From: a virus
Virus record (IMG/VR): IMGVR_UViG_3300044984_001421
Location: 1 to 64,000 of that record
Direction: 5' to 3' (one strand)
Length of the DNA: 64,000 nt
Part shown: piece after piece, positions 1-64,000 of the stretch
How the letters are laid out: the number at the start of each line of letters is the position of its first letter
Numbering within the stretch: position 1 is the stretch's first letter
Notes under the pieces: model-generated
Told to the model about the DNA's origin: nothing
The model's input: the letters and a program-made list of their open reading frames with translations, nothing else
Database searches by the model: none
Position numbers and translations under genes: made by a program

Positions 1-193
1 ACCATGACCTCGATCTCGCGTGCAACTGAGCGCAATTCGCCCATCGTCTGCCTGTCACGAACTTGCTCGGCGTTGCGCTCGATGTCTTCTAGTGTGTAAA
101 CATCAGAAACCATTGCTTATCCGCCTAAATTAACAACTGAATAAAAAGCCCAGCCAATCGGCTGGGGAAAGTTCGCCATAAGCGAACAGGGAG

Positions 194-388
194 TCATGAA
201 GCACCTGTTGTATTTTTCCGGATGCGTTGGGCCAAAAGAGCACCATTTGTGTCCAGTTCAATCTGGAACTGCCTGATCGGCGGTACACCTTTTCGCTTCC
301 ATCCAGCAACAGATGCTGTAGTAACGCCAAAAGCGCGAGCGACATTCGCCGCGCTTTTGTAGTGGTTGATGAGTTGCTCGTATGTCAT
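194..388 (-). CDS. cro: Cro-like HTH regulator
   Basis: MTYEQLINHYKSAANVARAFGVTTASVAGWKRKGVPPIRQFQIE is a Cro/YdaS-type HTH, divergent from cI. ATG at 388 lies 7 nt after a -10 box. Confidence 0.75.
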   Translation of the reverse strand: MTYEQLINHYKSAANVARAFGVTTASVAGWKRKGVPPIRQFQIELDTNGALLAQRIRKNTTGAS

Positions 389-395
389 GCGTCGA

Positions 396-440
396 ATGCT
401 AGTCATAACTAGCCGCATTTGCAAGCCATGACTAGGGTTT
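396..440 (-). promoter_or_regulatory. PR-like promoter with CTAG operator sites
   Basis: Minus strand reads TTGCAA-17 nt-TAGCAT. Palindrome GCTAGTcataACTAGC at 398-413. Confidence 0.7.
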
Positions 441-484
441 TGCCGAACAAAATTGTTCGTCAGAGGATAGAAAAGGGGGCTTGT

Positions 485-850
485 ATGTCTAAAGTAATAT
501 TTACTGAAAATAGTGACATCTCTACCATTGGCAGCAGGATCAGATATGCGATGGAGAAAAAGGGAATGTCACAAGCAGAACTACACCGAGCCATAGGGAT
601 AAAATCTAGCAGCATGAGTAACCTGATAGGCGGGCGCAGCAAAAGCCCGTCGGCATCAACACTGATGAAGCTCGCGGAAACATTAGACGTTTCCCAGGCA
701 TGGCTCATGGATGGAACTGGATCACCTGGCGATAAGCGTGTTCTAGTCTCTGATGCGGAGATACACCGCAACCTGGATAGGCTCCCGGCAGACCAGAAGC
801 AGGCGATTGCAGCAGCGATAGAAGCCATGATCCTGACGTCCAAAAAATAG
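485..850 (+). CDS. CI-like XRE HTH repressor (no peptidase S24 domain)
   Basis: RIRYAMEKKGMSQAELHRAIG...LAETLDVSQAWLMDG is an HTH_3 signature; divergent from cro. Confidence 0.8.
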   Translation: MSKVIFTENSDISTIGSRIRYAMEKKGMSQAELHRAIGIKSSSMSNLIGGRSKSPSASTLMKLAETLDVSQAWLMDGTGSPGDKRVLVSDAEIHRNLDRLPADQKQAIAAAIEAMILTSKK

Positions 851-876
851 TCAAACCAGACAACAAGAAATAAATG

Positions 877-901
877 CGCAGATTTATCTGCGTTTTTTTT
901 T
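877..901 (+). terminator. Intrinsic terminator after repressor
   Basis: CGCAGAT-tt-ATCTGCG hairpin followed by a T run. Confidence 0.7.
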
Positions 902-909
902 GAATTCAT

Positions 910-952
910 CCTAGTTATGCCTTGCATTTGATACTAGCTTTGACTAGCATTC
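910..952 (+). promoter_or_regulatory. PL-like early promoter with CTAG operator sites
   Basis: TTGCAT(922)-17 nt-TAGCAT(945); an inverted near-copy of the cro promoter. Confidence 0.7.
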
Positions 953-982
953 ATATCGTCAACAACGAGCAAGGAGTACGAG

Positions 983-1333
983 ATGGCTGGGTGTTTTGGC
1001 GGTTCGGCAGAAGACAAAGCAATGGAAGCGGACCTGTTCCGATTCCTGGCAAGCCAAGCGGAAGATAGCGCGATTCAGGATGTTGTTGATGACCTGATGC
1101 TCAAGGCCATCGACAAGAAATTCACGGAGTCGCTTTGCAGTGACTGGGAGTTTCTTCAAGAGCAAATCGGAGAAGTTGCGAACACAGTCGCAAAGCATGC
1201 GCTCGCTGCAGAGCGCGCGACAAACCGAGATGCATCCCACATTCAATATGCCCTGCTCGGGCAAAAGATGGTCGACATTATGCGCAAAGCGCTGCTCACC
1301 ATCGCCGAACATGAGGCTGAATGCCATGCATGA
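983..1333 (+). CDS. Hypothetical early protein
   Basis: AAGGAG RBS; first gene after the PL-like promoter. Confidence 0.65.
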   Translation: MAGCFGGSAEDKAMEADLFRFLASQAEDSAIQDVVDDLMLKAIDKKFTESLCSDWEFLQEQIGEVANTVAKHALAAERATNRDASHIQYALLGQKMVDIMRKALLTIAEHEAECHA

Positions 1334-1472
1334 CTACATCGTCACCATCAGGACTGTAAGCGGAAGGAATCTCACCGTTACGGCGATTGCAAGAAACACA
1401 GTCGCTGCGATGATTTCTGTGTGCAAGGCAGTCGGAGAGATGCCTGCACGTATAACCGGGAGGCCAGCATGA
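1326..1472 (+). CDS. Small hypothetical protein
   Basis: MHDYIVTIRT...; overlaps neighbouring starts and stops. Confidence 0.45.
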   Translation: MHDYIVTIRTVSGRNLTVTAIARNTVAAMISVCKAVGEMPARITGRPA

Positions 1473-1699
1473 TGAACTTTGAGACACGAAGGATTGATGC
1501 GCCAGACCGCGTCGCCATACCGCCGCAGCGCAGAACCAACATGGCAATGCGCAAGATCGTTGATTCAGCCATTCGGCTGGCGAAGTACGACCGGGACCAG
1601 GCGCTCGACATCATGACCAGCCACCTTGTCCCGATTCATGTCGCAGTTCGGATTATGGCAGGCAAGCAAAGATGCGACATGGGATGGAGCAAATCATGA
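1469..1699 (+). CDS. Small hypothetical protein
   Basis: ATGA coupling with a GGAGG RBS. Confidence 0.5.
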   Translation: MMNFETRRIDAPDRVAIPPQRRTNMAMRKIVDSAIRLAKYDRDQALDIMTSHLVPIHVAVRIMAGKQRCDMGWSKS

Positions 1700-1854
1700 A
1701 CTCTAACTGGAGCCTTCGATTTCCAAGAACAAGCCGTGAGGCTTACGGGTATTGCGTGAGCTTTAACACGCACAACAAGGACCGGATGGTCTTCATTGCA
1801 TGCGCCATCCTGGCTGCATTTATGGCTGGTTTCATGCTTGGGTCTGGGCAATAA
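1696..1854 (+). CDS. Small membrane-anchored hypothetical protein
   Basis: RFPRTSREAYG motif and a C-terminal hydrophobic helix. Confidence 0.5.
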   Translation: MNSNWSLRFPRTSREAYGYCVSFNTHNKDRMVFIACAILAAFMAGFMLGSGQ

Positions 1855-2247
1855 ATGAGGCACACAAAAGCAAGGATAGTTGATCACCTGACCATGAATG
1901 GTCCGGCAACAAAGGTCGAACTTGCAGACGTGTGCTGCAGAACTGCCAATGCGATATACAAAAGTTTGAAATCGATGCAGAACGAAAGAGTTATCCACAT
2001 TAAGGGCTTTGTCGGTAAGGCAAATGTCTCACCGTTGTACGCACTCGGGAATCAAGCAGATGCGAAGCCGCCAAGAAGAACTAACTGCGGTCGAGTCCTT
2101 ACAGAAAATGCGGTAATTAATGTCCGTCGATTGCTGAATGACGGAAAGAAGCAAAAAGAAGTTGCTGCATTGTTTGGCATATCAGTGCCAACGGTAAGCA
2201 ACATTAAAAACGGCAAGGCATGGAAACACATCAAGGAGATGATATGA
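1855..2247 (+). CDS. Double-HTH DNA-binding protein
   Basis: N-terminal winged HTH and C-terminal QKEVAALFGISVPTVSNIKNGKAWKH. Confidence 0.6.
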   Translation: MRHTKARIVDHLTMNGPATKVELADVCCRTANAIYKSLKSMQNERVIHIKGFVGKANVSPLYALGNQADAKPPRRTNCGRVLTENAVINVRRLLNDGKKQKEVAALFGISVPTVSNIKNGKAWKHIKEMI

Positions 2248-2771
2248 GCACAGCACTGACAACACAAAGTGGTGGCGCGCTGGCGATCAGCGACCAGGAA
2301 CTGATGGGAGTTTTGAGATACGACAGGGATACAGGGATTATTTATTGGGCAATTCGTAGCGGAAGATCAAAGCCAGGAAACGTCGCCGGAACAGTGAAGA
2401 CTGACGGATATATCCAGATTAGAGCGTGCGGCGGACAGCATTACGCGCACCGCATCGCATGGCTGTTTGAGCATGGTAAATGGCCTGACGGTCACATCGA
2501 TCATATCGATGGCGATCCGACGAACAACAGAATATCAAATCTCCGTGATGTTTCCATTGGGATGAACATGGAAAACCAGCGGCACGCTCATGTCAGCAAC
2601 AAAAGCAGTGGGTTGCTTGGCGTCAGTTTTGATAAGCAAACAGGACGCTGGATGGCAAAAATCAGCGTCTCAAACAAGACAAAGAACCTTGGCAGATTTT
2701 CAGACCAGAACAAGGCCCATGAGGCATACGTCGCGGCTAAACGCCAACTACACCCTGGAGCAACGATATGA
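2244..2771 (+). CDS. HNH (HNH_3) homing endonuclease with AP2-like domain
   Basis: YAHRIAW...IDHIDGDPTNNRISNLR; GVSFDKQTGRWMAKI...LGRF. Confidence 0.85.
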   Translation: MSTALTTQSGGALAISDQELMGVLRYDRDTGIIYWAIRSGRSKPGNVAGTVKTDGYIQIRACGGQHYAHRIAWLFEHGKWPDGHIDHIDGDPTNNRISNLRDVSIGMNMENQRHAHVSNKSSGLLGVSFDKQTGRWMAKISVSNKTKNLGRFSDQNKAHEAYVAAKRQLHPGATI

Positions 2772-3649
2772 CAAACGAAGTGGCAAGACAAGACAGCGTG
2801 TGCGGATTTCCGTCGCTGGCAATGAGTGAGCGCGAGTTGATGACAGTGCTAGAAGGGAGCCTTTATCCAGGCGCACAGCCAGAATCAATAAAGATGGCAA
2901 TTGGATACTGCAAAGCGGCTGGATTGGACATCATGCAAAAGCCAATTCACATTGTCCCGGTCTGGGACAGCAAAGCCGGCCGCATGCGCGACGTAATCAT
3001 GCCGGGTGTCGGCCTGTACCGGACGCAGGCCGCGCGAAGTGAGAATTATGCCGGCGTCTCTGAGCCGGAATACGGTCCTGACGTTACCGAGAACATTGGC
3101 GGCGTCATGATCACCTACCCAGTGTGGTGCAAGGTCATTGTCCGCCGCGCAATGAAGAACGGCAACATTGCCGAGTTTGCGGCGACAGAACGCTGGAAGG
3201 AAAACTACGCAACGAAGGGGGGGAAAGAAAAGTCCATCGCGCCTAACGCGATGTGGACAAAGCGCCCATACGGCCAGATTTCCAAGTGCGCTGAAGCCCA
3301 GGCGCTGCGCAAAGCATTCCCTGAAGTCGGGTCCGCACCAACAGCCGATGAGATGGAAGACAAGAGCTACGGCGAAGGCGCTATCGACGGAACGGTTGTC
3401 CCCGAGGAAAAACGCGCCGAACTTACACAGTATGACGCGCACCAGTTCGATGTGAACTTTCCGAAGTGGCAGGACACGATCAAATCCGGCAAGAAAACTG
3501 CCGAGCAGTTGATCAGCATGATCGGAACCAAAGGCTGGCTGACAGAGGCGCAGAAAGAGGCGATTCGGGACTGCGAGATTGCGGATGCAGATGAAGCCGA
3601 TCCGTTCGTCGCTGCGATGGAAGCAGAAGAAGCCAGGGAGGCCGCATGA
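2768..3649 (+). CDS. bet: Phage recombination protein Bet (single-strand annealing)
   Basis: SLYPGA..YCKAAGLD..KPIHIVP; MWTKRPYGQISKCAEAQALRKAFPE. Confidence 0.9.
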   Translation: MTNEVARQDSVCGFPSLAMSERELMTVLEGSLYPGAQPESIKMAIGYCKAAGLDIMQKPIHIVPVWDSKAGRMRDVIMPGVGLYRTQAARSENYAGVSEPEYGPDVTENIGGVMITYPVWCKVIVRRAMKNGNIAEFAATERWKENYATKGGKEKSIAPNAMWTKRPYGQISKCAEAQALRKAFPEVGSAPTADEMEDKSYGEGAIDGTVVPEEKRAELTQYDAHQFDVNFPKWQDTIKSGKKTAEQLISMIGTKGWLTEAQKEAIRDCEIADADEADPFVAAMEAEEAREAA

Positions 3650-5439
3650 AAACGCTCGACCTTATCCAAGGCAGCCAAGAATGGCTAAACGCCAGAATGC
3701 AGTACCTGACCGCCAGCGAAGCACCTGCCATGCTCGGGTTGAGCAAATACAAGACTCGGTCTGAACTGCTGCGCGAAAAATCAACCGGAATCGTGCCTGA
3801 AGTGGATGCGGCAACACAGCGCCGGTTCGACGCCGGACATGCAGCAGAAGCAGCGACCAGGGTGTGGGCGGAAAAACTGATCGGTGAAGACTTGTACCCG
3901 ACCACAGGCACGACGGAAATCGAAGGCTTGCCGTTACTCGCCAGCTTCGACGGCGTCAACCTGGACGAGTCGATCTGTTGGGAAAATAAGTTGTGGAATG
4001 CGGAGTTTGCCAAGCAAGTGGCAGACCGCATTGTGCCGGATACGCACTGGCCGCAACTTGAACAGCAGATGCTGGTCAGCGGCGCGCAGAAAGTGCTGTT
4101 TACCGTCAGCGATGGCGACACACAGATTATTCACACTTGGTACGAGTCGGTACCGGAACGCAGGGTGCGCCTGATCGCAGGCTGGAAGGCGTTCAAAGCG
4201 GACATGGAAAACTTCCAGTACGTCGAGGTGATTCCTGCAGCAGTAGCAACGCCTGAAGCTGGGCTGCCATCCGTATTTATCCGCGTCGAAGGCAGCATTG
4301 CTCTGGTGGATAACCTGCCAGCATTCGGCGAAATCCTGACCGATTACATCGCACGCATGAAAGTGATCACGGAAAAGGATAAAAAAACAGACCAGGACTA
4401 CGCTGATCTTGAGCAAGCCGTCAGGAACATGAAGCGCGCAGAGGAAGAACTCGATGCGGCGGAAAACAGCGCGCTTGGACAAACCGAAAGCATCGACTCA
4501 ATGCGCAAGACGGTTGCGATGTATCGGGCCATGGCGCGGGATAACCGGCTGTTGATCGACAAGCTGGTCAAGGCCGAGAAGGAAAGCCGCAAAGCAGAGA
4601 TCATCGTCAACGCCAGGAAAGCTATCGAGGAACACATCCAGAAAATGAACGTGCGAATCGGCGGCAACTGGATGCCAGCAGCGAGCGCGGCACCATTCGC
4701 CGAAGCCGTCAAGGGACTAAAAACCCTGGACAGCATGCGTGAAAAAGTCGGAACAGCACTGCGCGACATGATGTTCGAAGCAAGTCTGATGGCAGACCGG
4801 ATCGAGTCGAACCGCAAGAGCCTGACCGGCGAGGCGCACGACTGGATGTTCCTGTTCCCAGATTTCCCAGCGGTCTGCCAGAAGCCAGTCGAAGATTTCG
4901 CCGCCATGTTGTCGATGCGGATCACGAATCACAAAGCCGCCGAAGATAAAAGACTCGAAGCCGAGCGCGAGAAGATCCGCGCAGAGGAACGCGCCAAGGC
5001 GGAAGCGGAAGCGCAAGCGAAAGCAAAAGCCGAAAAGTCCGCTCTGGATGCGGAGGAAATGAAGAAGCGCGCCGAATTCGAACACCTCCAACGTGAAGAA
5101 GCGAAGGCATTCCAGCGGCAGGCGGCAGAGCAGGCACAAGGACGCGCGGCCATGGCCGAAGCCGAGCAGTTGATCGCCAGCGCGAAATCAGCGACAGCAA
5201 CGCCACCAATCGAGCAGTCGGCAGAGACAGCAGAGAGCGAGAACCTGCTCAAACTCGGCCAGATTGGTGAGCGACTTGGATTTTCCGTGACGGCAGAATT
5301 AATCGCCTCACTCGGCATCTTGCCAAAAGCACAAGACCGGTCAGCGAAGTTGTACTCGCAGGCCGATTTCATCCGCGTCTGCGACGCCTTGATTGCCAGG
5401 GTCACAGCAGCACGCAACGCGCAGTACCAACCTCAGTAA
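3646..5439 (+). CDS. YqaJ-like exonuclease with long coiled-coil C-terminus
   Basis: QGSQEWLNAR..TASEA; LLASFDG..WENK; QLEQQMLVSGA. Confidence 0.85.
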   Translation: MKTLDLIQGSQEWLNARMQYLTASEAPAMLGLSKYKTRSELLREKSTGIVPEVDAATQRRFDAGHAAEAATRVWAEKLIGEDLYPTTGTTEIEGLPLLASFDGVNLDESICWENKLWNAEFAKQVADRIVPDTHWPQLEQQMLVSGAQKVLFTVSDGDTQIIHTWYESVPERRVRLIAGWKAFKADMENFQYVEVIPAAVATPEAGLPSVFIRVEGSIALVDNLPAFGEILTDYIARMKVITEKDKKTDQDYADLEQAVRNMKRAEEELDAAENSALGQTESIDSMRKTVAMYRAMARDNRLLIDKLVKAEKESRKAEIIVNARKAIEEHIQKMNVRIGGNWMPAASAAPFAEAVKGLKTLDSMREKVGTALRDMMFEASLMADRIESNRKSLTGEAHDWMFLFPDFPAVCQKPVEDFAAMLSMRITNHKAAEDKRLEAEREKIRAEERAKAEAEAQAKAKAEKSALDAEEMKKRAEFEHLQREEAKAFQRQAAEQAQGRAAMAEAEQLIASAKSATATPPIEQSAETAESENLLKLGQIGERLGFSVTAELIASLGILPKAQDRSAKLYSQADFIRVCDALIARVTAARNAQYQPQ

Positions 5440-5452
5440 CCAGGAGATCGAA

Positions 5453-5806
5453 ATGCCGCTACCAATCAATGTCAGCCTCGCAACCGTCTACATCGCCACC
5501 GAAGACGGTGAAGTCAAAACCCTCATGGATGACGCCAGCGACAAACTTGCTGAAGTCGTCAACGCTGTCGTCGCCACCGGCAAAGCCGGGTCGTTGACGA
5601 TCAAGATCGACCTCAAGCCTTCAACCGCTGGCGCGCTCGCAGTGCGCGGCGATGCGAAAGCCAAGAAGCCGGCCGGTCTGCCACGCGAGGCGCTGCTCTG
5701 GCCGACACCTGAAGGCAACCTCATGGGCGAAGACCCGAACCAGGCGAAATTCGAATTCAAGCAGGTCAACACCCCGAAGACAGAACTCAAGTCGGTAGCC
5801 GCCTAA
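5453..5806 (+). CDS. Conserved phage protein (partner of DUF2303)
   Basis: AVVATGKAGSLTIKIDLKP..TPEGNL..DPNQ; directly upstream of DUF2303. Confidence 0.65.
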   Translation: MPLPINVSLATVYIATEDGEVKTLMDDASDKLAEVVNAVVATGKAGSLTIKIDLKPSTAGALAVRGDAKAKKPAGLPREALLWPTPEGNLMGEDPNQAKFEFKQVNTPKTELKSVAA

Positions 5807-5851
5807 CCTACAACCTGCACGCCTCGCGCGGGCAACTCCAAAGGAAGAAAA

Positions 5852-6694
5852 ATGGATTACAAAACAGGAAAACTCGACGCGGCAACTCTGCTGGATGCCG
5901 GCGCTGCGATGGTTTCTTCGGCGAAGTTTGTCGATGAAGAATCGCATCCCTATATCGTCGTCCCGGAAGGATACAAGATCGCTGACATGGAGAAGTTCAT
6001 GTCAAATCCGACGCGGAAACGTGGGACTGTTTCGGTCAGCGATTCGCGCAGCTTTGTGGACTTTTTAGTCCGCCATGGTCAGGAACATGACGCTGCGATC
6101 TATGCCGACATGGACGCAGAAGAAAGTCGGCTGAACATGACTGCTGTTCTCAATGACCACGACTACAAGCTAGACATCGCCGGATGGATGGACCATCGCT
6201 GCGTGTTCCAGCCGAAACTTTCAGTCGAGTGGAAGCGCTGGCTCACGAAGGATGGTGTATCGATGAACCAGTCCGACTTCGCTACCTTCCTGGAAGACAA
6301 CCTGGGCGACATCGCCAGCGTAGAAGGCATGCCGACCGGCGCGCAGATGCTGACCATGGCGCTGCAGTTCGAAGCGAACAGCGACAAGCGTCTGCGCAGC
6401 AAGGTCAACCTGCAGTCCGGTGGTGTGCGCTTCGAGTTCGTGGACGATGAAACGAAGGAGACGCGCACAAGCATGGAAGTGTTCCAGCGCTTCACCATCG
6501 GCGTGCCGGTGTTCCAGGGCAGCAAGAGCGCATACCCGATTGTTGCGCGCCTGAAGTACCGCGAGAAAGACGGAAAGGTCAACTTCTGGTTCGAATTGAT
6601 CCGTCCTGATCTGGTGTTCAAGACTGCGGCAGATGAGGAAACCAGTCTCATCGCGGCAGCCACTGGCTTCTTGATCTTCAACGGCAAGATTTAA
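5852..6694 (+). CDS. DUF2303 (YfdQ-like) protein
   Basis: EWKRW..MNQSDFATFLEDN; FTIGVPVFQG..ARLKYR. Confidence 0.8.
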   Translation: MDYKTGKLDAATLLDAGAAMVSSAKFVDEESHPYIVVPEGYKIADMEKFMSNPTRKRGTVSVSDSRSFVDFLVRHGQEHDAAIYADMDAEESRLNMTAVLNDHDYKLDIAGWMDHRCVFQPKLSVEWKRWLTKDGVSMNQSDFATFLEDNLGDIASVEGMPTGAQMLTMALQFEANSDKRLRSKVNLQSGGVRFEFVDDETKETRTSMEVFQRFTIGVPVFQGSKSAYPIVARLKYREKDGKVNFWFELIRPDLVFKTAADEETSLIAAATGFLIFNGKI

Positions 6695-6726
6695 AAGGGT
6701 CTGGCCGGGAAACCGGCCAGAAGAAA

Positions 6727-7179
6727 ATGCGGAACCTCGACACAATAAATCATCTTCGTTCAGATTCGCGCGATCTCTATGGATCGAATGGCGATAGCGG
6801 AAATGGCGTTTTTATGATCACCAGCAAGATCGACCATACAACACTGGTGGTCGTCGCAAGCGATCAACTCGGATGGGATCACGTCTCGGTCAGTCACCGG
6901 AAGCGGGTGCCGAACTGGTATGAGATGGAGCAGGTTAAGGCGATGTTCTTCGAGGAAGACGAAACATGCATGCAACTGCATGTCCCAGCTTCAGATCACA
7001 TCAACAACCACGCCAACGTGCTGCACTTGTGGCGACCACAGAAAGCAGAAATTCCACGCCCGCCGTCAATCATGGTTGGACTCGAAGGTGTGACGAATGT
7101 CACCAGTGAACAAGTGAAGAAATTCATCAAACCCAGTCTCGTAATGGCATCGATTCTCGCTGCCACGATGGCTCAATAA
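6727..7179 (+). CDS. Conserved phage protein
   Basis: [24 protein letters not shown] motif. Confidence 0.7.
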
Positions 7180-7189
7180 GGAAATTAAA

Positions 7190-7645
7190 ATGGCATCAGT
7201 CAATAAAGTGATCCTGGTTGGAAACCTGGGGAAAGACCCAGAAACACGCTACATGCCAAACGGCGATGCGGTAACCAATGTCGTCATCGCCACATCCGAG
7301 TCGTGGAAAGACAAGAACAGCGGCGAGAAGAAAGAGGCGACAGAATGGCATCGTGTCGTGTTTTTCCGCAAGCTGGCAGAAATCGCCAGCCAATACCTGC
7401 GCAAAGGCTCGCAGGTTTACATCGAAGGCGCGCTCAAAACGCGCAAGTGGCAGAATAAGGATGGACAGGATCAGTACACCACCGAGATCGTCGCCGACGA
7501 AATGAGGATGCTCGGCAGCAAGGGTGACCGTCCGAGCAATGACGGAGGACAGGGTCCGCACGGAGACTCGAGCGAGCAACCGGCGCAGCAGAACGCGACG
7601 ACGAAGTCCGCCGAATTCGACAACGACGACGACATCCCATTCTAA
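7190..7645 (+). CDS. ssb: Single-stranded DNA-binding protein
   Basis: [18 protein letters not shown]...DDDIPF. Confidence 0.97.
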
Positions 7646-7655
7646 AGTACACGCC

Positions 7656-7826
7656 ATGCTTGAGAATTACTTCGTCATCGCTGCCGTGTTCACTGCATGG
7701 GCCATTGGATATCTCGACGGGAGAAAATTAACCTCACTCTTCAAGTCGAGATTCCATGCCTTTGTGCTGGCGCTGGCTGCCGGCATTTTTTGGCCGGTCA
7801 CCGCCGCATTGATCATTTTCAAGTAA
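7656..7826 (+). CDS. Small membrane protein
   Basis: Two hydrophobic segments. Confidence 0.45.
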   Translation: MLENYFVIAAVFTAWAIGYLDGRKLTSLFKSRFHAFVLALAAGIFWPVTAALIIFK

Positions 7827-7828
7827 GC

Positions 7829-8215
7829 ATGAGATCAATCGACATCATCGAAGCCGCAGAATTCCTTGGCCTGCACTGCAACACCCTGCAGGCCAGGGCG
7901 AAAGCCGGCGAAATCCCTGGCGTCAAGATCGGGAAAGAGTGGAGATTCATCGACGTTGATCTTGTCGAATACATGCGCTCACAATACCTGTCCAACAAAC
8001 AGGACGGGCAAGAGTCGTGTCGATCTACAAGCGAGGCGAAATCTGGTGGTACTCGATCACGCTCAAAGGTAGACCAAGGGCTAGAGGAAGCACTGGCGAG
8101 AGTGATCGGGAAAAGGCGCAGCGCAAGCACGACGAGATCAAAGCAGAACTCTGGCAAGCCAAGCCTGTCCGTGGTGCAGAACGCACATGGAACGACGCAT
8201 GCATTGCCTGGCTGA
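7829..8215 (+). CDS. Excisionase-like HTH_17 protein (overlaps int)
   Basis: EAAEFLGLH..TL..A..GEIPG.KIGKEWRF, directly upstream of the integrase. Confidence 0.75.
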   Translation: MRSIDIIEAAEFLGLHCNTLQARAKAGEIPGVKIGKEWRFIDVDLVEYMRSQYLSNKQDGQESCRSTSEAKSGGTRSRSKVDQGLEEALARVIGKRRSASTTRSKQNSGKPSLSVVQNAHGTTHALPG

Positions 8216-9003
8216 ACGCTGGGGAGCGCGGAGAATCTGACGGATACACCATCAGGTCGCTCGGGTACAAGAACCGGGCGCTCTCGCAATGCACGCAGGC
8301 AAGCTTCGAAGAAGTCCTTGATGGACTGTCGCCAGCGACGTGGAACCGCAAGCGGAACACGATCATGGCGATCCTGCACATGGCAGGCGTCAACATCAAG
8401 ATATCCACCCGGAAAGTCGCAAAACAGCGCATCCGATACCTGACCGCCGAGGAATGGGAGCGTCTCGACGCGGAATTGCCGTCACACCTTCAGGCCATGG
8501 CTCGATTTGCAATATCGACCGGGCTTCGCCAGAGCAACGTCACACAACTCAAATGGGATCAGGTCGACATGGACCGGCGCGTCGCCTGGATACACCCGGA
8601 CGAAGCCAAAGCCGAGAAGGCAATCGGCGTGCCGCTTTCTGACATGGCGATGGAAGTCCTGCAAGGACAGAAAATCCTGAGAGACGCGGAAATCGCTCTC
8701 GCAGAAACAGAAGGACGGAAGTTCGACCCGTCCTACGTCTTCACCTACAAGCGCAAGCCCATCGCCAAGATCAAGACCGCATGGACGAAGGCGCTCGCCA
8801 GAGCAAAGATCGAGAACTTCCGGTGGCACGATCTGAGGCACACCTGGGCAAGCTGGCATGTCATGTCTGGAACACCGCTGGAAGTGCTGAAGCAACTCGG
8901 CGGTTGGAGCGACTACTCCATGGTCCTTCGTTATGCACACCTGGCTCCAGACCACCTGGCCGGGTTCGCCGGCAACGCAAAGCCGTACCAGCGCGCAGCG
9001 TAG
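8017..9003 (+). CDS. int: Tyrosine integrase
   Basis: TGLRQSN, HDLRHTWASW, LGGW, RYAHL catalytic motifs; N-terminal arm-binding domain. Confidence 0.95.
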   Translation: MSIYKRGEIWWYSITLKGRPRARGSTGESDREKAQRKHDEIKAELWQAKPVRGAERTWNDACIAWLNAGERGESDGYTIRSLGYKNRALSQCTQASFEEVLDGLSPATWNRKRNTIMAILHMAGVNIKISTRKVAKQRIRYLTAEEWERLDAELPSHLQAMARFAISTGLRQSNVTQLKWDQVDMDRRVAWIHPDEAKAEKAIGVPLSDMAMEVLQGQKILRDAEIALAETEGRKFDPSYVFTYKRKPIAKIKTAWTKALARAKIENFRWHDLRHTWASWHVMSGTPLEVLKQLGGWSDYSMVLRYAHLAPDHLAGFAGNAKPYQRAA

Positions 9004-9242
9004 TGTGACCAGCACTGTGACTTACTGTGACGGAATCAGGCTGATTGTGACTGAATATCAGGCACAAAAAAGCCGCCAGATCGGCGGCAGATTCGCTCTA
9101 ACTTACTGATTTACAGGTCAATTTCTGGTGGGCAGTACGGGGTTCGAACCTGTGACCCCCGCCGTGTGAAGGCGGTTTAAATCATATATATCCATTTGAT
9201 TTAAAAGCATTTTCATTGTTACTGTGTACAAATCACTGTGAC
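9004..9242. promoter_or_regulatory. attP region with TGTGAC arm-type repeats
   Basis: TGTGAC at 9004, 9016, 9026, 9046 and 9237 flanks the tRNA core; AT-rich IHF-like stretches. Confidence 0.7.
9126..9176 (-). other. attP core: 3' half of tRNA-Val(CAC)
   Basis: Minus strand CCGCC-TTCACAC-GGCGG GGGTC ACAGG-TTCGAAC-CCCGT ACTGCCC ACCA; no D-arm or 5' acceptor strand. Confidence 0.88.
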
Positions 9243-9310
9243 CTACAGATATTTTCAACGTCTAGCATGACGTGATAACGTCGCAGTCTTACCAACAACA
9301 GGAGATGACG

Positions 9311-9493
9311 ATGAAAGCCTCTGAATCTGCTTCGATTCGCGCACAGATCCAGGAACTGCAAGCAAAACTCGCCGAGGCTGATGCACAAGAGCGCGCAGAG
9401 GCTCTTGTGCAGATGAAGGAATGGCAGCGTCAGTACAGCTTCAATGGCCGCGAACTCGGCCCGGCTTTCAGGACAAAAAAGCGCGGCGCTTGA
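9311..9493 (+). CDS. Truncated H-NS-like protein (oligomerisation domain only)
   Basis: IRAQIQELQAKLAEADAQERAEALVQMKEWQRQYSFNGRELG resembles a betaproteobacterial H-NS N-terminus; no C-terminal TWxGxGRxP motif. Confidence 0.6.
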   Translation: MKASESASIRAQIQELQAKLAEADAQERAEALVQMKEWQRQYSFNGRELGPAFRTKKRGA

Positions 9494-9922
9494 TTACGAC
9501 AGAACAAGAGCCGGCAATTCGGCCAGCAATTCAGAAGCGGTCGGTACCGGCCGATTCCCGGCTACAACGTCAGCCATGATGGCGTAACACGACCCCCATA
9601 CCGCGCCACGCCATGCCACAAAAGCGGCACCTTCAGCCTGGAACGGATTCGCCGCACCAGCATAGGAGCAGGCGCTGACGATGTTGTCGTAGCCAGATGC
9701 TATTGCGGCCGCGTCAAGGTGAGACTGAACCAGTCCGGAGAGCCGCGACACCACGATGTCAGCTTCTACTTCGGCAAGTTTTTCGTTGACCAGCGCTTCA
9801 GAAATGACAGGCGTATCTCCCCATATCACGCTGCCATACACGTCTTCACCGATGACGGAAATCGCTGCATCCGGGTTTATTTTTTTGATTGCTGCAATTA
9901 TTTTGGACATTTGATTCCTCAA
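9494..9922 (-). CDS. Tail fibre assembly/chaperone-like protein
   Basis: VQSHLDAAA...GYDNIVSACSYA..AFVAWR..W..ELLAELP; downstream of the fibre gene. Confidence 0.7.
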   Translation of the reverse strand: MRNQMSKIIAAIKKINPDAAISVIGEDVYGSVIWGDTPVISEALVNEKLAEVEADIVVSRLSGLVQSHLDAAAIASGYDNIVSACSYAGAANPFQAEGAAFVAWRGAVWGSCYAIMADVVAGNRPVPTASELLAELPALVLS

Positions 9923-10602
9923 TCAATTTCTTCCAGAGTTAGCAAACCATGCAGAGATCCGCCAAGATCTTCGGATGCGCCACCATTGATATACCAGTTG
10001 TCCACAGAATTACGACGCCCAACACGAACCGTGTAGGTTGTCGCTGCTACAGACGCAGGCGAATCAACAAACTCAAGGCAGAAAGGAACCTCGTAAGTAT
10101 AAAAACTACGCATCGATCCTACGCAAACAGAGCCCCTGAAAATAGCGACAATCACGCCTGTAGATGCGTTTCCAGAGGCAGTCAGAGTGGCGCGGACCCG
10201 CACTTTTCTAGAGGATGAAGATGGCGTTATCGACAGGCTGGCTACCTGGGTGCCTTCGCTTGACAACGGAACAGTATCGTCATCCGGGATGAACGTCGTC
10301 CCTGTAGCGGATGGGATGTCGACATGCTGAATCTGGTAAATGCCAGATTGAGATGCTGCCAGCGCAGCATCCAACTCAGCAGCCGTCGTGTAGGTCGGAT
10401 GCGGGTCAACAGCGGCAACGTGGGCTGCCATGCTCGTCGCAGATTCGAGCGCGTCGACTCTCGACTTCAAATAAACCGTCCGATTCGCCAGGTTTTTAAG
10501 CGGAGCATTTGCGACGCCAGCTTCACCACCGATAGCTGGGTCCGTTGTCTCGAGCCGGTAGACTCCGGCATCCCATTGGTTCAGTTCGCCTAAATTCGCC
10601 AT
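9919..10602 (-). CDS. Short tail fibre protein
   Basis: MANL.E..W..GVY.LET.D...GG..G.AN..L..LANRT.YLK anchor and HVAAVDPHP.Y motif. Confidence 0.75.
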   Translation of the reverse strand: MANLGELNQWDAGVYRLETTDPAIGGEAGVANAPLKNLANRTVYLKSRVDALESATSMAAHVAAVDPHPTYTTAAELDAALAASQSGIYQIQHVDIPSATGTTFIPDDDTVPLSSEGTQVASLSITPSSSSRKVRVRATLTASGNASTGVIVAIFRGSVCVGSMRSFYTYEVPFCLEFVDSPASVAATTYTVRVGRRNSVDNWYINGGASEDLGGSLHGLLTLEEID

Positions 10603-10603
10603 A

Positions 10604-11047
10604 TTAGAACTCGATTCTCCAGATGCCGGTCAGGGCGATGTCGGATGTTTTTTGCAACACAGATGAGCGCGTCTTGCGAGCCATGAGCACACCTGCCGTG
10701 GTCAGCAATCCAAGCTCAAGGATGTTGGTGCCGTTGGCTTCAGCCGTTGTCAGCGAGAACGCGAAGCTGACCGACCGGTCGCTTGGGTAGGTGACGGCAT
10801 CGATCGACTTCAAGAATGCGCTGGTCAGAGATTGGTTGCCGGCCGCAGGAACAGACCCTGACGTGCCAAACCCGATCTTGCTGATGCTGCGATTGTTGAC
10901 GTCGCCGCCCCAGAGCCTGGCGTTCTGGCCTTTCGACAGGTCAACGATGATGTTATCGCCGCTCCATGTCTCGATGAGACGACCACGCTCGTAGACGTTT
11001 AGCGTCAGAAAGCCGCGCTGAGTGGGTACTCGATCAGTGAGTTGCAT
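10604..11047 (-). CDS. Tail collar/fibre attachment protein
   Basis: N.IVD..KIGFGT..EANG..I.ELGL..LMARK..W.I.F. Confidence 0.65.
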   Translation of the reverse strand: MQLTDRVPTQRGFLTLNVYERGRLIETWSGDNIIVDLSKGQNARLWGGDVNNRSISKIGFGTSGSVPAAGNQSLTSAFLKSIDAVTYPSDRSVSFAFSLTTAEANGTNILELGLLTTAGVLMARKTRSSVLQKTSDIALTGIWRIEF

Positions 11048-11172
11048 GACAGAATCATGCCGTCACGACTTCACCAGGATGGGTTGCTACTGCCGGTGAA
11101 CTTGATGCCGATGGTCATGTGGAGTCCTTAGCAGGCCGAATCATGGAAAGTAATAGATGCGGGCTGCAGGGA

Positions 11173-12063
11173 TTAAGCACCGGCAGTAGGTCCGCCACCA
11201 ATTCCAACTGGGTATGTCCGCTCTGTCCACGTCAACCCGTCTGTAGAAGTTGCGTATTCAGTATCCGCTGATGCAAGCATAAACATCTCTGCGCCAGCAC
11301 TGTATGTCAGATTATTAACGATCATCACAGGGGCAGTGCTTTGGGTCCAGCTTGTTCCACCGTTATAGGAAACCAATGAGATTCCGTTGGTGCCATCAAC
11401 AACGACGATCTTGCCGCCCCCATACGCCACTACCGGGTTTTCGATAGAGACTGGAAAAGCCGTTTCCGCCCAAGCAATCCCGTCAGCAGACTTATAAAAG
11501 TACGCCCGCGACCCAGTCAAAAATGCGTAGAAATTAGTGCCGTCAGACAACATTGTCGCGTTACAAAAAATAAAACTAAGTGCTGGTGTCAGTGGATACT
11601 GAAGTGTGTAGCTAATGCCATCTGTCGAAAGATGTGAATTCATTCCAGATGCTGAACTGCCAGACATGTAGCAAATAAGCGATCCGACACTGGCTGAGTT
11701 TCTAGATACGGATATGAATATGGGCATGCGCTAGCTCCAATCAGTTCCATTAGAAGAGCTGCGCTCCCCTGCGATATATAGACTAAGCGAGGCGTTGTAG
11801 TGCAAACCAACCCCCATTGTGCCTGTTAGACCTTTCGTAATCGGGCTGCCTACAATCCATGTCACCGCATCGGCAGAAGTCGCTGTGTAAAAGTATGACG
11901 ATGACCCATCAGCGGCAAGTATGCAGAACTCTGACCCGTTATGTATCGCGTTGTCCCAAGTATATCCAGCCTCTAGAGTTGGAACAGTGACCTCGCTAAA
12001 CGTAACACCACCATCAAGCGACAGCCCTGCTGATGTTAGTGCAGGGTATGTCGTTGGAAGCAC
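11173..12063 (-). pseudogene. BNR/beta-propeller receptor-binding-like domain split by an in-frame TAG at 11731-11733
   Basis: S.DG..W repeats in both ORFs; they are in frame across TAG-CGC-ATG. Confidence 0.5.
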
Positions 12064-12559
12064 TAGAATAGTGCTGTAGTGGGCAACTGAGCGTTACCGC
12101 AGTGATGTGTAGGTAATCCCAGGTTGCCATAATGCCAAGAACGAAGATATTAATCTTCAACTTGCCTGTAGTCACATACGGGAATGTTGCATCAAGCGTA
12201 AAAGTGGTTTCTATGCCGTCCCAAGACGATGTGCTGCTTTCGAGAATGTTATCTTCGTCGTCACGTATGGATATACTAAGCGCGGCCATACCCCCACCAA
12301 AACTCGGATTCACTGCTTCAACCACAATCTGAAGCGATACCGTTCCTTCACTTTGGCATTGTGGTAAAGCAGTGGTGATTTCAATCTCCGGGCTGCCCGC
12401 ATACGGCGCAACGAAATGGTCAGTATCCCAAGTCACACCTGGACCAGCTTCCCATACTGTGTCGTTGAATGCGTATTCGCCGGAACAGCCGTAGCACGCA
12501 GAAGCCGCCGAGCATTCCTCGATCACGTTGATCTTGTCGGTCCAGAAGCACTCGGCCAT
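12014..12559 (-). CDS. Tail-associated protein, paralogue domain copy 2
   Basis: Shares a ~135-aa domain with 12657-13337. Confidence 0.55.
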   Translation of the reverse strand: MAECFWTDKINVIEECSAASACYGCSGEYAFNDTVWEAGPGVTWDTDHFVAPYAGSPEIEITTALPQCQSEGTVSLQIVVEAVNPSFGGGMAALSISIRDDEDNILESSTSSWDGIETTFTLDATFPYVTTGKLKINIFVLGIMATWDYLHITAVTLSCPLQHYSSASNDIPCTNISRAVA

Positions 12560-12656
12560 ATCTTAGCTGTCCGTTAACTCGACTTCGTAACCAAGCTCAA
12601 ACCCTTTGGTCTGGCTGGAAGTAAGCGCATTCGCAAAATCACGACCGAGACAGTCA

Positions 12657-13337
12657 CTAGTGCCCACCAGGGCCGCATCTGACAACTTGATATGCAACAT
12701 CCTCACCGGGAATCGGTTCATATTTCACGCATTGATTCGTCAACGAATCCCAAACCCCGCCGAATGCGGCGCAATTTGTAGCCTCATTCCCTATCATATC
12801 TACGTAACATTCTGATGTGCAGCCTTCTTCTGTGTTGCCAAAGCACCCTGACAGGTCGAGTTCGACACAACTGAGCGTTACCGCAGTGATGTGCAGGTAA
12901 TCCCAGGTTGCCATAAAACCAAGAATAGAAACCACGACTTTCAACTTACCTGTAGTCCCACAGGGGAAATTGGTATCAAAGGTGAACGTGGTTTCCGTGC
13001 CGTCCCAAATTAACTCTTCACTTTCAAAAACATTATCCGACTCATCACGAACGCTGATTGTTAAGTTAGCAGCACCGCCACCCAGACTTGGATTCACCGC
13101 TTCAACAACAATCTGAAGCGATACCGTTCCTTCACTTTGGCACTGCGGCGAATCCGTAATAATTTCAATCTGCGGGCCGCTCGCATACGGCGCAACGAAA
13201 TGATCCGTGTCCCAAGTCACGCCAGTGCCCGCTCCCCATACTGTGTCGTTGAATGCGTATTCGCCAGAACAGCCGTAACAGGCAGTAACACCACCACCAC
13301 CCCCAAACAAAATAAACCCTGCGCCGGGGACTATCAT
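12657..13337 (-). CDS. Tail-associated Cys-rich protein, paralogue domain copy 1
   Basis: ATGA-coupled start MIVPGAGFILFGGGGG; duplicated domain. Confidence 0.55.
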   Translation of the reverse strand: MIVPGAGFILFGGGGGVTACYGCSGEYAFNDTVWGAGTGVTWDTDHFVAPYASGPQIEIITDSPQCQSEGTVSLQIVVEAVNPSLGGGAANLTISVRDESDNVFESEELIWDGTETTFTFDTNFPCGTTGKLKVVVSILGFMATWDYLHITAVTLSCVELDLSGCFGNTEEGCTSECYVDMIGNEATNCAAFGGVWDSLTNQCVKYEPIPGEDVAYQVVRCGPGGH

Positions 13338-13825
13338 GCCAAGTCGCCACCCATCGAACAAATCGCCCTCGTAGCGCCAGGCTCGACGATATAGCTCACC
13401 ACGCACTTCGCACCAAGCGTTGCGCTGATCGTGGGTGTCGTTGCGCCGAAGTACCAGAAAGCATTAAAAGCCAAGGTCTTCGCCGCACTGGCATGTTGCG
13501 TAAAATGAATCACGCCGCTCTGCCCGGCAACCGCATTCGTCGGCGCGGAAAGAGTCGTGTTCTCCGTCAGCGTATGGTTGAAGTTGTTCGACAGATCAAG
13601 GTCAACCGCAATGCTGGCGGACGTGCTGGTCAGCGGGTCGAACGCACCGCGTTGGGCTTTGTTGTATGTGTTGTTGCGCGCAGCGAACTCGTTTAAATAC
13701 TCCGTGCGGTTCAGCAAAGCCTGCGCTTGCTCGTTCATCACGCCACCCGCACCACCCAGGGCAAGCGTCGTTGTCTCAAGCTGGGCAACGCTGTCCATGC
13801 CAGGTATCGCGGTCAAATTCGCCAT
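13334..13825 (-). CDS. Second tail fibre/adaptor
   Basis: N-terminus MANL..LETT..GG..G..N.QAQALLNRT.YL is paralogous to 9919-10602. Confidence 0.65.
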   Translation of the reverse strand: MANLTAIPGMDSVAQLETTTLALGGAGGVMNEQAQALLNRTEYLNEFAARNNTYNKAQRGAFDPLTSTSASIAVDLDLSNNFNHTLTENTTLSAPTNAVAGQSGVIHFTQHASAAKTLAFNAFWYFGATTPTISATLGAKCVVSYIVEPGATRAICSMGGDLA

Positions 13826-13834
13826 GTTTTTTCC

Positions 13835-14911
13835 TTAAATTGATTCGGTTGAGATCAGGCGGCTTCCGAACATCGCAGAACCGTCAAAGCGAACGCTGCC
13901 GTCGTAGCGCCAGACTTCTGTAATGGTGATGTCGCAGCTATCGGTAATTGGCGCGTCGTAGGTGTCAACGATTTCGCTGGACCCGCTGATGCCGATTTGT
14001 CGCATGTAGGTGCCGGCGTCGCGCAGGCGGTTGACCTGTTCGCTCACTGCCTGGATATAGCTGGTGACGTTGGCGTCGCCAAGGATGTCGTATTCGACCA
14101 GCACATCAAACAGACCGTAGGTGCCGGCGATATTGTGGATCGCGTACCGTCGTGAACCATCGAAGTTCCATGTGCCATCGAAGAAGTTGGTTTCAACTGG
14201 TAGCAGCGCGCAATCGACAACACTGGCATCAACGCCGGACGCTTCTTTGATGGCGGCGGCGATGGCGAAGTTGTTGCCCTTCGGGCGCAAGGTCTCGGCG
14301 ACGATGCGCGGCCCGTATGCGGCATCTGATTCGCCAAGGATGCGCTGCACTTTGTAGTAGCTGCCGAGTTCATCGAGCCAGAAGCCCTCGGCTGTGCGCA
14401 AGCTCATCTGTTTGAGCATTTCGATGATCGCTAGCGCGGCATCCGCCAGTTCCGCCGACAGCGACGACACATAGCTCCACAGCAGCGACGTGTAGGCGTA
14501 GAAGTGGTCGCCGTTGGTCTCGTCCTGATTGCCTTCGCCATCCAGCAGCACCAGCGCCGACAGGCTGCCGTAATTGCCGGATTCGTAGACGATCGAGTAG
14601 CCGCCAAGCGATGCGACGTAGTCGGCCAGTTCGGCGATCGTGTATTGCGACAGGTCAATGTTCAGGTTCGATGTGGCGAAGCCATCGCCGCCATCAAGAT
14701 CCTGCGTGCCGTCTAGCCGCCACGTTCCGTCCAGGTAAAGCGGTCTGGCCGTGACAGTTTGCGGATCGACAACCGTGCTCAGAATGCCGTCGCGGATACG
14801 CCAGGTCATCGTGCCCGGATAGCGAATGCGCAATGCCAGTTCGCGGCCAGGGTCTTTGTCGAAGATCCGGTGCAGATGACCGAGCAGTTTTTGGGTCAGC
14901 GCGGAGTTCAT
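13835..14911 (-). CDS. Baseplate wedge protein (gpI-like)
   Basis: TAEG.WLD.LG.YY.V.R..GESD..Y..RI; downstream of the J-like gene. Confidence 0.7.
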   Translation of the reverse strand: MNSALTQKLLGHLHRIFDKDPGRELALRIRYPGTMTWRIRDGILSTVVDPQTVTARPLYLDGTWRLDGTQDLDGGDGFATSNLNIDLSQYTIAELADYVASLGGYSIVYESGNYGSLSALVLLDGEGNQDETNGDHFYAYTSLLWSYVSSLSAELADAALAIIEMLKQMSLRTAEGFWLDELGSYYKVQRILGESDAAYGPRIVAETLRPKGNNFAIAAAIKEASGVDASVVDCALLPVETNFFDGTWNFDGSRRYAIHNIAGTYGLFDVLVEYDILGDANVTSYIQAVSEQVNRLRDAGTYMRQIGISGSSEIVDTYDAPITDSCDITITEVWRYDGSVRFDGSAMFGSRLISTESI

Positions 14912-16026
14912 GTAATCGCCATCGTACCGGCCATGATCTTCTCGTCAGCGTCAACAGCCACGTCGGCTGCCGGCGCGGTGACGGCGCAGTTGTGAATGCC
15001 GTCGATGCCCATGATCAGGGCGATGATTTCGGCGACCAGCGCCGATTGCCCGATACCCAGTCCGCCGAGATATTCAGCCACTGCGACTTCTGCCGCAGCG
15101 ATCGCCACTGCTGAATCGTAATTGTCGGCAATGACCACCGTGGCGGTAACATCTACTTCGACTTCGACAGCGGCCGATACCTCGACAATGACGCCGGCCG
15201 CTTTGTAGCCAGGTACCAGCGTTCCGTCCGTGGCTTCGTAGCCGTCAATGATGGCTTGCGCATCGGCAACCAGATCGACAGATGTGCCGCCGCTACCATT
15301 GTGGATGTAGAGCCACACCAGTGCTGTCGGATAGGTCAGCGGGTCAACAAGATACGGCTCGACAACGGAAACAGAAGCGACGCGCTCAGTTACCAGACCA
15401 TCGGCATTCTTCAGCGTCGCGGTAGATGCGCCGTATTTGATTGCAGCGACAGTGCCGCGAGCGATGTTGCTGATGTAGTCGCGGAAGCGGCTTTTCCGCC
15501 CAGCGTCGTCTTCCAGGTCCGCGCCGTTGACGAAGGCGTTCGGGTTGGAAACGGTCACGCCGGCAATCGCGCTCTGCAACGTGGTCAGCGCCAGCGCAGA
15601 GACGTTGGTATCCACCCCGACATCAGAACAGTAGCAGGTTATGTCGACATAGCTGGCACTGGCGGCAATAACCGCATCGACGCCAGTCAGGTACTGGTAG
15701 CGCCCGCCAGGTTCGGTGACGACAGTTCCGGCTGGAATTGGCGTGTCAGAAGCAGATACCGGCGACAGCGTGAAGCGCACCGTTCCACTTGCGCCTACAG
15801 CTGGCAGCAGCGCGAAGTCGAAGCTGTTGTAGACCGATACCGGGATGGCCTCTTTCAGCCCCCGGAACATCATCTGGTAAAGCTCGTCAATTTCGATTGC
15901 CGGTGCTTCAACCATGGTGCGGGCGACGCCGCCGACGTTGAAGTCGGTGATCTGCGTCTGTGTGGCGCGCATGAAGTTGACCATCGACGCCACAACGGAC
16001 AACGTGTCCTTTATCTGAAATGCCAT
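14908..16026 (-). CDS. Baseplate J-like protein
   Basis: ITDFNVGGVART..EA; G.D.E.D..RK.RF..YI..RGT. Confidence 0.85.
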   Translation of the reverse strand: MAFQIKDTLSVVASMVNFMRATQTQITDFNVGGVARTMVEAPAIEIDELYQMMFRGLKEAIPVSVYNSFDFALLPAVGASGTVRFTLSPVSASDTPIPAGTVVTEPGGRYQYLTGVDAVIAASASYVDITCYCSDVGVDTNVSALALTTLQSAIAGVTVSNPNAFVNGADLEDDAGRKSRFRDYISNIARGTVAAIKYGASTATLKNADGLVTERVASVSVVEPYLVDPLTYPTALVWLYIHNGSGGTSVDLVADAQAIIDGYEATDGTLVPGYKAAGVIVEVSAAVEVEVDVTATVVIADNYDSAVAIAAAEVAVAEYLGGLGIGQSALVAEIIALIMGIDGIHNCAVTAPAADVAVDADEKIMAGTMAIT

Positions 16027-16637
16027 TACGCAATCGCCTCGACGTTGATCGGCACGGCATGAATTGCCTCTGCCCGGATATTGATGCGCAGCACGTCGCC
16101 CTCGACCGCGACCGTGGCTTCCTGCACGCGGCTGATGCGCGGGTCGGCCTGCACGGCTCGCTTGACCAGCGAGCCGGCAACGACGGCATTCGACAGGCTG
16201 TTGCTCGCCCCCAGGAATGGCCGGGTGCCGCAGCCGTAGCGCGGATGAATCAGCAGTTCGCCAGGTTCGGTGACGACAAGATGCCGCAGCGCCTGGCCCA
16301 AGTTATCGACGCCACCGGTCAGCGACAGATTTCCGTCGACTGCCACCAACAGGCCGCGCGTCAACTTGATGTCGTTGCCGAACAGGTCGTCGTTGGTCTC
16401 GTCCTGGATTTCCGCGATGGTGTTCGCTGGAATGCGCAGGCTGTCGCCAGACAGCAGCACGCCGTTTCCGGCCAGCGCCGCGTCATCGGTGATGTATGGG
16501 TAGCGCAGGTTGTTGAGGTCGATCAGATCCGGCCACAGCGCGGCATCGCCCAATTCTCGATCGGCGATGCGTTGCAGTGTGTCGCCGCGCAGCGTGCGGA
16601 TAACGCGATAACCGGGGATGGTCTTGGTCGGCGTCAT
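16026..16637 (-). CDS. LysM plus gp25-like baseplate protein
   Basis: GDTLQRIA..ELGDA..W..L..LN; NL.QAL..GEL..HP.YG. Confidence 0.75.
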   Translation of the reverse strand: MTPTKTIPGYRVIRTLRGDTLQRIADRELGDAALWPDLIDLNNLRYPYITDDAALAGNGVLLSGDSLRIPANTIAEIQDETNDDLFGNDIKLTRGLLVAVDGNLSLTGGVDNLGQALRHLVVTEPGELLIHPRYGCGTRPFLGASNSLSNAVVAGSLVKRAVQADPRISRVQEATVAVEGDVLRINIRAEAIHAVPINVEAIA

Positions 16638-17788
16638 CCGATTGACCCCAGCGTCAAACCGCTGCTGATGCTGTCGATTCGCCGCATAATTTCATCGGCC
16701 GGCAAGGCGTTTTTCAGCGGGTCGCCGCGCAGTTCGTCGGCAGCGGATCGCCCGGCAGTGCTCATGCTGGCCGCAGCAGCCGGATTGGATGGTGATACGC
16801 GGTAAAACGGATTTTCAGCCGCCCAAGGGCTGGTCGGAAATCCGCCACCAGTGCTGGAACAGGTTGATGCGCCGAACAGGTTCGACCAGTCAGGCAACGT
16901 GAACAAGCGCCGAAAACCATTTTGTAGGTTGCACAGCGCGTCGCCGAAATTCGCGGCGATACGTGACAGCACAGCCTTACCGTATTCGGCAATATTGCCA
17001 GCAGTCGCCAGAATCTGGAACGCATTGCGGCTGGCTTCGAGCACCATCGCCGATGTCTTGAACAGTGGCTCGACAGTGCTGTCAATGACGCCTTTTGCTG
17101 CCTTGCCGTACTCGCGCACCTTGGTCAGCATAGCGTCGGACTTGTCGAGCATGGACTGAGCCGTCGCTACCATCGAGGCGGACAGACCAGTATCCTTCAG
17201 TTCCGCGCCGGCTTCCTTGTTCTTGCGCTGCACTTCCGCCAGCGCTGCCAGTGCCAGTTCGTGGCGGGTCGGGTTGTGGATGGCATCAACGACATAATCC
17301 TGGCTAGTGGCGACATCTTCCCAATCCATTGTCCCCAGCACCATCAGCGTTATGTTGTACTGGCTCAACAGCGGGCGCGACTTATGCCTGCGAAGCTGGA
17401 ATGATTGCGGCTGCACATACAGCGCCTGGTTGTTCAATTGGTCGGCCAGCACCAAGCGGATATCGTCCGGGTCGCCGACCTTGGCCTTCGACTCGCGCAG
17501 TTCCTGCCGGCGCTCGACAATCAGCTTGCGCAGTTGCGCGAAGTGTTCCTCTCCATCTTCGGTGCGGCTGCCATGCCAGCCGGTATGGCCGGCAATGTTG
17601 ATCGTGGACAGTCCAGCGCCGAAGTCGTCGGCCCAGGCACCGCCCAGGGTCTGCGTGATGTTGGCGCGCACCGGCTCTGTGCGCGACATTTCTTCCGGCC
17701 GAATAATAAGATCGCGGCCCTCGAGAAAGGTGTCGCGGTCGAACAGCATGAAGCTGATCGGCTTGGATTTTTGCGATGATGGCAGCAT
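16634..17788 (-). CDS. Baseplate/tail tube initiator protein
   Basis: RPEE..R.EP.R..TQTLGGAW.D.FG..I.I.GHTGW; synteny. Confidence 0.6.
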   Translation of the reverse strand: MLPSSQKSKPISFMLFDRDTFLEGRDLIIRPEEMSRTEPVRANITQTLGGAWADDFGAGLSTINIAGHTGWHGSRTEDGEEHFAQLRKLIVERRQELRESKAKVGDPDDIRLVLADQLNNQALYVQPQSFQLRRHKSRPLLSQYNITLMVLGTMDWEDVATSQDYVVDAIHNPTRHELALAALAEVQRKNKEAGAELKDTGLSASMVATAQSMLDKSDAMLTKVREYGKAAKGVIDSTVEPLFKTSAMVLEASRNAFQILATAGNIAEYGKAVLSRIAANFGDALCNLQNGFRRLFTLPDWSNLFGASTCSSTGGGFPTSPWAAENPFYRVSPSNPAAAASMSTAGRSAADELRGDPLKNALPADEIMRRIDSISSGLTLGSIG

Positions 17789-17810
17789 GCGCCAATCATC
17801 GCGTCACGAC

Positions 17811-18407
17811 TCAGGCCGGCACGCCTGTATTCGAACCACCGGACTGCACGCCGCCATGCACATGCGTATCGCCGACGTCCTGGCCGTTATGGGTCAGCGA
17901 TGGCGAGACGATCGCCACGCCAGCCGATGAAATCGTCACCGTGACCGCGCCGACTTGCAGCGCCACCTTGATGTCCTTGCCGGCATTCTTTGTGATCGCC
18001 CATTCCCGATCGTAGTCGTCACCGGTCAGATCCTCATGCGCGACATTCTCGCCGATCCGGATCATCGCGCCGGATGGATGCCGCAATTCAGTCTCGCCGT
18101 CGCGGCCGACGCTCAAATAGACGTCGGACTCATGCCGCCAGATCGCGCGACCATCGGCGAAGCGCATCTGACTGATGCGGGTATTCAGGAAGCCCATGAC
18201 GATCGGAGCACCGTCGATGGTGTCAACGATGGCGATGCCAGGATTTTCTTCGGAGAAGACCGGCAGATCCGCCAGGCCGGTGCGAGCCGTCGCCGGCCCG
18301 ACCATCACTGGCACGCCAAGGCACTTCCAGCCGGTGCGCCAGTCCTCGACGTCGACGGTGTAGGTATCCGGATGCGTGCCGAACACGCGCATGAGTTGAT
18401 TAGCCAT
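17811..18407 (-). CDS. Baseplate spike (gpV-like)
   Basis: C-terminal HVHGGVQSGGSNTGVP metal-binding tip motif. Confidence 0.8.
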   Translation of the reverse strand: MANQLMRVFGTHPDTYTVDVEDWRTGWKCLGVPVMVGPATARTGLADLPVFSEENPGIAIVDTIDGAPIVMGFLNTRISQMRFADGRAIWRHESDVYLSVGRDGETELRHPSGAMIRIGENVAHEDLTGDDYDREWAITKNAGKDIKVALQVGAVTVTISSAGVAIVSPSLTHNGQDVGDTHVHGGVQSGGSNTGVPA

Positions 18408-19848
18408 TCGGTTCTCTTTCGGCCAAGTACGGGAATCCGTTTTCCTGGATTCGGTGCAGGTAGCTCTCGCCGCGCGTCACTTGCAGCGTCGTCTTGAACG
18501 ACTGAAACGGCGTGAACTGCTGCGATACCGACGTCACGTAGAAGCGACTTTCTCGGCTGCCGCGCTTGAGCTTGATGTAGCGACCAGGCTTGATCTCCTC
18601 GTTGCCCCGCATCAGGATCGAGCCTTCTTCGTAGATGACGTTGTTCTCGTTGATCGCGCGCAACTGGCGCAGCCGTTTGCGGTACCAGTCGCCCATCGCC
18701 GCACTCTGCTCCGGCTTCACCGCGCGGTCAGCTTGCAGGCTCATGTCGACGCTGGTATCCGCGCTCTGGTTCGTGCGAGCGTTCATCTTCTTCAACCCGT
18801 AAATATCGGGCGAACAGTTCCGGTTGCCTTCTTCCAGCGCCAGCCCGTTCTGCAGCGCCTGAATCTTGATCCACTCCGGGTTGATGATTTCCGCCATCGG
18901 CGCATCGACCTGGAAGAAGTTGGCAACGTTCGAGTCCGAGCGAGACAAGCTCAACTGCTCCACTTCTGAAATCGACACCGGCACATATTCGTCATGCCAG
19001 GCACCGTCTCCTTCCATGATCAACTTGCCTTCCAGGTCGTAATACGGCACCGGGCGATAGACCAGATAGGCGGAATCCTCGCGGTCTTCGATGAACAGTT
19101 CGTTCCAGCCGATGTCGCACCAGTTCGACATCAACGTCCAGACGTCGCCCTCGTAGTTGGTCATGCCGAACGGGCCGACGCGAGCACCGACGACGCTGGC
19201 GTCAACGTCGAATTGCACCCAGGATTCAAGCCCGCTTTTGAGGAAGAACGCCTTCAGGAACGGTGCTGGCTTGCCTTCCTTTTCTTCACCGGACACCAGG
19301 CTGTTCATGATTGCCTTGACGAAGCCGGCAGGCGTCTGATTACCGAACCACAGCCCATAGGCTTCGTACATCGGAACGCTGGTCAGCAGGTAGTTGCCGT
19401 AGATGTACTCCTTCAGGTAGCTGATCTGCATGATCTGCAGGAACTTGCCGAAGTCGTGCCCTGTGACGGTGATGGTGCGATGCGGCTTGCCGTCCTGGCC
19501 CATGGATTCGTCGCGCGAAACGTGCGACACCAGGCCGCGCATGACGATCGGTAGCTCACCTTTCTGCAAGCGAGCCATGCGGATGACGATCATGTCCATC
19601 GGCTCGATCGAGGCATACAGCGTGTCGTGGCTTTTTGCATCCAGCTTGTCGGCCAGGGTAACGCTGAACGTGCCGGACGGTTGGTTGATGGCGCGATGCG
19701 TGGTCACGCCGCCCATCTCGCCCAGGAAGCCGGTCAGGTCGATATCCGGGATTCTCGACTCGGACAGGTAGGCGATGCGATCTGCACCGAGACGGCGCTG
19801 CACCTTTTTCAAGGTAACGCTGATCTTTGGCGCGAAGGTTGGAATCAT
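18400..19848 (-). CDS. Baseplate hub protein
   Basis: Size and position between tape measure and spike; G.DFGK and I.PG.Y motifs. Confidence 0.65.
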   Translation of the reverse strand: MIPTFAPKISVTLKKVQRRLGADRIAYLSESRIPDIDLTGFLGEMGGVTTHRAINQPSGTFSVTLADKLDAKSHDTLYASIEPMDMIVIRMARLQKGELPIVMRGLVSHVSRDESMGQDGKPHRTITVTGHDFGKFLQIMQISYLKEYIYGNYLLTSVPMYEAYGLWFGNQTPAGFVKAIMNSLVSGEEKEGKPAPFLKAFFLKSGLESWVQFDVDASVVGARVGPFGMTNYEGDVWTLMSNWCDIGWNELFIEDREDSAYLVYRPVPYYDLEGKLIMEGDGAWHDEYVPVSISEVEQLSLSRSDSNVANFFQVDAPMAEIINPEWIKIQALQNGLALEEGNRNCSPDIYGLKKMNARTNQSADTSVDMSLQADRAVKPEQSAAMGDWYRKRLRQLRAINENNVIYEEGSILMRGNEEIKPGRYIKLKRGSRESRFYVTSVSQQFTPFQSFKTTLQVTRGESYLHRIQENGFPYLAEREPNG

Positions 19849-20603
19849 GCGACCTTCTCGACCAGCGCAAGGACGTTATCGGCCCATTTCACCTGTTGGA
19901 TCATGGTGCCGTCGCCGTGACGCTTGCCGGTATCCAGGATGCGGCAAAAGCCTTCGGCGGCGACCAGCGGCACCCAATGCTCGCCCTTCTTCGCCTGCAT
20001 GCCGGCTTCTGCCAGCAGCATGTTGAACTTGCGCGCGCTGATACCAATTCGAGCGCCAAGCTCAGTCGGCGTGAAGAACAGTGAGGATTGATTCTCGGCT
20101 TCGATGTGCGTGTGACCAAGCAGCGCCAGGACGTTCTGGCCGGTCAGCTTTTGCACGGCATGGTTGGCGCTGATCGCTGCCACGTTCTTGTCGCAGCCGA
20201 TCAGGCGGGCGATGCCGTACAGAGCGCGGAATTCCTTGCTGGCGCTGATTGCTGTCGGCGCTTCTTTTTTGGATGGCAAGGAATAGCCTCCGGTCTTTCT
20301 GATAGACGGGATAACCGTCTCAGTCACCCAATCCTGGAACGGTTCGGCATTCGGCATGTTGCTGCGCATGATCAGACGGTAAACGTCGGATTCTGGTATC
20401 CATTTTGTAGCCGGATGCAAGTCATTGATTTTATTCAAATCAGGCAAAACGCCTGAATGCTTGCAATGGTTTAGTGCGTCAGAGGTTTGGTTATATCCAA
20501 GCGCATCGGCGATGTTCTTCGCCACAAACACCGGCTCTCCGGCAGAATTTGCCGCCACTAGGATGGAATTACTTTCAAACTGAAACGGAATAATGCTCGA
20601 CAT
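19845..20603 (-). CDS. BRO-N antirepressor-like protein
   Basis: PVFVAKNIADALGY..IPESDVYRLIMRS..AE.FQDWV..VIPSIRKTGGY. Confidence 0.85.
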   Translation of the reverse strand: MSSIIPFQFESNSILVAANSAGEPVFVAKNIADALGYNQTSDALNHCKHSGVLPDLNKINDLHPATKWIPESDVYRLIMRSNMPNAEPFQDWVTETVIPSIRKTGGYSLPSKKEAPTAISASKEFRALYGIARLIGCDKNVAAISANHAVQKLTGQNVLALLGHTHIEAENQSSLFFTPTELGARIGISARKFNMLLAEAGMQAKKGEHWVPLVAAEGFCRILDTGKRHGDGTMIQQVKWADNVLALVEKVA

Positions 20604-20725
20604 GACTGACCTCTTCGCCCGCGATGGAAGATGTCGCGGCACGGAACAGCGGGTCAGATATTCCTATTCGGTGGATCAGCCTAGCCGCGACGCCTTCATG
20701 CTGACGTCACGACCGAAATCAGCAG

Positions 20726-22801
20726 TTATCGGTTATGAGTAGGTTTCGGTATGGCGCTGCCGTTCTTGTCGATAGCCACCTTCACATCGACCTTGAACCC
20801 GGCCATATTTGCCAACTTGTCGACCGCCTTCGAAAACTTCTCTGCATCAGCAGGACTTCCGCCGATGATGCCGATCTGTTGAGTTCCGCCACGTTCAGAT
20901 GCGGGAGCCATGTACTTGATCCTGTGCTTTCCTGCCAAGTCACTGACCGACTGCATGAATTCGCTGTCCACCTTTCTGCTCCCTGGCGGGCGGCTCATTT
21001 CATCGATATACCCAGACGCGAATGGCTCGCTTCCCGGATCACCCATTTGCGACTTCAAAGCTCCTTCGCTTCGGTAATTTTTATTTAACATCCACTGCTT
21101 GCCGCCAAAGTCGCCCCATTGTTTGAACCTGGATGACTGGCCGCGAGAATCGTTCAGATCCTTCAATTCCTTGGCAACAACTGAAGGTGCTTTCTTGCCG
21201 ATCCACTCATTGATCGCTGCCGTCAGATCACCCAGAACCTCGTTCATCTTGGTCATGACCGGCAGCATGTTGTCGCCGAGAAGTTTCTGCGCCGCGTTGT
21301 TCAGGTTGGCTGACGCGACGCGCAGATCCGTGCCGGCGTCTCCCCGCTTCAAATCCCCCATCAACGCCTCGACCTTCTTCGCAGCCTCGGCATTACCCAT
21401 GGATGGATTTTTTTCGAGCAGATCGATGACCTTCGCCGCCATCGTGGCGCTGCCGCCAAACAAGCCCTTGGTTGCGGAAGCCATGGCGTTTTTACCCATG
21501 CCGCCGTACTGCGATTTCAGTTGCTTGATCAACTCCGGGCCGATCATCTTGCCGTTGCCCATCTTGCCGGCAAAGCCGCCTTCAAGCGCCATTTCGATGT
21601 CGAACGGGTCGTCCGTGCCGTTTCTCGACATGACGTTGTAGATGAAGTTCTTGCCGGAGTCTCCCGCGCGCCCACCAGCCCGCACAGATTCGTCGTAGCC
21701 GCCAAGGATGCCGGCCGCATTGGCGCGGATGCCCTTGTCGCTGCTGTTGAACAGCGCCAGCAGCCGGCCGGTATAGCCAGCAACATTGCCGCCGTCGCCG
21801 ATCATGCTTGCGCTTCTCTCGGCAAAGCGAATCATCGCCTCGGCCGCATCAGACTGACGCGCGCCAAGGTTGCTGCCGGCCATGGCTTCGGCCAGCATCT
21901 GCGCCTGCTTCTTCGGATCGCCGCCACCCAAGCCAAGGAACGACATGCGCCCCATCATCGACGCGCCTTGACTCGGGTCCAGACCGAACTGACGAGACAG
22001 CGCGATTCCGGCGCGCGTGCCGGACGCGATGCCGCCGCTGCCTGACACGCCGGATAGCTGCGCGAACGACTTCGACAGCGCCAGCGTCTCGTTGTATGTG
22101 ACACCCAGCCCATCGCCAGCCGCGCGGATGTTTTCGCGGAAGTCTCCGAATTCCTCGTTGATGCCGTAGACGCTGCGGCGAAGGTCGGACATGCCGAACG
22201 CTTCCTGCATTGACTGTTCGGCGTATTTGCTGGCAGCAGCCTGTAGCTTGCCGCCGATGGCCGCGCCTATCATGGCACCGATCGGACCACCAGCCAGACC
22301 ACCCATCGCGCCTCCCGCGATGCCGCCGATGTTGCCGCTCATCAAGCCACCCAGCGCTGCACCCATGCCTGGACCACCGTACCAGCCAGGACCGCCAGGA
22401 CCGTGACCACTACCACCACCTCCGACACCGCCGCTCATCGCAGCGATGTTTCCGGCTTGCGATAACACCGAGTCGATGTGCCGTTGCTGCGCGTGTTGAT
22501 CCGGGAATTGACGTCCTACGTTCTGGTGCCATGAAATGGCGTCGCTGTACAGGCCAGCCTGCCGGCCAGAACGCAGCGCAGCGGCGGCGTTGCCGCGCAC
22601 GGCGGTCGAGTACATCTGCTGCATGCCGGCGTTGATGTCGCGGACGTGCTGCTTGGCTGCGTCAAGCCCAGGCAGCATGTCCAGGTCCGACATCTTTTTG
22701 ACTTCAAGCCCGAGGCGGCGAGCCTCGTCCATGATTTGCTTGAACGCGTTGACAGCCTGGTTCGGCTGCGCGTTGATACCGATTGAAACGTTCTGGCTCA
22801 T
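20726..22801 (-). CDS. Tape measure protein
   Basis: Long Gly/Ala-rich helical protein directly after the tail chaperones. Confidence 0.7.
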   Translation of the reverse strand: MSQNVSIGINAQPNQAVNAFKQIMDEARRLGLEVKKMSDLDMLPGLDAAKQHVRDINAGMQQMYSTAVRGNAAAALRSGRQAGLYSDAISWHQNVGRQFPDQHAQQRHIDSVLSQAGNIAAMSGGVGGGGSGHGPGGPGWYGGPGMGAALGGLMSGNIGGIAGGAMGGLAGGPIGAMIGAAIGGKLQAAASKYAEQSMQEAFGMSDLRRSVYGINEEFGDFRENIRAAGDGLGVTYNETLALSKSFAQLSGVSGSGGIASGTRAGIALSRQFGLDPSQGASMMGRMSFLGLGGGDPKKQAQMLAEAMAGSNLGARQSDAAEAMIRFAERSASMIGDGGNVAGYTGRLLALFNSSDKGIRANAAGILGGYDESVRAGGRAGDSGKNFIYNVMSRNGTDDPFDIEMALEGGFAGKMGNGKMIGPELIKQLKSQYGGMGKNAMASATKGLFGGSATMAAKVIDLLEKNPSMGNAEAAKKVEALMGDLKRGDAGTDLRVASANLNNAAQKLLGDNMLPVMTKMNEVLGDLTAAINEWIGKKAPSVVAKELKDLNDSRGQSSRFKQWGDFGGKQWMLNKNYRSEGALKSQMGDPGSEPFASGYIDEMSRPPGSRKVDSEFMQSVSDLAGKHRIKYMAPASERGGTQQIGIIGGSPADAEKFSKAVDKLANMAGFKVDVKVAIDKNGSAIPKPTHNR

Positions 22802-23074
22802 TTACACTTCCTCCCAATCGCCATCGTCGCCGTTCATGAACCGTTCGAAATCTTCGTCAAAATCAGGATTCTCGAAGTCGTCTTCAAGCTTGCCGGCCCG
22901 GTGCAGATCGTCATAGTGCTGCGACCAATACTCGGTGAGGATTTCACCGATGGTCAGGTCAAGGTAGCGCGGATCATTGGCCGGCAGGTTGAACTGGCGG
23001 CGATACCACAGCGGTATGGTTCCCGCCTGCTCCCGCCCCGCTACCTTCGACAGACGCTCCACTTCCAGATCGAA
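22802..23074 (-). CDS. Tail assembly chaperone extension (probably frameshift-accessed)
   Basis: WYRRQFNLPANDPRYLDLT; overlaps the chaperone in the +1 frame. Confidence 0.55.
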   Translation of the reverse strand, partial: FDLEVERLSKVAGREQAGTIPLWYRRQFNLPANDPRYLDLTIGEILTEYWSQHYDDLHRAGKLEDDFENPDFDEDFERFMNGDDGDWEEV

Positions 23075-23369
23075 ATCGGGCCTCTGCGGCACGTAGCGCG
23101 CCGTAGACCTCCAGGATTTTGCGGTAGGTGTCGTTGTCGTCGGGCTCCATCTCGTCCAGGTTCCAGCCGGCCGGCGCTTCAGCGGTCAAGGTCTTCAGCG
23201 TCGAGAACGCGGTGGCGAACATATCCAGCCATTGCGACGGGGTGGCGACGCCTTCGGTCAGCCGCGAATACTCCGCGCCGATCTTGAACTCGTCGCGCAT
23301 GACGCGTCGGCGGAAAGTGAAAGTGCCGACATTCGGCACCTCGATGGTGTGTTGGCGCTCGTTGCTCAT
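22974..23369 (-). CDS. Tail assembly chaperone
   Basis: GTFTFRRR...AP.GW motif; upstream of the tape measure gene. Confidence 0.65.
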   Translation of the reverse strand: MSNERQHTIEVPNVGTFTFRRRVMRDEFKIGAEYSRLTEGVATPSQWLDMFATAFSTLKTLTAEAPAGWNLDEMEPDDNDTYRKILEVYGALRAAEARFRSGSGASVEGSGAGAGGNHTAVVSPPVQPAGQ

Positions 23370-23836
23370 GTTTTCCTCAGTAGTAGTTGTGCTTCGGCCT
23401 CTCGCCTGACTACAAGCCCGGCCAGCACCTTGCCGCCCGCCTTGTTCCATCGCCGTATCTCGAAAGCAGCAGCAGTCCAGTCACGCTGATTGACGCGACG
23501 CCGAAGGGTTGATATTTGAAGTTGACCAGCGCCAAGGTTGTAAGCGAAGTCGATCAGCGCGGCGAACTTGAATGGCTGATCGTGAACGACAGGACACAGG
23601 CGAAGCACCGACTGCGCGCAGGATTCCAGTTCATGCATCAGCATGGAATCGGCCTGCGCCTTGGTGATCGGCGTGTCGTTCATCTGCACGCGACGACCGT
23701 CGTTGTAGCGAGTGCTGCCAACCCCAATAGTCGGCACGCCGGCCGGGCAACGATAGGGGTAAATCAACCCATCGCGCCCGAGGCGAGCCAAGCCCTCGAA
23801 CTTGACGGCAAGCAGGACAGCGGCGTCAGGAACCAT
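23366..23836 (-). CDS. Endolysin, GH24 lysozyme
   Basis: FEG...Y.CPAGVPTIG.G.T; FAYNLG; W..AGG..L.GLV.RR..E. Confidence 0.92.
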   Translation of the reverse strand: MVPDAAVLLAVKFEGLARLGRDGLIYPYRCPAGVPTIGVGSTRYNDGRRVQMNDTPITKAQADSMLMHELESCAQSVLRLCPVVHDQPFKFAALIDFAYNLGAGQLQISTLRRRVNQRDWTAAAFEIRRWNKAGGKVLAGLVVRREAEAQLLLRKT

Positions 23837-23845
23837 CGCCGCCCA

Positions 23846-24325
23846 TCACTTAGAGCCTTTTTCGAGAACTCTACCGAGGAACCAAAAATTCAGGATTGCA
23901 GACGCAATTGCCTTCTCTTCTGGCCCGAATGTATTCGCCAGCGCAATCAACGGCGGCGTGCCGGAACTTACGGCCAGGCTGAATGCGGCAATCATGGCAG
24001 CCGGATAGAGAACCACCACCCATTGCAGGGTGATGATCGGCCGCATGATGGTGGACAACGCATCAGCCCACTTGACACCAGACTTCTCAGACTGACCCTT
24101 GATCGACTCGACCAATGCACCCATTGCCCCAGTGTTCCAGGCAGAATCTGCGGCCGCGCCAATCTCAGCCATCTTCTGTGCGCCGCGCGTCTTCTCGAAT
24201 TCAAGCGCCTTGTCCTGCATCGCCAGTTCGTGCTTGCGCTCGTTCTTGGCATCAAGCATCTTGAAGACTTCCGGAGCGAGCCGGAAGACACCGCCGAGCA
24301 AACCTCCCAGTAGCGTTTCCAGCAT
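23846..24325 (-). CDS. Putative holin (3TM-holin-like)
   Basis: RPIIT and FWFLGR motifs, TM segments, adjacent to the lysozyme. Confidence 0.6.
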   Translation of the reverse strand: MLETLLGGLLGGVFRLAPEVFKMLDAKNERKHELAMQDKALEFEKTRGAQKMAEIGAAADSAWNTGAMGALVESIKGQSEKSGVKWADALSTIMRPIITLQWVVVLYPAAMIAAFSLAVSSGTPPLIALANTFGPEEKAIASAILNFWFLGRVLEKGSK

Positions 24326-24327
24326 GA

Positions 24328-24753
24328 TCAGAACCCGGTGCCCTGGACGTCGCGCGCCTTGAACTGCGCGGTGCCGGATACGATCTGGTGCTTCTGCACG
24401 TCGATGTCGCCGGAGTCGAAGACGCAGCCGATGTACTTGCGCAGCACCGAACCGTCGTCCTTGTCCTGGATCAGAATGTCGAACTCGACGCCTTTCAGCG
24501 CTGCGTCGCCGTTTTCCGGGATCAGGCCGGCACCTTGCAGACTGGCGTTCTTGAACTTCAACTGAGTCAGCGACAGGGTATGGTTCGCTACGGTCGGGAC
24601 GAATTCCTGGACATGGATATCACCAATGCCACTGGCTCCTTCCATGCCGTATCCGTCAGACGAGCGGCAGGATTGCGCCATGCCGACTGTGGTGCCGTCG
24701 AGTTTGACGATAACGCGGTTGCCGGTGCGGGCATTTGCGCGGGTAGTTGCCAT
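24328..24753 (-). CDS. Tail tube protein
   Basis: TGNR..VG.AQS..YG..GIG..QE.VP; follows the sheath. Confidence 0.8.
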   Translation of the reverse strand: MATTRANARTGNRVIVKLDGTTVGMAQSCRSSDGYGMEGASGIGDIHVQEFVPTVANHTLSLTQLKFKNASLQGAGLIPENGDAALKGVEFDILIQDKDDGSVLRKYIGCVFDSGDIDVQKHQIVSGTAQFKARDVQGTGF

Positions 24754-24812
24754 GATGCGGTCTCCTTGGGTATCAGGGTCTTTTCGATACCGTCAAGAAT
24801 TGCGTCACGACT

Positions 24813-24844
24813 AAAGCAAAACGGGCCGCGTTGTGCGGCCCGTT
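24813..24844 (-). terminator. Terminator after sheath
   Basis: AACGGGCCGC/GCGGCCCGTT hairpin with a T-rich tail on the minus strand. Confidence 0.6.
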
Positions 24845-24865
24845 GGTTGCTGCGAATTGCGCTGG

Positions 24866-26578
24866 TTACACAGAGACAGACCCCGAGTAGGGCACGGCGT
24901 GCAGCACGCAGAGGATGTAGTTCAGCGGAATCACCGGGCTGCACTCGAACTCAATCCGCATCACATCGCCATCCAGCGAAACCTGGATGTTTTTGTAGGC
25001 CGGATTGATTTCGTCGCCCGCCAGTACGCCCGGTCCCATCGGTTCCGGTCGCGCCAGTTCGCGCAAGGTCGATTCGACGCGAGCGCCTGCTTCCGCCAGG
25101 ATTGCCGGCGTTCCCTTGGAGCCACGCAGATCGTCTACCGCGTTGCGGACATTGCGCGCAGTGAAGTCGACCGCGAAGCCGGTGGAGACTTCGACCCGGT
25201 TGTAGTTGTCGTTGATGCGCCAGGTGCTGATCGACTTCACCACCTTGTAGCCGCGCGCCGTTTCTTCGATACACAGCACGCCGGACAGGATCAGGTCGTC
25301 GGTATCGGTCGGGTTACGCAGTTTGGTTTCCATGCCGCGTACCTTCAGCGCCTTGTTCGTCAACGATGTGCCAGGATTGCTGCCTGCGAACGCCGCCGCG
25401 ACCATCGCAGCAGTCATGTAGCTGGGATACAGCGTCAGCGCGCCGACATTGTCGTAGTCGTAGAAGCCGGGGTAGCACTGGCTGGTGCGATCGCTGTTCA
25501 GCGCCTTGGCTGCCGCCTTGGCTTCGGCGATTGTCTGGCCTGCAGCGCCACCGACAAGGCAACGACGTTCCATGCGGGCAACGTTGGACATGAACGTGCA
25601 ATGCGTGTCGGCCTGGGCATGAATACTGACATCCGATGTCAGCGGCACTACCCATTGCACATCTTCCGATTGCAACGTGGTGAAAGCGGCTGCCCATTCG
25701 GTCGATGTCGTGGTGCCATTGGAACCGCCAGCCAGGTAGGTCCAGGCGACGTTATCCGGCACGACGCCGACGCTGGCCTGTCTGGTGGCGGTGACGTAGC
25801 CCTCGCCGTAGCCGTTGAACCAGTCAACAATCGCTTGCAGGTTAGCGGTGGCGGTGACGGTGGCGGTCTTGACGTCGACGTTGCTGGCGTAATCAAGACC
25901 GTTCAAAACCACTTTTTCATCATTGCCATCGAGCACCACAGCGGTGAAGCTGGACACCGAATTGATGCGGTCAACCAGTTTGCGCACGCTGTTGTAGGTG
26001 GCGAGGTCGATCGTGGCAACGACTGTTGAGTTCGGCGCTTCCAGCGTCAACGTGGTGCCGGTGATGCTCATGCGGGAGGTCGCTTGTGCGCCGGTGTAAT
26101 GCACCGAGAAGGCGTCGCGGTAAACGTCATCCTGGCTGTAGTAGTCGTTGCCGACTTGCGTACTCAGACGCTTGCCCTTGTTGGTGGCAGTCTCGACCTT
26201 GGCCTTTATCTCGTTGGTCCACAGTCCGTAATCGGTGGATTGCAGGTTGATGATGTTGGTGGCGCTGGCCTTCAGCATCAGCGCAGCCTGCACGGCAGGG
26301 TTAGCGCGAACAGCCATGACCGTACTCGGCGCGAAGGTCTGCGGAGACGGGTCAAAGGCGCGCTCAACCGCATCCAACAGAGGACCGCTGCGCAGCATGG
26401 CGCGAGCTTCGCTGGGCGATCCAAACTTGAGCGGCGTGTTCGGTGCGCCACCTTCTGAAGTTCCAACCAGGGCAAGGACATTCGCCACAGTCAGGTTTTT
26501 GTTGCGCATGGCGGAATCATCCACCAGCGAGGAAGTTGCGGGAGAAACCAGCAGTCGTCCGTTGAAAAATACGCTCAT
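24866..26578 (-). CDS. Tail sheath protein (Twort/K-like)
   Basis: G.SEGG.P..A..LRSG.LLDA.E.A..P; L.S.DYG..N.I; 570 aa. Confidence 0.88.
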   Translation of the reverse strand: MSVFFNGRLLVSPATSSLVDDSAMRNKNLTVANVLALVGTSEGGAPNTPLKFGSPSEARAMLRSGPLLDAVERAFDPSPQTFAPSTVMAVRANPAVQAALMLKASATNIINLQSTDYGLWTNEIKAKVETATNKGKRLSTQVGNDYYSQDDVYRDAFSVHYTGAQATSRMSITGTTLTLEAPNSTVVATIDLATYNSVRKLVDRINSVSSFTAVVLDGNDEKVVLNGLDYASNVDVKTATVTATANLQAIVDWFNGYGEGYVTATRQASVGVVPDNVAWTYLAGGSNGTTTSTEWAAAFTTLQSEDVQWVVPLTSDVSIHAQADTHCTFMSNVARMERRCLVGGAAGQTIAEAKAAAKALNSDRTSQCYPGFYDYDNVGALTLYPSYMTAAMVAAAFAGSNPGTSLTNKALKVRGMETKLRNPTDTDDLILSGVLCIEETARGYKVVKSISTWRINDNYNRVEVSTGFAVDFTARNVRNAVDDLRGSKGTPAILAEAGARVESTLRELARPEPMGPGVLAGDEINPAYKNIQVSLDGDVMRIEFECSPVIPLNYILCVLHAVPYSGSVSV

Positions 26579-26591
26579 TTCATGCTCCCGA

Positions 26592-26816
26592 TCAGTTTAC
26601 AGGGCGGTCAGCGTACTCGGCGAAGGCGCGGAGGAAGCCCACGTCAACGTCCTTGTTATGCCCGCGTTTTTTTGCATCGGCGAAAAAACCGCCGATCAGT
26701 TCCACGCGCTTGTCGGTCTTCGACAGGCGTGCGCAGAACTCGTCCAACGTCAGTGATTCCGCCGCGATTTCATCGACGGGGTTCTTGACGTCGGCTTTTC
26801 CTTCCGATTTGCTCAT
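26592..26816 (-). CDS. Small hypothetical protein
   Basis: AAGGAG RBS; within the late operon. Confidence 0.55.
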   Translation of the reverse strand: MSKSEGKADVKNPVDEIAAESLTLDEFCARLSKTDKRVELIGGFFADAKKRGHNKDVDVGFLRAFAEYADRPVN

Positions 26817-26828
26817 TGCTTTATCTCC

Positions 26829-27671
26829 TTACGGATTGATTGCTGTGGCGACGACCGGGATATCCGAAATCGTCAAGTAATCGCTGTTGCCAACGACGTT
26901 TGAGGTTGTCACGCACGAAAACTGCGAGGACGTCATGTACACAGGCGCGCTATAGCTCTCGTAATCATTCGAGTCAGCAGACGGGGAGAAGGTCACTTCA
27001 TACATTCCGTTGGCATTGAAAAGCGGGATGTTTGCGACCACGATGCGCTCAATCTCCCGGCGCAGCGTGATGCGCTCATCCGGATTCAATGCCCACCCGA
27101 CAATGTGCAGCGATACCCTGCTGATCCAGCCGTCCTCGTCGCCTTGATCAAAAGAAATCGCGTCGCCCTGCCCTATCTGCGCGCCAACACTGTTTGCATC
27201 AGGCGCACCCCCGGCGAACTCGACCGTCACAACAGGCCACGCAACATCAGACGCAAGAGGCGGCGAATTCAATACCTGAATTTTCCCGCGTGAGTGCGTC
27301 ATCCGTCCGCGCGCAATCGAATCCTGCAGTCCGTAGTCGAGACGGTCGCGCATGACAGAAAGCGGGTCCGGGAAATCAATCGTGTAAGTGGACGCTGGGA
27401 CCACGCTCGTCGCCGTCTCCGTCGTCCAGGACGTTCCATCAAAGAAGAACGGCTGGTAGAAGTAGGTCGTTCCATTGACCAGCGCAGAGTCATCCAGAAC
27501 CACTAGCTCGGTTCCGGAATGGATGACAGACGCGGTCGGGTCATTGTGCGCGACGATGTCGTTTGTTTTTTTGCGCAGCAGCACCCAATTCACCGCGCCA
27601 GACGGCGGGCGCAGGAAAAGCCGAACGGCATTCCCGATAGGAAGTGGGTCAGTGAACCAGATTGAAGGCAT
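26829..27671 (-). CDS. Putative tail terminator/completion protein
   Basis: Position upstream of the sheath; FN3-like N-terminus. Confidence 0.5.
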   Translation of the reverse strand: MPSIWFTDPLPIGNAVRLFLRPPSGAVNWVLLRKKTNDIVAHNDPTASVIHSGTELVVLDDSALVNGTTYFYQPFFFDGTSWTTETATSVVPASTYTIDFPDPLSVMRDRLDYGLQDSIARGRMTHSRGKIQVLNSPPLASDVAWPVVTVEFAGGAPDANSVGAQIGQGDAISFDQGDEDGWISRVSLHIVGWALNPDERITLRREIERIVVANIPLFNANGMYEVTFSPSADSNDYESYSAPVYMTSSQFSCVTTSNVVGNSDYLTISDIPVVATAINP

Positions 27672-27696
27672 GACAGAATCATGCCGTCACGACCAG

Positions 27697-28476
27697 CTAA
27701 GGCAATACAACCATCTGAGCGAAGTTCTGCATGAACTTCTGCTCCACTCCGCTCGCCAGGTCTCGCGCGATGTTCAACCCAGGTGTGGCGCGCACTATCC
27801 ACTTCCCAGTCTGATCCTCTCGCATGACGCGGAAGGTCAGATAGGCGGACGACTTCGACTTACCTGTTGACGTGTTGAAACGAACCATGCCGGCATGAAT
27901 GTCTGTCGTGTGGTGAGGCTTCAGCTTTTGAGTCAGGCCAGCCGGCAATCTACCGCCCCACTTGTAGACACTCTGCGGCACGGTCGCGCCGGTAGCGGAC
28001 AATCGTGTCTTCTTTCCGATAACAGAAGACTGAACGAGCTTCTTTGCCTGATCGTAAACATGCTTCGGCATAGCCAGCGCCAGCGCGCCATGGCCGGGCG
28101 TATTGTGACGAAACGGGATGATCAGGTACTTCTTGCCGGCCTTGGTCTGCCGCGTGCGCTGCGATGTCTGCAGCATGACCTTCAAGTCCCGCTCAGGGAA
28201 GCCAGACTCTATGCCAGAAACAGTTTTGTCTTCACTCGATACAAGCGCCGATGTGTTTCCGGTCATCCGCCACTTAATCGAGTCGATTGCTGCCTTCTTC
28301 CCATCCTCACGCACGCCAGGCGCGTGATATATGGCGAGTTGCCATGCCGTCGCAGTTTCTGCCGCCGTCTTTTCGACTGCATTCGAAACCGACTGCATCA
28401 CGTCCTGAAGCATGACATCAGCCAGAGCACCAAGGTGCGTCAGGTCAATGTCGACTTTGAATGTGGCTTGCATCAC
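27697..28476 (-). CDS. Putative neck/tail completion protein
   Basis: YLIIPFRH..Y.TFR..W motif typical of neck proteins in this module type. Confidence 0.55.
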   Translation of the reverse strand: MMQATFKVDIDLTHLGALADVMLQDVMQSVSNAVEKTAAETATAWQLAIYHAPGVREDGKKAAIDSIKWRMTGNTSALVSSEDKTVSGIESGFPERDLKVMLQTSQRTRQTKAGKKYLIIPFRHNTPGHGALALAMPKHVYDQAKKLVQSSVIGKKTRLSATGATVPQSVYKWGGRLPAGLTQKLKPHHTTDIHAGMVRFNTSTGKSKSSAYLTFRVMREDQTGKWIVRATPGLNIARDLASGVEQKFMQNFAQMVVLP

Positions 28477-29099
28477 CGACCGAACAGGTCAAATCGCCTG
28501 ACGACAACCCGCCTGGGTAACGGCAATCCACCATGGTGAGCACGCTCTGTCGGGAGTTCCTGAAAGACGAAATAGTCCGGATTCCAACGACCAGTCACCG
28601 TGTATTTTGTTCCCGCTGCCGGCTGCGGATCGACACCCCAGTCAATCTGTGAATTAACGATTGCACGCGCCGTTGAGTCCACAATCGTCGCGCCACTGAT
28701 CCAAAAAACGCGATCAATTGAGTCTGGCGTGAACTGGATGTCATCCAGAACGCCTCTCTCCAAGATTACGCTGAATGGCTGGGTTGCTTCAATCAGCCGA
28801 ACAATGTCGAATTGGCCCATCGCATACAGCGGAGAGTCAGACGGCAGCGTCAACAACAGGTCGCCCGCCTCAAATATGCCAAAGGCGGCATATTGACGCT
28901 TTGAATGCATGCTCGATACGCCGACACGTCCAGCGACTGAAGTCTGCCAAATGCGGCCTTTGCCGGCACAGTGTGGGCATGTCGTGCTGGCAGCGCCGGA
29001 ATGGGGAGAAACGCACGGACAAGCATCTGACTTGCTCCATAGCGTGTCCTGCCCGATTCCAGCCAGAAATCCATTGAAGGCAATCGGTGATAACTTCAA
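28473..29099 (-). CDS. Putative head closure protein with Zn motif
   Basis: CPC...CPHC.GKG; neck-region synteny. Confidence 0.55.
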   Translation of the reverse strand: MKLSPIAFNGFLAGIGQDTLWSKSDACPCVSPHSGAASTTCPHCAGKGRIWQTSVAGRVGVSSMHSKRQYAAFGIFEAGDLLLTLPSDSPLYAMGQFDIVRLIEATQPFSVILERGVLDDIQFTPDSIDRVFWISGATIVDSTARAIVNSQIDWGVDPQPAAGTKYTVTGRWNPDYFVFQELPTERAHHGGLPLPRRVVVRRFDLFGR

Positions 29100-29240
29100 C
29101 TTGCGACCCCCAATGGGCGAGCATCTTCCATGTCGAAACGCTTGGTCAACGTCTCGACTGGTTCTGCAATCCCATTCCCAAGGTAACGATAGACGATTCC
29201 GTCACGGACAAATAGGTCGCCTGGGGAAAGTACCAGCCGG

Positions 29241-29495
29241 TTATCTTGATCCATTTCTTGCCCTTGCATCAACACGCTTCTGCCAGTCTTGTAGGCAATC
29301 CGGGAAGGCATCGCAACTCTTCATCTGCTGTCCGTGATGACTGAACTCGCATGCCTGACAAAACACTTGCAATGGTTCGCGCCGTAGCTTTTGCGCTTCG
29401 AGTGCTTGTTTAAGGTCAAGCGCCTCCCTGAACTGGGCCTGGTCGCACTCGTCCATGACATCGCGGAATGTCCCGTTGTCTTGGTCTTCAATCAT
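29241..29495 (-). CDS. TraR/DksA-like Zn-finger protein
   Basis: MDECDQAQ (DxxDxA) plus CQAC...C....DC. Confidence 0.45.
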   Translation of the reverse strand: MIEDQDNGTFRDVMDECDQAQFREALDLKQALEAQKLRREPLQVFCQACEFSHHGQQMKSCDAFPDCLQDWQKRVDARARNGSR

Positions 29496-30274
29496 ACGAA
29501 CATGCACCTGATACCGTGGATCGCATCCCGCAACGCGTCCAGCTTGTCATCGATGCCATCGTGCAACTTCTGGGTATCAACAGAAGTGCTCTGAGACAAC
29601 CCATCCGCAGAAATAGAACCAGACTGCGGGAAGAACATGCCGTCAATGATGCGCAGCAGCGCCATCTTCTTGATGACATCCAGCAGGTCCGGATAGTTGT
29701 TCACGGCATCAGTCAATCCAGCCGTATAGCGAATCCTGACCATGTGCGGAACAGATCGCCCGCCGCCAATGATCTGCATCAGGTGCATGGCAATCGGCGT
29801 CGCCATCGATGCGCCGGTCGGTACGATGCGAATTTGTCCGTATTTGCGATCCATGCGTATCCAGTCGGCGGCGATGTCGAACGGGTGCGATGCGACAGCG
29901 GGGAAAACCATCTGAATGCTTTGCACGGCGATGATCGGCTTCTGGCGAGTTACGATAAAGCCCCACTTGTCGTTCTGGAACATATCTGGCTCGTAGTCAT
30001 ACGCAGCCTCGACCAGATGTGGGACGGTCGTGGTGACCGGCTCCGGGCCATCGCTCACCGTAGTCAGCGCGGCTATTTCGTCATCTGTCGGGTCGCCAGC
30101 AAATATCTGCGTCGGCTCGAACAGCACGCGCAACTGACGCGACGCATCCGCCTCTGCGGCTTTGTACTGCGACCATAGGAAGCCCGCTTCATACGAACTT
30201 GGCATGGGCATAGCCATGCGGTTCAGAGAGGCTTGTAGCGCGGTTTCTGCATCAATTTGTGAAAGTAGCGGCAT
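29492..30274 (-). CDS. Head-tail adaptor-like protein
   Basis: Y.AG...S.SISADGLSQS motif; follows the head genes. Confidence 0.6.
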   Translation of the reverse strand: MPLLSQIDAETALQASLNRMAMPMPSSYEAGFLWSQYKAAEADASRQLRVLFEPTQIFAGDPTDDEIAALTTVSDGPEPVTTTVPHLVEAAYDYEPDMFQNDKWGFIVTRQKPIIAVQSIQMVFPAVASHPFDIAADWIRMDRKYGQIRIVPTGASMATPIAMHLMQIIGGGRSVPHMVRIRYTAGLTDAVNNYPDLLDVIKKMALLRIIDGMFFPQSGSISADGLSQSTSVDTQKLHDGIDDKLDALRDAIHGIRCMFV

Positions 30275-30300
30275 ACGAACATCCTTTCGTCACGACAAAC

Positions 30301-30329
30301 AAAAAGGGCCACCGAAGTGGCCCTTTTTT
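30301..30329. terminator. Bidirectional intrinsic terminator
   Basis: AAAAAGGGCCAC-CGAA-GTGGCCCTTTTT. Confidence 0.85.
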
Positions 30330-30342
30330 GTGAGCTTGCGGA

Positions 30343-30543
30343 TTAACGCTCGCTCAAGGTTTTGACGCTATGTGCCGACACAAACGTGGTCGCTGTAACG
30401 CCACCGTCCAGGTCAAGCTTCGCCATCGCAGCGTTGTGCGCCACGATCAGCTCGTCAATAACATCACCAAGCTTCACCTTTGCTGCTGTGGGAGACATTC
30501 TGTTCAGGTCAGATTTGAAATTGCGTTTCGGCATATCCATCAC
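30343..30543 (-). CDS. Small virion/head protein
   Basis: Coupled ORF downstream of the capsid gene. Confidence 0.5.
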   Translation of the reverse strand: MMDMPKRNFKSDLNRMSPTAAKVKLGDVIDELIVAHNAAMAKLDLDGGVTATTFVSAHSVKTLSER

Positions 30544-30728
30544 TCACCGCCTTTCTTTTTTGTGGCAGGCTTTTCTTCAACGGGTTCAAGCGTGTAGCCC
30601 GGTATTCCATTGAATTGAGCAGCCGCGTCATCTTCCATCACCGACTCAACGCCACCTTCAACGGATTCGAACTCGATGCCGTTGATGTTGGTGGACGCAT
30701 TCGGTAACTTGCATGTTACTTTGATCAT
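30540..30728 (-). CDS. Small virion/head protein
   Basis: AAAGGAG RBS; LPNAS..INGI.F motif. Confidence 0.55.
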   Translation of the reverse strand: MIKVTCKLPNASTNINGIEFESVEGGVESVMEDDAAAQFNGIPGYTLEPVEEKPATKKKGGE

Positions 30729-31672
30729 CTTTGATCTCCTTTGTTTGAGATGAACGCATTTATGACGTCACGACTGAATAACTCGGTGTTTCCGTTCTCC
30801 ATTATTGGCGGGCCTTGGTATTTGAGATGTGCAAAGTCGCGGTGGAATTGGCGCTCGGCAGCGCGAGCGTGTTCACCGCGAGTGAAGCGAACCTCATGGA
30901 CCACTTTTGCATTTATCCCGTCACCCAGGCCAAGCCCTTGCTTCCTGAGTTTTGCCGTCCGGTTCGTTATCCCGATCTTGCACAACACATCCCCACCAGG
31001 GAGGGTGAACTCCATGCAGTACAGGATGGCTGGCTTGTCGCCATCAAATCCGTATTTGCCAAGATCCATGTGCGCGCAGGCTTCTTCAAGGTAGCCATGC
31101 TCTATGGCGTGTTTGTAAGCGCCAGGACACCCGGAATGAAACAGGCTTCGTGTTACAAACTTTCTGGCGATCAAGAGAGCAGAAGTCTTATGCCAAGATG
31201 TTTTTGCATCCATGTGCCCAGATACAGCATCCATCAATCCGCTCCTCATCGCGTAGACGTATGCCGATACGTTTCCTCTTCTGAACGCCGCGCGAGTTGT
31301 GTACTTTCTCGCCTCATGCGTGATTTTTTCTAAATCCCATAGTGGGTATGTTGGTGCCATGTGAGCGCATGCTTCATCCAGGAATCCATTGTCCTTTGCA
31401 TGACAGTATGCCCCTGAACATTTACGCTTGAACTCACTTTTGCTTTTGTGTTTCAGCCCTTCCGTAAGCGCGGATGCCTTGTCCCAGCGAACATCCGAGT
31501 AAACCAAAGATATTTGCATGTGCGAGCAAATGCTATCCAGAATTCCGAGTCGCCATGCAAACATGTACGCTGACTGCGAGTGGCGAGCAAACTCAGAGCG
31601 GGCTGAGAACTTCATCGCCTCAAGGCTTGCTGACTCAATTGTGAATCGCTTCTTGCGTTTTTTCTTTTCCAT
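30725..31672 (-). CDS. GIY-YIG/T5orf172-like homing endonuclease with N-terminal tandem repeats
   Basis: Four ~48-aa repeats (A.K..R..F....AY..A...G.L...C.HM); C-terminal LY..KIGITN...R...E..H...G.TELF. Confidence 0.7.
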   Translation of the reverse strand: MEKKKRKKRFTIESASLEAMKFSARSEFARHSQSAYMFAWRLGILDSICSHMQISLVYSDVRWDKASALTEGLKHKSKSEFKRKCSGAYCHAKDNGFLDEACAHMAPTYPLWDLEKITHEARKYTTRAAFRRGNVSAYVYAMRSGLMDAVSGHMDAKTSWHKTSALLIARKFVTRSLFHSGCPGAYKHAIEHGYLEEACAHMDLGKYGFDGDKPAILYCMEFTLPGGDVLCKIGITNRTAKLRKQGLGLGDGINAKVVHEVRFTRGEHARAAERQFHRDFAHLKYQGPPIMENGNTELFSRDVINAFISNKGDQR

Positions 31673-31682
31673 CTCGTCACCA

Positions 31683-31710
31683 AAACAAAACTGGCCGGAT
31701 AGCCGGCCAG
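31683..31710 (-). terminator. Terminator after capsid gene
   Basis: ACTGGCCGG/CCGGCCAGT hairpin followed by TTTTGTTTT on the minus strand. Confidence 0.7.
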
Positions 31711-31740
31711 TGATGTGAGCATACTTCTAGTGCGTTAAGG

Positions 31741-33183
31741 TCAGAACGGACGCCAAGCTGAGCCTGTTGGCACAATATTGGTGATCAGGACATGCTGACG
31801 ACGCTTGGTGATGCGCAGGTAACCGCACACCATTTGCAGCCAGGGGATGATCGGGCTACGAACCGCTGCCATCGGGATCTTCATCATCGGCAGGAACTGC
31901 TTCCAGGAGATGGCGTGATCCGATGTGTTCATGTTCAACACATAGGCGGTCGTGGTTCCGGGAATGTCCAGGTTTTCATCAACCACGACGGTGGTCGCAC
32001 CAGCCTTGGCAACGCGGGTCATTTCGCGGAAGTCAGTAACAGCATTCGTGCCGTTCAGACGCGAGCGATAGATCACGTAACCAGTCTCAGTGCCGCCAGG
32101 AGACGCAGTGATGGTCAGGGTGCATTTCTGCGCCGTTGCAATCGCCTGCTGGGCAGTGATCACGCCGGTGGATTGACCCTTGGCATTGATGCCGGTAACC
32201 AAGTAGTAGTAGTTGCCAGCTTGGCCGGCAGCGAACTTGTTGGCAGTGGTGCCAGCAGCAACAGCGAGCGTGCAACTTGCAGGCTTGAAGATGTTGTTGT
32301 TTGCGGCAGTGGCGGAATACTTCACCTCGAAAGGCTTCTGCAGGCGCTCGTCACGGATGAAGACGTCCTGGTTGGTGGCAATCGCACCGTAGGAAGTCTG
32401 AATGGCGCGCACATGAGTGCCGAGGGATACGCTGTTCGGCGTATTGTCCAAGGCGACACGGAAGGCCGGGTCGAGCTTCGAATTCAGGTCGGTCTGAACG
32501 CTGGTCGAACAGAAGATGTCGGTCGGTGTGCCGAAGTTGTCGATACCGAAGATGGTCTCGGCAGCCTTGGCAATCGGCTCAACGGAATCCAAGGCAGCGC
32601 CGCGCATGTCGATGACATGATCGGTGGAGCCAAGACCCTTGATCTGAGTGCGAACGCCGTTGAACTCGGTCGGAACGATGATGTCGTTGCCTTCCCAGCA
32701 CAGGTATTCGATGTCGGTCAGCAGTTGCTTCGCGCCGTTGCTGGCTTCCATGGCCTGGGCATCCACGATGTTGTTCTGGTGTTGCAGAACAATCGGGATT
32801 TTCCGGTAGGTGGACAGGTACTTGACCTTTCCAACCATGCGAGCGTAGTCGCCATTCGCCTCTTCAGCGTCGCCGTCTTCGGTGTTTGTCGTGCCACCCA
32901 AGAATCCGCCGACAGAATACTGTTCGGTCCATTCATCGATGGTCGCGGTTGCGCCAGGCTTCTGCAGTTTGTTGAACAGGACGAAATGCTTGTTGTCCTG
33001 AACGGTTGCCTGCATCGTGGTATCCAGAGACTGGATACGCAGCGCGCCGCCACCAGTCAAAGATGCAACGTCAGTGCCGTAGCCAGCGGTAAGGGATTTC
33101 TGCAGTTCGGCAAGCTCTTGCATGCCGATCTCGCCGCCCATGGTCTGGCCGGCTCCCGGATTGTTCATCAAATTGTCGAGCAT
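31741..33183 (-). CDS. Major capsid protein (Twort/K-like N-terminus)
   Basis: ELQKSLTAGYGTD...GGALRIQSLD resembles Herelleviridae-type capsid N-termini; EFNG motif. Confidence 0.88.
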   Translation of the reverse strand: MLDNLMNNPGAGQTMGGEIGMQELAELQKSLTAGYGTDVASLTGGGALRIQSLDTTMQATVQDNKHFVLFNKLQKPGATATIDEWTEQYSVGGFLGGTTNTEDGDAEEANGDYARMVGKVKYLSTYRKIPIVLQHQNNIVDAQAMEASNGAKQLLTDIEYLCWEGNDIIVPTEFNGVRTQIKGLGSTDHVIDMRGAALDSVEPIAKAAETIFGIDNFGTPTDIFCSTSVQTDLNSKLDPAFRVALDNTPNSVSLGTHVRAIQTSYGAIATNQDVFIRDERLQKPFEVKYSATAANNNIFKPASCTLAVAAGTTANKFAAGQAGNYYYLVTGINAKGQSTGVITAQQAIATAQKCTLTITASPGGTETGYVIYRSRLNGTNAVTDFREMTRVAKAGATTVVVDENLDIPGTTTAYVLNMNTSDHAISWKQFLPMMKIPMAAVRSPIIPWLQMVCGYLRITKRRQHVLITNIVPTGSAWRPF

Positions 33184-33214
33184 AATGTCTCCTGATAACT
33201 CGGTTTATGAAAAT

Positions 33215-33835
33215 TTACTCGGGGAGCCGAGCAAGAATGTCGCCGGGAACGGTCAGACCGTTCTCGACAGCAACGTTGGCGCGGGCGACATCGAGTGCAG
33301 TGATGCTTCCGGCCTTTTGTGCGGTAAGACACTTCGCCATCAGGTCGCCGCTGGTAGGCTGCGGGTCTTCGGATTTGGCAAGCGTCGATGTCTTCTCGGA
33401 GATGGTCAGAACAGTCTTGCGACCACGACCTTCGCCACTCAGATCGCTCACACTCTTCTTGAGCGATGCGATCTCGGCGGTTTGAGACTTGAGCATGTCG
33501 GCAATCAAGCCGAGAGACTTACCAAGGTGCTCGCGGTTTTCAGCGTCAGTGGACTCAATGCCATCCATGCGCGCAGTCATCGACTTGATCAGCGCAGTTG
33601 CGTCGTAGGCGCGGACCTTCTCACCATCGCGTTCCATGCTGTAGCTTTTGCCGAGAACCTCGTCTTCACCTTCGGCATCGCCGTCAGTGTCGCCGTCAGT
33701 ATCGCCGTCGCCGTCCTTGTCTTCATCTTCGTCAACGCCTGCAGCGTTGGCGATTTTCTCGTCTGTTTCTTTGCCTTCGTCTTGCGACTTAGCAAGCAGT
33801 TCGAGGTCTTGGGCCAGCTTGTCGAATTCGCTCAT
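33215..33835 (-). CDS. Scaffold protein
   Basis: Acidic, with several L[AG]KS sites; between protease and capsid genes. Confidence 0.7.
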   Translation of the reverse strand: MSEFDKLAQDLELLAKSQDEGKETDEKIANAAGVDEDEDKDGDGDTDGDTDGDAEGEDEVLGKSYSMERDGEKVRAYDATALIKSMTARMDGIESTDAENREHLGKSLGLIADMLKSQTAEIASLKKSVSDLSGEGRGRKTVLTISEKTSTLAKSEDPQPTSGDLMAKCLTAQKAGSITALDVARANVAVENGLTVPGDILARLPE

Positions 33836-34677
33836 TTGCGTCTCCATGTTTTCAAATCATTAAGGAACCGCTCGACCATCTTTTTCGCCTCTGTCGCATC
33901 CATCCCGAACGTGTCAGAGACGAACTTAGTGAGCGAAGCAGGGTCGCGCTTGGGGAGAATGCTGCTGTCACGACTACGCAACATGCCAGCAAGCTTGTTG
34001 CGGAATACGTTGTAAACACCGTCATCGAGTGACTGCGCACGCAGCGCACCGCCGCCCGTCAGCGTCGCGGAATCGGTGCCGTAGCCAGCCTCAAGACCTT
34101 TCAGGACGAAAGCGTTCATGGACTTGGCGAAGACACCGAATGGCGATGTCGAGACGTTTGGAATGTGCTGGTTGACCGGCGTGCGAGACAGCGCGACGTT
34201 TGACCATCTCACCTTTTCCACACAGGTGACCGCGTTCTTGGTTTCAGGATCAATCCGGGTGGACTTCGCCAGGACAGAGCCACCGACAGACGGATACCAG
34301 CGCGCAGGCGGCGAAAGCTCGGTGAGCGACGCCCATACCATGTTCGCGTTTGCAGCCAGGGCTGTGTCACCCTTGTAGAGTTGCGCCTTGACGAAGGTCG
34401 TCTTGTCGTTGATCACGACATCGGTCGGCATGCCGATTTCATAGTTCTCCGGATTGGCGATTCCAGAACCGGTGCGCTTGCCGAGGATGGTCAGGTGGTC
34501 AAGGTCGACGTTGCCGTACTTCTTGTAGAACTCGGCAGACTCGGCCAGCGCTTTCGACAGCACGCGCTCGCCTTGCTGGTCGATGCCTTCATTGCTGGCT
34601 TCAAAGAAGACGAAGCGCTCGCCGCCAATTTCATGCGGCGTCGCCTTGAGAAAGTCGAAGGCAATGAAGTCGTTCAT
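33832..34677 (-). CDS. Prohead protease
   Basis: EASNE..D.QGE; G.VD.DH; SVGG; NVALS..PVN. Confidence 0.8.
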   Translation of the reverse strand: MNDFIAFDFLKATPHEIGGERFVFFEASNEGIDQQGERVLSKALAESAEFYKKYGNVDLDHLTILGKRTGSGIANPENYEIGMPTDVVINDKTTFVKAQLYKGDTALAANANMVWASLTELSPPARWYPSVGGSVLAKSTRIDPETKNAVTCVEKVRWSNVALSRTPVNQHIPNVSTSPFGVFAKSMNAFVLKGLEAGYGTDSATLTGGGALRAQSLDDGVYNVFRNKLAGMLRSRDSSILPKRDPASLTKFVSDTFGMDATEAKKMVERFLNDLKTWRRK

Positions 34678-35309
34678 TATTTACCACCAGCCTTGTCATA
34701 GGCTTCTTTGACCATCTTTGTTTCAGAGCCAAATTTCGGATTGGCGTGATGGATCGTGAGTTCGTTGTTCTTGAATGTGGCGACATGCCCGTCCTGGTGG
34801 ACCATGACGTCATGCTTGTCGCCATCCATAAAGCCCATCTTTCCCTTGTGGACGCGCCAGCCTTGATCTCCCATGGCATCCATGGTGTCGACGTGCCGAC
34901 CGCCGCCAGTCCGCATCGTGACGACTGTCTTTCCGTCAGCCCCAGACTTCGAATGAACCCACCCAGCATCCTCTGCTTCATTGCCACCTGTCAGGCGGCT
35001 TTGAAGGTCAGAAACAGCCTTCGGAGGGGTGATCGAGTTGCCTTCAGGCTTTTTCGCTATGTGGCTTGACGAATCTTTTCCGCCATTGGCAAAAATGTAA
35101 TTGCCGACGTGGTTGGTGCCAGACCAGGCATGAACAACGCCTTTCTTCGCATCCTTTTTGAAGTCGACGTTTCCGTGAACGGACTTGACTCCGGATACCC
35201 ATTCGTCATGAGACATCTTCGTGCGTTTGTCGTCGTGAGCCTGAACGACAGCGCCATCCTTCCGGGTGTACGCATCGATATGGCTCTTGAGTAGGGTGAA
35301 CTGATTCAT
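34677..35309 (-). CDS. Putative internal virion protein with LLKSH-RKDG tag
   Basis: Starts MNQFTLLKSHIDAYTRKDGAVVQAHDDKR. Confidence 0.65.
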   Translation of the reverse strand: MNQFTLLKSHIDAYTRKDGAVVQAHDDKRTKMSHDEWVSGVKSVHGNVDFKKDAKKGVVHAWSGTNHVGNYIFANGGKDSSSHIAKKPEGNSITPPKAVSDLQSRLTGGNEAEDAGWVHSKSGADGKTVVTMRTGGGRHVDTMDAMGDQGWRVHKGKMGFMDGDKHDVMVHQDGHVATFKNNELTIHHANPKFGSETKMVKEAYDKAGGK

Positions 35310-35348
35310 GCACGGCTCCTGAATATGGAGCCAGCATTGCGTCACGAC

Positions 35349-38300
35349 TTAGAACATGGATGCCTGCGGCTGATCAGTCTTTGGCTTGATGAAAGACGCA
35401 ATCCCTGTGTCGTCCAGCCCATCCATCGGGTCGGTCATAAACTCGCGCAGCATGTGCTTCTTCGCCAGGCGGTCGCGCGCAGCCTTCTCGGATTTGTGAT
35501 TGGCAACAACATCCAGCAATTCGACGTTGTTCTTCTGTCCGAGCCGGTGGATTCGCGCATTGCGCTGACCGTGGACCATGGCGGTATTCGGCGAGTCGTG
35601 CTGGATAAGCCAATTTCCGCGCTGGAGGTTGAGTCCAACGGCTGCCGCGTCAGACGCGACCATGATGTCCGCCGATGCTTCTCCGCTCTCCGGGTTGAAC
35701 TGCTTGCGCTTGGCATCCTTGTCCTGCGCCGAGTCAGATCCGGTGATGGTGACGACGCGATGGCCGGCAGCCTTCAGGCGCTTCTCGATTTCAGCAACGG
35801 CAGCGCGACTGTGCGCGAACACAACGCCGGGCTTGCCTTTGCGCGCGCCGACCAGTTCCATGACCTTGTCGATCTTGGCGTTATCCGGGTGAGTGTTGAT
35901 GATGCGCGATGCGGCGGATTCCTTGATGATGCCAAGCGACTCCTGGATGTTCTTGGCGATCGCTTCGTGCTGTTCTTCCGGTACCCCGTCGAAGGAGTCC
36001 GGGCTGATCGCCTTGCAGGATGCGACATCGACCTTGCCGGCCGTTTTTGCCGCCTTGGCTTTCGACATCGACTTGTCGAGCGCAGCAAGTGCTGACTTCT
36101 GGCCGGCAGACAGTTCGACTTGATGGACTTCATGCTGCGCGTCGACGTCTGGCGCGATAGTGTTTGAGATTACGTGGCGGGCCATTTCGCGCTTTAGCGC
36201 AGCCTTTGCAGCAATGGTGTCGCCGCCGTACTTGCGCATGAATGCTGCGCGGTCTCCGTAACGCTCGCGGTCCATTTTCGCCATGACGTCGTGAATTTCA
36301 GAACTGTCGTTCTTGATCGGATCGCCAGATCCGTAGACGTGGTATTCGGCATTATCAGAGACGGCATCGATCACGTTCGACCGAGCAGAATTCTCCTTTC
36401 CGGCACGATTTACGATCTGGTGCGCTTCATCGACCATGGTAGCGTCGAAGTTCATGCCTTCCTTGTCCATCACTTCCTTGGCCCAGGTCTTGCGCTCGGC
36501 CGGCGTCATGGCAGACAGCTTGGCGTTCATTTCTGACTCGGTGATGCCGGCGTGCTTGGCACCCAGGTGCTGCATGTCGGCGCGGAACGATTCGTGCGTC
36601 ATCACCGCGAAGTGATGGTCCGGATTCTTGTAGGCGGCAATCCGCTCTGCCTGCGACGCGCCCGGCTGACAGTGCCAGTTGAACTTGCCAGGCTCCAGGT
36701 AGCGCAGAGCCTCGCCGCCAAATTGCCCCTGGACGACAGAAGGCACCAGCATCAGCGCCCGCTTGATCTTGCCGGTTTCGTGCAAGTGCGAGAACGCGCC
36801 CAGGTAGATGCCGGTCTTTCCGGAGCCGGCACCGTAGGACAGAACCGTCCGCTTGTTGGCTTCGATGTGCTTGATGGCACGCTGCTGCGGCGTGTACTTG
36901 TCGTTCATCGACGGCTGCCACAGCTTCGTCGGATGCCCTGGTTTGAAGTTCTTCCCGACCACCGACATCATGCCGGCGATCTGCTGCTCGGCGGCATGGC
37001 CCAGCGTGTGGCGTTCGTCGGCCCCCAGCGGAACCTTTTTCCCGGCGTCAGGAAGATGGTCTTCTTCGGTCGAGAAGAAACCCATCTGCGACTGTTCGAA
37101 TGCCGCCTTGGCTTCCTGCTGCGCCTCGATCTTGTCTGCAACAGATCCTGATGAGTACTTGCCACCGGCACGCTCGCGCAGAGAATCCACCAGCGCGCGA
37201 TGCGATTCCTCACGCTTGGCACGTGCGGCAGGATCGACTGCATCCAGGTGGTTCAAGTTGCCAGCGATAACCGTCTTGCCGACCTTGAGCGGGTTCTTCT
37301 TGTTGAGCGTGTTGTGGACTTCTGCAAACTTGCTGACAACATGGGAGCGGACCAAGTCCTGCACCGACTTGATGGCATTCTCCGGGCTGCCCATGATGCC
37401 GACGTACTTGTTCCAGTCCAGGCCGGAAGAACCAGCAACCTGCGACAGTTCGTCACGCTTGGCATTCCAGGCTGACCACTCCGGCGTCGTGGACGTCTCG
37501 CCGAACATATCGACGGATTCCTTCTCCGGCTCGTTGGCAAGGTGCGCCTCATGTTCGTCGCGCGCCGCCTTGCCGGCTTCGTCCACTTTCGCCAGATTCT
37601 CGTTGAACCACTTCCGGAGTCCAGTGCGCTCCTGCGCAGACAGGTCGCCGATGGGCTTGAACGCTGCGACACCTTCCGGCGTTTCAGACAGCGCACGATG
37701 CAAAGCATCGACGGATTTCTGGTTGATCTCGATCTTCTGCCGATGCAGCGGAGAGCGGTCGCCGCCCATCTTCCCAACATAGTCGTCGGCCATTTTCTCG
37801 AACTCGCCAGCCAGGCTCTCGACCGGGCGCATCTTGCCGTCTTCACTCTTGAGCGGAGCAACAGAGTCGAGCGCAGCACGGTAGGCTTCAGGGTCGCCAG
37901 ACTTGGCATGGAAGTCGCCAGACTGGATATCGGCCAGGATGTCTGCGGGTGAATCGCCGTCTGCCGCGCGCCCGCCGATGTAGTCGCGGAGCGATTGCGC
38001 CAGGTCAGCGCCAGGCTTGAACGGTTGCGCCAGGCGTTCAGCGACGCCAGGCTCTGCCTTCATCGCAAGATCCGGCCGGTTGGCAAAGCCCTTCGGCAGC
38101 CAGCCGTCCTCGTCATGCTTTCCGGAGATGATGTCCATGTTCCGGCTGATCTGCTTCATGCCTTCGACATCAACAGGCGCAGCAAGTCGGTCCAGACCTT
38201 CACCGGTAATCGTGGTGACAAGGTTCCCGTTCACTGATTCCAGCTTGTAGTCGCCAGACTTCAGACCGAGCGCGTGCAGTTTGGTAATCGCCGACTTCGG

Positions 38301-40496
38301 GTCCACCTTTCCGAGCGACACCTCGACATGGTCCTTCGCGCCTTCGCGTAGCGCCATCACCAGCGACGCGCCGGCCTGCAGTTGACCGGTTGCCTGCCCG
38401 AGTACGCGCTTGGCCTGCATGACGGCTTCCCGGCGCTTGTGATTGGCTTCTTGGGCGGTTGCCAGGTCGTATCCGGTTTTGCCTTCCGGCATTTCGATTT
38501 CACCAGCGGCGTCGGCGAGTTCGCGCGCCTGCTTGACGGCATTCTGCTGGATGTCGTTCTGTGACTGGACGTGGTAATTCTCGGCACCTTGGCGGATGCG
38601 GTCCAGGTCGCCGGCTTCGTAATCCTTGTGGATGCGGCGGGCAATGATCTGCGACGCGGCACTGATGCCGAGAACGTCAACCACCGAACGGTCGATCATC
38701 GAGTCACCGGCTGCAGCCTGGGCGAAGGCGTTCAGCGCGTTGAATGCGCCGGCTCCGACGTGACCGCCAAGCGATTCCTCGCCGCCCATCTTGTCGATCT
38801 CTGACAGCAGGCCGACAGCGCCGATGGTCTTGATGTCCTGCTCCATCTGTTTGCGCGCGGCGTCTTCAACATCGGCATCCGACACTTCGAGGATGTGCGC
38901 CTTGGACTCAACCACGGAAGCGCCGTCCAGTTCCATGCTGGCATGACGCGCGGCCATTTCGAGCATCTTCAACTTCTTCTGCGCCTTCACCAGCGCGGCA
39001 GCTTTCTTGGCGTCGTCCAGCACCTTCGGCTGCGGCTTGACCGTTTCCGGATTGGCGAGCTTGAAGTCTTCTACCTCTTTGGCGATGCCGGCAGCCAGGT
39101 CTTTCTTCTCGGCAGCCTTCGACGCCTGCGCAGCCAGTTCATCCGGCGACTTTGCATCCGCGCCGTGGACATTGGTCAGTTCCGCCTCGACAGATTCCGG
39201 AGTCAAGCCTTTGTCTGCCGCGCGCTTGCCGAAGTCTTGCGAGAAGCCCAGGCCGGGCGTCTTTTCCGGCATCGGGTCGAGGTCGGCAACGGAAATCTGG
39301 TCCGGGCTGGGGTCGGTCAGCGGGATCTCTCCCAGGCCGGATGCCGCGAGAGCTTCGTGGTCTTCGACCAGATTCTTGCGGTTCATTTCAACGGCAGCCT
39401 TGGCGCGATGGAAGATGTCCTTGTCGTGTTCCTTGCGGGCTTTCGCCTGGGCTTCTTCGGACAAGCCGGCGTGCGCTTCTTCATCGAACGCCAGCGACTT
39501 GTCGTCCCAGCCCATAACGTCGGCGACCGTCTTCACGAATTCCTCGCGCTGCTTCTTGACCGACTCCTTCAGCGCGCCCTTCTCGGCTTGCTTCTGGTTG
39601 TGTATGCCGGCTGCCTTGTCGGCTTCGATTTGCTTCTTCTTGGCTTCCTGCCGAGCCTGCCCGCGCTGCTTGATGGAGTCCTTGTAGGACTCGCCGGTCT
39701 TCACCGAGCGCAGCTTAAGATGGTTCAGCGCGCCGCCCGCGCCGCCGATGACGCGCATCGAGCCGTCTTCGTGCGGCATAACCAGAATCGGGCTGCCCTT
39801 CGCGCCTGGGTGCGAATGAACAGTGACCCAATGTGCCCCGGCAGGGATGGGACCGTGCTCGGATTTCAGCATGTGCTGACCGAAGTCTAGAGAATGATCA
39901 AAGTCAACTCGGGCAACTCGGGTAACCGGGTCAATTACCCGATTTGCCCGGACTTCCGCCTTCACCATCCGCCCGTCAGCCGCCAGCACCTTCTGCTTGA
40001 ATTCCTCCACCGGCATAGCCGTGACCGGACCAAGGAAACGAGGGTCGTCGTAGTGAAGCAGGTAGGCGCGCTCGGCTTCTTCCTGGCTGGCAAATTGGAG
40101 CATCGCCTTGTCCTCGTCATACCGATCCCATGCGCCTGCCTTGCGCTGGTGGATGATGTAGACCATCGGCGCGGTTTCATCCGGCCCGAGGTAGCAATCC
40201 ACATGGTCACCGTCGACACCCAGGCTGGACAACACATAGCCGTAGGGAAACACCATCCGCGTCCCCCAGGCGTGACCGTCCCGATCAACGCCACGCCGGA
40301 ACGAGCCGGCCTCGTTTTCAATCGAGATGGTCAGGCCATTCCAGGCGACCTTGCGCTTGCCGTAGTTCCCGGCCTTGATCTGCGCCGGGGTCGGCTCATG
40401 CGGGAAACGGTAGACGGCGTTCTGAGTCTCAGCCTTCGCCAGCGGCGTGCCGACGAAAGCTGCAATGTGACTACGGAGTGCGGATAGAGAGTCCAT
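35349..40496 (-). CDS. Polyvalent protein: inorganic-pyrophosphatase-like domain plus SNF2 helicase
   Basis: GNY.K..ISIEN..GS.R.G..YGY..G.DGDHVD..DE.K.ML; GAGSGKT, DEAH, GLNLQ, QRNARIHRLGQ. Confidence 0.8.
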   Translation of the reverse strand: MDSLSALRSHIAAFVGTPLAKAETQNAVYRFPHEPTPAQIKAGNYGKRKVAWNGLTISIENEAGSFRRGVDRDGHAWGTRMVFPYGYVLSSLGVDGDHVDCYLGPDETAPMVYIIHQRKAGAWDRYDEDKAMLQFASQEEAERAYLLHYDDPRFLGPVTAMPVEEFKQKVLAADGRMVKAEVRANRVIDPVTRVARVDFDHSLDFGQHMLKSEHGPIPAGAHWVTVHSHPGAKGSPILVMPHEDGSMRVIGGAGGALNHLKLRSVKTGESYKDSIKQRGQARQEAKKKQIEADKAAGIHNQKQAEKGALKESVKKQREEFVKTVADVMGWDDKSLAFDEEAHAGLSEEAQAKARKEHDKDIFHRAKAAVEMNRKNLVEDHEALAASGLGEIPLTDPSPDQISVADLDPMPEKTPGLGFSQDFGKRAADKGLTPESVEAELTNVHGADAKSPDELAAQASKAAEKKDLAAGIAKEVEDFKLANPETVKPQPKVLDDAKKAAALVKAQKKLKMLEMAARHASMELDGASVVESKAHILEVSDADVEDAARKQMEQDIKTIGAVGLLSEIDKMGGEESLGGHVGAGAFNALNAFAQAAAGDSMIDRSVVDVLGISAASQIIARRIHKDYEAGDLDRIRQGAENYHVQSQNDIQQNAVKQARELADAAGEIEMPEGKTGYDLATAQEANHKRREAVMQAKRVLGQATGQLQAGASLVMALREGAKDHVEVSLGKVDPKSAITKLHALGLKSGDYKLESVNGNLVTTITGEGLDRLAAPVDVEGMKQISRNMDIISGKHDEDGWLPKGFANRPDLAMKAEPGVAERLAQPFKPGADLAQSLRDYIGGRAADGDSPADILADIQSGDFHAKSGDPEAYRAALDSVAPLKSEDGKMRPVESLAGEFEKMADDYVGKMGGDRSPLHRQKIEINQKSVDALHRALSETPEGVAAFKPIGDLSAQERTGLRKWFNENLAKVDEAGKAARDEHEAHLANEPEKESVDMFGETSTTPEWSAWNAKRDELSQVAGSSGLDWNKYVGIMGSPENAIKSVQDLVRSHVVSKFAEVHNTLNKKNPLKVGKTVIAGNLNHLDAVDPAARAKREESHRALVDSLRERAGGKYSSGSVADKIEAQQEAKAAFEQSQMGFFSTEEDHLPDAGKKVPLGADERHTLGHAAEQQIAGMMSVVGKNFKPGHPTKLWQPSMNDKYTPQQRAIKHIEANKRTVLSYGAGSGKTGIYLGAFSHLHETGKIKRALMLVPSVVQGQFGGEALRYLEPGKFNWHCQPGASQAERIAAYKNPDHHFAVMTHESFRADMQHLGAKHAGITESEMNAKLSAMTPAERKTWAKEVMDKEGMNFDATMVDEAHQIVNRAGKENSARSNVIDAVSDNAEYHVYGSGDPIKNDSSEIHDVMAKMDRERYGDRAAFMRKYGGDTIAAKAALKREMARHVISNTIAPDVDAQHEVHQVELSAGQKSALAALDKSMSKAKAAKTAGKVDVASCKAISPDSFDGVPEEQHEAIAKNIQESLGIIKESAASRIINTHPDNAKIDKVMELVGARKGKPGVVFAHSRAAVAEIEKRLKAAGHRVVTITGSDSAQDKDAKRKQFNPESGEASADIMVASDAAAVGLNLQRGNWLIQHDSPNTAMVHGQRNARIHRLGQKNNVELLDVVANHKSEKAARDRLAKKHMLREFMTDPMDGLDDTGIASFIKPKTDQPQASMF

Positions 40497-40524
40497 CAGC
40501 ACATCGTGGCGTCACGACACAGGG

Positions 40525-41127
40525 CTATTTGTTCTTCGAACCGGACCCGTTGTTCGCCGTGTTGACTGCGGCGTGACCATTTGCGTAAGCATGGTGCAGA
40601 GCAAGCTGCAGGCTGCGCTTGCTTACGTCATGGAAGTCTTTACGATCAGAGCCGCCCTCTTTCAGTGTGTCGAAATTGGCGAAATGCTTGGCAGCATCCT
40701 TCACCGAGTTGTCACGGTGAACACGCAGCGCGGGATTATTGCCACCAGCGCCCGCGTTGTAGGCATGTTCGAGAGCGCGCTTCGTGCTTACCTTTCCGGT
40801 GTCAACGAAGTCATCGTCGTCATGCCCGACTTCTTTGAAACCATTAACGCCAAGGTGCTTCTTTCCGGCTTCCTTGGCGGCAGACTCCATCGCATCTGAT
40901 TTGCCGGCAGCATGGACAGCATTCATCACATCCGCGTGATGTTTGGCAAACCTCTCGTCATCAAGGATGACGTGGTGCTTTCCGCCGTTCTTTACCTGAA
41001 AGCCGCCATGCTTGAACGGAGACGTTGTGAACGCAGCCTGCCGTGAATCATCATGCGCCTGCACCACAGCGCCATCCTTGCGCGTGTAAGCGTCAATATG
41101 CGATTTCAATAGGTCGAACTGGTTCAT
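40525..41127 (-). CDS. Tagged internal protein with two DUF6900-like repeats
   Basis: N-terminal tag; AK.H....TL....SD..DFHDVS...L..AL..AY..G twice. Confidence 0.6.
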   Translation of the reverse strand: MNQFDLLKSHIDAYTRKDGAVVQAHDDSRQAAFTTSPFKHGGFQVKNGGKHHVILDDERFAKHHADVMNAVHAAGKSDAMESAAKEAGKKHLGVNGFKEVGHDDDDFVDTGKVSTKRALEHAYNAGAGGNNPALRVHRDNSVKDAAKHFANFDTLKEGGSDRKDFHDVSKRSLQLALHHAYANGHAAVNTANNGSGSKNK

Positions 41128-41182
41128 TTTCGGTTCCTTTAAGTTACCGCATCGTGCCGTCACGACAGCCGGCCTTGATAGA

Positions 41183-41260
41183 TGGAGCCGAAGACAGGAA
41201 TCGAACCTGTGACCTGCCGATTACAAATCGGCTGCTCTCCCAGCATAAAGCTACTTCGGC
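41183..41260 (-). tRNA. tRNA-Thr(UGU)
   Basis: GCCGAAG/CTTCGGC acceptor stem, GCCGA-TTTGTAA-TCGGC anticodon arm, GGTTCGATTCC, encoded CCA. Confidence 0.92.
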
Positions 41261-41420
41261 ACATACGGGATGCGACAGGACGCGGCACGCTGGATTTAGA
41301 CACCTTCCGACTCGGCACCAGCACACCCGGAGCTACCCGGTCTTGTCTATTCCGCCCCTTCTAGCTTTTCAGGGGGCCGTAGAGGTCGGCTATCGCCGGC
41401 CTGTCGCATTTCGTATTGGC

Positions 41421-41514
41421 TGTTGGTGACCGGTGCTGATCTCCGGCTTCGCCCAATGGATTGTCACCAGATGGGCAGACCATAGCTGCGCATCAGCCTG
41501 CGCATCCACCAACA
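41421..41514 (-). ncRNA. C4 antisense-like cloverleaf RNA
   Basis: TGTTGGTG/CACCAACA closing stem; GCGCA-GGCTGA-TGCGC, GCCCA/TGGGC and CCGG-AGATCAGCA-CCGG arms; GCTGAT/ATCAGC loop complementarity. Confidence 0.65.
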
Positions 41515-41765
41515 CGGCTGCGCTCTCGTACCGGCCCGGTCGATTTACCTCCGCGAGTCGCAGAGGACAAGAGCGCATGCGTGTTTGTGCCGTCTCTCCG
41601 GCTGCCACGCTGCTGTCCGCGTTCAGATGATTCGGTAACGTCGAGTCAACAACCCCGTACCTGGACATTTCTGAAGCGCGACGCCAAGTCTCGTCTTATC
41701 GCTCCAACCGGTCTGGTTTCCGGCCCGCACCGATAAATCGGCCGCGTGTGTTCGTGGCTTCTATA

Positions 41766-41999
41766 TCAACTCTGAATCCGTTCCTTGGCAAGTCCTATCA
41801 CATGCGCCACCTTGCCGCGCTCCATGGTCAGCTTCCGGTATTCGTCGGCAGCAGACTCGTCCCCGGAAACAGCCGGCCGGAGTTCGTCCAAGCGCGAGGC
41901 AATCTCTCCGTCCCGTTCAACCGCACGGTCGTGGATACGCTGCTCTGCCGCGTTGGTACGGGCAGACAGCGCAGCCAGGTCGGAGAACAGGCGCTTCAT
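41766..41999 (-). CDS. Small helical hypothetical protein
   Basis: TAATG coupling to the upstream gene. Confidence 0.55.
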   Translation of the reverse strand: MKRLFSDLAALSARTNAAEQRIHDRAVERDGEIASRLDELRPAVSGDESAADEYRKLTMERGKVAHVIGLAKERIQS

Positions 42000-42883
42000 T
42001 AGATCCGGTGCAGCTTGGTCGGGTGGAAGTCTTTGCCGCTGTAGGTCTTCACCGATGAACCGACGTGTTCCATCACTTCGTGTTCCTTTCCGAAGTTGTC
42101 CTTCACCTTGTCGCCGCGACGGAAATAAGCGCCGTACTTCTGGTGCTCTTCGTGACCAACATCGCCAGGCTTCGGAACGCGCTGGTCGTCGTGCGCCTGA
42201 ACTACCGCGCCGTCCTTCCGAGTGTAGGCTTCGATGTGCGACTTCAGGACTTCATGGTCTTCGTCGTCTTCGTCGCGGTCTTCATCTTCGTCGTCTTCGT
42301 CATGCGGAGACAGATCGGACTCATGGTACGAAGCCTTGCTGCCGTCGCTGTGCTTGACGATGTGGAAGTGACCGCTCGGCGCGGTTTCTTGGATCACGCC
42401 GGTTTTACCTTGACCGTTGACCTTGCCGGTCACCTTCACCGAGTCGCCTTCTTTGTGCGTTACCGTCTTTTCTTCGGCGGCAGCGGAATCATCAATGGGC
42501 GCATGGTAGCGGGCATAGCCGTAGCCTTCGGTATTCACAAGATGACGCCCACCATCCTTGTGCTTCAAGACAAAGTGCTGCGGAGCATTCTCGGCGAAGT
42601 CCTTATCGAAATCTGACCCGGCCGGGCTTGTTTTCCCGGCGTTCCCGTAGACCTGTTGATGCGAGAATTCAGGAGCGCCATCCGGGATGTCGCCGGCTGG
42701 GATTTTCTTCGTGTCGCGCGACCACTCGGTGTCCTTCGACATGAACTTGTCGTCGTGTTTTTCAGCGACAGCACGGAGGTCGACCTTCTTGGTGCGCTTG
42801 TCATCATGCGCGTTCACAACGGCACCATCCTTGCGCGTGTAGGCGTCGATGTGGCTTTTCAACAGATCAAACTGGTCGGTCAT
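41999..42883 (-). CDS. Tagged internal protein with two tag copies and KOW/SH3-like domains
   Basis: LLKSHIDAYTRKDG at the N-terminus and VLKSHIEAYTRKDG after an acidic linker. Confidence 0.65.
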   Translation of the reverse strand: MTDQFDLLKSHIDAYTRKDGAVVNAHDDKRTKKVDLRAVAEKHDDKFMSKDTEWSRDTKKIPAGDIPDGAPEFSHQQVYGNAGKTSPAGSDFDKDFAENAPQHFVLKHKDGGRHLVNTEGYGYARYHAPIDDSAAAEEKTVTHKEGDSVKVTGKVNGQGKTGVIQETAPSGHFHIVKHSDGSKASYHESDLSPHDEDDEDEDRDEDDEDHEVLKSHIEAYTRKDGAVVQAHDDQRVPKPGDVGHEEHQKYGAYFRRGDKVKDNFGKEHEVMEHVGSSVKTYSGKDFHPTKLHRI

Positions 42884-43181
42884 CTTTGCTCTCCTTAACG
42901 TCCGGACATTCTGCCGTCACGACACGCCGCCCGAACGCCTCTCCTTCCGGGCCTCTCGGCGCAGCAGGAGAAATGGCGATGCGCGACAGCACCGCGCGGA
43001 AGTCGACGCCTTTGTCGGCCATCTCCCCCATCAGCGCAGCCGATACAGCAAGCCACTTCGAGACGTGCCCGCTGGTCCCGTAGTTGGCGACAGCAGCAGG
43101 GTGCATTTTCACAAGCTCGGCGAACTCCTTGATGGAGAGGCCGGCTTTGCCAAGGTGGCGTTTGAATTCGTCATAGGTCAT
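42867..43181 (-). CDS. XRE-like HTH regulator
   Basis: FKRHLGKAGLSIKEFAELVKMHPAAVANY; divergent from the island promoter. Confidence 0.65.
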   Translation of the reverse strand: MTYDEFKRHLGKAGLSIKEFAELVKMHPAAVANYGTSGHVSKWLAVSAALMGEMADKGVDFRAVLSRIAISPAAPRGPEGEAFGRRVVTAECPDVKESKDDRPV

Positions 43182-43258
43182 GGGTAAAGCATATCACGCC
43201 GCGCGGGCGAAGCAACTCAAATAAAAAACAGAACAATTTAATTATCTAACATTTCTGT

Positions 43259-43286
43259 TTGCTTTATAACAAAACTGTTATAGAGT
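43259..43286 (+). promoter_or_regulatory. Island promoter P1 with palindromic operator
   Basis: TTGCTT-16 nt-TAGAGT; TATAACA-aaac-TGTTATA. Confidence 0.7.
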
Positions 43287-43317
43287 GAGGTCGTCCCCAA
43301 ACAAACAGGAGCACGAA

Positions 43318-43512
43318 ATGAACGGCACCGAACAGACCACCTTGGAATTCGGAACCAAGTACCTCGTAACCCATTCCGGTGGCACCGAACGCCTGACGCT
43401 GGTGCGCGGATGGAATGACCGGCTCCGGTTTGTTGACGAAGACGGCAGCGGGATCTGGATCAACCGCAACACCATCGCATGCATGGCGCAACTTGAAGGA
43501 GAGACGGCATGA
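43318..43512 (+). CDS. Hypothetical protein
   Basis: AGGAG RBS after P1. Confidence 0.55.
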   Translation: MNGTEQTTLEFGTKYLVTHSGGTERLTLVRGWNDRLRFVDEDGSGIWINRNTIACMAQLEGETA

Positions 43513-43688
43513 GCAAAGAAACGGAAGCGCTAAAGAAGATCGCCGCACACAACATATTGAAGCGTGCAGCCCCCGATCTTCTTGCGGCACTCGAACAGAT
43601 CATGGCTGAAGTTGCCGGATGCCAGAAAGAACCGAAGTACGAGGCGGCAAGAGCCGCAATTGCAAAAGCGAAAGGAAACAAATCATGA
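43509..43688 (+). CDS. Hypothetical protein (AAPDLLAAL..ARAAIAKA family)
   Basis: Common phage motif; ATGA-coupled at both ends. Confidence 0.6.
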   Translation: MSKETEALKKIAAHNILKRAAPDLLAALEQIMAEVAGCQKEPKYEAARAAIAKAKGNKS

Positions 43689-43969
43689 GCGTCAAGCAAA
43701 CAATTTCAGCGGCAGCAGAAGCGATCCCCGCCGAGTTCATGAAGCAGATCGGTGCTTCTAACGCGCAGGTTGTCAGCGACAGAAGCATTCGCTTCGACAT
43801 CAAGCAAACATCGGCCGGCGTCAACCGCATCAAGATCACGCTGCAGCCTGACGGCGAGTGGCGGCTCAGGACATACAAGGTCGAGGAACTGGAAGACGTG
43901 CCGGGCATCTTGCCGGCCAGCCTGACCGGTGCGATTGCACAGATTGCAGGGATTGGAGAAGAAGCATGA
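43685..43969 (+). CDS. Hypothetical protein
   Basis: Coupled ORF with RBS. Confidence 0.55.
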   Translation: MSVKQTISAAAEAIPAEFMKQIGASNAQVVSDRSIRFDIKQTSAGVNRIKITLQPDGEWRLRTYKVEELEDVPGILPASLTGAIAQIAGIGEEA

Positions 43970-44193
43970 CCGCAGCACTCATCACAGAACAAATCGTGGA
44001 CCCAGGCAAGAACATGATGGAGTTCATCGTGGACGCTTCCAGCATCGGACTGAAGCCGGGTGAGTGGCCTGACACACTCGCAACGAACATGGGAAACACG
44101 CTCCCGTTCGCCAAGATCAGCGCCGACGCAGAAGGAACGCATGTGTACCGGCAGATTGCCGGCGGGATCACGCTGACCGTCCTCAACGACTAA
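43966..44193 (+). CDS. Hypothetical protein
   Basis: DASSIGLKPGEWP..Y.Q..L.V.ND motif. Confidence 0.55.
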   Translation: MTAALITEQIVDPGKNMMEFIVDASSIGLKPGEWPDTLATNMGNTLPFAKISADAEGTHVYRQIAGGITLTVLND

Positions 44194-44225
44194 AACATAA
44201 TTGTTTTATTTCTTAACTTTTCTGT

Positions 44226-44253
44226 TTGCTTTCTAACAGTTTTGTTATAAAGT
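44226..44253 (+). promoter_or_regulatory. Island promoter P2 (copy of P1)
   Basis: TTGCTT-16 nt-TAAAGT; TAACA-gttt-TGTTA. Confidence 0.7.
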
Positions 44254-44284
44254 GAAGTTGTTCCAAACAGACCGGAGAAACAGC

Positions 44285-44482
44285 ATGAGCGAAATCACCA
44301 TCAGCGGCGCGATCAAGTTCCAGCCCGACGCTGGGAACAAAGACGGCGGGGAATACAAGTTCCAACTGAACGAGCACCAGACATGGGGAATCCCGGTGAG
44401 AACCATCACCCCGGAAGACCTCCGCGCGATGGCTGACCACCTCGAAGCGCAGCGCAAAAACCAAGGAGCGAGTAATGCCTGA
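44285..44482 (+). CDS. Hypothetical protein
   Basis: GGAG RBS after P2. Confidence 0.5.
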   Translation: MSEITISGAIKFQPDAGNKDGGEYKFQLNEHQTWGIPVRTITPEDLRAMADHLEAQRKNQGASNA

Positions 44483-44729
44483 CATGACCATCACCATCAA
44501 GATCCATGTGTCCCCAGACGATGCCGCATACGCCGAATGCAAGACCATCTATGAGATGTGCGCAGCAGAACTTGCTGCATGGATAGGTAACGATTTGGAT
44601 GACATGGTGTCCGGATACACGCCGGCCAGCATAACGGTCACTCCAGGTCACGATGAAGACACCAGCGCGGCGGAAGAAGCCGCATACCTTGACGAGTTGA
44701 ATCGCGGATACGCGCAAGACCGAATTTGA
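44475..44729 (+). CDS. Hypothetical acidic protein
   Basis: AAGGAG RBS; ends LNRGYAQDRI. Confidence 0.5.
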   Translation: MPDMTITIKIHVSPDDAAYAECKTIYEMCAAELAAWIGNDLDDMVSGYTPASITVTPGHDEDTSAAEEAAYLDELNRGYAQDRI

Positions 44730-44800
44730 CATGCCACCACGCTGGGTGAGTTTTCACTAGGCAAATACGCCGCACACCACGGCATCTGAAAGGAGATCCA

Positions 44801-45286
44801 ATGTCCACAGTAATAAGGCTCGACAGAAACGCGATAGACGCACTGTTCCCGGATGGAAGCGAAGCCAGAGTTGAACTCCAGCGCGCGGTACTTTCAACAG
44901 TGATAAAGCAGTCGATGCACGTTAAAAGCCCGGCTCAGATCGAGGCCATGATCGAGAAAGAACTCACGGTGATCCATGCCGACACCAGGAAACTGGTCGC
45001 TGAATCATCGGCCAGCGTTGCGAAAGAATGGTTTCAATCTTCATGGGGAAATCATTTCCTCACGTCAGACCGGAAACAGTGCATACGCAAGGCTGTCGAG
45101 GATTCGATGGCCGAGCATGTATCCGAATCCATCAAATCTGCGGTTTCCGCGTCTCGGGAATCGGTGGTGTTCCGAGCAAGCAAAATCGCTGAACGTGACA
45201 TACAGCGAATCGTTGACGAAACAGTCGATAAGTCCATTGAAGAAGCGGTCAAGAAGCGCTTCATCGAACTCGCAGCAAAAGCCTGA
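44801..45286 (+). CDS. Hypothetical protein
   Basis: AAGGAG RBS; 161-aa ORF. Confidence 0.6.
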   Translation: MSTVIRLDRNAIDALFPDGSEARVELQRAVLSTVIKQSMHVKSPAQIEAMIEKELTVIHADTRKLVAESSASVAKEWFQSSWGNHFLTSDRKQCIRKAVEDSMAEHVSESIKSAVSASRESVVFRASKIAERDIQRIVDETVDKSIEEAVKKRFIELAAKA

Positions 45287-45319
45287 CCAACATCACCACC
45301 AACCAGACAAGGAATCAAC

Positions 45320-45805
45320 ATGGCACACGGTGATATCAGAAAAGCCCTTGGCCTTGATTTAAATGAAAACCTTGGCAAGCACCGAACATATCGAATTTGG
45401 AAAGCGATGAAATCGAGGTGCTCATGGGATGGACACGAAGCAACCGACAGATACAGAGGTAAAGGCGTCAAGGTCTGCGCGCGCTGGATGGACTTTTTGT
45501 CCTTCCTCGAAGACATGGGACACCCCCCAACAGCAACCCATTCAATCGACAGAAAGGACACCAACGGCGACTACGAACCAGACAACTGCAGATGGGCAAC
45601 AAAACTCGAACAAAGCAGAAACCGAGTCATGTGCATTTACTTGGACACCCCAATTGGCAGGGTCACCATGACGGAAGCTGCAGCCTACTACGGAATTGAT
45701 TACCACACGGTGTGGAAGCGCCATTTAAGAGGATGGCCGCTTGCAAAACTATTCTCACCAATCACAAAACCAGGCCCAAACAGAAGGAATCAAAATCATG
45801 CATGA
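45320..45805 (+). CDS. HNH homing endonuclease
   Basis: YRIW.AMK.RC..Y..KG.KVC.RW..F..DMG..SIDR.D.NGDYEP.NCRWAT..EQ..N. Confidence 0.85.
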   Translation: MAHGDIRKALGLDLNENLGKHRTYRIWKAMKSRCSWDGHEATDRYRGKGVKVCARWMDFLSFLEDMGHPPTATHSIDRKDTNGDYEPDNCRWATKLEQSRNRVMCIYLDTPIGRVTMTEAAAYYGIDYHTVWKRHLRGWPLAKLFSPITKPGPNRRNQNHA

Positions 45806-46781
45806 ACTCGACACTACAACAGGCACCGCAGCGATGGCATACGCGGCCGGCAGCGCAACACCATGGCATGGCCTGGGCCAGACCATAGACCCGAACGCGA
45901 AGCCGAAAGACTGGCAGCGCGCGGCCGGCATCGAATGGGAAGCCAAGCGCACCCCGGTCGTCTTCAACAACATAAAGGATGAATACCAGGAGTGGAATGC
46001 CAAGCATGTGCTTTACCGCAGCGACACCGGCATGCCTTTATCGGTGGTCAGCGATGACTACCAGATCGTCCAGCCGGCCCATGTGATGGGCTTCTTCGGC
46101 ACACTCGCAGAGCAGGGCGGATTCCAGATCGAGACGGTCGGCGCAATCCGCGAAGGTCGCCGCATCTGGGCGCTCGCCAGGGTCGGAGAAAACGCCAAGA
46201 TCATGGACGACGAAGTCGCACCATACCTGCTGCTCGCCACCAGCTACGACGCAAGCATGGCGACGGTGGCGAAGTTCACCACGGTGCGAGTGGTGTGCAA
46301 CAACACGCTCCAGGCCAGCCTGAAGAACAACGCCGGCCGGAAGCAAGTGTCTATCCCGCACTCGGCGATGTTCAAGCCAGAACAGGTGCGCGCGGAACTT
46401 GGCATCGCGCTCAACTCTTGGGAGGAATTCAAGCTCAAGGCCGGCACGATGGCGAAGATGAAGATCACCGACACCGAGATGGACGTCTACCTGCAAGAAC
46501 TTCTGGAAGACTTCATCCCATACGGAACGACATACAACCCGGATAAGGTGCGCGCCAGCAAGGGATACCAGCGCATCACGCAACTGTTCCACGGTGGGCA
46601 GCTTGGAACCGGCCAGGACGCGATCAACGGCACAGTCTGGGGTCTGGTGCAGGCAGTCGGACAGTACGTCGACCATGAGAAGGGTCGGCTGCAGGACAAC
46701 AGGCTCGACGCGGCATGGTTTGGCCCAGGCGCGAAGATCAAGGACGCTGCATGGACTTTGGCCGAAAAGGTAACGGCATGA
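45798..46781 (+). CDS. DUF932 (TIGR03299-like) phage/plasmid protein
   Basis: TPWHGLG; YLLLATSYD; T.VRVVCNNT; GTVWGL..AV..Y.DH. Confidence 0.85.
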   Translation: MHELDTTTGTAAMAYAAGSATPWHGLGQTIDPNAKPKDWQRAAGIEWEAKRTPVVFNNIKDEYQEWNAKHVLYRSDTGMPLSVVSDDYQIVQPAHVMGFFGTLAEQGGFQIETVGAIREGRRIWALARVGENAKIMDDEVAPYLLLATSYDASMATVAKFTTVRVVCNNTLQASLKNNAGRKQVSIPHSAMFKPEQVRAELGIALNSWEEFKLKAGTMAKMKITDTEMDVYLQELLEDFIPYGTTYNPDKVRASKGYQRITQLFHGGQLGTGQDAINGTVWGLVQAVGQYVDHEKGRLQDNRLDAAWFGPGAKIKDAAWTLAEKVTA

Positions 46782-47692
46782 AAGACACAGCAACCGTAGT
46801 CGACACGCTGGTCGGTACGTCGGCCATCAACGCGATGGTCACGAAGTCGAACCGGGACAAGATGCCTTCGGAAAAACTCGGTCGAGTATTGGCCGCGCTT
46901 GGGGTCAACCCGATAGGCAAAGACCCGCGCGGGTTCATGCTGTGGTCTAGCATCGCTGTGCAAGCGGTCATCCCAGGAATCAGAAAGGTCATCGAGGACG
47001 AGAAGTCTGTGATTGACAAGCTGTCCGAGCCGCAGAAAGAAGAACCAAAGCCGGCCGCATTGCCAGAATACGCGAACCTTATCGCCGACATGGACCACCG
47101 GGTCAGCCTGATCATCGGCGACATAATGGAGGATACGGTCGAGAAGGTCGCGCAGATGCACGCTGGGAATCAAACCATCTTCAAGACGCTGATCGAGCAC
47201 GACAAGAAGCGGAAGGACGAACATGATGCGGTCATGCAGAACCTGCTCGATGTGACATCTGGACTTGCGGCCATCGTTGCGAAACTGAATGAGCCGGTAG
47301 TCGATAAAAAACCCGCGCAGGCGCAGATTGCCGATCCAACTTCCAAAGAGATACCGCGAGTTGTTGAAATTCTTGAGTCGGCAATCCAAGGGAAAAAACA
47401 CCGTCCGCACATCGGCATCATCGGCATCACATCGCCGGCATCGTCGCAGATTGAAAAAGAGTTCTGCGATAGTTTCAAGATATCGATGCTCGGCCCGAAC
47501 GAGCCGCACAAGATCGTCAATATGCGCAACTGCGACCGCGTCTTTACGCTGCGCGGCAAGGTCATGTCGCGCCACATGAACGAACTCAAGAATATCGGAC
47601 AGAAGCCGTACAGTATCGGAGACAGCGTGAGCAAGATCCGCGACGCGCTGACGGCTTACTTCATCGAAGTGTCTGAGAAGGAGGCAGCATGA
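46778..47692 (+). CDS. Hypothetical protein
   Basis: ATGA-coupled 304-aa ORF. Confidence 0.6.
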   Translation: MKDTATVVDTLVGTSAINAMVTKSNRDKMPSEKLGRVLAALGVNPIGKDPRGFMLWSSIAVQAVIPGIRKVIEDEKSVIDKLSEPQKEEPKPAALPEYANLIADMDHRVSLIIGDIMEDTVEKVAQMHAGNQTIFKTLIEHDKKRKDEHDAVMQNLLDVTSGLAAIVAKLNEPVVDKKPAQAQIADPTSKEIPRVVEILESAIQGKKHRPHIGIIGITSPASSQIEKEFCDSFKISMLGPNEPHKIVNMRNCDRVFTLRGKVMSRHMNELKNIGQKPYSIGDSVSKIRDALTAYFIEVSEKEAA

Positions 47693-47925
47693 TGCTTCCG
47701 CAATCATCGGAACGCATCAGAAAGCTCAAGTCAGAAGGTGCTGCCAAACGTAAGCGCCTTATGTCTCTGGTGCCTGATGAATTCACCATAGCGCAGTTGG
47801 TGATGGCCTCTGGGATGAGCGCATCAGAAGCCAGATCACAGATCCAGAAAATGATGCGATGGAATGAAGTGAAGCAGACAAGCGAATACAAAACTCCACG
47901 CACATACAGAAAGGATGCAGCATGA
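47689..47925 (+). CDS. Small winged-helix-like protein
   Basis: AAGGAGG RBS; coupled. Confidence 0.5.
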   Translation: MMLPQSSERIRKLKSEGAAKRKRLMSLVPDEFTIAQLVMASGMSASEARSQIQKMMRWNEVKQTSEYKTPRTYRKDAA

Positions 47926-48206
47926 GCCGCCCTACACATCGAGGAAACACACTGTCCCCGGAAATGAATGCATCAGAACTGACCTATCTTGCGATGAGAG
48001 CAGGCCCGATTGATGCGTCTGCGCTCCGCATAAGAGCCGGAGGAATCAGCCACGCAAACAAGATGGTTCGCATCGGGCATGCGACGGTCAGTACAGACGG
48101 ACAGAATCCGGTCTACCGCATCACGAATGAAGGACGTGCAGCGTGCCCAAGCCGCCGCACAATCGAGAAGGAAATCGTTGAGATTTATCCGGGAGTGATG
48201 GCATGA
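47922..48206 (+). CDS. Hypothetical protein
   Basis: Coupled; YRITNEGR wing-like motif. Confidence 0.5.
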   Translation: MSRPTHRGNTLSPEMNASELTYLAMRAGPIDASALRIRAGGISHANKMVRIGHATVSTDGQNPVYRITNEGRAACPSRRTIEKEIVEIYPGVMA

Positions 48207-48466
48207 ACGAAACTGAACTCGAATCTCCGCGAGATGAAATGGGCCGGCTGCTCAGTCACGGTGAGCATTACTGGCTGGACTTGCCGATTCACCCCAATGC
48301 TGCTGCGGCTCTCGGAGAAGAACGGATGATCGTGATCTTCAACCAGACGATGGTGGCGCTCCACAACAACGTCGCCAACCGGCTGATATTTGCCTGGTCC
48401 GGTTCGATGCGTTACCCAGGCTGCCACGGTGATGTCGTGTTTAACGAAGCTGGGGATGCAGCATGA
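48203..48466 (+). CDS. Hypothetical protein
   Basis: ATGA-coupled. Confidence 0.5.
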   Translation: MNETELESPRDEMGRLLSHGEHYWLDLPIHPNAAAALGEERMIVIFNQTMVALHNNVANRLIFAWSGSMRYPGCHGDVVFNEAGDAA

Positions 48467-48783
48467 AAACAGCATCGAAACAAACCTTGGAAGCGCGCAT
48501 AGCAACGCTTGAGCGTCAGCTTCAAGAAGCCATAGCAGGGCAAGCGCACACCTACCACTTCGCTGACGCCTATCTGGACAAGGCGAGCACTAAACACCTC
48601 ATGGCTTCTGGTGTGATTCTGACCATGACGGTGCTCGGTGGGAGGGCAATCTGCGAACCAGTGTTGATCCGGGATGGGCTGTCAGACGAAACGATAGCCG
48701 CACTGAAGGCTGACATGCGCCGAAGTTACGAACTGGCGACCATGTACAAACCTAAACCGCTGCCACAAAAGGAAGAAAAATGA
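48463..48783 (+). CDS. Conserved phage hypothetical protein
   Basis: PV.IRDGLS.ETI.AL..D..RSYE motif. Confidence 0.6.
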   Translation: MKTASKQTLEARIATLERQLQEAIAGQAHTYHFADAYLDKASTKHLMASGVILTMTVLGGRAICEPVLIRDGLSDETIAALKADMRRSYELATMYKPKPLPQKEEK

Positions 48784-49148
48784 GCAACAAGCACTACGCG
48801 GAACGCGACGCCATGGAACAGGGGCAGTTCTACATCGACCACGTCATGGCAATGACAGCAGAGGAACTGCACAGCAAGGCGGACATCGCCGCAGAGTTAG
48901 CGCACCGAGACATCATCATCAAGAACCTCGAAAACCGCCTCGCTGTCTGGGAAGCCGGCACTGCTGCGGACATCTCGCGGTCGATGATCAAGACGGCAGA
49001 CAAACTCATGCAGGAGCGCGATGCCATCAAGTCCGCGCTCTCCGATCTGCTGTTTGTCATCAACCCGGACAAGGACGGGTCGTTTTTCATCTGCGAAGAA
49101 GGAGCGGTAATTATCGCTGCCGCGCGGATTACATTGGAGGAATCATGA
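48780..49148 (+). CDS. Conserved phage hypothetical protein
   Basis: YAERD..Y..HV.AMT.E.LHSK.DIAAELA.RD motif. Confidence 0.65.
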   Translation: MSNKHYAERDAMEQGQFYIDHVMAMTAEELHSKADIAAELAHRDIIIKNLENRLAVWEAGTAADISRSMIKTADKLMQERDAIKSALSDLLFVINPDKDGSFFICEEGAVIIAAARITLEES

Positions 49149-49369
49149 GCGAGAAAAACACAGGCGGGCCGGCGTTTCCGTTTGCATTTGCAGATGAAGA
49201 CCGGGTTAGTGATGGCATGACCATGCGCGATTACTTCGCGGCGAAGGCGATACCTTACGCACAAGAATCAGGTTTCTATGACAAAACAAAGCCTGGAACT
49301 TGGGCAGAACAGGTTGCGGTTGAGTGCTATGAGATGGCCGACGCAATGCTGAAAGCGAGGGAAGCATGA
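49145..49369 (+). CDS. Conserved small phage protein
   Basis: GGPAFP..GMT.RDYFAAKA..Y..ADAML..R motif. Confidence 0.75.
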   Translation: MSEKNTGGPAFPFAFADEDRVSDGMTMRDYFAAKAIPYAQESGFYDKTKPGTWAEQVAVECYEMADAMLKAREA

Positions 49370-49450
49370 GCCGGCCAGGACAAGGAACAGACATCAAGGT
49401 CGCCAGCCCGGCATGCCGGATGTTCGAGCAGAAATAACCGTTTTTTTATG

Positions 49451-49479
49451 TTGCTTTATAACAGTTTTGTTTGTACTGT
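49451..49479 (+). promoter_or_regulatory. Island promoter P3
   Basis: TTGCTT-17 nt-TACTGT with TATAACA-gttt-TGTT; ATG 7 nt downstream (49486). Confidence 0.6.
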
Positions 49480-49485
49480 AAGCGC

Positions 49486-49680
49486 ATGGACAGAAAAACA
49501 GCCATCCAGGTAATCAAGGTCGCCGGATACCACGGTGATACGAAAACATTCATGCGGACCTACTGCGAGAACAGGATCAGCTTCGCCGTCGCGGATAACT
49601 TCTTCCGCAAGGGTAAGCAAGCAAAGCTGGCCGGCATGAAGTGCGACTGCAACCAGTGCAAGAAGGAGAAAGGCGAATGA
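49486..49680 (+). CDS. Small Cys-containing protein
   Basis: AGYH.D...F.R.Y.E.RIS..C.C..C; apparently leaderless from P3. Confidence 0.55.
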   Translation: MDRKTAIQVIKVAGYHGDTKTFMRTYCENRISFAVADNFFRKGKQAKLAGMKCDCNQCKKEKGE

Positions 49681-49913
49681 GCACGCACACGGTCTTACAG
49701 TGCCACAAAACCAAGTGGCACAAGAATCCGGTGTCAGGTCACGAATGGCCTGAATTCACGTTCATCAACCGCTGGCAAGTTCAGGGCGGTGTGGCGCTTG
49801 GCGAAGTCTTCTTCAGCGAGAAAGCTGCGCAGAAGCATGCCGACTTCCTCAACAAGTTCTGCCCGCCTGAATACATCAAGCGCATCCAGGCGATAACTGC
49901 ACCGAAGGAGTGA
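49677..49913 (+). CDS. Hypothetical protein
   Basis: ATGA-coupled. Confidence 0.5.
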   Translation: MSTHTVLQCHKTKWHKNPVSGHEWPEFTFINRWQVQGGVALGEVFFSEKAAQKHADFLNKFCPPEYIKRIQAITAPKE

Positions 49914-49914
49914 C

Positions 49915-50262
49915 ATGGACAACAACAAGACCGCACTCATGCTATCCCAGGCCATACCGATGGGAGAGCACGACAACCCGCACGGAGAATGGATTCGGGT
50001 CCGTCTCGACGTTGTTCTTGACGCCATCGAGCAACTCAAAGACGCGGCACGTTACCGCTGGCTGATGGAGCGGATGCAGGAAGTCTATGACGGCGCTAAC
50101 TATGACATTGGTCATGTCGACATAAGCTGCATGATGATCTTCGGCCGCAAAGAAGTGCGTCGCGTGTCGGCAGAAATTAGCTGGTTCGATGAGCGAGACG
50201 AAGACCTCAACTTGAGCTCGGCAATTGACCGCGAACTCCAACAACCAACAACAAAGGATTGA
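49915..50262 (+). CDS. Hypothetical protein (KDAARYRWL motif)
   Basis: AAGGAG RBS; common phage motif. Confidence 0.6.
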   Translation: MDNNKTALMLSQAIPMGEHDNPHGEWIRVRLDVVLDAIEQLKDAARYRWLMERMQEVYDGANYDIGHVDISCMMIFGRKEVRRVSAEISWFDERDEDLNLSSAIDRELQQPTTKD

Positions 50263-50264
50263 AG

Positions 50265-50627
50265 ATGTGGATCGCACTTAATAACAGCTTCTTAAGCATT
50301 GTCCGAAAGCAGCCGCGCGACAAGTTCCTGACCGTCCGCGCCAGGGTTGCTGGCGACATTGAGCGCGTGTTCCCGGACGCTAAGGTCCAGGTCGGAGGCG
50401 GAACGGATTACAAGTTCCGCGCGCAGATCGGCGATAAGGTCGTGGCGGATGCCATCGCAAAGCAGATCAAAGGCATCAGCTACGGCAACTTTAAGGACAG
50501 CGTGCAGGACGATGACCGGCACGATGCCTACTTCAACGTGTGGCGCGCGATGATGGCGATGCAGAAGATGCCAGTCGACCACCGGCAAGATGCGATGTTT
50601 GACTTCTACGAAGACAGTGTCGATTGA
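50265..50627 (+). CDS. Conserved phage hypothetical protein
   Basis: MWI....FLSIV..L.VRAR..DY..RA..I.Y.NFK. Confidence 0.65.
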   Translation: MWIALNNSFLSIVRKQPRDKFLTVRARVAGDIERVFPDAKVQVGGGTDYKFRAQIGDKVVADAIAKQIKGISYGNFKDSVQDDDRHDAYFNVWRAMMAMQKMPVDHRQDAMFDFYEDSVD

Positions 50628-50629
50628 TT

Positions 50630-50693
50630 ACGCAACGCTGGCGTAACCGGCGCGCAGCGAAGCGGAGCGTCCGCGTTGACGCAAATGTTAGAA
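50630..50693 (-). repeat. attC site A
   Basis: Minus strand: TTCTAAC atttg CGTCAACG ...GCTTCGC... GGTTACG ccagc GTTGCGT. Confidence 0.8.
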
Positions 50694-50711
50694 CTCAGGA
50701 GGGAATAGACC

Positions 50712-50918
50712 ATGCAACTCAGAGAGGGCGAAGTGGCTTTTGTGATGGCGCAAATTGCGCTGCTGAACTGCGAAGTGGCTGGCATGCAGGCCGAAAACAC
50801 GCACCGCCTGAACTGCGGAAATTCCGTTGCCTACGGCGCGGACGAGTTCGCGGCCGTGCGGCAGCAGTACGAGGCGCTGATCGGCAGCAACGCGATCTTA
50901 GAGATGGCGCGGTCATGA
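50712..50918 (+). CDS. Cassette-borne hypothetical protein
   Basis: AGGAGG RBS; GM.AEN..R...G.S.AY motif. Confidence 0.65.
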   Translation: MQLREGEVAFVMAQIALLNCEVAGMQAENTHRLNCGNSVAYGADEFAAVRQQYEALIGSNAILEMARS

Positions 50919-50976
50919 GTTCTAACGAATGACGTGTTAGCCACGACACGCTAAAACGTGGCACCACTGAGAGGAT

Positions 50977-51345
50977 ATGAACGTGCGAACTTTGACTGAC
51001 CATAAGATTAACCCCGGCAATGACACGCTGACCATTACCGTGCTGGACGAACCTGGGCACGGTGGAGCAAACCACGCCTACGACATCGAAGGTGGCGAGG
51101 CGGTACCGACGCACCTGCGCTTTCAAAACGGCCCGATCAACGCGGACGGCAACGGCGTGAATGGCATTACTCACGAGGCGTTGCTTGCGGTGCTGTGTGA
51201 CCGCCTGCGTGGGTTCCAGGCGGGGCAGTATGCCTGCAAAGCGAACGCTTGCGCACTGACCCACCTGGAAGAAGCACAGCACTGGCTGCAACAGCGCACC
51301 ATCGAGCGTATGCGGCGTGGCGTCGAAGGCACGCACACGGTTTGA
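50977..51345 (+). CDS. tad1: Tad1-like anti-Thoeris signalling-molecule sponge
   Basis: G.GGA.H.Y, FQNG, DRL..FQAG, NACALTHLEEA..W..R..R..R.V.GT match the recalled Tad1 signature. Confidence 0.78.
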   Translation: MNVRTLTDHKINPGNDTLTITVLDEPGHGGANHAYDIEGGEAVPTHLRFQNGPINADGNGVNGITHEALLAVLCDRLRGFQAGQYACKANACALTHLEEAQHWLQQRTIERMRRGVEGTHTV

Positions 51346-51381
51346 TGTTATGGCCGGCATGACGACGCGAGAACTCATGCC

Positions 51382-51472
51382 GGCTAACGAACCAGCTAAG
51401 TGGCGCGCGTGACCAAGCCAAACGAAGCTGCGCCGGATGTTCGCGCGTCCCGCCTTGAGCGCCTTGTTGGGC
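51382..51472 (-). repeat. attC site C
   Basis: Minus strand: GCCCAAC aaggc GCTCAAG ...GCGCG/CGCGC... CTTAGC tggttc GTTAGCC. Confidence 0.8.
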
Positions 51473-51636
51473 TTCTCTGGGCGATCATCTGGCGTCGATG
51501 GATGACTGGGCCTGGCGGTCACAAGCGGCGAGTGGTGCGCGTTAAGGGGTGGCGCACAGCCATCGTCGAGAGCGACTGGGAAATGCGCGTGACGGTGACG
51601 CCGTGTTTCTCGGTTTTTGGATGGCGGTTCGATTGA
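51409..51636 (+). CDS. Cassette-borne hypothetical protein starting inside attC
   Basis: Only ORF that fills the cassette; start uncertain. Confidence 0.4.
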   Translation: MTKPNEAAPDVRASRLERLVGLLWAIIWRRWMTGPGGHKRRVVRVKGWRTAIVESDWEMRVTVTPCFSVFGWRFD

Positions 51637-51640
51637 TGAC

Positions 51641-51708
51641 GCCGAACGCCTAGCTAACCGGCGCAGGCGGCCTTATCGCCTGCGTCCGGGTTGAGCGACG
51701 TGTTATGC
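51641..51708 (-). repeat. attC site D
   Basis: Minus strand: GCATAAC acgtc GCTCAACC ..GCAGGCG/CGCCTGC.. GGTTAGC taggc GTTCGGC. Confidence 0.85.
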
Positions 51709-51731
51709 CTTTGACAACGAAAGGATGCGCA

Positions 51732-52415
51732 ATGGAACACACAAAAGAGCGTTGGGAGTGGTCGGAGCACAAATTCAACGCGCCGCCGTTCGAGGGGACA
51801 CTTGACCACGAATGCGGCATTTACCCACCAGACGGCGAGAGCGGCCCTGTGGCGATAGCCAGCGGGAAGAACGACGCACGGCGCATTGTGGCTTGCGTGA
51901 ATGCTTGCGCCGGAGTGACGACGGAAGAACTTGAGCAGGGCGGGTTTGTTTCTGGACTGATTGAGCAGCGCGACGAGCTTGCAAAACTGTGCAACTACAA
52001 CGAGCGCTTGATGCAGGACTGTTTGCGCCTGGCCGAAGAAGCGCCGCGCTGGCGTGATGTGGTTGATGAGCTTCCGCAAGAGGCGCAAGAAGTGCTGTTT
52101 GTGCGTGACGGAAAGACAGTTCACGGCGCGTGGATTGGCGGGATATTCTGGCACAGCAACAAGAAGATGGCCGCTGCGCAATGGATGCCACTGCCGAAAC
52201 CGCCAACGGCGGCGCTTGCGAGACGGCGGCCTGTGGCGTGGATTCGGTTTTGCAGCGACGGATGCTACGAGGGGCCGATCATGGACGCACAGATTGAAGA
52301 TGTGCGAAAGCAAAGCGGGGCATGGACTCCGCTCTATAAGCACAACGACTTGCGACTGGTGCAGGTTGGTCCCTGCACATGCAGCGACCACGAATGCGGG
52401 GAGTGCATGCGATGA
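51732..52415 (+). CDS. Cassette-borne mosaic phage protein (DUF551-like segment)
   Basis: DARRIVACVNACAG, W....ELP..WMPLP.PP motifs. Confidence 0.65.
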   Translation: MEHTKERWEWSEHKFNAPPFEGTLDHECGIYPPDGESGPVAIASGKNDARRIVACVNACAGVTTEELEQGGFVSGLIEQRDELAKLCNYNERLMQDCLRLAEEAPRWRDVVDELPQEAQEVLFVRDGKTVHGAWIGGIFWHSNKKMAAAQWMPLPKPPTAALARRRPVAWIRFCSDGCYEGPIMDAQIEDVRKQSGAWTPLYKHNDLRLVQVGPCTCSDHECGECMR

Positions 52416-52654
52416 ACTTCGACGACTGGATGGCTACGCAAAACCCTAAGTACATGCCGACCGACGACACTGTGGCGCTGAGGTTGCTGCGCGATTGCTG
52501 GAGAGCGGCGGAGTTCCACAGTGATAGAGCGCAGGAGCGCGAGCGGATGATTGCACTGATGCGAGATAAGTGCAGGAAAGTCGGCGCTGACAGGACGGCG
52601 GCACCTCATGGGCGTTGCGGCATACCAGGAATGCTTGGACACCATGAGGCATAA
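52412..52654 (+). CDS. Cassette-borne hypothetical protein
   Basis: ATGA-coupled; its TAA lies inside the GCATAAC boundary. Confidence 0.5.
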   Translation: MNFDDWMATQNPKYMPTDDTVALRLLRDCWRAAEFHSDRAQERERMIALMRDKCRKVGADRTAAPHGRCGIPGMLGHHEA

Positions 52655-52702
52655 CGCATGAGACACAGCAGAATTGACGTATAACTGCGAAATCTAGATG
52701 TT

Positions 52703-53926
52703 TTACTTCATGCCAGCCTTGCTGATGACATCGTGATCTGCTTCGCTATCCAGATACAGATGAAGATCTGACTCTGGAACAAGATGCGCTGCCTGGCTCT
52801 CCCAGCCAACGTCCGCAGGCGTTCCTCCGACACGAACCGCATGATAGTAGCGTGTTACAGATGACGTCCGGTCGACGTCACAGGCATAGCCTACGATCTT
52901 CACCTTCAGGCCGGATTCTTCGAACACTTCCTTGATGGCATTCGCCTGCCAGGACATCTCGTCCTCGATTTTCCCTTTAGGGAACGTGTTTTTATAGCCG
53001 CCGAACTGGTTGGTCGGAGACACCAGCCAGACACGACCATCCGGCTCTTTGATGATGCAGCCTGATGCCGGCTTGAGTCCTTGCTTCAGATGCATGACAG
53101 GCTCGTCCAGGTCTTCCATCTGCCCTTCGACGTAATCCCACTCTTCGTCGGTCTTGGGATGATCCAGCCAGGGTGACAACGCGAGTCCGTTCAATTCGTC
53201 CGGGCAAGCGCCACCAGGGATGAACGTCGCCGTCTTCTTCTGGTCGTGCCAGGTTTCAGGCGCAGTCTGATGATTCGGGTTGTAGATCCCGACCGGCTTA
53301 CCGTTGTCGCCGTTCTTCGGGTGGTAGACCTTGGGCGGCGCTTTCGGCAGCGTGTGGAACAGGAACGAGCCGCCACCCATGCCGTACTGCGGCGCGACAA
53401 TCTTCTGGTGCGGCTGCGTACTCAGTTTCTTGATCTTGCCGGAGTCGGTGTGCTTGATGCGGAACAGCGATCCTTGGCGCTCGTAGTCCTTGACGACCGT
53501 GCCGTCCTTCTTTGTGTGACCGTGGACGTGCGACTTCGCCATCGTCTCGCCACCGGCAAGCATTTTGTCTACTGCCTTCTTTGCGTCTTCAATGCCGCCA
53601 GGATTCGCCCATGCCTGCGCACGGTAGTGGTCAGAGGACTTCTCTCCGGTGGATGGGTTGACGACCAGTTTGTAATCATGCCGGTCGAGTATCTCGAACA
53701 CCGTGGTAACAGTTTTCTTCGTGCCAGCCTTCATCTGCCCAAACACAGATTTTGTTGCCTTTTTCGAGCCTTCACGCTTGAACACGCGCAACCGAAAGCC
53801 ACGATACGGCTCGCCGACGTTGTGCTCAGTTCTTGAGTCCTCATGGGCGCGAACGGCTGTGCCGTCTTTGCGCACAAAGCCGTGGACGTGCGACTTCAAC
53901 AACCCGGAGTCGGTGACAACGATCAT
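52703..53926 (-). CDS. NUDIX hydrolase with two capsid-tag copies
   Basis: FPKGKIEDEMSWQANAIKEVFEESGL Nudix box; LLKSHVHGFVRKDG and MAKSHVHGHTKKDG. Confidence 0.8.
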   Translation of the reverse strand: MIVVTDSGLLKSHVHGFVRKDGTAVRAHEDSRTEHNVGEPYRGFRLRVFKREGSKKATKSVFGQMKAGTKKTVTTVFEILDRHDYKLVVNPSTGEKSSDHYRAQAWANPGGIEDAKKAVDKMLAGGETMAKSHVHGHTKKDGTVVKDYERQGSLFRIKHTDSGKIKKLSTQPHQKIVAPQYGMGGGSFLFHTLPKAPPKVYHPKNGDNGKPVGIYNPNHQTAPETWHDQKKTATFIPGGACPDELNGLALSPWLDHPKTDEEWDYVEGQMEDLDEPVMHLKQGLKPASGCIIKEPDGRVWLVSPTNQFGGYKNTFPKGKIEDEMSWQANAIKEVFEESGLKVKIVGYACDVDRTSSVTRYYHAVRVGGTPADVGWESQAAHLVPESDLHLYLDSEADHDVISKAGMK

Positions 53927-54417
53927 GCCGGCATCCTTTCTTCTGCTCCCATCAGAACTTTGACCGCGTACTGCAGCGACGGCTTGAGCATCACACCAAA
54001 CAGCATGTCGTCGCCATCGGCCAGCTTCCACTTCTCGATAACCAGCGCAGCCAGCCAGTCGAACAGGACCGCGACAGGATCATCGGCGAACTCATGCCGG
54101 TGAGCATGCCAATGCGGTCCCAGGTCAATCTTCAGCTTGTTGCCCAGCGTGAAGTCGTTATAGCCATTGATGATGCTGTAACCAGGGTCACGCCCGGAGA
54201 AGATGCCGGCCAGACGGGTGATCTCAGAGCCAAGTTCAGCATGCGCAGAATCTCCCGGAACCTCTCCGGAAGACGCTGCCATGGCAATCGCTTCAACCTT
54301 GGCGGCGAATCCACCAACCAAGCCGGCGACTACATCAGGATTGCCAAGACTGGTCGCGCTTGACGGGTCCGAGAAGGCTCCTGGCGATACACGATAACGG
54401 TCTCTTTCTTGTCCCAT
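53923..54417 (-). CDS. Hypothetical protein (possible immunity/chaperone)
   Basis: Helical 164-aa ORF between the ART and NUDIX genes; lacks the tag. Confidence 0.5.
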   Translation of the reverse strand: MGQERDRYRVSPGAFSDPSSATSLGNPDVVAGLVGGFAAKVEAIAMAASSGEVPGDSAHAELGSEITRLAGIFSGRDPGYSIINGYNDFTLGNKLKIDLGPHWHAHRHEFADDPVAVLFDWLAALVIEKWKLADGDDMLFGVMLKPSLQYAVKVLMGAEERMPA

Positions 54418-57400
54418 TCCGAATTACTCCTTAACGATTTCGCCAGCGTCTGGCCTTTAAGTTGAGCCACGAAGCCAGTGTCTGGCGGCAGCATGATAAC
54501 GTCGATGAATACGCCTTGCGGGTGGTTGTGACCGCCAGGCTGAACATCGACTACCAGATACCGCTGGCCCGGCAACGTTGTCAGTTCGCCCTCACTGCCG
54601 AGAGAGCCTGTGCCATACGTCGGCGTTGCTTTGCACCCTGCCGCGCAGCGAATCCGCATCTTGATCTGCTTGCCGTCCCCGTTCGTAAAGTGCGGCGAGT
54701 CGCCCCAGCTTTCGTGGAACGAGGTACACATCGAGTCCGTGTTCTGCAGTATAGCGCCCGGCTTGGTGGCGAGAAGCTGCTTGGTCATCGACTTGCCAGC
54801 CGTGTCGTCGTCCATCCATCGCCACATCTGCGTGCCTTCAGGAAGATCCACAGCGTCGTCGTAGATGCCAGCCGTCACCTTGTTGATCGGCGTCGAGTCG
54901 TATGACGACTTGCCATGCGACCACAGATGGTTTGCAGCACCAGAACCCTGCACACTTGAGATGTAGGTCTTGGTCGTGCTCCTGACCTTTTGATAGGCAG
55001 CCTTGAGCATTCCAGCGAACGATGTTCCTGACTTCTGCCAGAACCACTTCGTCCTTTTCAACAACGCGACAGCATCGCCTTCATCGATCTGGCACAACTT
55101 CATGAAGTACCCGAGACGGTGCTCCTGCGGGATTGTCGTCACGTTCTGGCCTGGCGCGAAAGAACCGACCGCATCGGCAATCTCGCTGACCAGACCGAAG
55201 CTGCCAAGCGACGGCATCTCCAATGTTTCGACAGGAGGATAGCCAATCGACTGCAGCGTCTGGACCAGCGACGCCCACTGCTGCTGGATGTGGTTGGAAG
55301 GATGCTCTGTAATCGGCTTCTTGCCGATGGACTGGCCGGTCTCCTTGTCCACCGCGTCGTAGTGGTAATCCTTCAACGCCTTCAGGTTGCCTTGCATGGC
55401 GAAGGCTGCCAGAGCCGCGCTGTCGGCGCTGTTTTTGTCGTTGACGTGCTGCTTCGAAGATACCGGCTTTCCGCCGTTCAGCGTGTTGAAGTCAAGCGGC
55501 GGCTTGATGTCGGCCGGGTCGACGGTCAGCTTTGTCTCATCGACCGGAGGCGTATCCCACTGGTCGACAATTCCCATCTGCTTCAGGACGTCAGCGCGCC
55601 TGGCAATCAGCTTCTTGGCAAGCGCGGCCTTTTCCGCATCCGTGCCAGGCCCGGCAATTTTGCAGAGTTCTTCGATTTGCGACGGCTTCAACTTGTTCAA
55701 CTGCTTGCCACCCCAGGCAATCGATGCGTCCGTAGCGCCGGCAAAGACCGCCGCAGCCTTGGCGTTCTTGCCGTAGTCCTTCATGGTCTTCAACTCGGCA
55801 ACCGTGTCGCCGAAGTCCGCGCCCTTCTTGCCGCCCATGGCACGGTAGTCGAGCGAACCGCCCACGTCGATGCGGACAGCGCCGCCTGAACTGTTGAGCA
55901 GCAGGTTGTCGTTCGCCATGCCGACGACATCCCAGTTGCCGATCCAGGCGTCGATGGCGAATGCCTGGTGTGCGCCAGCTGCGCTGGCAAGATTCTCAGC
56001 GCTGCCCTTCTTCATCCCATCAACCCACTTCGAGGCGATACCCAGCTTGCCGTCCTTTTCGACCAGCTTCAGCGTCGGAACATCGACGCCAAGCATCTGG
56101 TAGAACTTGGCAGCCAGGAATTCGCTGCGCACCATTTCGGCGTCGGCCGGGAACTTGCAATACCACTCCTGCCCGCCTTTGTCCTTGAACTTTCCGCCAG
56201 GGTTTGAACCCAACTGCGGACCAGTCTGCGGCCAGGAATCCATTACCGAAACGTGGTCGCCAAGCTTTGACTTGGCAATCGAGATCGGCGCTGCCGGTTC
56301 AACTTTGTGCCAATGGCCGTTTTGGAACACCAGCATGCCATCCGCGCCCTGCTTGGTATCGCCGTCCTTCGGGCTGGCAGATTGAGCGGCAGTAGAACCC
56401 AGTGCAGCGGGGTCAACGCCTTCTGCTTCCGGATCGAACTTGCCAAGCGCAGCGGCATGCATTTGCTGGCAGAACTTGTAGAACTGTTGACGACGAACAA
56501 GCGTCGAGATCGATGTACATTTTCCTGTTTTGAATCCAGTGACGTTTTGCTTCGCCGAAACAGAGCCGTCGTTGTGGAAAGTGACGTACTGCTTCAACCC
56601 TGTAACTCCGCCATTCAATACTGCGTTCTTTATCGCAGTCGAGATGTTGACGTAGATTTTTGAGTTTTGATGCGGATCAAGCGTCTCGTAATCCGGTACC
56701 GGAACTGCCGCTATCTGCTGCGCCTTGGTCAGTTTTTTCTTCTTCTTGAAGACGATGACAATCGGCGGAATCTCGGTGGGTATTGGCTCGAAGCCGGAAG
56801 AGCCGACATAGCTGTAACCGTTTGCGCCCTTCATTCCGACCAGCTTGATCGCAGCCTTGACCGCCGCGTCGTTGCTGGCATGGACTTCGTCGCCGCTGTG
56901 GCCTTTCTGCCCGATCTTGCCGTAGGTCTTGGTCAAAACAGTGCCATGGACCTCGACCTTGTAGAACTTGTTGTGCCCTGGTTTTTTGTTTTCCATGTGC
57001 GCAATCCACTTGTACCCGGTGGCAGGCTGCGCAGCAGGAGCCGCAGGAGCTGCAGCCACACCCTTGATCTTGTCCAGCATTCCGGAATCCGGCATGTGAA
57101 CGCCGAACATCTTGTCCAGCGTGTTGCGGACGTCGTTTTTGTCGAACGCGGACCATGGGCCAGAACCGCTACCATCGGCATCGGATGTGCCAATTTGGTA
57201 CTCTTTCAGGTCATTGTCCCAGCCCACATAGATGGTTGATGTGGCTGTGTGCTCAAGCAGGATCACGTTGTTCCCGCTGAACCCTTCGTCGTTCATCGAC
57301 ACTTGCCAGGTGCCGGATGGCGCAGGAGCATCGGACGCTGCCGGCTTGGCCGATTCCTGCTCGGCCTTTTCCTTCAGAAACTCCTGCTGTCCATTGGTCA

Positions 57401-60041
57401 AAGAATGCCAAAGCGCCCACATGGTCTTGTCCGTGTTGTCGGTCTGCGGCATGCCAGCCGAGATCCACAACTTGAGCGCGTGCTCGTCTTCAGCAGACAC
57501 ATTGGATGGAGCAACCTGCAAGTGCCAGCGACCGTTGAACAGGACGTAGTTCTTGCCGTTGATTTCCTTGACGTCGCCCTCTTTCGGCCCGCCTTCCTGC
57601 GTTTTCTGGCCTGGATGAAAGGCCAGGTTGAGCATCTTTATCGGGTCAGCGCCTTCGTTCTGGACAGCAACCTCGACCGCAAGTTCATAGGACGCTGAGT
57701 GCATCGGCGGCGATGCGGGAGCAGGAATCTCGCCGGCCAGCATCGAGAACATGGCAGCCTTCCAGCCGTTCTTGCTGTAATCCTGTCCGGTCAAGATGTT
57801 CTTCCAGGAGCCGTCCTTCTGCTTCTGGTAGTTGTGCCCTTTGTACGAAGCGTTCACCGCCATCTTGCCAGCGGCAGCATCCATCTTGCCGGCCGTTTGC
57901 ATGGCCTGGTCGAGCGCGTACATCGGAGAAGACCAGCCGTCGCCGTCCAGTTCATCGTCGATGAACGACTGATAGAAGCCATCGGCAGTCTTGACGACCT
58001 TCACATGGTGCCCGTTTACGTTGTCGAACAACACAGTCTCGCCGGCAGCAGGAGGAACGTCAGGCATTACCGGAGCACCGACCTTGCCGCCTTGTTTCTT
58101 GTTTTCCGCCTTCAAGTGCTGGACTGCCGTCTTCAACGCGGAAGGTTTCAGCCCTGCGTTGTTCGCCAGAGCCGTAACGACACGCTCCAGCGCTTCACTC
58201 GGAACGTGGGCGAGGACCGACATATGATCAATCACGGCGTTGATTGCTTCCTGCGACGGCATGTCGGGAGTGGATGGCTTCGAAGCTGCAAGCCACTGCT
58301 CTCCTGCCTTGTCGATCAAGTGACCAACTTTATCCAGCCCATGCTTGGCAATCGCCGCACTTATGTGCTGCTGGCCGTTCAGTTCCTCGTAAGTCATTGC
58401 TTCGTGCTGCTCGACAGTCGGCACCTTGCCGGCATCGAGCGAGGCGTGCCAGCCATCAACGCCAGGGATGGTGTGCGGGTCAACGTCTGGCGCGACCTCT
58501 GATTCATGCAGCCACACGGCAACCTGCTTCGGGTTGAATCCGTTCTTTTGATACGTCCCTTGATCGACACTGGATAGGTGGGCATACACCGTCTCGTCGG
58601 CCGAGAGCTTTGCGCCGATGGCGAGCAGATACCACTTGCCACCGTCGTAATCGACGACCTTCTTGTCGGCCATCTTCGCCTGGTATTCTGCCTTTTCTTT
58701 TTCGGCTAAAGACGGCGACTTGTGCCAACGCCCGTCCTTGAAGGTCAGCGTCCCGCCTTCGCCTTGCTTGGTGTCGCCATCCTTCGGCGAATCATCCGCT
58801 TGCAGCACCACCTTTGCAGTACCGGCAGCGAGCGCAGCGTGCAGCGTCTCCTTCGGGATTGAGACGGTGTTCTTCGGGCCAGGCACCGTCGCTCCGACCT
58901 TGTGCATCTGGTAGGAGTCTGCGCTCTGGTTGTAGATCGTCCAGTCGCCCGCGTTCATCTTGGCGTACTGGCTGTCCAGCTTCAGCACAGCGCCGGTCTT
59001 GAGGTCCGGGTGCTTGGCAGGCTCTGGTACCGGAGCGGCAATGTTCGCGGCATTCCAGCCGACAGACCACTCCTGCAGCGCGTCCATGTATTCGGCATAC
59101 GGCAGATGGTTGTGCGCCTGCAAGAAGTCCTGGTCGATACCTGCTGCGTGCGGCTTTCCAGCAGCGAACGCCGCTGCGCCGTATTCCTTCGGGGTCATGG
59201 GCTTCTTGTCGTTCGCATCGACATGAACAGGCGACGTGTCGCTGTTTTCCGTTTTCTTCGACACGACACCCATCAATGCCTCGGCCTTTTCAGCGCCAAT
59301 GGCCGACTCGATATCTGTCGCCATTTTGGCGACTTTGACCGGGTACTTAGCTGCGTACTCGAAGTACGCCTTCTTCTGGCCGGAAGTCGGCGTCTGGCCG
59401 GCGAGCATTGCCGCCTTCCAGCCCGAAACAGCAGCGGACAGCGAAGCCTCGGCCTGCAGATCGGTGGCGTGCGCCAGGACCAGCATCGCCTTGTCGTGGT
59501 CGCCAAGCGCGCCGAAGTCTTTCAGTTCCGCCGACAGCTTCTTGTGCGCGGCTTTCTGGTAGTGCGAGCCTTGGCCGTTTCCGACCTTGGCATGGTCGTG
59601 GTCGTCCGAGACGTTGACCATCTTGTGATGGGCATGGATTACCGTGCCGTCCTTCTTCACCGACGCAGGAATCCACATCTCCTTTTTCACGGTCGCCTTC
59701 AGCAAGTCCTCGGTGAACACCAGTATTGACTTGTGAATCGGCACGCCGGAAGACTTCGCGTTCTGAACAGCCGCATGCAACTGCTCGGCGGTTGCACCTT
59801 CGCCGCCGAATAGATCGTTCGTGCATTTTTCAGGCTTCTTCATGCATTCGTCAGAGAACGGCGACGCCTTCATGGGTGGTGCTTTCGGACGGGCGAACAG
59901 ATCAGACGTGTGCGCGTCCTTGGAGGCTCCGCGCGAGTTTGAATGCGGTGACACCTGGACGACGCGACCGTTGGCAAGGCGACGCTCGTAGCCACGCACA
60001 GCGCCCTTGATGATGTCGGTGACGAAAAACATGATGGTCAT
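54330..60041 (-). CDS. Giant polyvalent protein: WGR + HipA/PI3K-like kinase + ADP-ribosyltransferase
   Basis: NKFYKVEV..YGKIGQKG (WGR); GSNPGG..WYCK..E.LAAKFY..DAWIGNWDVVG..N..RIDVG (kinase); MWRW..CTS..EGE (R-S-E ART). Confidence 0.75.
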   Translation of the reverse strand: MTIMFFVTDIIKGAVRGYERRLANGRVVQVSPHSNSRGASKDAHTSDLFARPKAPPMKASPFSDECMKKPEKCTNDLFGGEGATAEQLHAAVQNAKSSGVPIHKSILVFTEDLLKATVKKEMWIPASVKKDGTVIHAHHKMVNVSDDHDHAKVGNGQGSHYQKAAHKKLSAELKDFGALGDHDKAMLVLAHATDLQAEASLSAAVSGWKAAMLAGQTPTSGQKKAYFEYAAKYPVKVAKMATDIESAIGAEKAEALMGVVSKKTENSDTSPVHVDANDKKPMTPKEYGAAAFAAGKPHAAGIDQDFLQAHNHLPYAEYMDALQEWSVGWNAANIAAPVPEPAKHPDLKTGAVLKLDSQYAKMNAGDWTIYNQSADSYQMHKVGATVPGPKNTVSIPKETLHAALAAGTAKVVLQADDSPKDGDTKQGEGGTLTFKDGRWHKSPSLAEKEKAEYQAKMADKKVVDYDGGKWYLLAIGAKLSADETVYAHLSSVDQGTYQKNGFNPKQVAVWLHESEVAPDVDPHTIPGVDGWHASLDAGKVPTVEQHEAMTYEELNGQQHISAAIAKHGLDKVGHLIDKAGEQWLAASKPSTPDMPSQEAINAVIDHMSVLAHVPSEALERVVTALANNAGLKPSALKTAVQHLKAENKKQGGKVGAPVMPDVPPAAGETVLFDNVNGHHVKVVKTADGFYQSFIDDELDGDGWSSPMYALDQAMQTAGKMDAAAGKMAVNASYKGHNYQKQKDGSWKNILTGQDYSKNGWKAAMFSMLAGEIPAPASPPMHSASYELAVEVAVQNEGADPIKMLNLAFHPGQKTQEGGPKEGDVKEINGKNYVLFNGRWHLQVAPSNVSAEDEHALKLWISAGMPQTDNTDKTMWALWHSLTNGQQEFLKEKAEQESAKPAASDAPAPSGTWQVSMNDEGFSGNNVILLEHTATSTIYVGWDNDLKEYQIGTSDADGSGSGPWSAFDKNDVRNTLDKMFGVHMPDSGMLDKIKGVAAAPAAPAAQPATGYKWIAHMENKKPGHNKFYKVEVHGTVLTKTYGKIGQKGHSGDEVHASNDAAVKAAIKLVGMKGANGYSYVGSSGFEPIPTEIPPIVIVFKKKKKLTKAQQIAAVPVPDYETLDPHQNSKIYVNISTAIKNAVLNGGVTGLKQYVTFHNDGSVSAKQNVTGFKTGKCTSISTLVRRQQFYKFCQQMHAAALGKFDPEAEGVDPAALGSTAAQSASPKDGDTKQGADGMLVFQNGHWHKVEPAAPISIAKSKLGDHVSVMDSWPQTGPQLGSNPGGKFKDKGGQEWYCKFPADAEMVRSEFLAAKFYQMLGVDVPTLKLVEKDGKLGIASKWVDGMKKGSAENLASAAGAHQAFAIDAWIGNWDVVGMANDNLLLNSSGGAVRIDVGGSLDYRAMGGKKGADFGDTVAELKTMKDYGKNAKAAAVFAGATDASIAWGGKQLNKLKPSQIEELCKIAGPGTDAEKAALAKKLIARRADVLKQMGIVDQWDTPPVDETKLTVDPADIKPPLDFNTLNGGKPVSSKQHVNDKNSADSAALAAFAMQGNLKALKDYHYDAVDKETGQSIGKKPITEHPSNHIQQQWASLVQTLQSIGYPPVETLEMPSLGSFGLVSEIADAVGSFAPGQNVTTIPQEHRLGYFMKLCQIDEGDAVALLKRTKWFWQKSGTSFAGMLKAAYQKVRSTTKTYISSVQGSGAANHLWSHGKSSYDSTPINKVTAGIYDDAVDLPEGTQMWRWMDDDTAGKSMTKQLLATKPGAILQNTDSMCTSFHESWGDSPHFTNGDGKQIKMRIRCAAGCKATPTYGTGSLGSEGELTTLPGQRYLVVDVQPGGHNHPQGVFIDVIMLPPDTGFVAQLKGQTLAKSLRSNSEWDKKETVIVYRQEPSRTRQARPVLAILM

Positions 60042-60044
60042 TGA

Positions 60045-61145
60045 TCAACCCTTCTTTAGATTCTGTTTCAGCCAGGCATCGAACTGGCTGTTGCTGCCAC
60101 TAACCGTCTTCGTCAGTTTTTCCCACATGCCACGGCAATGCGGGTGGAACACGCCAGAAGAAGGCTTCCACATTTCAGAGTCCATGCGCTTGACCAGGCC
60201 GGTCGGCGTTTTCTTGTACGGCGATGAGGATCGGCCGACGTTGTTCTTGCCGACCCAAACCTGGGTGTCCCAGTTCTTCTCTTTGGCATCCGGCGACACG
60301 ACGTCGAAGACCTTCCCGTTGACCGAAGTGCAGAACGCGCAAGCGCCGTCGTAACGCTCATGCCGGCGCACCTGATCACCCACTGCGCACGATGCGATAA
60401 ACCCTTGGTTCGCGTTTTCGCCAGCCTCTGTAACGGCAATTCGCCGCCAGTCACGATTCATGTCGCCGAAGTCGTCCAGCAGCTTCTGCTGCAACGAGGT
60501 CCGACCTTCCTTGTCTGGCACGCCGAGAAACTTCTGCTCCTGCCAGTCGATGATCGAAGTCTTGAGTTTGGCGCGCATCTTATCGGTGATGCTGGTCACG
60601 TACTGGCAGCAGCGAGCCGATCCGAACTCCATCGCGGCTTTTTGCTGGCTTGCCATGCCGCCAAACATCGCCTCTGTGGATTTGATGCTGAACGGTGCAG
60701 CCATCATCAGCGCGGTCGCCTGCGCAAACGTGATGCCGCTGGCGCGCGCCTGGACTTGCCCCATGATGTTCGAGCGAACAGCCAACCATTCGGCTTCTTG
60801 CAACATCACGTCCTGCGGGAAGTAGCGCTGGACGAGGTAATCGACAACCATCATCCAGTCATCAAGCGTGAACAGTTCTGGCGGGACGTTTTCAAGGTAA
60901 TGCCGCGCGGCCGAAAGCTCTCCAGGAGTCCATCTCTGGACCGAACCAGGCGTGACGACATAGCCAGGCCGGTCCTTGTTATCCAGCCAGCGAGACAACT
61001 CGGACTGCAGCGCGCCGAATTTATCCAGCCCCTTGTTGGTCCATTGCTCGATCAGGTGGCGGATAAACTGCGACTCATGCGGTCGCCATGGGTCATCGCC
61101 CGGACGGGCAGCCTTCAAGAGTTCTTCGTCGCAGTGTTCGCACAT
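60045..61145 (-). CDS. MuF-like minor head morphogenesis protein
   Basis: RIAVTE..N.G; CAFC; HPHCRG. Confidence 0.75.
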   Translation of the reverse strand: MCEHCDEELLKAARPGDDPWRPHESQFIRHLIEQWTNKGLDKFGALQSELSRWLDNKDRPGYVVTPGSVQRWTPGELSAARHYLENVPPELFTLDDWMMVVDYLVQRYFPQDVMLQEAEWLAVRSNIMGQVQARASGITFAQATALMMAAPFSIKSTEAMFGGMASQQKAAMEFGSARCCQYVTSITDKMRAKLKTSIIDWQEQKFLGVPDKEGRTSLQQKLLDDFGDMNRDWRRIAVTEAGENANQGFIASCAVGDQVRRHERYDGACAFCTSVNGKVFDVVSPDAKEKNWDTQVWVGKNNVGRSSSPYKKTPTGLVKRMDSEMWKPSSGVFHPHCRGMWEKLTKTVSGSNSQFDAWLKQNLKKG

Positions 61146-61168
61146 TGCAACAGTCTTGCGTCACGACA

Positions 61169-61618
61169 CTAAGCCGCCAGAAGGATCGCCATCATTTCAA
61201 GTTCGACGTCAACGAACTCTGCCGACGCACTGCAGTCTGCTGCGCCGACAGAATCAACTGAGGCGGATGCGACAAGCCGTACCGACTTCACCCTGCCGGA
61301 AGCAGAAACGTCCGCGCCGATTTGCTCTGCCGATATGCTGCCAGATAGAACGCGGCGAAGCTGCCGCTCGATTTCCTGGCGCTGATACTCCGCGACGATG
61401 AATGATGTCGACGGGATGATTCCGTGACGCCCGCCAGGCTGTCCGCCTGCGTACTGACCGACGGAGGCGAGTCTGAGCGATGCATTGCCGGATACTTCGA
61501 GTGCCCCGCACTCAACATCAATGTCACCGTGCAGGATTTCGCTGCGCGCACTTCGGCCTAACCCATTGGCAACGAGTACGTCACCGAATAGTCCAAGTCC
61601 GCGTGCAACCAGTGCCAT
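61169..61618 (-). CDS. Hypothetical protein
   Basis: 149-aa ORF in the late operon. Confidence 0.5.
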   Translation of the reverse strand: MALVARGLGLFGDVLVANGLGRSARSEILHGDIDVECGALEVSGNASLRLASVGQYAGGQPGGRHGIIPSTSFIVAEYQRQEIERQLRRVLSGSISAEQIGADVSASGRVKSVRLVASASVDSVGAADCSASAEFVDVELEMMAILLAA

Positions 61619-61643
61619 CGTCAGCCCACCTTGTCTTCAAACA

Positions 61644-63773
61644 TTACTGCAATCTCTCTCGGTGCTCTGCACCTTTACCTCGATACGTTTGTGTCTTAGC
61701 CGCATCTTCGTGCAACTGTGCCGTAAGGTACGGTGTCACGCCATCATCAGCATAGACGGTCATAACGCCAGTTGTCGGGTCAGTGACCGTTTTGTTCCTC
61801 AAAATCGCACTACATATCAGCATCTTGTCTGCAAAATCTACGGCTGTTGCGTGCGTCCATACCGCATCTGATACTTCGGTTTTGGTCGGGATCAAAGCAA
61901 TCAGTTCTGCCAGCGTCATATCGCCATCCTCTGTATAGATAATTGTGCCAAGCGTATCGATGGTGGATAGCGACCCCACCGAAGACGTAATGGCCGCACC
62001 GATAAGCGACTTCGTGCGGAGTATATCGAACGCACCAAACCCTACGGTAACTTGCGATCCAGTAACGCTGGCAGATCGTTCATTCGAAAGCGCACCAGCC
62101 GATGTCGTCGCCGAAGCGCCAGATAGTGCGATTGTTTTGTCGCATACAAGAGAACCTTCTGAGACATGGATTTCATCGCCATCAACCACCGCTGATCTGG
62201 CGATAGTGAACGTGCCAACGTCAGCCGAAACATGAGCACCGGTAAGCGCGACCAGAATCTCTTTGACCGGCGTAACAGTACCAACTGAAGTTGTCGTCTG
62301 AGAGCCAACTAATGCAGCAGTTTTTCCTACGGTGGCTGATAGTGCGCCAACAGATGTTGTGGCCGACACACCAGCCAAAGCTACAGTCTTCGCGTGACCC
62401 AATATCCCGGTTGAAGTTGCGGCATTCGCGCCAGTCAGTATGGCCGTTTGCGCGACCGTAGCGACCAGCGTACCAGCATCGGTTGTGGCCGCGCTGCCAG
62501 AAAGCGGCTTGCTGACTTGAAGCGCTGTGGTGCCTGCCGATACCGTGACTTCCGCCCCGATAAGCGCCGCCTGCTTGGACTCAGCGTAGCTGACAGACCC
62601 GGATGACGCAGTGACCGACGTTCCTGTCAGTGCGACGGTCTTCGCGTGCGCCAGCGTACCAGCAGCGGTCGTTACTTCCGACCCAACCAGCGATGCTGCG
62701 CCTTCTACGACTGCGACAACTGTGCCAGCCTGGGTCGAGACTGATGAGCCAGCGAGTGCTACCGCGTTTGCTTGCGCCAGCGTACCGGCTGAGGCAGCGA
62801 CTTGCTGCCCGGTAAGGGCTGCGGTCTTAGCATGGGCCAGTGCCCCCGCTGATGCTGCGACTTGTTCTCCAGTCAGCGCCCTCGTATTAACAACCGAGAG
62901 CGTGCCGGTTGAGGCCATGACTTGCTGGCCGGTCAGTGCAGCGGACTGTGCGGCGGTGGCTGTGAGCGTGCCGGCGTGAGTTACTACAGACACCCCAGAG
63001 ATCGCGGAAGTTACGTCCGCACTGCCCAGTGCGTCGAACTGAACCCACGACACCTTGACGCTGATGATGTGGAGCGTGCCCGCCGAAGCTGTGACTGAGC
63101 CGCCTGTCAGTGCAGCGGATTGTGCGACGGTCGCGGAGAGCGTGCCGGCTTGTGTGGTTGATGCCGCTCCCGCGAGTGCCTTGATGTGCTGCTCGGAGAT
63201 GCTACCCGTAGAGGCAGTCGCTGCGCTGCCAGTCAGCGCGACAGTCTTTGATTGCGCCAGCGTACCGGCTGAGACAGCGACTTGCTGCCCGGTAAGGGCT
63301 GCGGCCTTCGCGTGCGCCAGCGTGCCAGTTGAGGCAATCGCTTGATCGCCGGTCAGCGCCTTTGTATTGACAGCCGAGAGCGTTCCGGTTGAAACGAGGA
63401 CTTGTTGGCCGGTCAGCGCAGCGGACTGTGCGACGGTGGCTGTGATAGTACCCGCCTGAGATGCTGCCGAAGACCCAGCCAGCGCCTTGCTGCTCTGTAC
63501 CGACACACTACCTGCTGTGGCAGTGAGTGCGCTTCCAGTCAGGGCAACATTGATGTCCGTTACCGCAGAAGCGGTGATTGTCCCGGTGGACGTTGTGACC
63601 GCACTACCACTCAGTTCAAGTGACTGAACCGCCGCAATCGTGCCGACCGACGCTGTTACCGCTGATCCAACGAGCGCAACAGATACGTCCGTCACCGCCA
63701 GTGCATCGAACTGCACCCACGAGACTTTTACGTCTACTGCTGCAGACTTGCCATAGATTAGCAGCAGCGACAT
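61644..63773 (-). CDS. Ala/Thr/Ser-rich ~21-aa-repeat putative virion fibre/decoration protein
   Basis: More than 20 ALTG....S.GTL repeats; VKVSWVQFDAL twice. Confidence 0.65.
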   Translation of the reverse strand: MSLLLIYGKSAAVDVKVSWVQFDALAVTDVSVALVGSAVTASVGTIAAVQSLELSGSAVTTSTGTITASAVTDINVALTGSALTATAGSVSVQSSKALAGSSAASQAGTITATVAQSAALTGQQVLVSTGTLSAVNTKALTGDQAIASTGTLAHAKAAALTGQQVAVSAGTLAQSKTVALTGSAATASTGSISEQHIKALAGAASTTQAGTLSATVAQSAALTGGSVTASAGTLHIISVKVSWVQFDALGSADVTSAISGVSVVTHAGTLTATAAQSAALTGQQVMASTGTLSVVNTRALTGEQVAASAGALAHAKTAALTGQQVAASAGTLAQANAVALAGSSVSTQAGTVVAVVEGAASLVGSEVTTAAGTLAHAKTVALTGTSVTASSGSVSYAESKQAALIGAEVTVSAGTTALQVSKPLSGSAATTDAGTLVATVAQTAILTGANAATSTGILGHAKTVALAGVSATTSVGALSATVGKTAALVGSQTTTSVGTVTPVKEILVALTGAHVSADVGTFTIARSAVVDGDEIHVSEGSLVCDKTIALSGASATTSAGALSNERSASVTGSQVTVGFGAFDILRTKSLIGAAITSSVGSLSTIDTLGTIIYTEDGDMTLAELIALIPTKTEVSDAVWTHATAVDFADKMLICSAILRNKTVTDPTTGVMTVYADDGVTPYLTAQLHEDAAKTQTYRGKGAEHRERLQ

Positions 63774-63776
63774 GGA

Positions 63777-63983
63777 TTAGCTCACTTCACCTGCAGGTGC
63801 TAGTCCGTTGGTAACCAAGTACGTGTAGATCGCATATGACAAGTCGTCTCTCCTGGTCAGCCCAGGCGTGGACATAGCGTCCAGTATTACAGACGTGTTC
63901 TCAGGCGAGATCGAAAGTTCCAGACAGTCAATCTCGTTCCACTCGCCATCTTCTTTAACGTACCCCTTGCGCAGAGTGACCAT
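63777..63983 (-). CDS. Small hypothetical protein
   Basis: ORF abutting the repeat gene. Confidence 0.45.
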   Translation of the reverse strand: MVTLRKGYVKEDGEWNEIDCLELSISPENTSVILDAMSTPGLTRRDDLSYAIYTYLVTNGLAPAGEVS

Positions 63984-64000
63984 TGCGCTGCCGTCTGCAT

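Follow-up and report, generated by a model that had tools for sequence, protein, structure and literature searches.

Phages pack enzymes in their heads and inject them against host defences, and the choice of what is packed is understood in few model phages. In phage T4, the prohead protease gp21 cuts at the motif L/I-x-E↓ (↓, cut), the conserved targeting part of its packaged proteins is cut off, and one of these proteins, Alt, is an ADP-ribosyltransferase. The T4 capsid-targeting sequence (CTS) of the internal proteins IPI-III and Alt, which gp21 removes, is the subject of PMC3012670, PMC9026906 and PMC7697877. In T4, a short N-terminal signal is borne by unrelated, non-essential proteins that are packed in the head and injected, and this signal ends at the cutting motif of the prohead protease itself. 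In the giant phages SPN3US and phiKZ, ejection proteins carry propeptides processed by the prohead protease, which in the maturing head cleaves many of these internal proteins at one short motif that they have in common (PMC10052503, PMC7411985 and PMC5694885). A third related system is the polyvalent proteins of phages and conjugative elements (Iyer, Burroughs, Anand, de Souza and Aravind 2017, PMC5512222), for which the relevant sections predict capsid packaging and delivery at infection, note a neighbourhood of MuF, portal and head genes, and propose, as a frequent theme though not a fixed requirement, processing by zincin-like metallopeptidase domains carried by the proteins themselves.

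The window analysed here comprises 64,000 nucleotides (positions 1 to 64,000) of the 85,367-bp IMG/VR virus record IMGVR_UViG_3300044984_001421, and coordinates are those of the record. Regular expressions and a hidden Markov model (HMM) built from the copies of a short repeated peptide, hereafter the tag, were run on the 1649 stop-to-stop open reading frames (ORFs) of the whole record. Both searches point to four ORFs on the minus strand that together hold six strong copies (i-E ≤ 2e-18 for every copy), with the consensus hhK[S/A]H[V/I]..YTRKDG..V.AHDD.R (h, hydrophobic). The next-best ORF encodes a 1903-aa protein (E 0.022), and the rest have E ≥ 0.22. Copy 1 (35223..35309, minus strand; i-E 9e-23) forms the N-terminus of a 210-aa protein (34677-35309), in which Ser and the hairpin come after a leader of 8 residues, the last of them LLK. 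Copy 2 (41041..41127, minus strand; i-E 2.5e-21) begins a 200-aa protein (40525-41127) that has DUF6900 as its C-terminal part. The 294-aa protein at 41999-42883 starts with copy 3a (42794..42883, minus strand; i-E 3.4e-20) and holds copy 3b internally (42176..42247, minus strand, ~aa 213-236; i-E 3.5e-20), immediately preceded by an acidic D/E-rich linker. In the NUDIX gene (52703-53926, NUDIX domain at aa 285-396), copy 4a (53828..53899, minus strand; i-E 1.8e-19) lies near the N-terminus, with the Met at 53926, and copy 4b (53468..53539, minus strand; i-E 1.9e-18) is internal at ~aa 130-153. The initial annotation, which had placed a near-identical peptide at the start of genes 35309, 41127 and 42883, again inside 42883 and, as variants, twice in the NUDIX gene, is borne out by these scores. 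Its statement that the downstream domains are unrelated also holds, as BLAST detects no similarity among the parts that follow the tags (best E 0.043). The sequence M(T)[ND]QF[DT]LLK opens three window genes.

The six copies are 43-71% identical at the nucleotide level, and among the four most similar ones the same codon is used in only 6-13 of the 21-27 codons for identical residues. Because identical residues are mostly written in different codons and the DNA has diverged to this extent, the constraint acts on the peptide. The tag motif is real and is selected at the protein level.

The 1903-aa WGR/ART-like polyvalent protein (54330-60041, minus strand) has a WGR domain (Pfam) and a C-terminus homologous to proteins annotated as ADP-ribosyltransferase. 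Two variants of the tag had been claimed for it, and both are weak, with E 0.022-0.036 for the ORF as a whole and i-E of about 2-3 for the single variants. The second (59625..59705, minus strand, aa 113-139), which has an insertion in the first strand, fares better, being kept at the N-termini of two homologues, where it follows a leader, ILFLK↓A in L005 and LLFMK↓A in L014. The first (59931..60014, minus strand, aa 10-37; i-E 3.3) is a candidate that looks like long-loop variants among the database copies.

An HMM of the tag and a catalogue of its fused domains had been proposed at the outset. In metagenome data, the six-copy profile matched 685 representative proteins at E ≤ 1e-3 of 1.84 billion. 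Copies were examined in the best 150 of these 685 matches, in which P1 is Lys in 94% of copies and P1′ is Ser in 67%, Ala in 20% and Thr in 6%, percentages that are inflated because the matches were chosen by similarity to the window copies. Among the 229 copies in the best 150, 228 could be placed, of which 87 are N-terminal, 102 are internal without a nearby Met and 39 are internal with a Met 4-13 residues upstream; some of these 39 may reflect ORFs called too long. The fused Pfam domains (InPase, ART-PolyVal, Zeta toxin, ddrB-ParB, PBECR3, LPD3, Acb1, SAM lyase, NUDIX, RadC and PolyA_pol) are the polyvalent-protein repertoire, and InPase, ART-PolyVal, Zeta, ddrB-ParB, PBECR, LPD and SNF2 helicase domains are shared with the sets described in portions of PMC5512222. 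The tagged proteins also resemble polyvalent proteins in that several disparate effector or enzyme domains occur per polypeptide; database matches combine up to four Pfam domains, as in P0097, whose three tags fall between them. Unlike the metallopeptidase-processed scheme, the joints here look like prohead-protease sites, and no peptidase family appears among the Pfam matches (E ≤ 1) of the two giant window proteins. Neither a prohead-protease site nor a YTRKDG-type hairpin occurs in the available portions of PMC5512222, and the tag grammar was not found in the literature or domain libraries searched. The phage tag is probably a two-part signal of cut site plus hairpin.

The genomic setting points to the virion head. 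On the minus strand, the order is portal (70449-72896), MuF, the 1903-aa protein, NUDIX, the other tagged genes, helicase, protease, scaffold and capsid, with the tagged genes in the head module between MuF and protease-scaffold-capsid. By regular expression, hhK[SAGT] occurs within the first 45 residues in 8/9 genes from MuF to scaffold, and also in NUDIX when read from the Met at 53926; it is seen in 0/14 ORFs between portal and MuF. In the IMG/VR loci, the tag lies beside MuF homologues or in window-like synteny, and all three sufficiently complete tag-bearing records have the same capsid family. Cargo genes are present between MuF and the protease in the window, L006, PHB04 and Mecenats66, and absent there in Touem01, ST4, Dolphis and fHe-Yen8-01. 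The protein fHeYen801_131 begins with the tag exactly at the internal copy 4b of the window NUDIX protein, and the two are 44% identical over aa 129-403 and aa 1-265, respectively (E 1.5e-78). This gene 131 of fHe-Yen8-01 is called a 'particle associated protein' in GenBank, an annotation behind which no paper was found, as is gene 129, a homologue of the C-terminus of the 1903-aa protein with the leader MLVLAK↓A. Candidate cut sites sit where fused and split gene versions differ, and internal tags mark borders between modules that other phages encode as separate genes. The earlier idea that internal tags turn some genes into polyproteins is indirectly supported as regards the borders, and cutting at K↓S in these proteins is inferred.

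The counts of L-x-K-[S/A] in the head proteins were compared with 2000 shuffles. The scaffold protein (33215..33847, minus strand) has 6 L.K[SA] sites against 0.30 expected (P < 0.0005), or 8 sites of the form h.K[SAG], and in 11/11 related scaffolds h.K[SAG] is found at aligned positions, 7-9 per scaffold. The prohead (head maturation) protease (33832..34677, minus strand) matches phrog_1028 'head maturation protease' (E 7e-31), shares 42-55% identity with annotated capsid maturation or prohead proteases and has 2 sites against 0.28 expected (P 0.03). Its C-terminal aa 187-224 are a copy of the capsid N-arm, with a phrog_752 match at aa 187-222. The counts in the capsid, MuF, the helicase and the 1903-aa protein are each at chance level. 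The initial annotation had noted the L-x-K-[S/A] start of the tag in the capsid, scaffold, MuF and helicase. Despite the chance-level counts, the capsid, MuF and helicase 'MLKS' sites keep their position among homologues; the helicase 'LAKA' site is unaligned in L006. Instead of 'LAKA', hhK↓S leaders are found at the N-termini of other InPase-first proteins.

The major capsid protein (31741..33183, minus strand; phrog_752, E 9e-87) belongs to the SPO1/Twort lineage and is homologous to chains of PDB entries 5lii, 9row and 9vel, with E values of 7e-29 for SPO1 Gp6.1, 9e-16 for a 463-aa chain and 1e-14 for a 439-aa chain. LQK↓S (aa 27-30) is the candidate site for its maturation. The chain 9row_B (439 aa) is 5lii_P (463 aa) minus the first 24 residues, and its first residue is the Ser in VVK↓SFQTGYG, a residue aligned with S30 in LQK↓SLTAGYG of the window capsid; the start of 9row_B is presumably the measured mature N-terminus. 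At the same aligned position, SPO1 Gp6.1 has LNK↓A, and L.K↓A is seen in the fHe-Yen8-01, Dolphis and ST4 capsids. A tblastn search with the capsid returned 422 phage records, mostly with Herelleviridae-type hosts, plus closer ~90-kb Gram-negative myoviruses. The phages of the structurally known lineage differ from this one in being large Firmicutes myoviruses, for which tagged cargo is unreported.

Comparable sites are found in MuF and the helicase. The MuF-like minor head protein (60045..61145, minus strand; 37-46% identity to annotated minor head or particle-associated proteins) has LLK↓A at aa 9-12, ahead of its conserved core, and hhK↓[AS] or h.K↓[AS] lies about 10 residues before W.PHES in 7/8 MuF homologues, Yen_002 being one more. 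InPase and an SNF2/ResIII helicase are joined in the 1717-aa protein; at the junction (39861..39971, minus strand) MVK↓A ends the InPase domain, a degenerate stretch follows, and MLK↓S stands immediately ahead of the helicase module. P.MIK[AS] marks the end of the InPase domain in 17/18 homologues displayed, where the tag or the end of the protein follows. The stand-alone helicases of PHB04, Mecenats66, L010 and L013 start with a leader-K↓A at the point of the window's MLK↓S, and L011 has a matching K↓A site inside a longer ORF. Taken together, h-x-K↓S/A is very likely a prohead-protease site of this lineage, a well-supported candidate.

The initial annotation had regarded the tag as a leader that the prohead protease removes. 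This reading is only partly right, since a cut at K↓S would take off only the first 7-13 residues, so that the conserved part of ~20 residues is retained. Moreover, K↓S/A leaders without the hairpin are common on helicase, InPase, MuF and ART proteins, and the hairpin is missing at the capsid and MuF sites and at most of those in the scaffold; the cut site and the hairpin are therefore separable, and the hairpin, lying past the putative cut, is not required for cutting. On balance, the tag appears to be a composite of a first element, a short leader or joint whose end is hydrophobic-x-Lys, then Ser/Ala, and a second element, a β-hairpin of ~20 residues with the pattern H[VI]..YT[RK]KDG[TA].V.[AE]H[DE]D.R; a flexible linker that is rich in Ala, Pro and Lys usually comes next.

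This composite tag probably marks enzymes that are to be loaded into the capsid, cut apart and injected. Specifically, we favour, with a probability of about 0.55, that it directs accessory effectors to co-packaging, protease cutting at the joints and ejection with the DNA. The carriers (NUDIX, the WGR/ART-like giant, InPase-helicase, DUF6900 and proteins of unknown type) would be co-assembled into the procapsid, where the prohead protease would cut at every joint, so that multi-module genes would act as polyproteins. The same h-x-K↓S/A specificity would trim the capsid N-terminus and MuF and chop the scaffold into peptides. The hairpin would begin at the new N-terminus, stay on the mature product and be ejected with it and the DNA. 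Its most likely role is that of an adaptor holding each module in the scaffold/capsid interior. The earlier description of a capsid-cargo tag gains indirect support from the head-module genes, the polyvalent domains, the two homologues annotated as particle-associated and the candidate site, but has to be amended for the separable elements and the bacterial hairpin cores described below. We infer the K↓S cleavage of cargo, the packaging in this phage and the role of the hairpin from such comparisons.

To our knowledge, no conserved retained hairpin module occurs in SPN3US or phiKZ, which also differ in phage group, protease motif and proteins. The likeness to T4 includes an ADP-ribosyltransferase, predicted here at the C-terminus of the homologues of the 1903-aa protein. 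Unlike in T4, the motif is h-x-K↓S/A, the conserved hairpin lies past the cut and would be retained, the signal is also internal, many times, in multi-module proteins, and the capsid is SPO1/Twort-like.

AF2 models, both of low mean pLDDT (63.8 and 60.1), show a hairpin around RKDG in the tag and, in the scaffold, strands 68-73 and 76-81 directly after K67↓S68, again at low pLDDT. The best local hhalign match of the tag profile is scaffold aa 65-82, with 5 as with 11 scaffolds (P 0.011); this similarity is weak, with P about 0.01 and an HH probability of 4%. A leader of the MNQFDLLK type, a pattern devised after both groups had been viewed, is found at 6/11 scaffold N-termini, in 19/88 proteins with an N-terminal tag and in 7/838 background ORFs, all 7 of which are scaffolds or tags. 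The hairpin adaptor may imitate the K↓S-plus-hairpin element of the scaffold. A stronger version, which we hold tentatively and consider rather unlikely, is that the tag is a miniature scaffold: the leader would copy its N-terminal MS.FD.LL helix and the K↓S-DG-turn hairpin its hairpin, so that any enzyme bearing this ~30-residue cassette would co-polymerise with the scaffold core, be freed by the protease that also dismantles the scaffold and be kept in the head, the protease using a like device through its copy of the capsid N-arm.

Three other explanations deserve consideration. The hairpin could be an uncut, free-standing binding module for a host or envelope component, a metal or a nucleic acid, acting after delivery or independently of the capsid, with hhK[SA] being merely the start of its first strand and its likeness to a protease site coincidental. 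This is unlikely in our estimation, although the hairpin core without hhKS does occur in small Acidobacteriota/Planctomycetota proteins with signal-peptide-like N-termini and in repeat proteins (P0022, P0087 and L033-L038, after such an N-terminus or as 3-6 repeats). The two loci checked, L036 and L038, have an ordinary chromosomal, non-phage neighbourhood, so the basic function of the hairpin is not specific to capsids. The hairpin is also retained in every processing model, its Ala/Pro/Lys-rich linker resembles that of an adaptor on a leash, and P0022 pairs it with the PBCV basic adaptor domain (PF08789, C-terminus, E 2.9e-4). PF08789 is likewise very small and is attached, singly or repeatedly, to proteins that are otherwise unrelated, but its sequence motif differs, and its Pfam model has no match at E ≤ 1 in the tagged proteins of the window. 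Against such a module, only the phage copies have the hydrophobic-hydrophobic-K-S/A prefix, which fits the sites of 11/11 scaffolds and the capsid maturation point, K↓S/A leaders occur without any hairpin, and the 21 residues that follow the Lys have a net charge of +0.65 on average (227 copies), which is poor for a general DNA-binding peptide.

It is about equally doubtful that the leader alone is the targeting and cutting signal, as in the T4 CTS, with the hairpin serving retention, ordered ejection, stability or protection of the N-terminus instead of loading. Leader-only proteins of the head module speak for it (the PHB04, Mecenats66 and L013 helicases; P0015, P0082 and the L013 InPase; Dolphis gp117; fHeYen801_129), and class-1 leaders look like the scaffold N-terminus. 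In addition, the hairpin is found at internal joints that need no new targeting (102/228 copies in the best 150 of 685), suggesting a role after cutting for each product. The hairpin-like element after a K↓S site of the scaffold instead fits a role in co-assembly, and retention or ejection and loading are indistinguishable on present data. The remaining explanation, that the tag DNA represents recombination cassettes or recent duplications for effector swapping and the peptide has no function, is very improbable. Tags do lie at module borders that differ between phages, and cargo sets vary between related phages, but the nucleotide divergence and codon differences of the six copies largely refute it, and there are no long identical DNA stretches to drive homologous exchange.

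One cassette appears to serve a clade of ~85-98-kb myoviruses and at least 685 metagenome protein families, with passengers that include Acb1 (anti-CBASS), SAM lyase, ADP-ribosyltransferases, Zeta-type kinases, NUDIX and ParB-like domains. If the composite grammar holds, injected phage proteins, including likely counter-defence domains of unknown function, could be predicted from sequence alone, the points at which giant polyvalent proteins are cut into working units would become visible, and a handle for loading chosen proteins into capsids would be at hand. If scaffold mimicry is true, this would amount to a portable, predictable capsid-loading code for arbitrary proteins, across hundreds of phage protein families. 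Tag-bearing phages in culture include Pseudomonas phage Dolphis, Yersinia phage fHe-Yen8-01, Bordetella phage PHB04 and Aeromonas phage ST4.

The tag, a hydrophobic leader or joint ending in h-x-K|S/A (the bar marks the candidate cut point) followed by a β-hairpin of about 20 residues, was sought with a regular expression and with an HMM derived from its copies in all 1649 stop-to-stop ORFs of the record. Six strong copies, every one with an i-E <= 2e-18, were found in four minus-strand ORFs. Three of them lie at the protein starts of the 210-aa (34677-35309), 200-aa (40525-41127; DUF6900) and 294-aa (41999-42883) proteins, one recurs inside the 294-aa protein, and two are in the NUDIX protein (52703-53926). 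The runner-up was the 1903-aa protein with a WGR domain (54330-60041, minus strand; E 0.022), and all remaining ORFs scored E >= 0.22. The initial annotation, which had a near-identical peptide beginning three genes and recurring in one of them, with unrelated domains downstream, is thereby borne out, as the regions following the tags show no relationship at the BLAST level (best E 0.043). Of the variant pairs that it placed in the NUDIX and 1903-aa proteins, the former proved to be strong copies and the latter are individually non-significant, although the second 1903-aa variant is kept in two homologues on other viral contigs, where it stands at the N-terminus after a hydrophobic leader and K|A. 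The six copies share 43-71% DNA identity, and the four most similar ones use the same codon at only 6-13 of 21-27 identical-residue codons. This divergence at synonymous sites rules out recent duplication or gene conversion, suggesting instead that selection holds the peptide.

When a profile of the six copies was scored against 1.84 billion representative proteins, 685 matched at E <= 1e-3 and 110 at E <= 1e-10, which, together with the i-E values of the six copies, rules out chance or low complexity as their origin. The best 150 of these 685 matches are 73-2019 aa long and carry 229 copies, of which 228 could be placed: 87 N-terminal, 102 internal without a nearby Met, and 39 internal with a Met 4-13 residues ahead of the copy, which means that some of the last group may be over-long ORF calls. 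Their consensus is [LFM][LAF]K[SAT]H[VI].[AG][YF]T[RK]KDG[TA].V.[AE]H[DE]D[KS]R, after which come linkers rich in Ala, Pro and Lys; 94% of copies have the Lys, a percentage that is inflated because the 150 were picked by likeness to the window copies. Pfam domains were assigned for 136 of the best 150 matches and 13 of 14 long ones, the majority of the proteins examined having no Pfam match. The fused domains are InPase, DUF6900, Zeta toxin, ART-PolyVal, ADPrib_exo_Tox, RadC, NUDIX, ddrB-ParB, PBECR3, LPD3, PolyA_pol, Acb1, SAM lyase, DUF5661 and RelA_SpoT, and in one metagenome protein (P0097) three tags sit between Pfam domains. An HMM search with a catalogue of fused domains, proposed earlier as a check on a modular tag, therefore yielded a repertoire that is that of the polyvalent proteins, as given in the available text of Iyer et al. 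2017 (PMC5512222). The tag is covered by no model in Pfam, PHROGs or NCBIfam; a feature search of the ESM Atlas yielded nothing usable for the 210-aa protein, whose structure neighbours all had TM < 0.5, and a homologous-protein search with the tag region returned 26 proteins with uninformative names.

The record is 85,367 bp long, with an estimated CheckV completeness of 93%, and the window is its first 64 kb. Every gene of the tag finding is on the minus strand, in a head region that runs from the portal (70449-72896, beyond the window) through 14 minus-strand ORFs (61.2-70.5 kb), a MuF-like protein (60045-61145), the 1903-aa and NUDIX proteins, a block of opposite orientation (44.8-52.4 kb), the 294-aa and 200-aa proteins, a 1717-aa InPase and SNF2-type helicase protein (35349-40502) and the 210-aa protein to the prohead protease (33832-34677; phrog_1028, E 7e-31), scaffold (33215-33847) and major capsid protein (31741-33183; phrog_752, E 9e-87). 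The plus-strand genes, about 7.6 kb (44801-52415) with an HNH/AP2-like ORF at 45320-45805, separate the NUDIX gene from the 294-aa tagged gene and so interrupt this operon of head and cargo genes. The capsid is of the SPO1/Twort-type lineage, and its closest cultured relatives are Gram-negative myoviruses of ~86-95 kb: Pseudomonas phage Touem01 (61%), Morganella phage Mecenats66 (57%) and Bordetella phage PHB04 (49%), and further Aeromonas phage ST4, Pseudomonas phages Dolphis and Jeremy, and Yersinia phage fHe-Yen8-01.

On several independent lines of evidence, h-x-K|S/A is a strong candidate for the prohead-protease site. The window scaffold has six L.K[SA] sites, compared with 0.30 expected from 2000 shuffles, and all 11 related scaffolds carry 7-9 h.K[SAG] sites each at aligned positions. 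In the window capsid, LQK|S lies immediately ahead of the conserved N-arm. Structure chain 9row_B (439 aa) equals 5lii_P (463 aa) minus its first 24 residues, so that its first residue is the Ser of VVK|SFQTGYG, a sequence aligned with LQK|SLTAGYG of the window capsid; we infer that this shorter form corresponds to the mature capsid protein. The 5lii structure is one that we take to be the phi812 head. At the aligned capsid position, SPO1 Gp6.1 has LNK|A, and fHe-Yen8-01, Dolphis and ST4 have L.K|A. Seven of eight MuF homologues show K|[AS] about 10 residues ahead of the conserved core, and the MuF-like protein of fHe-Yen8-01 also has such a site. By regular expression, hhK[SAGT] occurs within the first 45 residues of 8/9 window genes from MuF to scaffold, and in NUDIX as well if its start is Met 53926, compared with 0/14 ORFs between portal and MuF. 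The initial annotation had listed L-x-K-[S/A] in the capsid, scaffold, MuF and helicase; its scaffold sites stand by number, whereas L.K[SA] counts in the capsid, MuF, helicase and 1903-aa proteins, each taken alone, are at chance level, and the evidence for these sites is positional conservation, not count. As a separate observation, the prohead protease carries in its C-terminal region (aa 187-224; 34006-34119) a repeat of the capsid N-arm (aa 27-58; 33010-33105), LKGLEAGYGTDSATLTGGGALRAQSLD vs LQKSLTAGYGTDVASLTGGGALRIQSLD. This copy, also present in Touem01, fHe-Yen8-01, L006 (a locus related to the window) and G002-G004, may be a means of building the protease into the procapsid.

To judge from the sequences, the joints at which such sites occur are module borders. 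In the 1717-aa protein, MLK|S stands immediately ahead of the helicase module; in PHB04, Mecenats66 and two compared loci (L010 and L013) the helicase has a gene of its own and starts with a hydrophobic leader of 7-16 residues ending in K|A exactly at the window joint, and in L011 the same K|A site is inside a longer ORF. The second tag of the NUDIX protein lies at aa ~130, and fHeYen801_131 (272 aa), homologous to aa 129-403 of that protein (44% identity, E 1.5e-78), has M-L-K|A plus hairpin as its N-terminus. At the end of InPase domains stands a conserved P.MIK[AS], seen in the window at 39960-39971 (aa 178-181 of the helicase protein) and in P0016, P0050, P0053, P0082, P0097, L010, L013 and L022, followed by a tag or by the protein end, the stop coming within 8-17 mostly hydrophobic residues. 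K|S/A leaders without a hairpin are common, as in helicases, several InPase proteins, Dolphis gp117 and fHeYen801_129. It follows that the hairpin can be separated from the cut site, and what was described as one tag is a composite.

For 21 tag copies, AF2 predicted two short strands flanking the RKDG turn, at low confidence (pLDDT 63.8). The hairpin could be imagined as a basic DNA-binding peptide, and this idea is weakened by a mean net charge of only +0.65 over the 21 residues after Lys (n = 227 copies), so that a general DNA-binding role is not favoured. The hairpin core also occurs, lacking the hhKS prefix, in small Acidobacteriota and Planctomycetota proteins right after signal-peptide-like N-termini, in the form K[TP]VHV..YTRKDGT.V.AHDR (L033:9908-10405; L035:9800-10354; L036:9830-10648; L038:9767-10345). 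The neighbours are ordinary chromosomal genes in 2/2 loci checked, and a C-terminal stretch in some of these proteins looks HNH-like by eye. Two metagenome proteins, P0022 and P0087, have 3-6 hairpin repeats on Ser/Thr/Pro linkers, and the C-terminal end of P0022 is a PBCV basic adaptor domain. The bacterial occurrence suggests that the hairpin is an older portable mini-module that phages put behind a protease site.

One lead for its role in the head, suggestive and no more, is mimicry of the scaffold. In a profile-profile comparison, the best local match of the tag was scaffold aa 65-82, where a stretch with a DG turn comes after a K|S site (P 0.011 with both 5 and 11 scaffolds), a level at which homology stays weak, and AF2 places a β-hairpin at scaffold aa 68-81 with low pLDDT. 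A MNQFDLLK-type leader pattern, written after both groups were known, occurs in 6/11 scaffold N-termini, 19/88 N-terminal-tag proteins and 7/838 background ORFs, all seven of which are scaffolds or tags. The second Met of the window scaffold (33821-33835) is its probable start, giving MSEFDKL..., as in relatives with MSQFDELL, MSKFDELL and MSQFTQLL; this N-terminus resembles the cargo leaders MNQFDLLK and MNQFTLLK.

Thirteen IMG/VR loci bear the tag. In L010-L013 the tagged ORF overlaps the MuF-like homologue or is <= 2.3 kb downstream of it, in L016 and L017 it is 8 kb upstream, and L006 shows synteny to the window, in the order tag, InPase-helicase, tag, protease, scaffold, capsid. The same capsid family was present in 3/5 tag-bearing records searched, at 49-59% identity, the other two being fragments that are 25-27% complete. 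A related-locus search with P0012, which has the variant MIRK|GMV..., gave six loci that match its ART domain only and have no tag. Megablast with the head region and tblastn with the 294-aa protein found no match in the phage collection, and profile searches were required for cultured phages. These revealed divergent tags in Touem01 (one), Mecenats66 (one) and PHB04 (three, one at the N-terminus of a giant N6-methylase), and better ones in Dolphis gp116 (i-E 7.5e-19) and gp119 (8.3e-13), ST4 (one) and fHe-Yen8-01 gene 131 (4.1e-12). The tagged cargo genes of Dolphis (L053, 83718-89137) and fHe-Yen8-01 (L052, 77810-85555), a cluster of giant ART protein, small gene and NUDIX homologue, are upstream of the terminase and not between MuF and protease; within this group of phages, therefore, the cluster changes place as a unit.

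The GenBank record of fHe-Yen8-01 names the gene 131 product 'particle associated protein', and gene 129, an 'ADP-ribosyltransferase toxin' that is a homologue of the last 600 residues of the 1903-aa protein (31.5% identity, E 3e-57), carries the note 'phage particle associated protein'. Such marks are also found on the protease, on the MuF-like gene 002 and on gene 004 in the scaffold position, and they are silent on cleavage. Our literature search found no paper supporting these annotations, nor any proteomic study of virions of Mecenats66, PHB04, Dolphis or fHe-Yen8-01.

The tagged proteins are thus very probably virion cargo, and the prohead protease probably cuts them at the candidate K|S/A sites; that the hairpin acts as an adaptor for loading or retention is possible but less probable than either. 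Joined into one reading, a protease site plus a retained hairpin adaptor on packaged and cut cargo, these parts have a probability of roughly 0.55. Of the packaging tag originally proposed, packaging gains from the head-module context, the polyvalent domains and the particle-associated homologues, whereas removal of the whole tag is not supported, as the hairpin would be kept and is separable from the cut site. The T4 capsid targeting sequence, processed by gp21, works in a similar way, as does the processing of ejection-protein propeptides in SPN3US and phiKZ, and the tagged proteins belong to the polyvalent class of Iyer et al. (PMC5512222). Unlike in the known systems, the protease motif is different, the conserved part would be retained on the product rather than removed, and the signal is heavily used within polyproteins. 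Cutting is here assigned to the prohead protease, in contrast to an in-built metallopeptidase scheme, and Pfam revealed no such domain in the giant proteins of the window. No description of the motif was found in the literature searched, including the available text of PMC5512222, PMC9503643, PMC3601020 and PMC6409932, a result that holds only for these searches, as peptide motifs are poorly text-searchable and the supplementary domain lists of Iyer et al. lie outside their scope.

Two further minus-strand features were observed. Between portal and MuF, a 709-aa Ala/Thr/Gly/Ser-rich protein (61644-63773), with no Pfam or PHROG match, is made of many repeats of ~13-15 residues, ALTG..V..S.GTL. 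In the tail-fibre region, the adjacent ORFs 12014-12559 and 12657-13406 have a near-identical block of ~130 residues (CYGCSGEYAFNDTVW ... HITAVTLSC) and different ends, and look like alternative receptor-binding tips.

Follow-up and report, generated by a model that had tools for sequence, protein, structure and literature searches.

Integrons are regarded as devices of bacteria, with the integrase selecting the strand in such a way that captured genes face the Pc promoter. Departures from this layout are known: integrons with an inverted integrase gene are present in Treponema and others, and the arrays of Vibrio contain reverse-oriented toxin-antitoxin cassettes with their own promoter. An own promoter is likewise ascribed to toxin-antitoxin cassettes in the available part of a published article (PMC13108822). 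According to the accessible portion of the 2023 study by Qi, Rajabal, Ghaly, Tetu and Gillings (PMC9892861), integron parts are present in 21 of 10,705 phage genomes, with 17 CALINs; the bottom strands of phage attC sites were recombined by IntI1 in an assay, and the phage cassettes are described as bacterial-like or divergent in orientation.

The locus described here belongs to record IMGVR_UViG_3300044984_001421 (85,367 bp, estimated completeness 93%), which represents a temperate, myovirus-like, 85-kb phage from lake water. The DNA analysed, referred to as the window, is a stretch of 64,000 nucleotides corresponding to positions 1 to 64,000 of this record. In the 3'-terminal part of an operon on the + strand, it contains three full attC sites and one internally deleted site, bounding four cassettes. 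We consider it likely that this array is an integrase-less (CALIN) set of four integron cassettes of a phage-specific integron form. A megablast search with region 48,000-55,000 against 50,697 phage records gave no match, although close relatives may have been outside the scope of this search.

Anatomy, strand and family of the attC sites

The sites and the box that closes the array are as follows:

50630-50693, + strand (= bottom strand): attC site A, 64 nt, R' box ACGCAAC (50630-50636), R'' box GTTAGAA (50687-50693)
50917-50942, + strand: stub attC, internally deleted, R' box GAGTTCTAAC (50917-50926), 9 nt, R'' box GTTAGCC (50936-50942)
51382-51472, + strand (= bottom strand): attC site B, 91 nt, long loop, R' box GGCTAAC (51382-51388), R'' box GTTGGGC (51466-51472)
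51641-51708, + strand (= bottom strand): attC site C, 68 nt, R' box GCCGAAC (51641-51647), R'' box GTTATGC (51702-51708)
52647-52655, + strand: terminal R'-type box AGGCATAAC, closing the array, with the cut point written AGGCATAA|C

All attC coordinates and boxes given in a preliminary description of this DNA were confirmed when read off the sequence. The stub and the three full sites all possess the AAC and GTT of the inverted terminal core boxes (5'-RYYYAAC...GTTRRRY-3'). Site A proceeds from the R' box through a 5-nt spacer, the L'/stem, the loop, the arm with the unpaired bases and another spacer to the R'' box, and its unpaired bases T50670, C50674 and G50678 occupy positions 24, 20 and 16 counted from the 3' end. 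The same positions are taken in site C by T51685, G51689 and G51693, respectively, and site B has G51457 at position 16 and C51453 at position 20, with its T at position 25, next to an additional unpaired C. The 5-nt spacers are non-complementary and the loop lengths differ among the three full sites. In the accessible part of the corresponding literature (PMC5027507), the bottom strand of an attC is defined by an AAC in R' and by extrahelical bases opposite the AAC arm, namely, G16, an optional base 20 and T23/24, with a 6-bp stem from the first to the last. Sites A and C, with G16, C/G20, T24 and 6 pairs between them, meet this definition. These observations support the assignment of the + (coding) strand of the window as the attC bottom strand and of the - strand as the attC top strand.

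A covariance model (R1) was built in this analysis from 131 training rows that include the three window sites. On the + strand of the window, it assigned 67.9 bits to site C, 62.9 bits to site A and 44.4 bits (E=1.6e-11) to site B, as compared to at most 15.8 bits on the - strand of the full sites (12.2 for site A) and no more than 11.6 bits in the rest of the window. The stub, in which the L boxes and the stem are absent, was not significant alone (10 bits, E=2), and its support consists of its boxes and position only; a similar stub is found at about 375-400 of viral locus L084. Motif scans of the 85,367-bp record revealed no full attC sites beyond A, B and C, and the model detected nothing at E<=1 in bases 63,901-85,367.

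Since the window sites had trained the covariance model, exact-pattern matches elsewhere were used as the independent test of the family. The exact attC pattern was found at 83 sites in 77 viral (IMG/VR) stretches; bacterial stretches with this pattern numbered at least 120, the majority from Betaproteobacteria. The covariance model gave 317 matches, arranged in arrays, across 79 viral loci; the core of site A is 98% identical in other viral loci. The notion in the preliminary description that integrons are rare in phages has to be qualified: 21 of 10,705 genomes are reported in the available part of PMC9892861, and this single attC family is carried by 77 IMG/VR contigs. Retrieval of the loci relied on a single exact pattern or a single IntI query, and sampling was therefore narrow; furthermore, near-duplicate contigs inflate some counts, and IMG/VR labels may cover non-phage DNA. 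One distant relative, L079, was recognized via a NUDIX protein (44% identity) and also has a 46% homologue of gene 50259-50627. There is no synteny with it, and no attC-model match to it among the best 300 of the 317.

Over the 131 family members, AAC and GTT are at least 90% conserved, and two L-box pairs in the alignment occur as four pair types each, with 3 and 7 rows unpaired. Within site B, an AAG/CTT pair replaces the AAC/GTT of the other sites, which is a compensatory change. Unconstrained DNA folding produced the attC hairpin for site C only (z=-2.1), whereas site A (z=-1.3) and site B (z=+1.7) adopted other folds. As attC folds are protein-assisted and the pairs covary, this failure is not counted against sites A and B.

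The hairpins are intergenic and on the transcribed strand, and attC sites are thought to hold weak terminators (Qi et al., available part of PMC9892861), so that they could be seen as RNA processing, stability or termination elements whose likeness to attC is incidental. We find this hardly credible. A T-run is absent, there is no terminator-like match at the sites, and an Rfam gathering scan of the window reported only the tRNA at 41186-41260 and no family matching the attC sites. In bacteria, the same attC family is on the non-coding strand, beside IntI, and neither the AAC/GTT boxes nor the cassette-end complementarity described below has an RNA rationale.

Cassettes, cargo and proposed exchange

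On the + strand, a unit starts with the C of a 5'-RYYYAA|C box and extends through the AA of the box that follows, and the attC is therefore upstream of its own gene. This definition results in four cassettes:

50636-50925, + strand: cassette 1, 290 bp, site A and a 68-aa ORF (50712-50918), with AGGAGG at 50697-50702
50926-51387, + strand: cassette 2, 462 bp, stub site and gene 50977-51345 (assigned as a Tad1 homologue)
51388-51646, + strand: cassette 3, 259 bp, site B and an uncertain 78-aa ORF (51400-51636)
51647-52654, + strand: cassette 4, 1008 bp, site C and genes 51732-52415 (227 aa) and 52412-52654 (80 aa)

Gene 50977-51345 aligned over residues 20-121 of 122 with PDB 8kbh and others (Thoeris anti-defense 1; E=1.9e-16) and matched phrog_2428 (E=9e-33); the Pfam family Acb2_Tad1_hairpin scored 18.9 bits, which is under its cut-off of 27. 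Judged by these sequence matches, the gene is a homologue of the anti-Thoeris protein Tad1. A family search with the 68-aa ORF of cassette 1 gave no match. The ORF of cassette 3 has a GTG start within site B, with shorter starts possible and an ambiguous codon score, and the TAA stop of the 80-aa gene forms the final three bases of cassette 4. When 97 cassette ORFs (the Tad1 of the window and 96 ORFs of viral arrays) were searched against Pfam, the matches were 6 N6_N4 methylases, 4 Mom, 2 C5 methylases and 1 MT-A70, with the reservation that one ORF may match overlapping families; the majority had no Pfam family. By inference, the cargo consists of counter-defence and accessory genes, the Tad1 homologue included.

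The complementarity of cassette ends noted in the preliminary description was fully reproduced, with 10/10 positions in cassette 1 (13/14 over 14 nt), 7/7 in cassette 2, 6/7 in cassette 3 and 9/9 in cassette 4. For each of the four 3' boxes, the best complement among the five 5' boxes is the next box downstream, with scores beyond GTT/AAC of 7, 4, 5 and 6 of 7 positions. Complementarity between the boxes of the same cassette amounted to 4.45/7, compared to 3.32 after shuffling (maximum of 3.85 in 2000 shuffles).

Indirect support for the exchange of units comes from shared sequences. Site C together with the 5' part of the 227-aa gene matches L014:5516-5837 (92.5% identity over 322 bp) and L023 (83% identity), and in both cases the left neighbours are unrelated, with the break at AAC. 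Among pairs of viral loci, the site co-travels with the right flank in 9 cases and with the left flank in none, and in 2 further pairs the right flank is common and the site is not. Two whole units were found bounded by 5' boxes on both sides in viral-viral alignments. Shared phage cassettes break at AA|C, and the attC therefore moves with the downstream gene, site C included.

Such joints might also arise without an integron integrase, if the attC cores of 58-64 nt were mere patches of homology for general recombination. Between contigs that are otherwise unrelated, the site cores show 95-98% identity; IntI was missing in 49 of the 50 records searched, and the source phage encodes a RecE-like exonuclease:

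3646-5439: gene for the RecE-like exonuclease of the source phage

Homology patches, however, predict joints anywhere in the core or at either end, whereas long viral-viral alignments ended 30 times at the 5' box and twice at the 3' box. When ends were counted in one direction, 14 were at the 5' box, none at the 3' box and 9 inside the site. The ends classified as elsewhere in this latter count (53 and 56) may hide undetected sites, and the half-site HMM finder kept 144 viral sites as compared to the 317 covariance-model matches; the bacterial breakpoint control was noisy (42 at the 5' box versus 19 at the 3' box). In addition, the boxes flanking a gene are complementary beyond the consensus, as circular intermediates but not homologous exchange would predict, and the structure is kept by compensatory changes, with the extrahelical bases retained. 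Recombination between homologous cores thus remains an unlikely source of these joints.

The stretch is present in lake-water metagenome runs, several of which may represent the source sample, and four of them (X7, X10, X12 and X14) were compared as Logan contigs. The attC cores had far higher contig depth, with unlike sequence starting at both core ends, which counts in favour of homology patches, and loose contig ends were present at 50634, 50691, 51645 and 51706. The raised depth and the loose ends show only that attC cores recur in other contexts of the samples. No cassette-skipping contigs were found in these four metagenomes; contigs cannot show absence, and this search therefore provides no evidence against excision. 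A lone joint between 52209 and 52407 (a single contig of depth 2, its shorter side having 26 letters) is located inside a gene and was rejected as too weak.

Integron integrases and reversed gene polarity

An IntI homologue was identified in 21 bacterial loci. In all 18 bacterial loci with an IntI and a detected site, the site strand is the intI coding strand, and the array is on the 5' side of intI. The same geometry was observed in phage locus G041, the IntI of which scored 453 bits, and for 67 of 70 matches in 49 IntI-bearing viral loci, which links the attC family to IntI in both groups.

The genes, on the other hand, differ in strand between these groups. Around 83 viral sites, coding was called on the strand of the site in 46 upstream and 46 downstream flanks and on the opposite strand in 4 and 0, whereas the corresponding numbers for 135 bacterial sites were 12 and 8 on the strand of the site and 41 and 63 on the opposite strand. 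Segments between sites gave the same contrast: 25 same strand, 0 opposite and 37 ambiguous in viral loci (62 segments), versus 4, 43 and 90 in bacterial loci (137 segments). At 62 sites of IntI-bearing viral loci, 40 and 41 calls were for the same strand versus 0 and 3 for the opposite one. Strands were called by codon log-odds, which agreed with the ORF map in all seven window regions used as a test, several of them backed by family matches; this caller left many flanks noncoding or ambiguous. A strand test based on the longest ORF was dropped, being mostly ambiguous on GC-rich DNA. In the source array, the polarity is antisense because the attC top strand is the - strand while the genes are on the + strand. 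Four independent lines support the view put forward in the preliminary description, of integron-type attC sites with genes antisense to the canonical cassette polarity: where the extrahelical bases lie, how the sites are oriented with respect to intI in bacteria and in phages, which strand the genes occupy in phage as opposed to bacterial arrays, and where shared cassettes break.

An IntI tree placed 29 of 36 viral IntIs in a single group with support of 100/99; none of the 12 bacterial sequences fell within it, and seven viral rows were among or near bacterial rows. As the tree is unrooted and the viral rows were fetched by peptide patterns from one phage IntI, a phage clade of IntI is suggested by these sequences and has not been shown.

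No IntI is encoded in the record of the source phage, which is estimated to be 93% complete. A genome scan of the 85-kb record with TIGR02249 had a best score of 14.4 bits, and the sole tyrosine recombinase gene is that of an ordinary phage integrase, which reached 27.6 bits against a cut-off of 265 for TIGR02249:

8017-9003, + strand: tyrosine recombinase gene (PF00589, E=4e-29)
52662-52685, + strand: possible decayed attI remnant, GACAC, 8 nt, TGACG, 2 nt, TAAC

With three full attC sites within 1.1 kb and no IntI in the record, the criteria for a CALIN are met. The location of arrays beside an integron integrase and an attI, which is a criterion for attC sites, is fulfilled by the attC family and not by the source genome. 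Any recombination therefore needs an enzyme in trans, as had been inferred in the preliminary description. IntI-bearing phage contigs have a conserved attI (AAC|TTAAATTC..CGACAC..TGTCG..TAAC; 25-contig alignment), and the position of the stretch at 52662-52685 matches that of this attI. A loosened attI pattern had its sole window match there and none in 100 shuffles; however, it was loosened post hoc, after the window had been seen, and the TTAAATTC part is absent, so that the match is weak.

A promoter named P3 in the preliminary description could not be substantiated, since a scan of 47,400-52,900 detected no sigma-70-like site, with 2.5 expected by chance. Nor is there the canonical arrangement, in which a Pc promoter at the attI side transcribes top-strand genes, as the genes are on the bottom strand. 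That the array is transcribed from upstream is inferred solely from the tight co-directional packing of genes; cassette expression would accordingly be run-through from the upstream phage operon.

Alternatively, the array could be a dead remnant of a chromosomal integron of the host, acquired by illegitimate recombination and without a role in the phage. The attC family also occurs in Betaproteobacteria, fragments of chromosomal integrons in phages have been published (accessible part of PMC9892861), and decayed parts, namely, the stub site and the weak attI, are present. This origin is nevertheless very improbable, given that the gene polarity is opposite to that of bacterial arrays with the same attC family and that the cargo includes a phage counter-defence gene. 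Moreover, every ORF has a ribosome-binding site or a start right past the 3' box and is co-read with the operon. Only 2 long alignments between viral and bacterial loci were obtained, both to small, probably mis-binned contigs.

The array probably descends, by inference, from a complete phage integron that has lost intI and most of attI; its polarity is the same as in complete phage integrons, with cassettes, attI and intI all on one strand. In the mechanism proposed for such an integrase-less set of phage cassettes, a site would fold when the + strand is single-stranded, with the R and L boxes pairing and G16, N20 and T24 flipping out. An integron integrase, supplied by an integron of a betaproteobacterial host or by a co-infecting IntI-bearing phage, would bind the folded site and cut A|C within AAC. 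Exchange between two attC sites would then release a cassette circle, and this circle could enter another phage array by recombining with either an attI or an attC there. Continued recombination of the sites in the source phage, and the enzyme responsible, are inferred and have not been shown; the absence of IntI from the record, the T at position 25 of site B, the one stub site and the weak post hoc attI-like stretch weaken the case for activity.

Comparison with known integrons

The source array and its family combine an unchanged site chemistry with genes that are all turned round. If the sites are active, phages would gain site-specific shuffling of single accessory genes, which would help to account for the fine-scale mosaicism seen in early and accessory regions. 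An ORF right behind a reversed viral attC would then be a counter-defence candidate, providing a simple rule for mining anti-defence proteins, and the rationale of integron polarity could be tested with two natural designs that use one attC family. A broader hypothesis, which we advance tentatively and doubt slightly more than we believe, is that phages of freshwater Betaproteobacteria run an integron branch of their own, with an IntI clade, an own attI, a back-to-front cassette pool, a polarity that separates phage and host pools, and integrase-less arrays serviced in trans. If this were true, phage cassettes residing in a host integron would be antisense to the resident transcription, as would host defence cassettes residing in a phage array, and phages could trade Tad1, Mom and orphan methylases via host recombination chemistry without arming the host.

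The presence of integron parts in phages has already been published (PMC9892861, as far as accessible). For the reversed polarity, no paper was found; the literature search for reversed cassettes or a phage attI yielded no describing article, with most subscription journals being outside its scope. The phage CALINs of PMC9892861 resemble the source array in being attC arrays without intI and with a cargo that includes orphan DNA methyltransferases; unlike here, the available part of that article mentions no systematic reversal, phage attI or phage IntI clade.

The sedentary chromosomal integrons of Betaproteobacteria (L100, L124, L134, L141, L179 and others) share with the phage loci the attC family as well as the placement and strand of the array with respect to intI; their IntIs are 54-64% identical to the phage IntI of G041. 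Their cassette genes, however, occupy the top strand of attC and point away from intI, whereas those of the source phage are on the bottom strand and those of complete phage integrons read towards intI. No cassettes common to viral and Betaproteobacteria loci were seen in the sample. The complete phage integrons (G041/L084 and 49 other IMG/VR contigs) have the same attC family and reversed cassettes, ending in ...RYYYAA|C followed by attI; they carry intI and the conserved attI, while the source phage has neither, with only the weak attI-like stretch. Integrons with an inverted intI and the reversed toxin-antitoxin cassettes of Vibrio are similar to the source array in not following the canonical layout, in which intI and cassettes diverge. 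In those cases, however, intI is flipped or single cassettes are reversed, whereas here the whole array is reversed and the intI-attC orientation is canonical.

Site anatomy and the attC family

The array occupies the + strand intervals listed below, and the strand so displayed is taken as the site strand.

attC sites and cassettes of the array (each cassette is a site plus its downstream gene or genes)
50630-50693, +, site A
50917-50942, +, attC stub
51382-51472, +, site B
51641-51708, +, site C
50636-50925, cassette 1
50926-51387, cassette 2
51388-51646, cassette 3
51647-52654, cassette 4

On this strand, a full site consists of the 5' box RYYYAAC, 5 unpaired nt, a stem, a loop, a return arm, 5 unpaired nt, and the 3' box GTTRRRY. 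The stem starts NNTAAC-CGG-CGC, the loop varies in length, and the return arm reads GCG[T]CCG[S]GTT[G]ANN, with brackets marking the bases left unpaired. Counting from the 3' end, these are T at position 24, C or G at 20, and G at 16 in sites A and C; the T of site B is shifted to position 25, where it adjoins one extra unpaired C. By the definition of Nivina et al. 2016 (PMC5027507), the attC bottom strand has AAC in R' and the extrahelical bases on the arm opposite AAC, namely, G16, an optional base 20, and T23/24, with a 6-bp stem between the outer two. Sites A and C match this definition exactly on their + strand. The boxes and coordinates of the preliminary description all proved correct when read off the sequence, and the complementarity that it had noted between the boxes flanking each gene (10/10, 7/7, 6/7, and 9/9) was reproduced. 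Each 3' box has its best complement in the next 5' box, not in that of its own site or any other, and such complementarity across genes is the trace expected of circular cassettes after integration. The whole 85,367-bp record was found to contain no sites beyond those of the window.

An exact pattern derived from sites A and C, with 23 specified bases and one variable gap, matched 83 sites in 77 IMG/VR stretches, every site having the same boxes, as well as at least 120 bacterial genome stretches; among the matches listed, most of the latter came from MAGs and isolates of Betaproteobacteria, such as Sulfuritalea, Gallionella, Sideroxydans, Duganella, and Rhodocyclales. In a 131-site alignment, four Watson-Crick types are seen for each of the two L-box pairs that adjoin the invariant stem, and pairing is missing from 3 and 7 rows; the covariation score of the alignment was reached by 0/500 shuffles. 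A covariance model built from this alignment scored the window sites at 67.9, 62.9, and 44.4 bits on the + strand and far lower when they were read on the - strand. The window sites form part of its training set, and the independent evidence is that of the pattern matches. At E<=1e-3, 317 model matches were identified across 79 viral loci, where they form arrays; individual loci such as L014 and L067 contain about ten to twenty. Matches within a viral locus nearly always lie on a single strand; L027 has two opposed groups. The matches of this viral contig at 281-355 (-) and 11341-11928 (+) suggest two arrays in opposite arms.

An integron integrase homologue is encoded in 21 bacterial loci, within the 8 kb fetched. 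In all 18 of these that also have a finder-detected site, the array lies 5' of intI and its displayed strand coincides with the intI coding strand, a geometry that identifies an integron attC family. In canonical integrons, the bottom strand has the same sense as the intI coding strand, as does the displayed strand of these 18 loci. For the sites, anatomy, strand, and family are observed, as is the link between this family and IntI. Recombination is confined to the bottom strand, which fixes cassette orientation (PMC11023631).

Gene polarity and unit boundaries

Gene direction was assigned by codon log-odds, for which 289 long ORFs from the retrieved loci served as the training set; seven window test regions were called as the ORF map indicates, several of them backed by family matches.

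Gene direction relative to the site strand (flanks as upstream/downstream; other flanks were noncoding, ambiguous, or too short)
83 viral sites: same strand 46/46; opposite 4/0
135 bacterial sites: same strand 12/8; opposite 41/63
62 viral inter-site segments: same 25; opposite 0; ambiguous 37
137 bacterial inter-site segments: same 4; opposite 43; ambiguous 90

Genes are therefore reversed relative to attC in phages, not in bacteria. In the window, both the Tad1 homologue of cassette 2 and a 227-aa gene conserved in viral loci L014 and L023 are on the + strand, and the gene direction is not in doubt. The attC array with antisense genes reported in the preliminary description was confirmed; its reading is supported, apart from the proposed promoter, which remains unverified.

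A crossover between AA and C of the displayed strand would give a mobile unit made up of C, site, gene, and AA. Among viral site pairs, nine share the site and right flank and not the left, and none shares the site and left flank and not the right; in four, the left flank is common up to AA and then diverges, and in two the right flank is common and the site is not. Site C with the gene at 51732 is among the nine: along 322 bp it shows 92.5% identity to L014:5516-5837, in a match that starts at AAC and has unrelated DNA to its left. The same combination is present in L023 at 83% identity. Long alignments between different viral loci (200-2500 bp, >=75% identity, both directions counted, near-duplicate contigs kept) have 30 ends that fall no more than 8 nt from a 5' box and two that fall as close to a 3' box; two of these alignments (L023 versus L063 and L029 versus L016) cover precisely one unit, with a 5' box at either end. 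The bacterial control, with 42 (5' box) versus 19 (3' box) ends, is blurred because neighbouring bacterial attCs are alike. Box complementarity across the gene exceeded that of all 2000 shuffles in viral and bacterial arrays. The unit boundaries at AA and C are thus observed, and each attC moves together with its downstream gene.

Only two long alignments link viral with bacterial loci, both to small contigs that look mis-binned, and the viral and bacterial cassette pools do not overlap in this sample. Sites of the phage type are present in three short "bacterial" contigs, L118, L125, and L142 (Planctomycetaceae, Saccharibacteria, and Firmicutes MAG bins); the gene polarity of L118 is likewise that of phages, and L118 and L125 have cassettes in common with viral loci. 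These contigs are probably phage DNA mis-binned into MAGs.

Phage integrases, attI, and proposed working

The IntI profile search covered 50 of the 77 motif-bearing viral records and identified one above the NCBIfam cut-off, G041 (locus L084; 453 bits versus 265), in which six sites with genes are followed by intI on one strand. Its attC at 1817-1942 spans 126 nt, with a long loop in which a stop is found together with a ribosome-binding site and the next ORF's start codon, so that attC and gene start are interleaved. With this IntI as a query, relatives were found in 50 viral contigs (39-100% identity). In 49 of these 50, there were 70 model matches, of which 68 were on the intI strand, 67 of those upstream of intI. 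After removal of eight (five duplicate rows, two on the - strand, and one downstream of intI), flanks of the 62 others coded on the intI strand 40 and 41 times versus 0 and 3 times on the opposite one. In a maximum-likelihood tree, which is unrooted and based on biased sampling, 29/36 viral IntIs form one group (100/99) and the 12 bacterial IntIs all fall outside it.

In 25 distinct contigs among L205-L254, the DNA about 60-100 nt upstream of intI has in common AAC followed directly by TTAAATTC, CGACAC, a short spacer, TGTCG, two bases, and TAAC; the DNA to the left is variable and ends in RYYYAAC. This stretch is an attI, and its junction falls at the point expected from the model. Some IntI-bearing contigs have a second TGTCG..TAAC repeat in this region. 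IntI is absent from the window phage record. Directly after the last cassette boundary (between 52654 and 52655), the window has at 52662-52685 a match to a loosened attI core, which lacks the TTAAATTC part of the phage attI; it is the sole match in 64 kb, with 0 in 100 shuffles, for a pattern fitted after the window had been seen. The array is probably the descendant of a phage integron that lost intI.

It is inferred that a host or co-infecting-phage IntI would fold and cut + strand sites, releasing and inserting units. Units may be expressed by run-through from the upstream operon, an inference made because a few bases separate the 3' box from the ribosome-binding site or start of each gene; cassette 4 would end exactly on its own TAA stop, inside the RYYYAAC box between AA and C. 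Our best guess for the reversal is that the phage module has one transcription direction: a fixed mutual orientation of intI, attI, and attC, together with a single upstream promoter, would force cargo onto the bottom strand, and an existing pool of reversed cassettes would require a polarity common to every phage array. If true, a side effect might be functional insulation from host arrays.

Cargo, phage context, and known phage integrons

The product of cassette 2 belongs to the Tad1 family (PDB "Thoeris anti-defense 1," E=1.9e-16, residues 20-121 of 122) and its gene also matches phrog_2428; L048 and L056 contain a homologue of 43% identity, likewise placed between two sites. No family matches were found for cassettes 1, 3, and 4. 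The 227-aa gene of cassette 4 (51732-52415) looks like a domain mosaic on sequence comparison: its N-terminal third and last 18 codons are found in one L014 cassette (L014:5516-6092), and its middle part (about 52038-52228) in another (L014:7942-8347), behind another attC copy of the same type. Most of 97 cassette ORFs, 96 between sites of viral arrays plus the window Tad1 gene, had no Pfam match.

Pfam matches of the 97 ORFs (several families per ORF possible)
N6_N4 DNA methylase, 6 ORFs
Mom, 4 ORFs
C5 methylase, 2 ORFs
DHH, 2 ORFs
DHHA1, 2 ORFs
MT-A70, 1 ORF
MazG, 1 ORF
MazG-like, 1 ORF

The source is a tailed phage, which also encodes a baseplate wedge; the window covers bases 1-64,000 of the IMG/VR virus record (CheckV completeness 93%), and its DNA was found in lake-water metagenome runs.

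Other features of the window
3646-5439, +, RecE-like recombination exonuclease (phrog_7655, E=3e-156)
8017-9003, ordinary tyrosine integrase
24866-26578, tail sheath
31741-33183, major head protein
41186-41260, -, tRNA gene (Rfam RF00005, 64.4 bits), adjoining a 1717-aa ORF

The array forms the 3' end of a small, tightly packed + strand gene block (about 47.9-52.65 kb) that converges on a - strand NUDIX gene (52703-54031). The 442-aa NUDIX protein and the neighbouring 1903-aa protein (54330-60041, -) have common short repeated motifs of the types H.HG..KKDGT.V..H and KDGDTKQG..G.L.F..G.WHK, several copies each. With its RecE-like exonuclease, the phage could make its own single-stranded DNA ends, and attC folding might benefit from them.

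In sum, the array lacks an integrase, is partly decayed, includes a Tad1 homologue, and belongs to a phage-type integron cassette system of reversed polarity; its activity is unproven. Full-text literature searches found no paper reporting reversed cassette polarity in phages. Qi et al. 2023 (PMC9892861) described integron parts in 21/10,705 phage genomes, including 17 CALINs, with methyltransferases among the cargo, and IntI1 recombined 5/6 tested phage attC sites; unlike the window array, these parts are not reported to have reversed polarity in the accessible portion of that paper. Integron parts in phages are already published, and the element that appears to be new is the reversed polarity.

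Follow-up and report, generated by a model that had tools for sequence, protein, structure and literature searches.

The window analysed here is a stretch of 64,000 nt (positions 1 to 64,000 of IMG/VR record IMGVR_UViG_3300044984_001421) from a phage of lake water with a genome of 85,367 bp, the record being estimated as 93% complete. Genes for baseplate, sheath, major head and RecE-like proteins mark it as a myophage. A four-cassette integron-type array occupies positions 50622-52655, within a + strand early operon, and virion genes flank it on both sides. The elements of the array were spotted by reading the sequence and from common 8-11-mers; a repeat search of 43-53 kb found no repeat family. 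The features of the array are:

50622-50701, + strand: attC 1, intact, bottom strand shown; AAC box ACGCAAC at 50630-50636, GTT box GTTAGAA at 50687-50693
50712-50918, + strand: ORF68, gene of the cassette 50636-50925; AGGAGG 8 nt ahead of the ATG
50919-50942, + strand: collapsed attC of the Tad1 cassette; GTTCTAAC at 50919-50926, GAATGACGT at 50927-50935, GTTAGCC at 50936-50942
50926-51387, + strand: Tad1 cassette, from the crossover between A and C of GTTCTAAC to that between A and C of GGCTAAC, delimited by box complementarity
50977-51345, + strand: Tad1 homologue, 122 aa; GAGAGGA, then ATG
51347-51388, + strand: hairpin 3′ of the Tad1 stop codon, its 3′ arm reaching into the GGCTAAC box
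51374-51480, + strand: attC 3, divergent; AAC box GGCTAAC at 51382-51388, GTT box GTTGGGC at 51466-51472
51400-51636: mechanically called ORF, its start overlapped by attC 3
51633-51716, + strand: attC 4, intact; AAC box GCCGAAC at 51641-51647, GTT box GTTATGCC at 51702-51709
51647-52654, + strand: cassette with two ORFs, 51705-52415 (236 aa) and 52379-52654 (91 aa)
52648-52655, + strand: terminal AAC box GGCATAAC, complementary to GTTATGCC of attC 4

The product of ORF 50977-51345 matched six distinct Tad1 chain sequences (8kbb-8kbh, 7uav, 7uaw, 8smd) in phmmer with E-values from 1.9e-16 to 4.8e-15, the best of these (8kbh, 8kbg and 7uav; E 1.9e-16) spanning residues 20-121 of 122, and it matched PHROG 2428 with an E-value of 8.8e-33. 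The Pfam model of the Acb2/Tad1 hairpin, PF24729, gave 18.9 bits (E 0.0017), below its cut-off of 27; this cut-off is a database criterion for a model that covers only the 58-position hairpin, and the direct match to solved Tad1 proteins is far stronger. An AlphaFold2 model (mean pLDDT 84.7) has four strands and two helices, and together with Foldseek it places the protein in the Tad1 fold, an N-terminal sheet followed by a two-helix hairpin: all 20 Foldseek matches with E ≤ 0.001 were Tad1 (TM 0.73-0.79), and the following match had an E-value of 0.21. Mutation of CbTad1 residues F82, N92, R109 or R113 has been reported to reduce gcADPR binding (10.1101/2023.11.15.567273). All four are kept as F80, N90, R107 and R111 in our alignment, in which the chain numbering is offset by one, and they are unchanged in 35/35 relatives. 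We conclude that ORF 50977-51345 is a real Tad1, as judged by its sequence, predicted fold and pocket residues. The preliminary description, which had called the gene Tad1-like and had proposed the Foldseek comparison, is thus borne out.

A covariance model built from phage copies only (R1) scored attC 1 at 64.0 bits (E 1.5e-15) and attC 4 at 65.3 bits (E 5.9e-16). Attention to the boxes shows that ACGCAAC pairs with GTTAGAA and GCCGAAC with GTTATGC in the manner of RYYYAAC/GTTRRRY, each 1-2 positions off the consensus. The published definition of attC includes an L box with an extrahelical G at 16, an optional base at 20 and a T at 23 or 24; these all lie on one arm, and 6 bp of stem separate the first from the last (PMC5027507). 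Consistent with this, attC 1, attC 4 and all members of our family alignment (A1) have bulges G16, C/G20 and T24, counted from the + strand 3′ end. The unpaired central spacers are 5 nt long (GCTGG/CAAAT and GCCTA/GACGT), within the 5-6 nt per arm expected of attC, and loop length varies across A1. The more divergent attC 3 scored 30.5 bits (E 6.6e-06), with a paired change AAG/CTT in the L box and a long loop. At E < 0.001, R1 matches in the 85-kb genome were confined to 50.6-51.7 kb. One further match (14207-14284; 21.6 bits, E 0.0024) falls within coding sequence and was set down to chance.

The same family is found in viruses and in bacteria. Searching for a 23-base pattern derived from both intact elements gave 62 exact matches among viral contigs and at least 120 among genomes, the majority from Betaproteobacteria. 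Members of the family are present in 62 metagenomic viral loci, and R1 matches number up to 12 per locus. R1 is blind to other attC subfamilies in the same arrays, such as that after Tad1 in the related phage contig L007, so these counts are lower bounds. In L007, whose major head protein is 49% identical to ours, there are 10 R1 matches across 12 kb. The bodies of both intact sites are up to 98% identical to attC bodies elsewhere among the viral loci, for attC 1 in 21 other loci and with homology limited to 50633-50691. All five multi-copy bacterial genomes carry an integron integrase above the TIGR02249 cut-off, as against 0/14 control genomes, and in the three genomes with both on one contig we counted 106 R1 matches in 100 kb beside intI, some of them counted twice owing to a 10-kb overlap between two of the five regions; every one lies on the strand reading towards intI. 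Among viral records, those of L008 and L134 likewise have the family next to IntI, and 2/31 carry a full IntI beside such arrays. Within the family, the L-box pairs covary, with both sides changed in 21 and 16 of 42 sequences, and the AAC/GTT pairs are retained in 37-41 of the 42; 10 of the 12 stem pairs of A1 were preset by the search pattern and are uninformative. Searching with nhmmer and A1 proved less sensitive than using the covariance model, and we abandoned it. The sequence evidence supports the view that the flanking elements are integron-type attC sites native to betaproteobacterial chromosomal integrons. We considered whether the viral contigs are misclassified bacterial arrays and rejected this, since 14/30 records examined are at least 90% complete by CheckV, five have terminal repeats, and in the window virion genes stand on either side of the array. 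Short contigs, L135 and L136 among them, remain doubtful in this respect.

The Tad1 cassette itself begins in a much reduced site. On the minus strand, 50919-50942 reads GGCTAAC-acgtcattc-GTTAGAA, letter for letter as first described: an AAC box, 9 nt and a GTT box remain, and the L boxes, bulged bases and loop are gone. The remnant has no R1 match and lacks the L boxes, extrahelical bases and terminal structure of an attC; taken alone it is a mere 5-bp inverted repeat with no stable fold, so its significance rests on its context, namely its boxes, its relatives and the point at which homology starts. With respect to boxes, GTTAGAACTCA at 50687 is complementary to TGAGTTCTAAC at 50916, as is GTTAGCC at 50936 to GGCTAAC at 51382, and these junction words are found nowhere else in the 85,367-bp genome. 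With respect to relatives, a full attC body stands at the remnant's place in 8/10 aligned Tad1 cassettes of other viral contigs, and all eight full sites end identically, in ..GA(A/T)TGACG(G/T)GTTAGCC, so that the proposed loss of the L boxes holds and extends to the loop. Homology of the window to other Tad1 cassettes begins at 50927 or 50928 in five contigs. The junction is also spanned by mismatch-free contigs of two other lake runs (X10 record 3, 50662-51002; X14 record 20, 50913-51114). The ACGTC spacer said to be common to the remnant and the element at 51633-51716 is present in both, as GACGTGTTA on the + strand. Recombination takes place between A and C of AAC (PMC5027507), and the limits 50926-51387 coincide exactly with the two such crossover points, in agreement with the minus-strand (top-strand) reading given earlier. 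We consider it plausible that deletion in its attC has fixed the Tad1 cassette in place. At the other end of the cassette, the hairpin 51347-51388 has a DNA folding energy of -12.9 kcal/mol (z -3.8; 0/200 shuffles fold equally well), and it recurs after Tad1 in the viral locus L020.

Elsewhere, Tad1 cassettes whose proteins are 92-99% identical have differing attCs and neighbours (loci L002-L008 and L011), a pattern that speaks for mobility. An R1 match was found in only 11 of 80 Tad1-bearing viral loci, indicating that most Tad1 genes are not cassettes. Among 401 sampled genomes of the order of the bacterial genome G003, two have Tad1, and in the loci of about 3 kb around these two genes there was no R1 match with E up to 0.1; from this survey, exchange of Tad1 with bacterial integrons is undocumented, and its absence is not concluded.

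The junctions follow the logic of cassettes. Over 167 distinct viral cassettes, agreement between the outermost 4 nt of a GTT box and the next AAC box averaged 3.28/4 positions (105 perfect), as compared with 2.19 (16 perfect) for the AAC box of the same site and 2.20 ± 0.06 for shuffled partners. In the window, every cassette end pairs with the following junction, three of the four junctions being perfect across 7-11 bp and the fourth matching at 6/7. The ORF lies on the attC bottom strand in 110/146 phage cassettes versus 4/48 bacterial ones; these figures rest on the longest ORF of each cassette, a criterion liable to error where DNA is GC-rich, and 36/146 viral cassettes scored as the opposite orientation. 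The phage cassettes carry DNA methylases, Mom, Lar, DHH and Tad1, and bacterial cassettes with the same attC family carry glyoxalase, cupin, SnoaL, GNAT and R67 DHFR. Genes that recur in phage cassettes include the DHH/DHHA1 and DUF7736 genes of L008.

The other cassettes of the window encode proteins that are harder to place. ORF68, whose site in integron terms is attC 1, had no Pfam or PHROG match; it is 41-42% identical to hypothetical proteins in four Stenotrophomonas phage records, and its Atlas neighbours are viral hypothetical proteins with scores < 0.9. ORF 51400-51636 is doubtful, since attC 3 covers its start. The two-ORF cassette gave a weak DUF551 match (E 0.025), and the viral locus L091 contains, within its own array, DNA 92.5% identical to 51645-51966. 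The neighbouring cassette ORFs had been put forward as candidate anti-defence genes; the cargo of 150 phage cassettes provides circumstantial support for this. Beyond the terminal AAC box the region 52648-52702 is AT-rich and contains no attC body; it is the integrase-proximal end of the array and may represent a remnant of attI.

No gene in the 85-kb record matched the integron integrase model TIGR02249 at E ≤ 1e-5, and the sole tyrosine recombinase of the genome (8017-9003) scored 27.6 bits against a cut-off of 265. As no integron integrase gene adjoins it, the array is a CALIN rather than a complete integron, and the lack of such a gene in the genome counts against claiming present-day mobility. 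No isolated phage matched 44-53 kb in a megablast search, and a promoter and terminator scan found nothing at the cassette junctions. In lake contigs, the two intact attC bodies occur at far greater depth, and the contigs part exactly at 50634/50691 and 51645/51706; the runs were compared as contigs, in which excision joints cannot show, and uncovered parts were not interpreted. A single joint in these contigs, from 52209 to 52407 (depth 2, side 26), was disregarded.

Taken together, the identity of Tad1 and the evidence on the attC family support the earlier proposal of a phage anti-defence cassette of integron type. We propose, with a probability of roughly 0.85, that a Tad1 sponge is carried as an integron-type cassette in a phage CALIN, having arrived by IntI-type recombination and later lost its own attC by deletion. 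The cassettes would have arrived by recombination between A and C of the AAC boxes, with the integrase probably supplied by the host or by a phage-borne integron. The + strand of the window would be the recombinogenic bottom strand of the attC sites, and the cassette genes are therefore inverted relative to the usual integron orientation; the phage operon would transcribe them through the attC sites. A Tad1-family sponge made in this way early in infection would sequester the gcADPR of Thoeris, and possibly cyclic oligonucleotides of CBASS. Later deletion of L boxes, bulges and loop from the Tad1 attC presumably fused Tad1 to the ORF68 cassette, such that Tad1 would be unable to leave alone. 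Should the elements at 50622-50701 and 51374-51480 prove active, the Tad1 and ORF68 cassettes could still move jointly.

More tentatively, and at somewhat less than even odds, phages of freshwater Betaproteobacteria may have their own pool of inverted cassettes, a shufflable bank of counter-defence genes that unrelated phages swap through IntI. Phage operons would read the cassettes towards the integrase end, IntI would come from host or phage, and the pool would hold Tad1, orphan DNA methylases, Mom, Lar, DHH phosphoesterases and many unknown small proteins. It is pure speculation that transcription itself, the bottom strand being the non-template strand, exposes the sites for recombination.

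The absence of IntI from the genome, the collapse of one attC and divergence of another, and the shortness of an array of four cassettes would also fit an inert relic, a piece of array acquired once whose sites are dead in this lineage, with Tad1 an ordinary early gene. We think this unlikely, since the two intact sites keep all pairing and bulge features and are so close to the sites of other phages, array size differs among relatives (the array of L007 being the example), a few viral records have a full IntI beside such arrays, and lake contigs diverge exactly at attC bodies of far higher depth. Less likely still is a Tad1-fold sponge that acts mainly on CBASS cyclic di- or trinucleotides, or on another signal, rather than on gcADPR. 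The range of cyclic dinucleotides bound varies among Tad1 homologues, and every homologue tested binds cyclic trinucleotides tightly (10.1101/2023.11.15.567273). Of the cyclic-trinucleotide site of CbTad1, R90 and T97 correspond to K88 and T95 here; only T95 is identical, K88 being a conservative change, whereas residue 88 is K, E, R, N or F among the 35 relatives, in which the four residues of the gcADPR/CDN pocket never vary. Finally, it is very improbable that the elements only look like attC and serve the phage as regulatory hairpins, for instance as terminators or RNA processing sites: they are intergenic within one operon and transcribed, attC sites have been suggested to be weak terminators (PMC9892861), and no T-run terminators were called at their positions, but the same family forms arrays adjoining intI on 3/3 bacterial contigs, the bulges at 16, 20 and 24 are present, and the ends of cassettes are complementary to the junction that follows, not to the hairpin of their own site, which an element acting at the RNA level alone does not explain.

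Integrons are known for the bacterial capture of resistance genes and, lately, of anti-phage defence, and clusters of attC in phages have been deemed rare curiosities. The integron-type Tad1 cassette described here is a case in which a biochemically understood immune-signal sponge is a cassette with exact crossover boundaries, and members of its attC family form arrays on dozens of environmental phage contigs, among which several are complete genomes. This points to a trade in counter-defence genes among phages, comparable with that in resistance genes among bacteria. Three aspects appear to be new: Tad1 as phage cassette cargo, the bottom-strand ORF bias of phage cassettes, and a phage cassette pool rich in DNA methylases, Mom, Lar and Tad1. 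Provided that they are active, the arrays would constitute a modular exchange system for phage counter-defence genes, and candidate anti-defence genes could then be picked from phage dark matter simply by their cassette boundaries. If a shared pool exists, its unknown genes, already delimited, would offer plenty of new anti-defence proteins. The inverted orientation is a testable structural rule that parts the phage from the bacterial cassette pool.

Literature on phage integrons, Tad1 and anti-defence yielded no Tad1 or other sponge as a phage cassette; supplements may list cassettes. Phage CALINs have been published by Qi, Rajabal, Ghaly, Tetu and Gillings in 2023, who reported 17 in 10,705 isolated phage genomes and complete integrons in a few temperate phages (PMC9892861). 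Those phages likewise have attC arrays without intI, and DNA methyltransferases are among the cargo. The cargo described here differs in being a known immune-signal sponge, and the genes lie on the attC bottom strand; the main text of that paper does not contain the terms anti-defence, anti-defense or Thoeris, and its passages on orientation give no inverted-gene rule. The sedentary chromosomal integrons of three betaproteobacterial genomes (G003, G004 and G005) share the attC family, the box logic and the polarity towards intI, but differ in their cargo and in having the longest ORF on the top strand in 44/48 cassettes.

The known Tad1 proteins of a Clostridium botulinum prophage (7UAV, 7UAW, 8KBE-H), Clostridioides mangenotii (8KBB-D) and phage SBSphiJ7 have the same fold and length as ours, with two C-terminal helices and the pocket residues F, N, R and R. 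In contrast to these, the phage described here has a proteobacterial host and carries Tad1 as an integron cassette; relative to CbTad1, the protein is 33% identical in structural alignment, and K replaces the trinucleotide-contact arginine. Cassettes for anti-phage defence have been described in chromosomal integrons (Darracq et al. 2024 preprint, 10.1101/2024.07.02.601686), and AntiDefenseFinder reports anti-defence genes in bacterial integrons (PMC11370490). As in our case, both concern integron cassettes bearing genes of phage-bacterium conflict. However, their cassettes as presented are bacterial, with integrons one of several locations and Tad1 unlinked to them, whereas the cassette described here is borne by a phage and would serve the phage.

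The ORF at 50977-51345 (plus strand, 122 aa), which has a good ribosome-binding site upstream, had been described as Tad1-like, and the evidence bears this out. Six distinct Tad1 chain sequences from the PDB matched it in phmmer (E 1.9e-16 to 4.8e-15, the best spanning residues 20-121), as did PHROG 2428 (8.8e-33); the Pfam hairpin model PF24729 scored 18.9 bits, under its cut-off of 27. An AlphaFold2 model, with 35 relatives as input, has a mean pLDDT of 84.7, and the Foldseek check that the preliminary description had proposed returned Tad1 structures for all 20 matches at E <= 0.001 (TM 0.73-0.79), the first match beyond these having an E of 0.21. The gcADPR pocket of CbTad1 is described as F82/N92 with R109/R113, and the cyclic trinucleotide contacts as R90/T97 (10.1101/2023.11.15.567273). 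In the phmmer alignment, in which chain numbering is offset by one, the pocket residues correspond to F80, N90, R107 and R111, all invariant in 35/35 viral relatives, and the trinucleotide contacts to K88 and T95, position 88 being variable among the same relatives. We conclude that the window ORF is Tad1, and we infer Tad1 function from homology, predicted fold and pocket residues.

The elements at 50622-50701 and 51633-51716, which flank this gene, are homologous to one another. Among IMG/VR contigs, a 23-base pattern taken from both had 62 exact matches; species-representative genomes gave at least 120, those listed being mostly Burkholderiales, Rhodocyclales and Nitrosomonadales MAGs. On the window's plus strand, the consensus of 42 aligned copies runs from a stop codon through an RYYYAAC box, 5 unpaired nt, nnTAAC-CGGCGC and a variable loop to GCG(T)CCG(S)GTT(G)Ann, 5 unpaired nt and a GTTRRRY box. 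The two stem pairs left free by the search pattern covary, with both sides changed in 21/42 and 16/42 copies. The bulged bases, counted from the 3′ end, are G16, S20 and T24, and six pairs separate the first from the last; this is exactly the geometry described for three-bulge attC sites on their bottom strand, which also have central spacers of 5-6 nt and a variable terminal structure (Nivina et al. 2016, PMC5027507). Integron integrase scored above the TIGR02249 cut-off in 5/5 tested bacterial genomes with several pattern matches, versus 0/14 controls. We built a covariance model, R1, from the alignment's viral copies together with the two copies of the window. In three bacterial genomes with integrase and pattern matches on one contig, R1 had 106 matches over 100 kb on the array side, some of them counted twice because of a 10-kb overlap between two of the five regions. 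Every match lay on the strand reading towards intI, and therefore the window plus strand is the attC bottom strand; the earlier minus-strand reading was the correct top-strand one. On sequence grounds, we conclude that the two elements are integron attC sites.

With filters off, R1 had three matches at E < 0.001 in the whole 85-kb genome:
50622-50701, plus strand: attC, intact (64.0 bits)
51374-51480, plus strand: attC, divergent, with a compensated AAG/CTT change in the L box (30.5 bits)
51633-51716, plus strand: attC, intact (65.3 bits)
A weak match at 14207-14284 (21.6 bits, E 0.0024), within a coding region, is probably due to chance. The outer boxes pair as follows:
50687, GTT box GTTAGAACTCA, with 50916, AAC box TGAGTTCTAAC: 11 bp
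50936, GTT box GTTAGCC, with 51382, AAC box GGCTAAC: 7 bp
51466, GTT box GTTGGGC, with 51641, AAC box GCCGAAC: 6/7
51702, GTT box GTTATGCC, with 52648, AAC box GGCATAAC: 8 bp
The words of the first two pairs have no further copy anywhere in the genome, and judged by their sequences the boxes link as expected of cassette ends. Crossover at attC is described as falling between A and C of AAC (PMC5027507), which sets these limits:
50636-50925: cassette of ORF68, the upstream neighbour of Tad1
50926-51387: Tad1 cassette
51388-51646: third cassette, with little or no coding capacity, because the mechanical ORF 51400-51636 begins inside the divergent attC
51647-52654: fourth cassette, with ORFs of 236 and 91 aa
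Past 52655 the DNA is AT-rich and lacks an attC body, and a convergent gene comes next; this is the integrase-proximal end of the array. A search across the 85-kb genome found no integron integrase in the record.

Under integron rules, the Tad1 cassette's own attC is the site upstream of the Tad1 ORF. All that remains there is GTTCTAAC, 9 nt and GTTAGCC, versus a full attC body in 8/10 Tad1 cassettes of other viral contigs in the alignment, so that the proposed reduction of this attC, with loss of the L boxes, stands. The full bodies end ..GA(A/T)TGACG(G/T)GTTAGCC, of which the window retains just GAATGACGT GTTAGCC, joined to the ORF68 cassette's AAC box. Because the L boxes and bulges are gone (for their described roles, see PMC5027507), the remnant is not expected to serve as a substrate of IntI, in which case Tad1 could leave only together with ORF68. 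The attC body may conceivably have been deleted by slippage across the hairpin. L007, a related phage contig (major head protein 49% identical) with 10 R1 matches over 12 kb versus 3 in the window, has a different, shorter Tad1-cassette remnant at 5938-5960, GTTCTAAC-GCGG-GTTATCC. This remnant is independent, and the small cassette in front of it is a different one that shares the end boxes.

Across phages, R1 (E <= 0.001) had 236 matches in 62 pattern-found viral loci, which include duplicates of one contig or near-identical loci; 50 of these had at least two matches and 8 at least eight. At E <= 0.01, 38 matches fell in 11/80 Tad1-bearing loci. All but 2 of 273 matches lie on the majority strand of their own locus. 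For 167 distinct viral cassettes, 18 further ones being omitted because a box lay off its expected offset, the four outer bases of the GTT box matched the next AAC box at a mean of 3.28/4 (105 perfect) versus 2.19/4 (16 perfect) for the same site's AAC box; shuffled partners gave 2.20 +/- 0.06. The viral loci L002-L008 and L011 carry Tad1 cassettes 92-99% identical in protein, beside differing attCs and neighbours; that of L020 is more distant (73%). Homology of the window to other Tad1 cassettes starts at 50927 or 50928 in 5 contigs. Lake contigs diverge at 50634/50691 and at 51645/51706-51708, and their summed depth over the two intact attC bodies is much above that of the surroundings. A strong hairpin (51347-51388, z -3.8) directly 3′ of the Tad1 stop, extending into the GGCTAAC box, also stands behind the 73%-identical Tad1 of L020. 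In L002, whose Tad1 is 99% identical, the hairpin is another one; the cassettes are therefore mosaic inside.

Full IntI occurs in 2/31 viral records; of 30 examined, 14 reach a completeness of 90% or more, and terminal repeats are present in 5. In L008, the array, with Tad1 as second cassette, is followed by IntI and RusA, one strand throughout. The claim that the Tad1-like gene is a cassette in an attC array holds, since the box pairs link (11, 7, 6/7, 8) and the family adjoins intI. L008:4272-7838 is a complete integron on a 24.8-kb viral contig (39% complete). All its cassette genes, which include DHH/DHHA1, DUF7736 and Tad1 in that order, share one strand with IntI (465.7 bits), and this Tad1 is 96% identical to that of the window. 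The L134 record (35.9 kb, rated 100% complete) likewise has IntI downstream of such an array.

By a crude measure of ORF strand, the longest ORF filling at least half of the spacer, 110 of 167 phage cassettes have the ORF on the bottom strand, 36 on the top strand and 21 neither, versus 4, 44 and 6 of 54 bacterial cassettes. Cargo differs too. Pfam searches with the 150 longest of 158 per-cassette phage ORFs found 26 families in all: N6_N4 DNA methylase (9), Mom (2), Dam, MT-A70 and Lar (1 each), DHH/DHHA1 (2), Acb2_Tad1 (2 at E <= 0.001), and pentapeptide, MazG, RNA ligase and a few DUFs. Among the best 25 of 72 families in 70 bacterial ORFs from three arrays, glyoxalase occurred in 7, alongside cupin, SnoaL, GNAT, GFA, HAD, R67 DHFR and others. 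Orientation and cargo set phage cassettes apart; the phage arrays are thus more than host-array fragments. In the chromosomal arrays (L274-L278; genomes G003, G004 and G005), an R67-type dihydrofolate reductase (DHFR_2, E 1.6e-40) lies amid otherwise metabolic cargo, and in G004 intI is broken into two frames at 52030. The phage DHH/DHHA1 phosphoesterase genes (L008:4383-5192 and one further cassette) are candidate anti-defence genes; oligonucleotide signals, cyclic or linear, are possible substrates for degradation by such enzymes.

The IMG/VR virus record is 85,367 bp long, with an estimated completeness of 93%; the window covers its first 64 kb and occurs in lake-water metagenomes. It encodes baseplate wedge protein, tail sheath, major head protein, RecE-like exonuclease and a DarB-like helicase protein, and is therefore from a myophage. 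The Tad1 ORF belongs to a run of co-directional small genes (~43.3 to 52.65 kb), most of which overlap by ATGA up to 50.6 kb, leaving no intergenic DNA there; four intergenic stretches, all containing TAAC/GTTA words, fall between 50.6 and 51.7 kb. AT-rich intergenic regions at 43195-43300 and 44190-44275, immediately 5′ of early genes, share a long motif, TTCTGTTTGCTTT.TAACA...TGTTATA.AGTGA.GT, and are probably early promoter or operator regions that occur as repeats. Two very large proteins are encoded:
35349-40502, minus strand: 1717 aa, DarB-like helicase/anti-restriction (PHROG 62 and 10089)
54330-60041, minus strand: 1903 aa
The phage seems rich in counter-defence functions.

A survey of 10,705 phage genomes reported 3 complete integrons and 17 CALINs, noted methyltransferase cargo and found that IntI1 acts on some of the phage attC sites (Qi et al. 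2023, PMC9892861); the words anti-defence, anti-defense and Thoeris do not occur in its main text. The AntiDefenseFinder preprint (PMC11370490) places integrons among bacterial locations of anti-defence genes, in passages that do not tie Tad1 to integrons, and Vibrio integrons are reported to carry defence cassettes (Darracq et al. 2024). The literature searched, supplements excluded, described neither a sponge protein as a phage cassette nor inverted phage cassettes. Sequence comparison and structure prediction confirm the observation of a Tad1 ORF with a collapsed attC and support its interpretation as a phage anti-defence cassette. Phage CALINs were already known (Qi et al. 2023), and the window array is a phage CALIN with a defined anti-defence cargo and a deleted attC.
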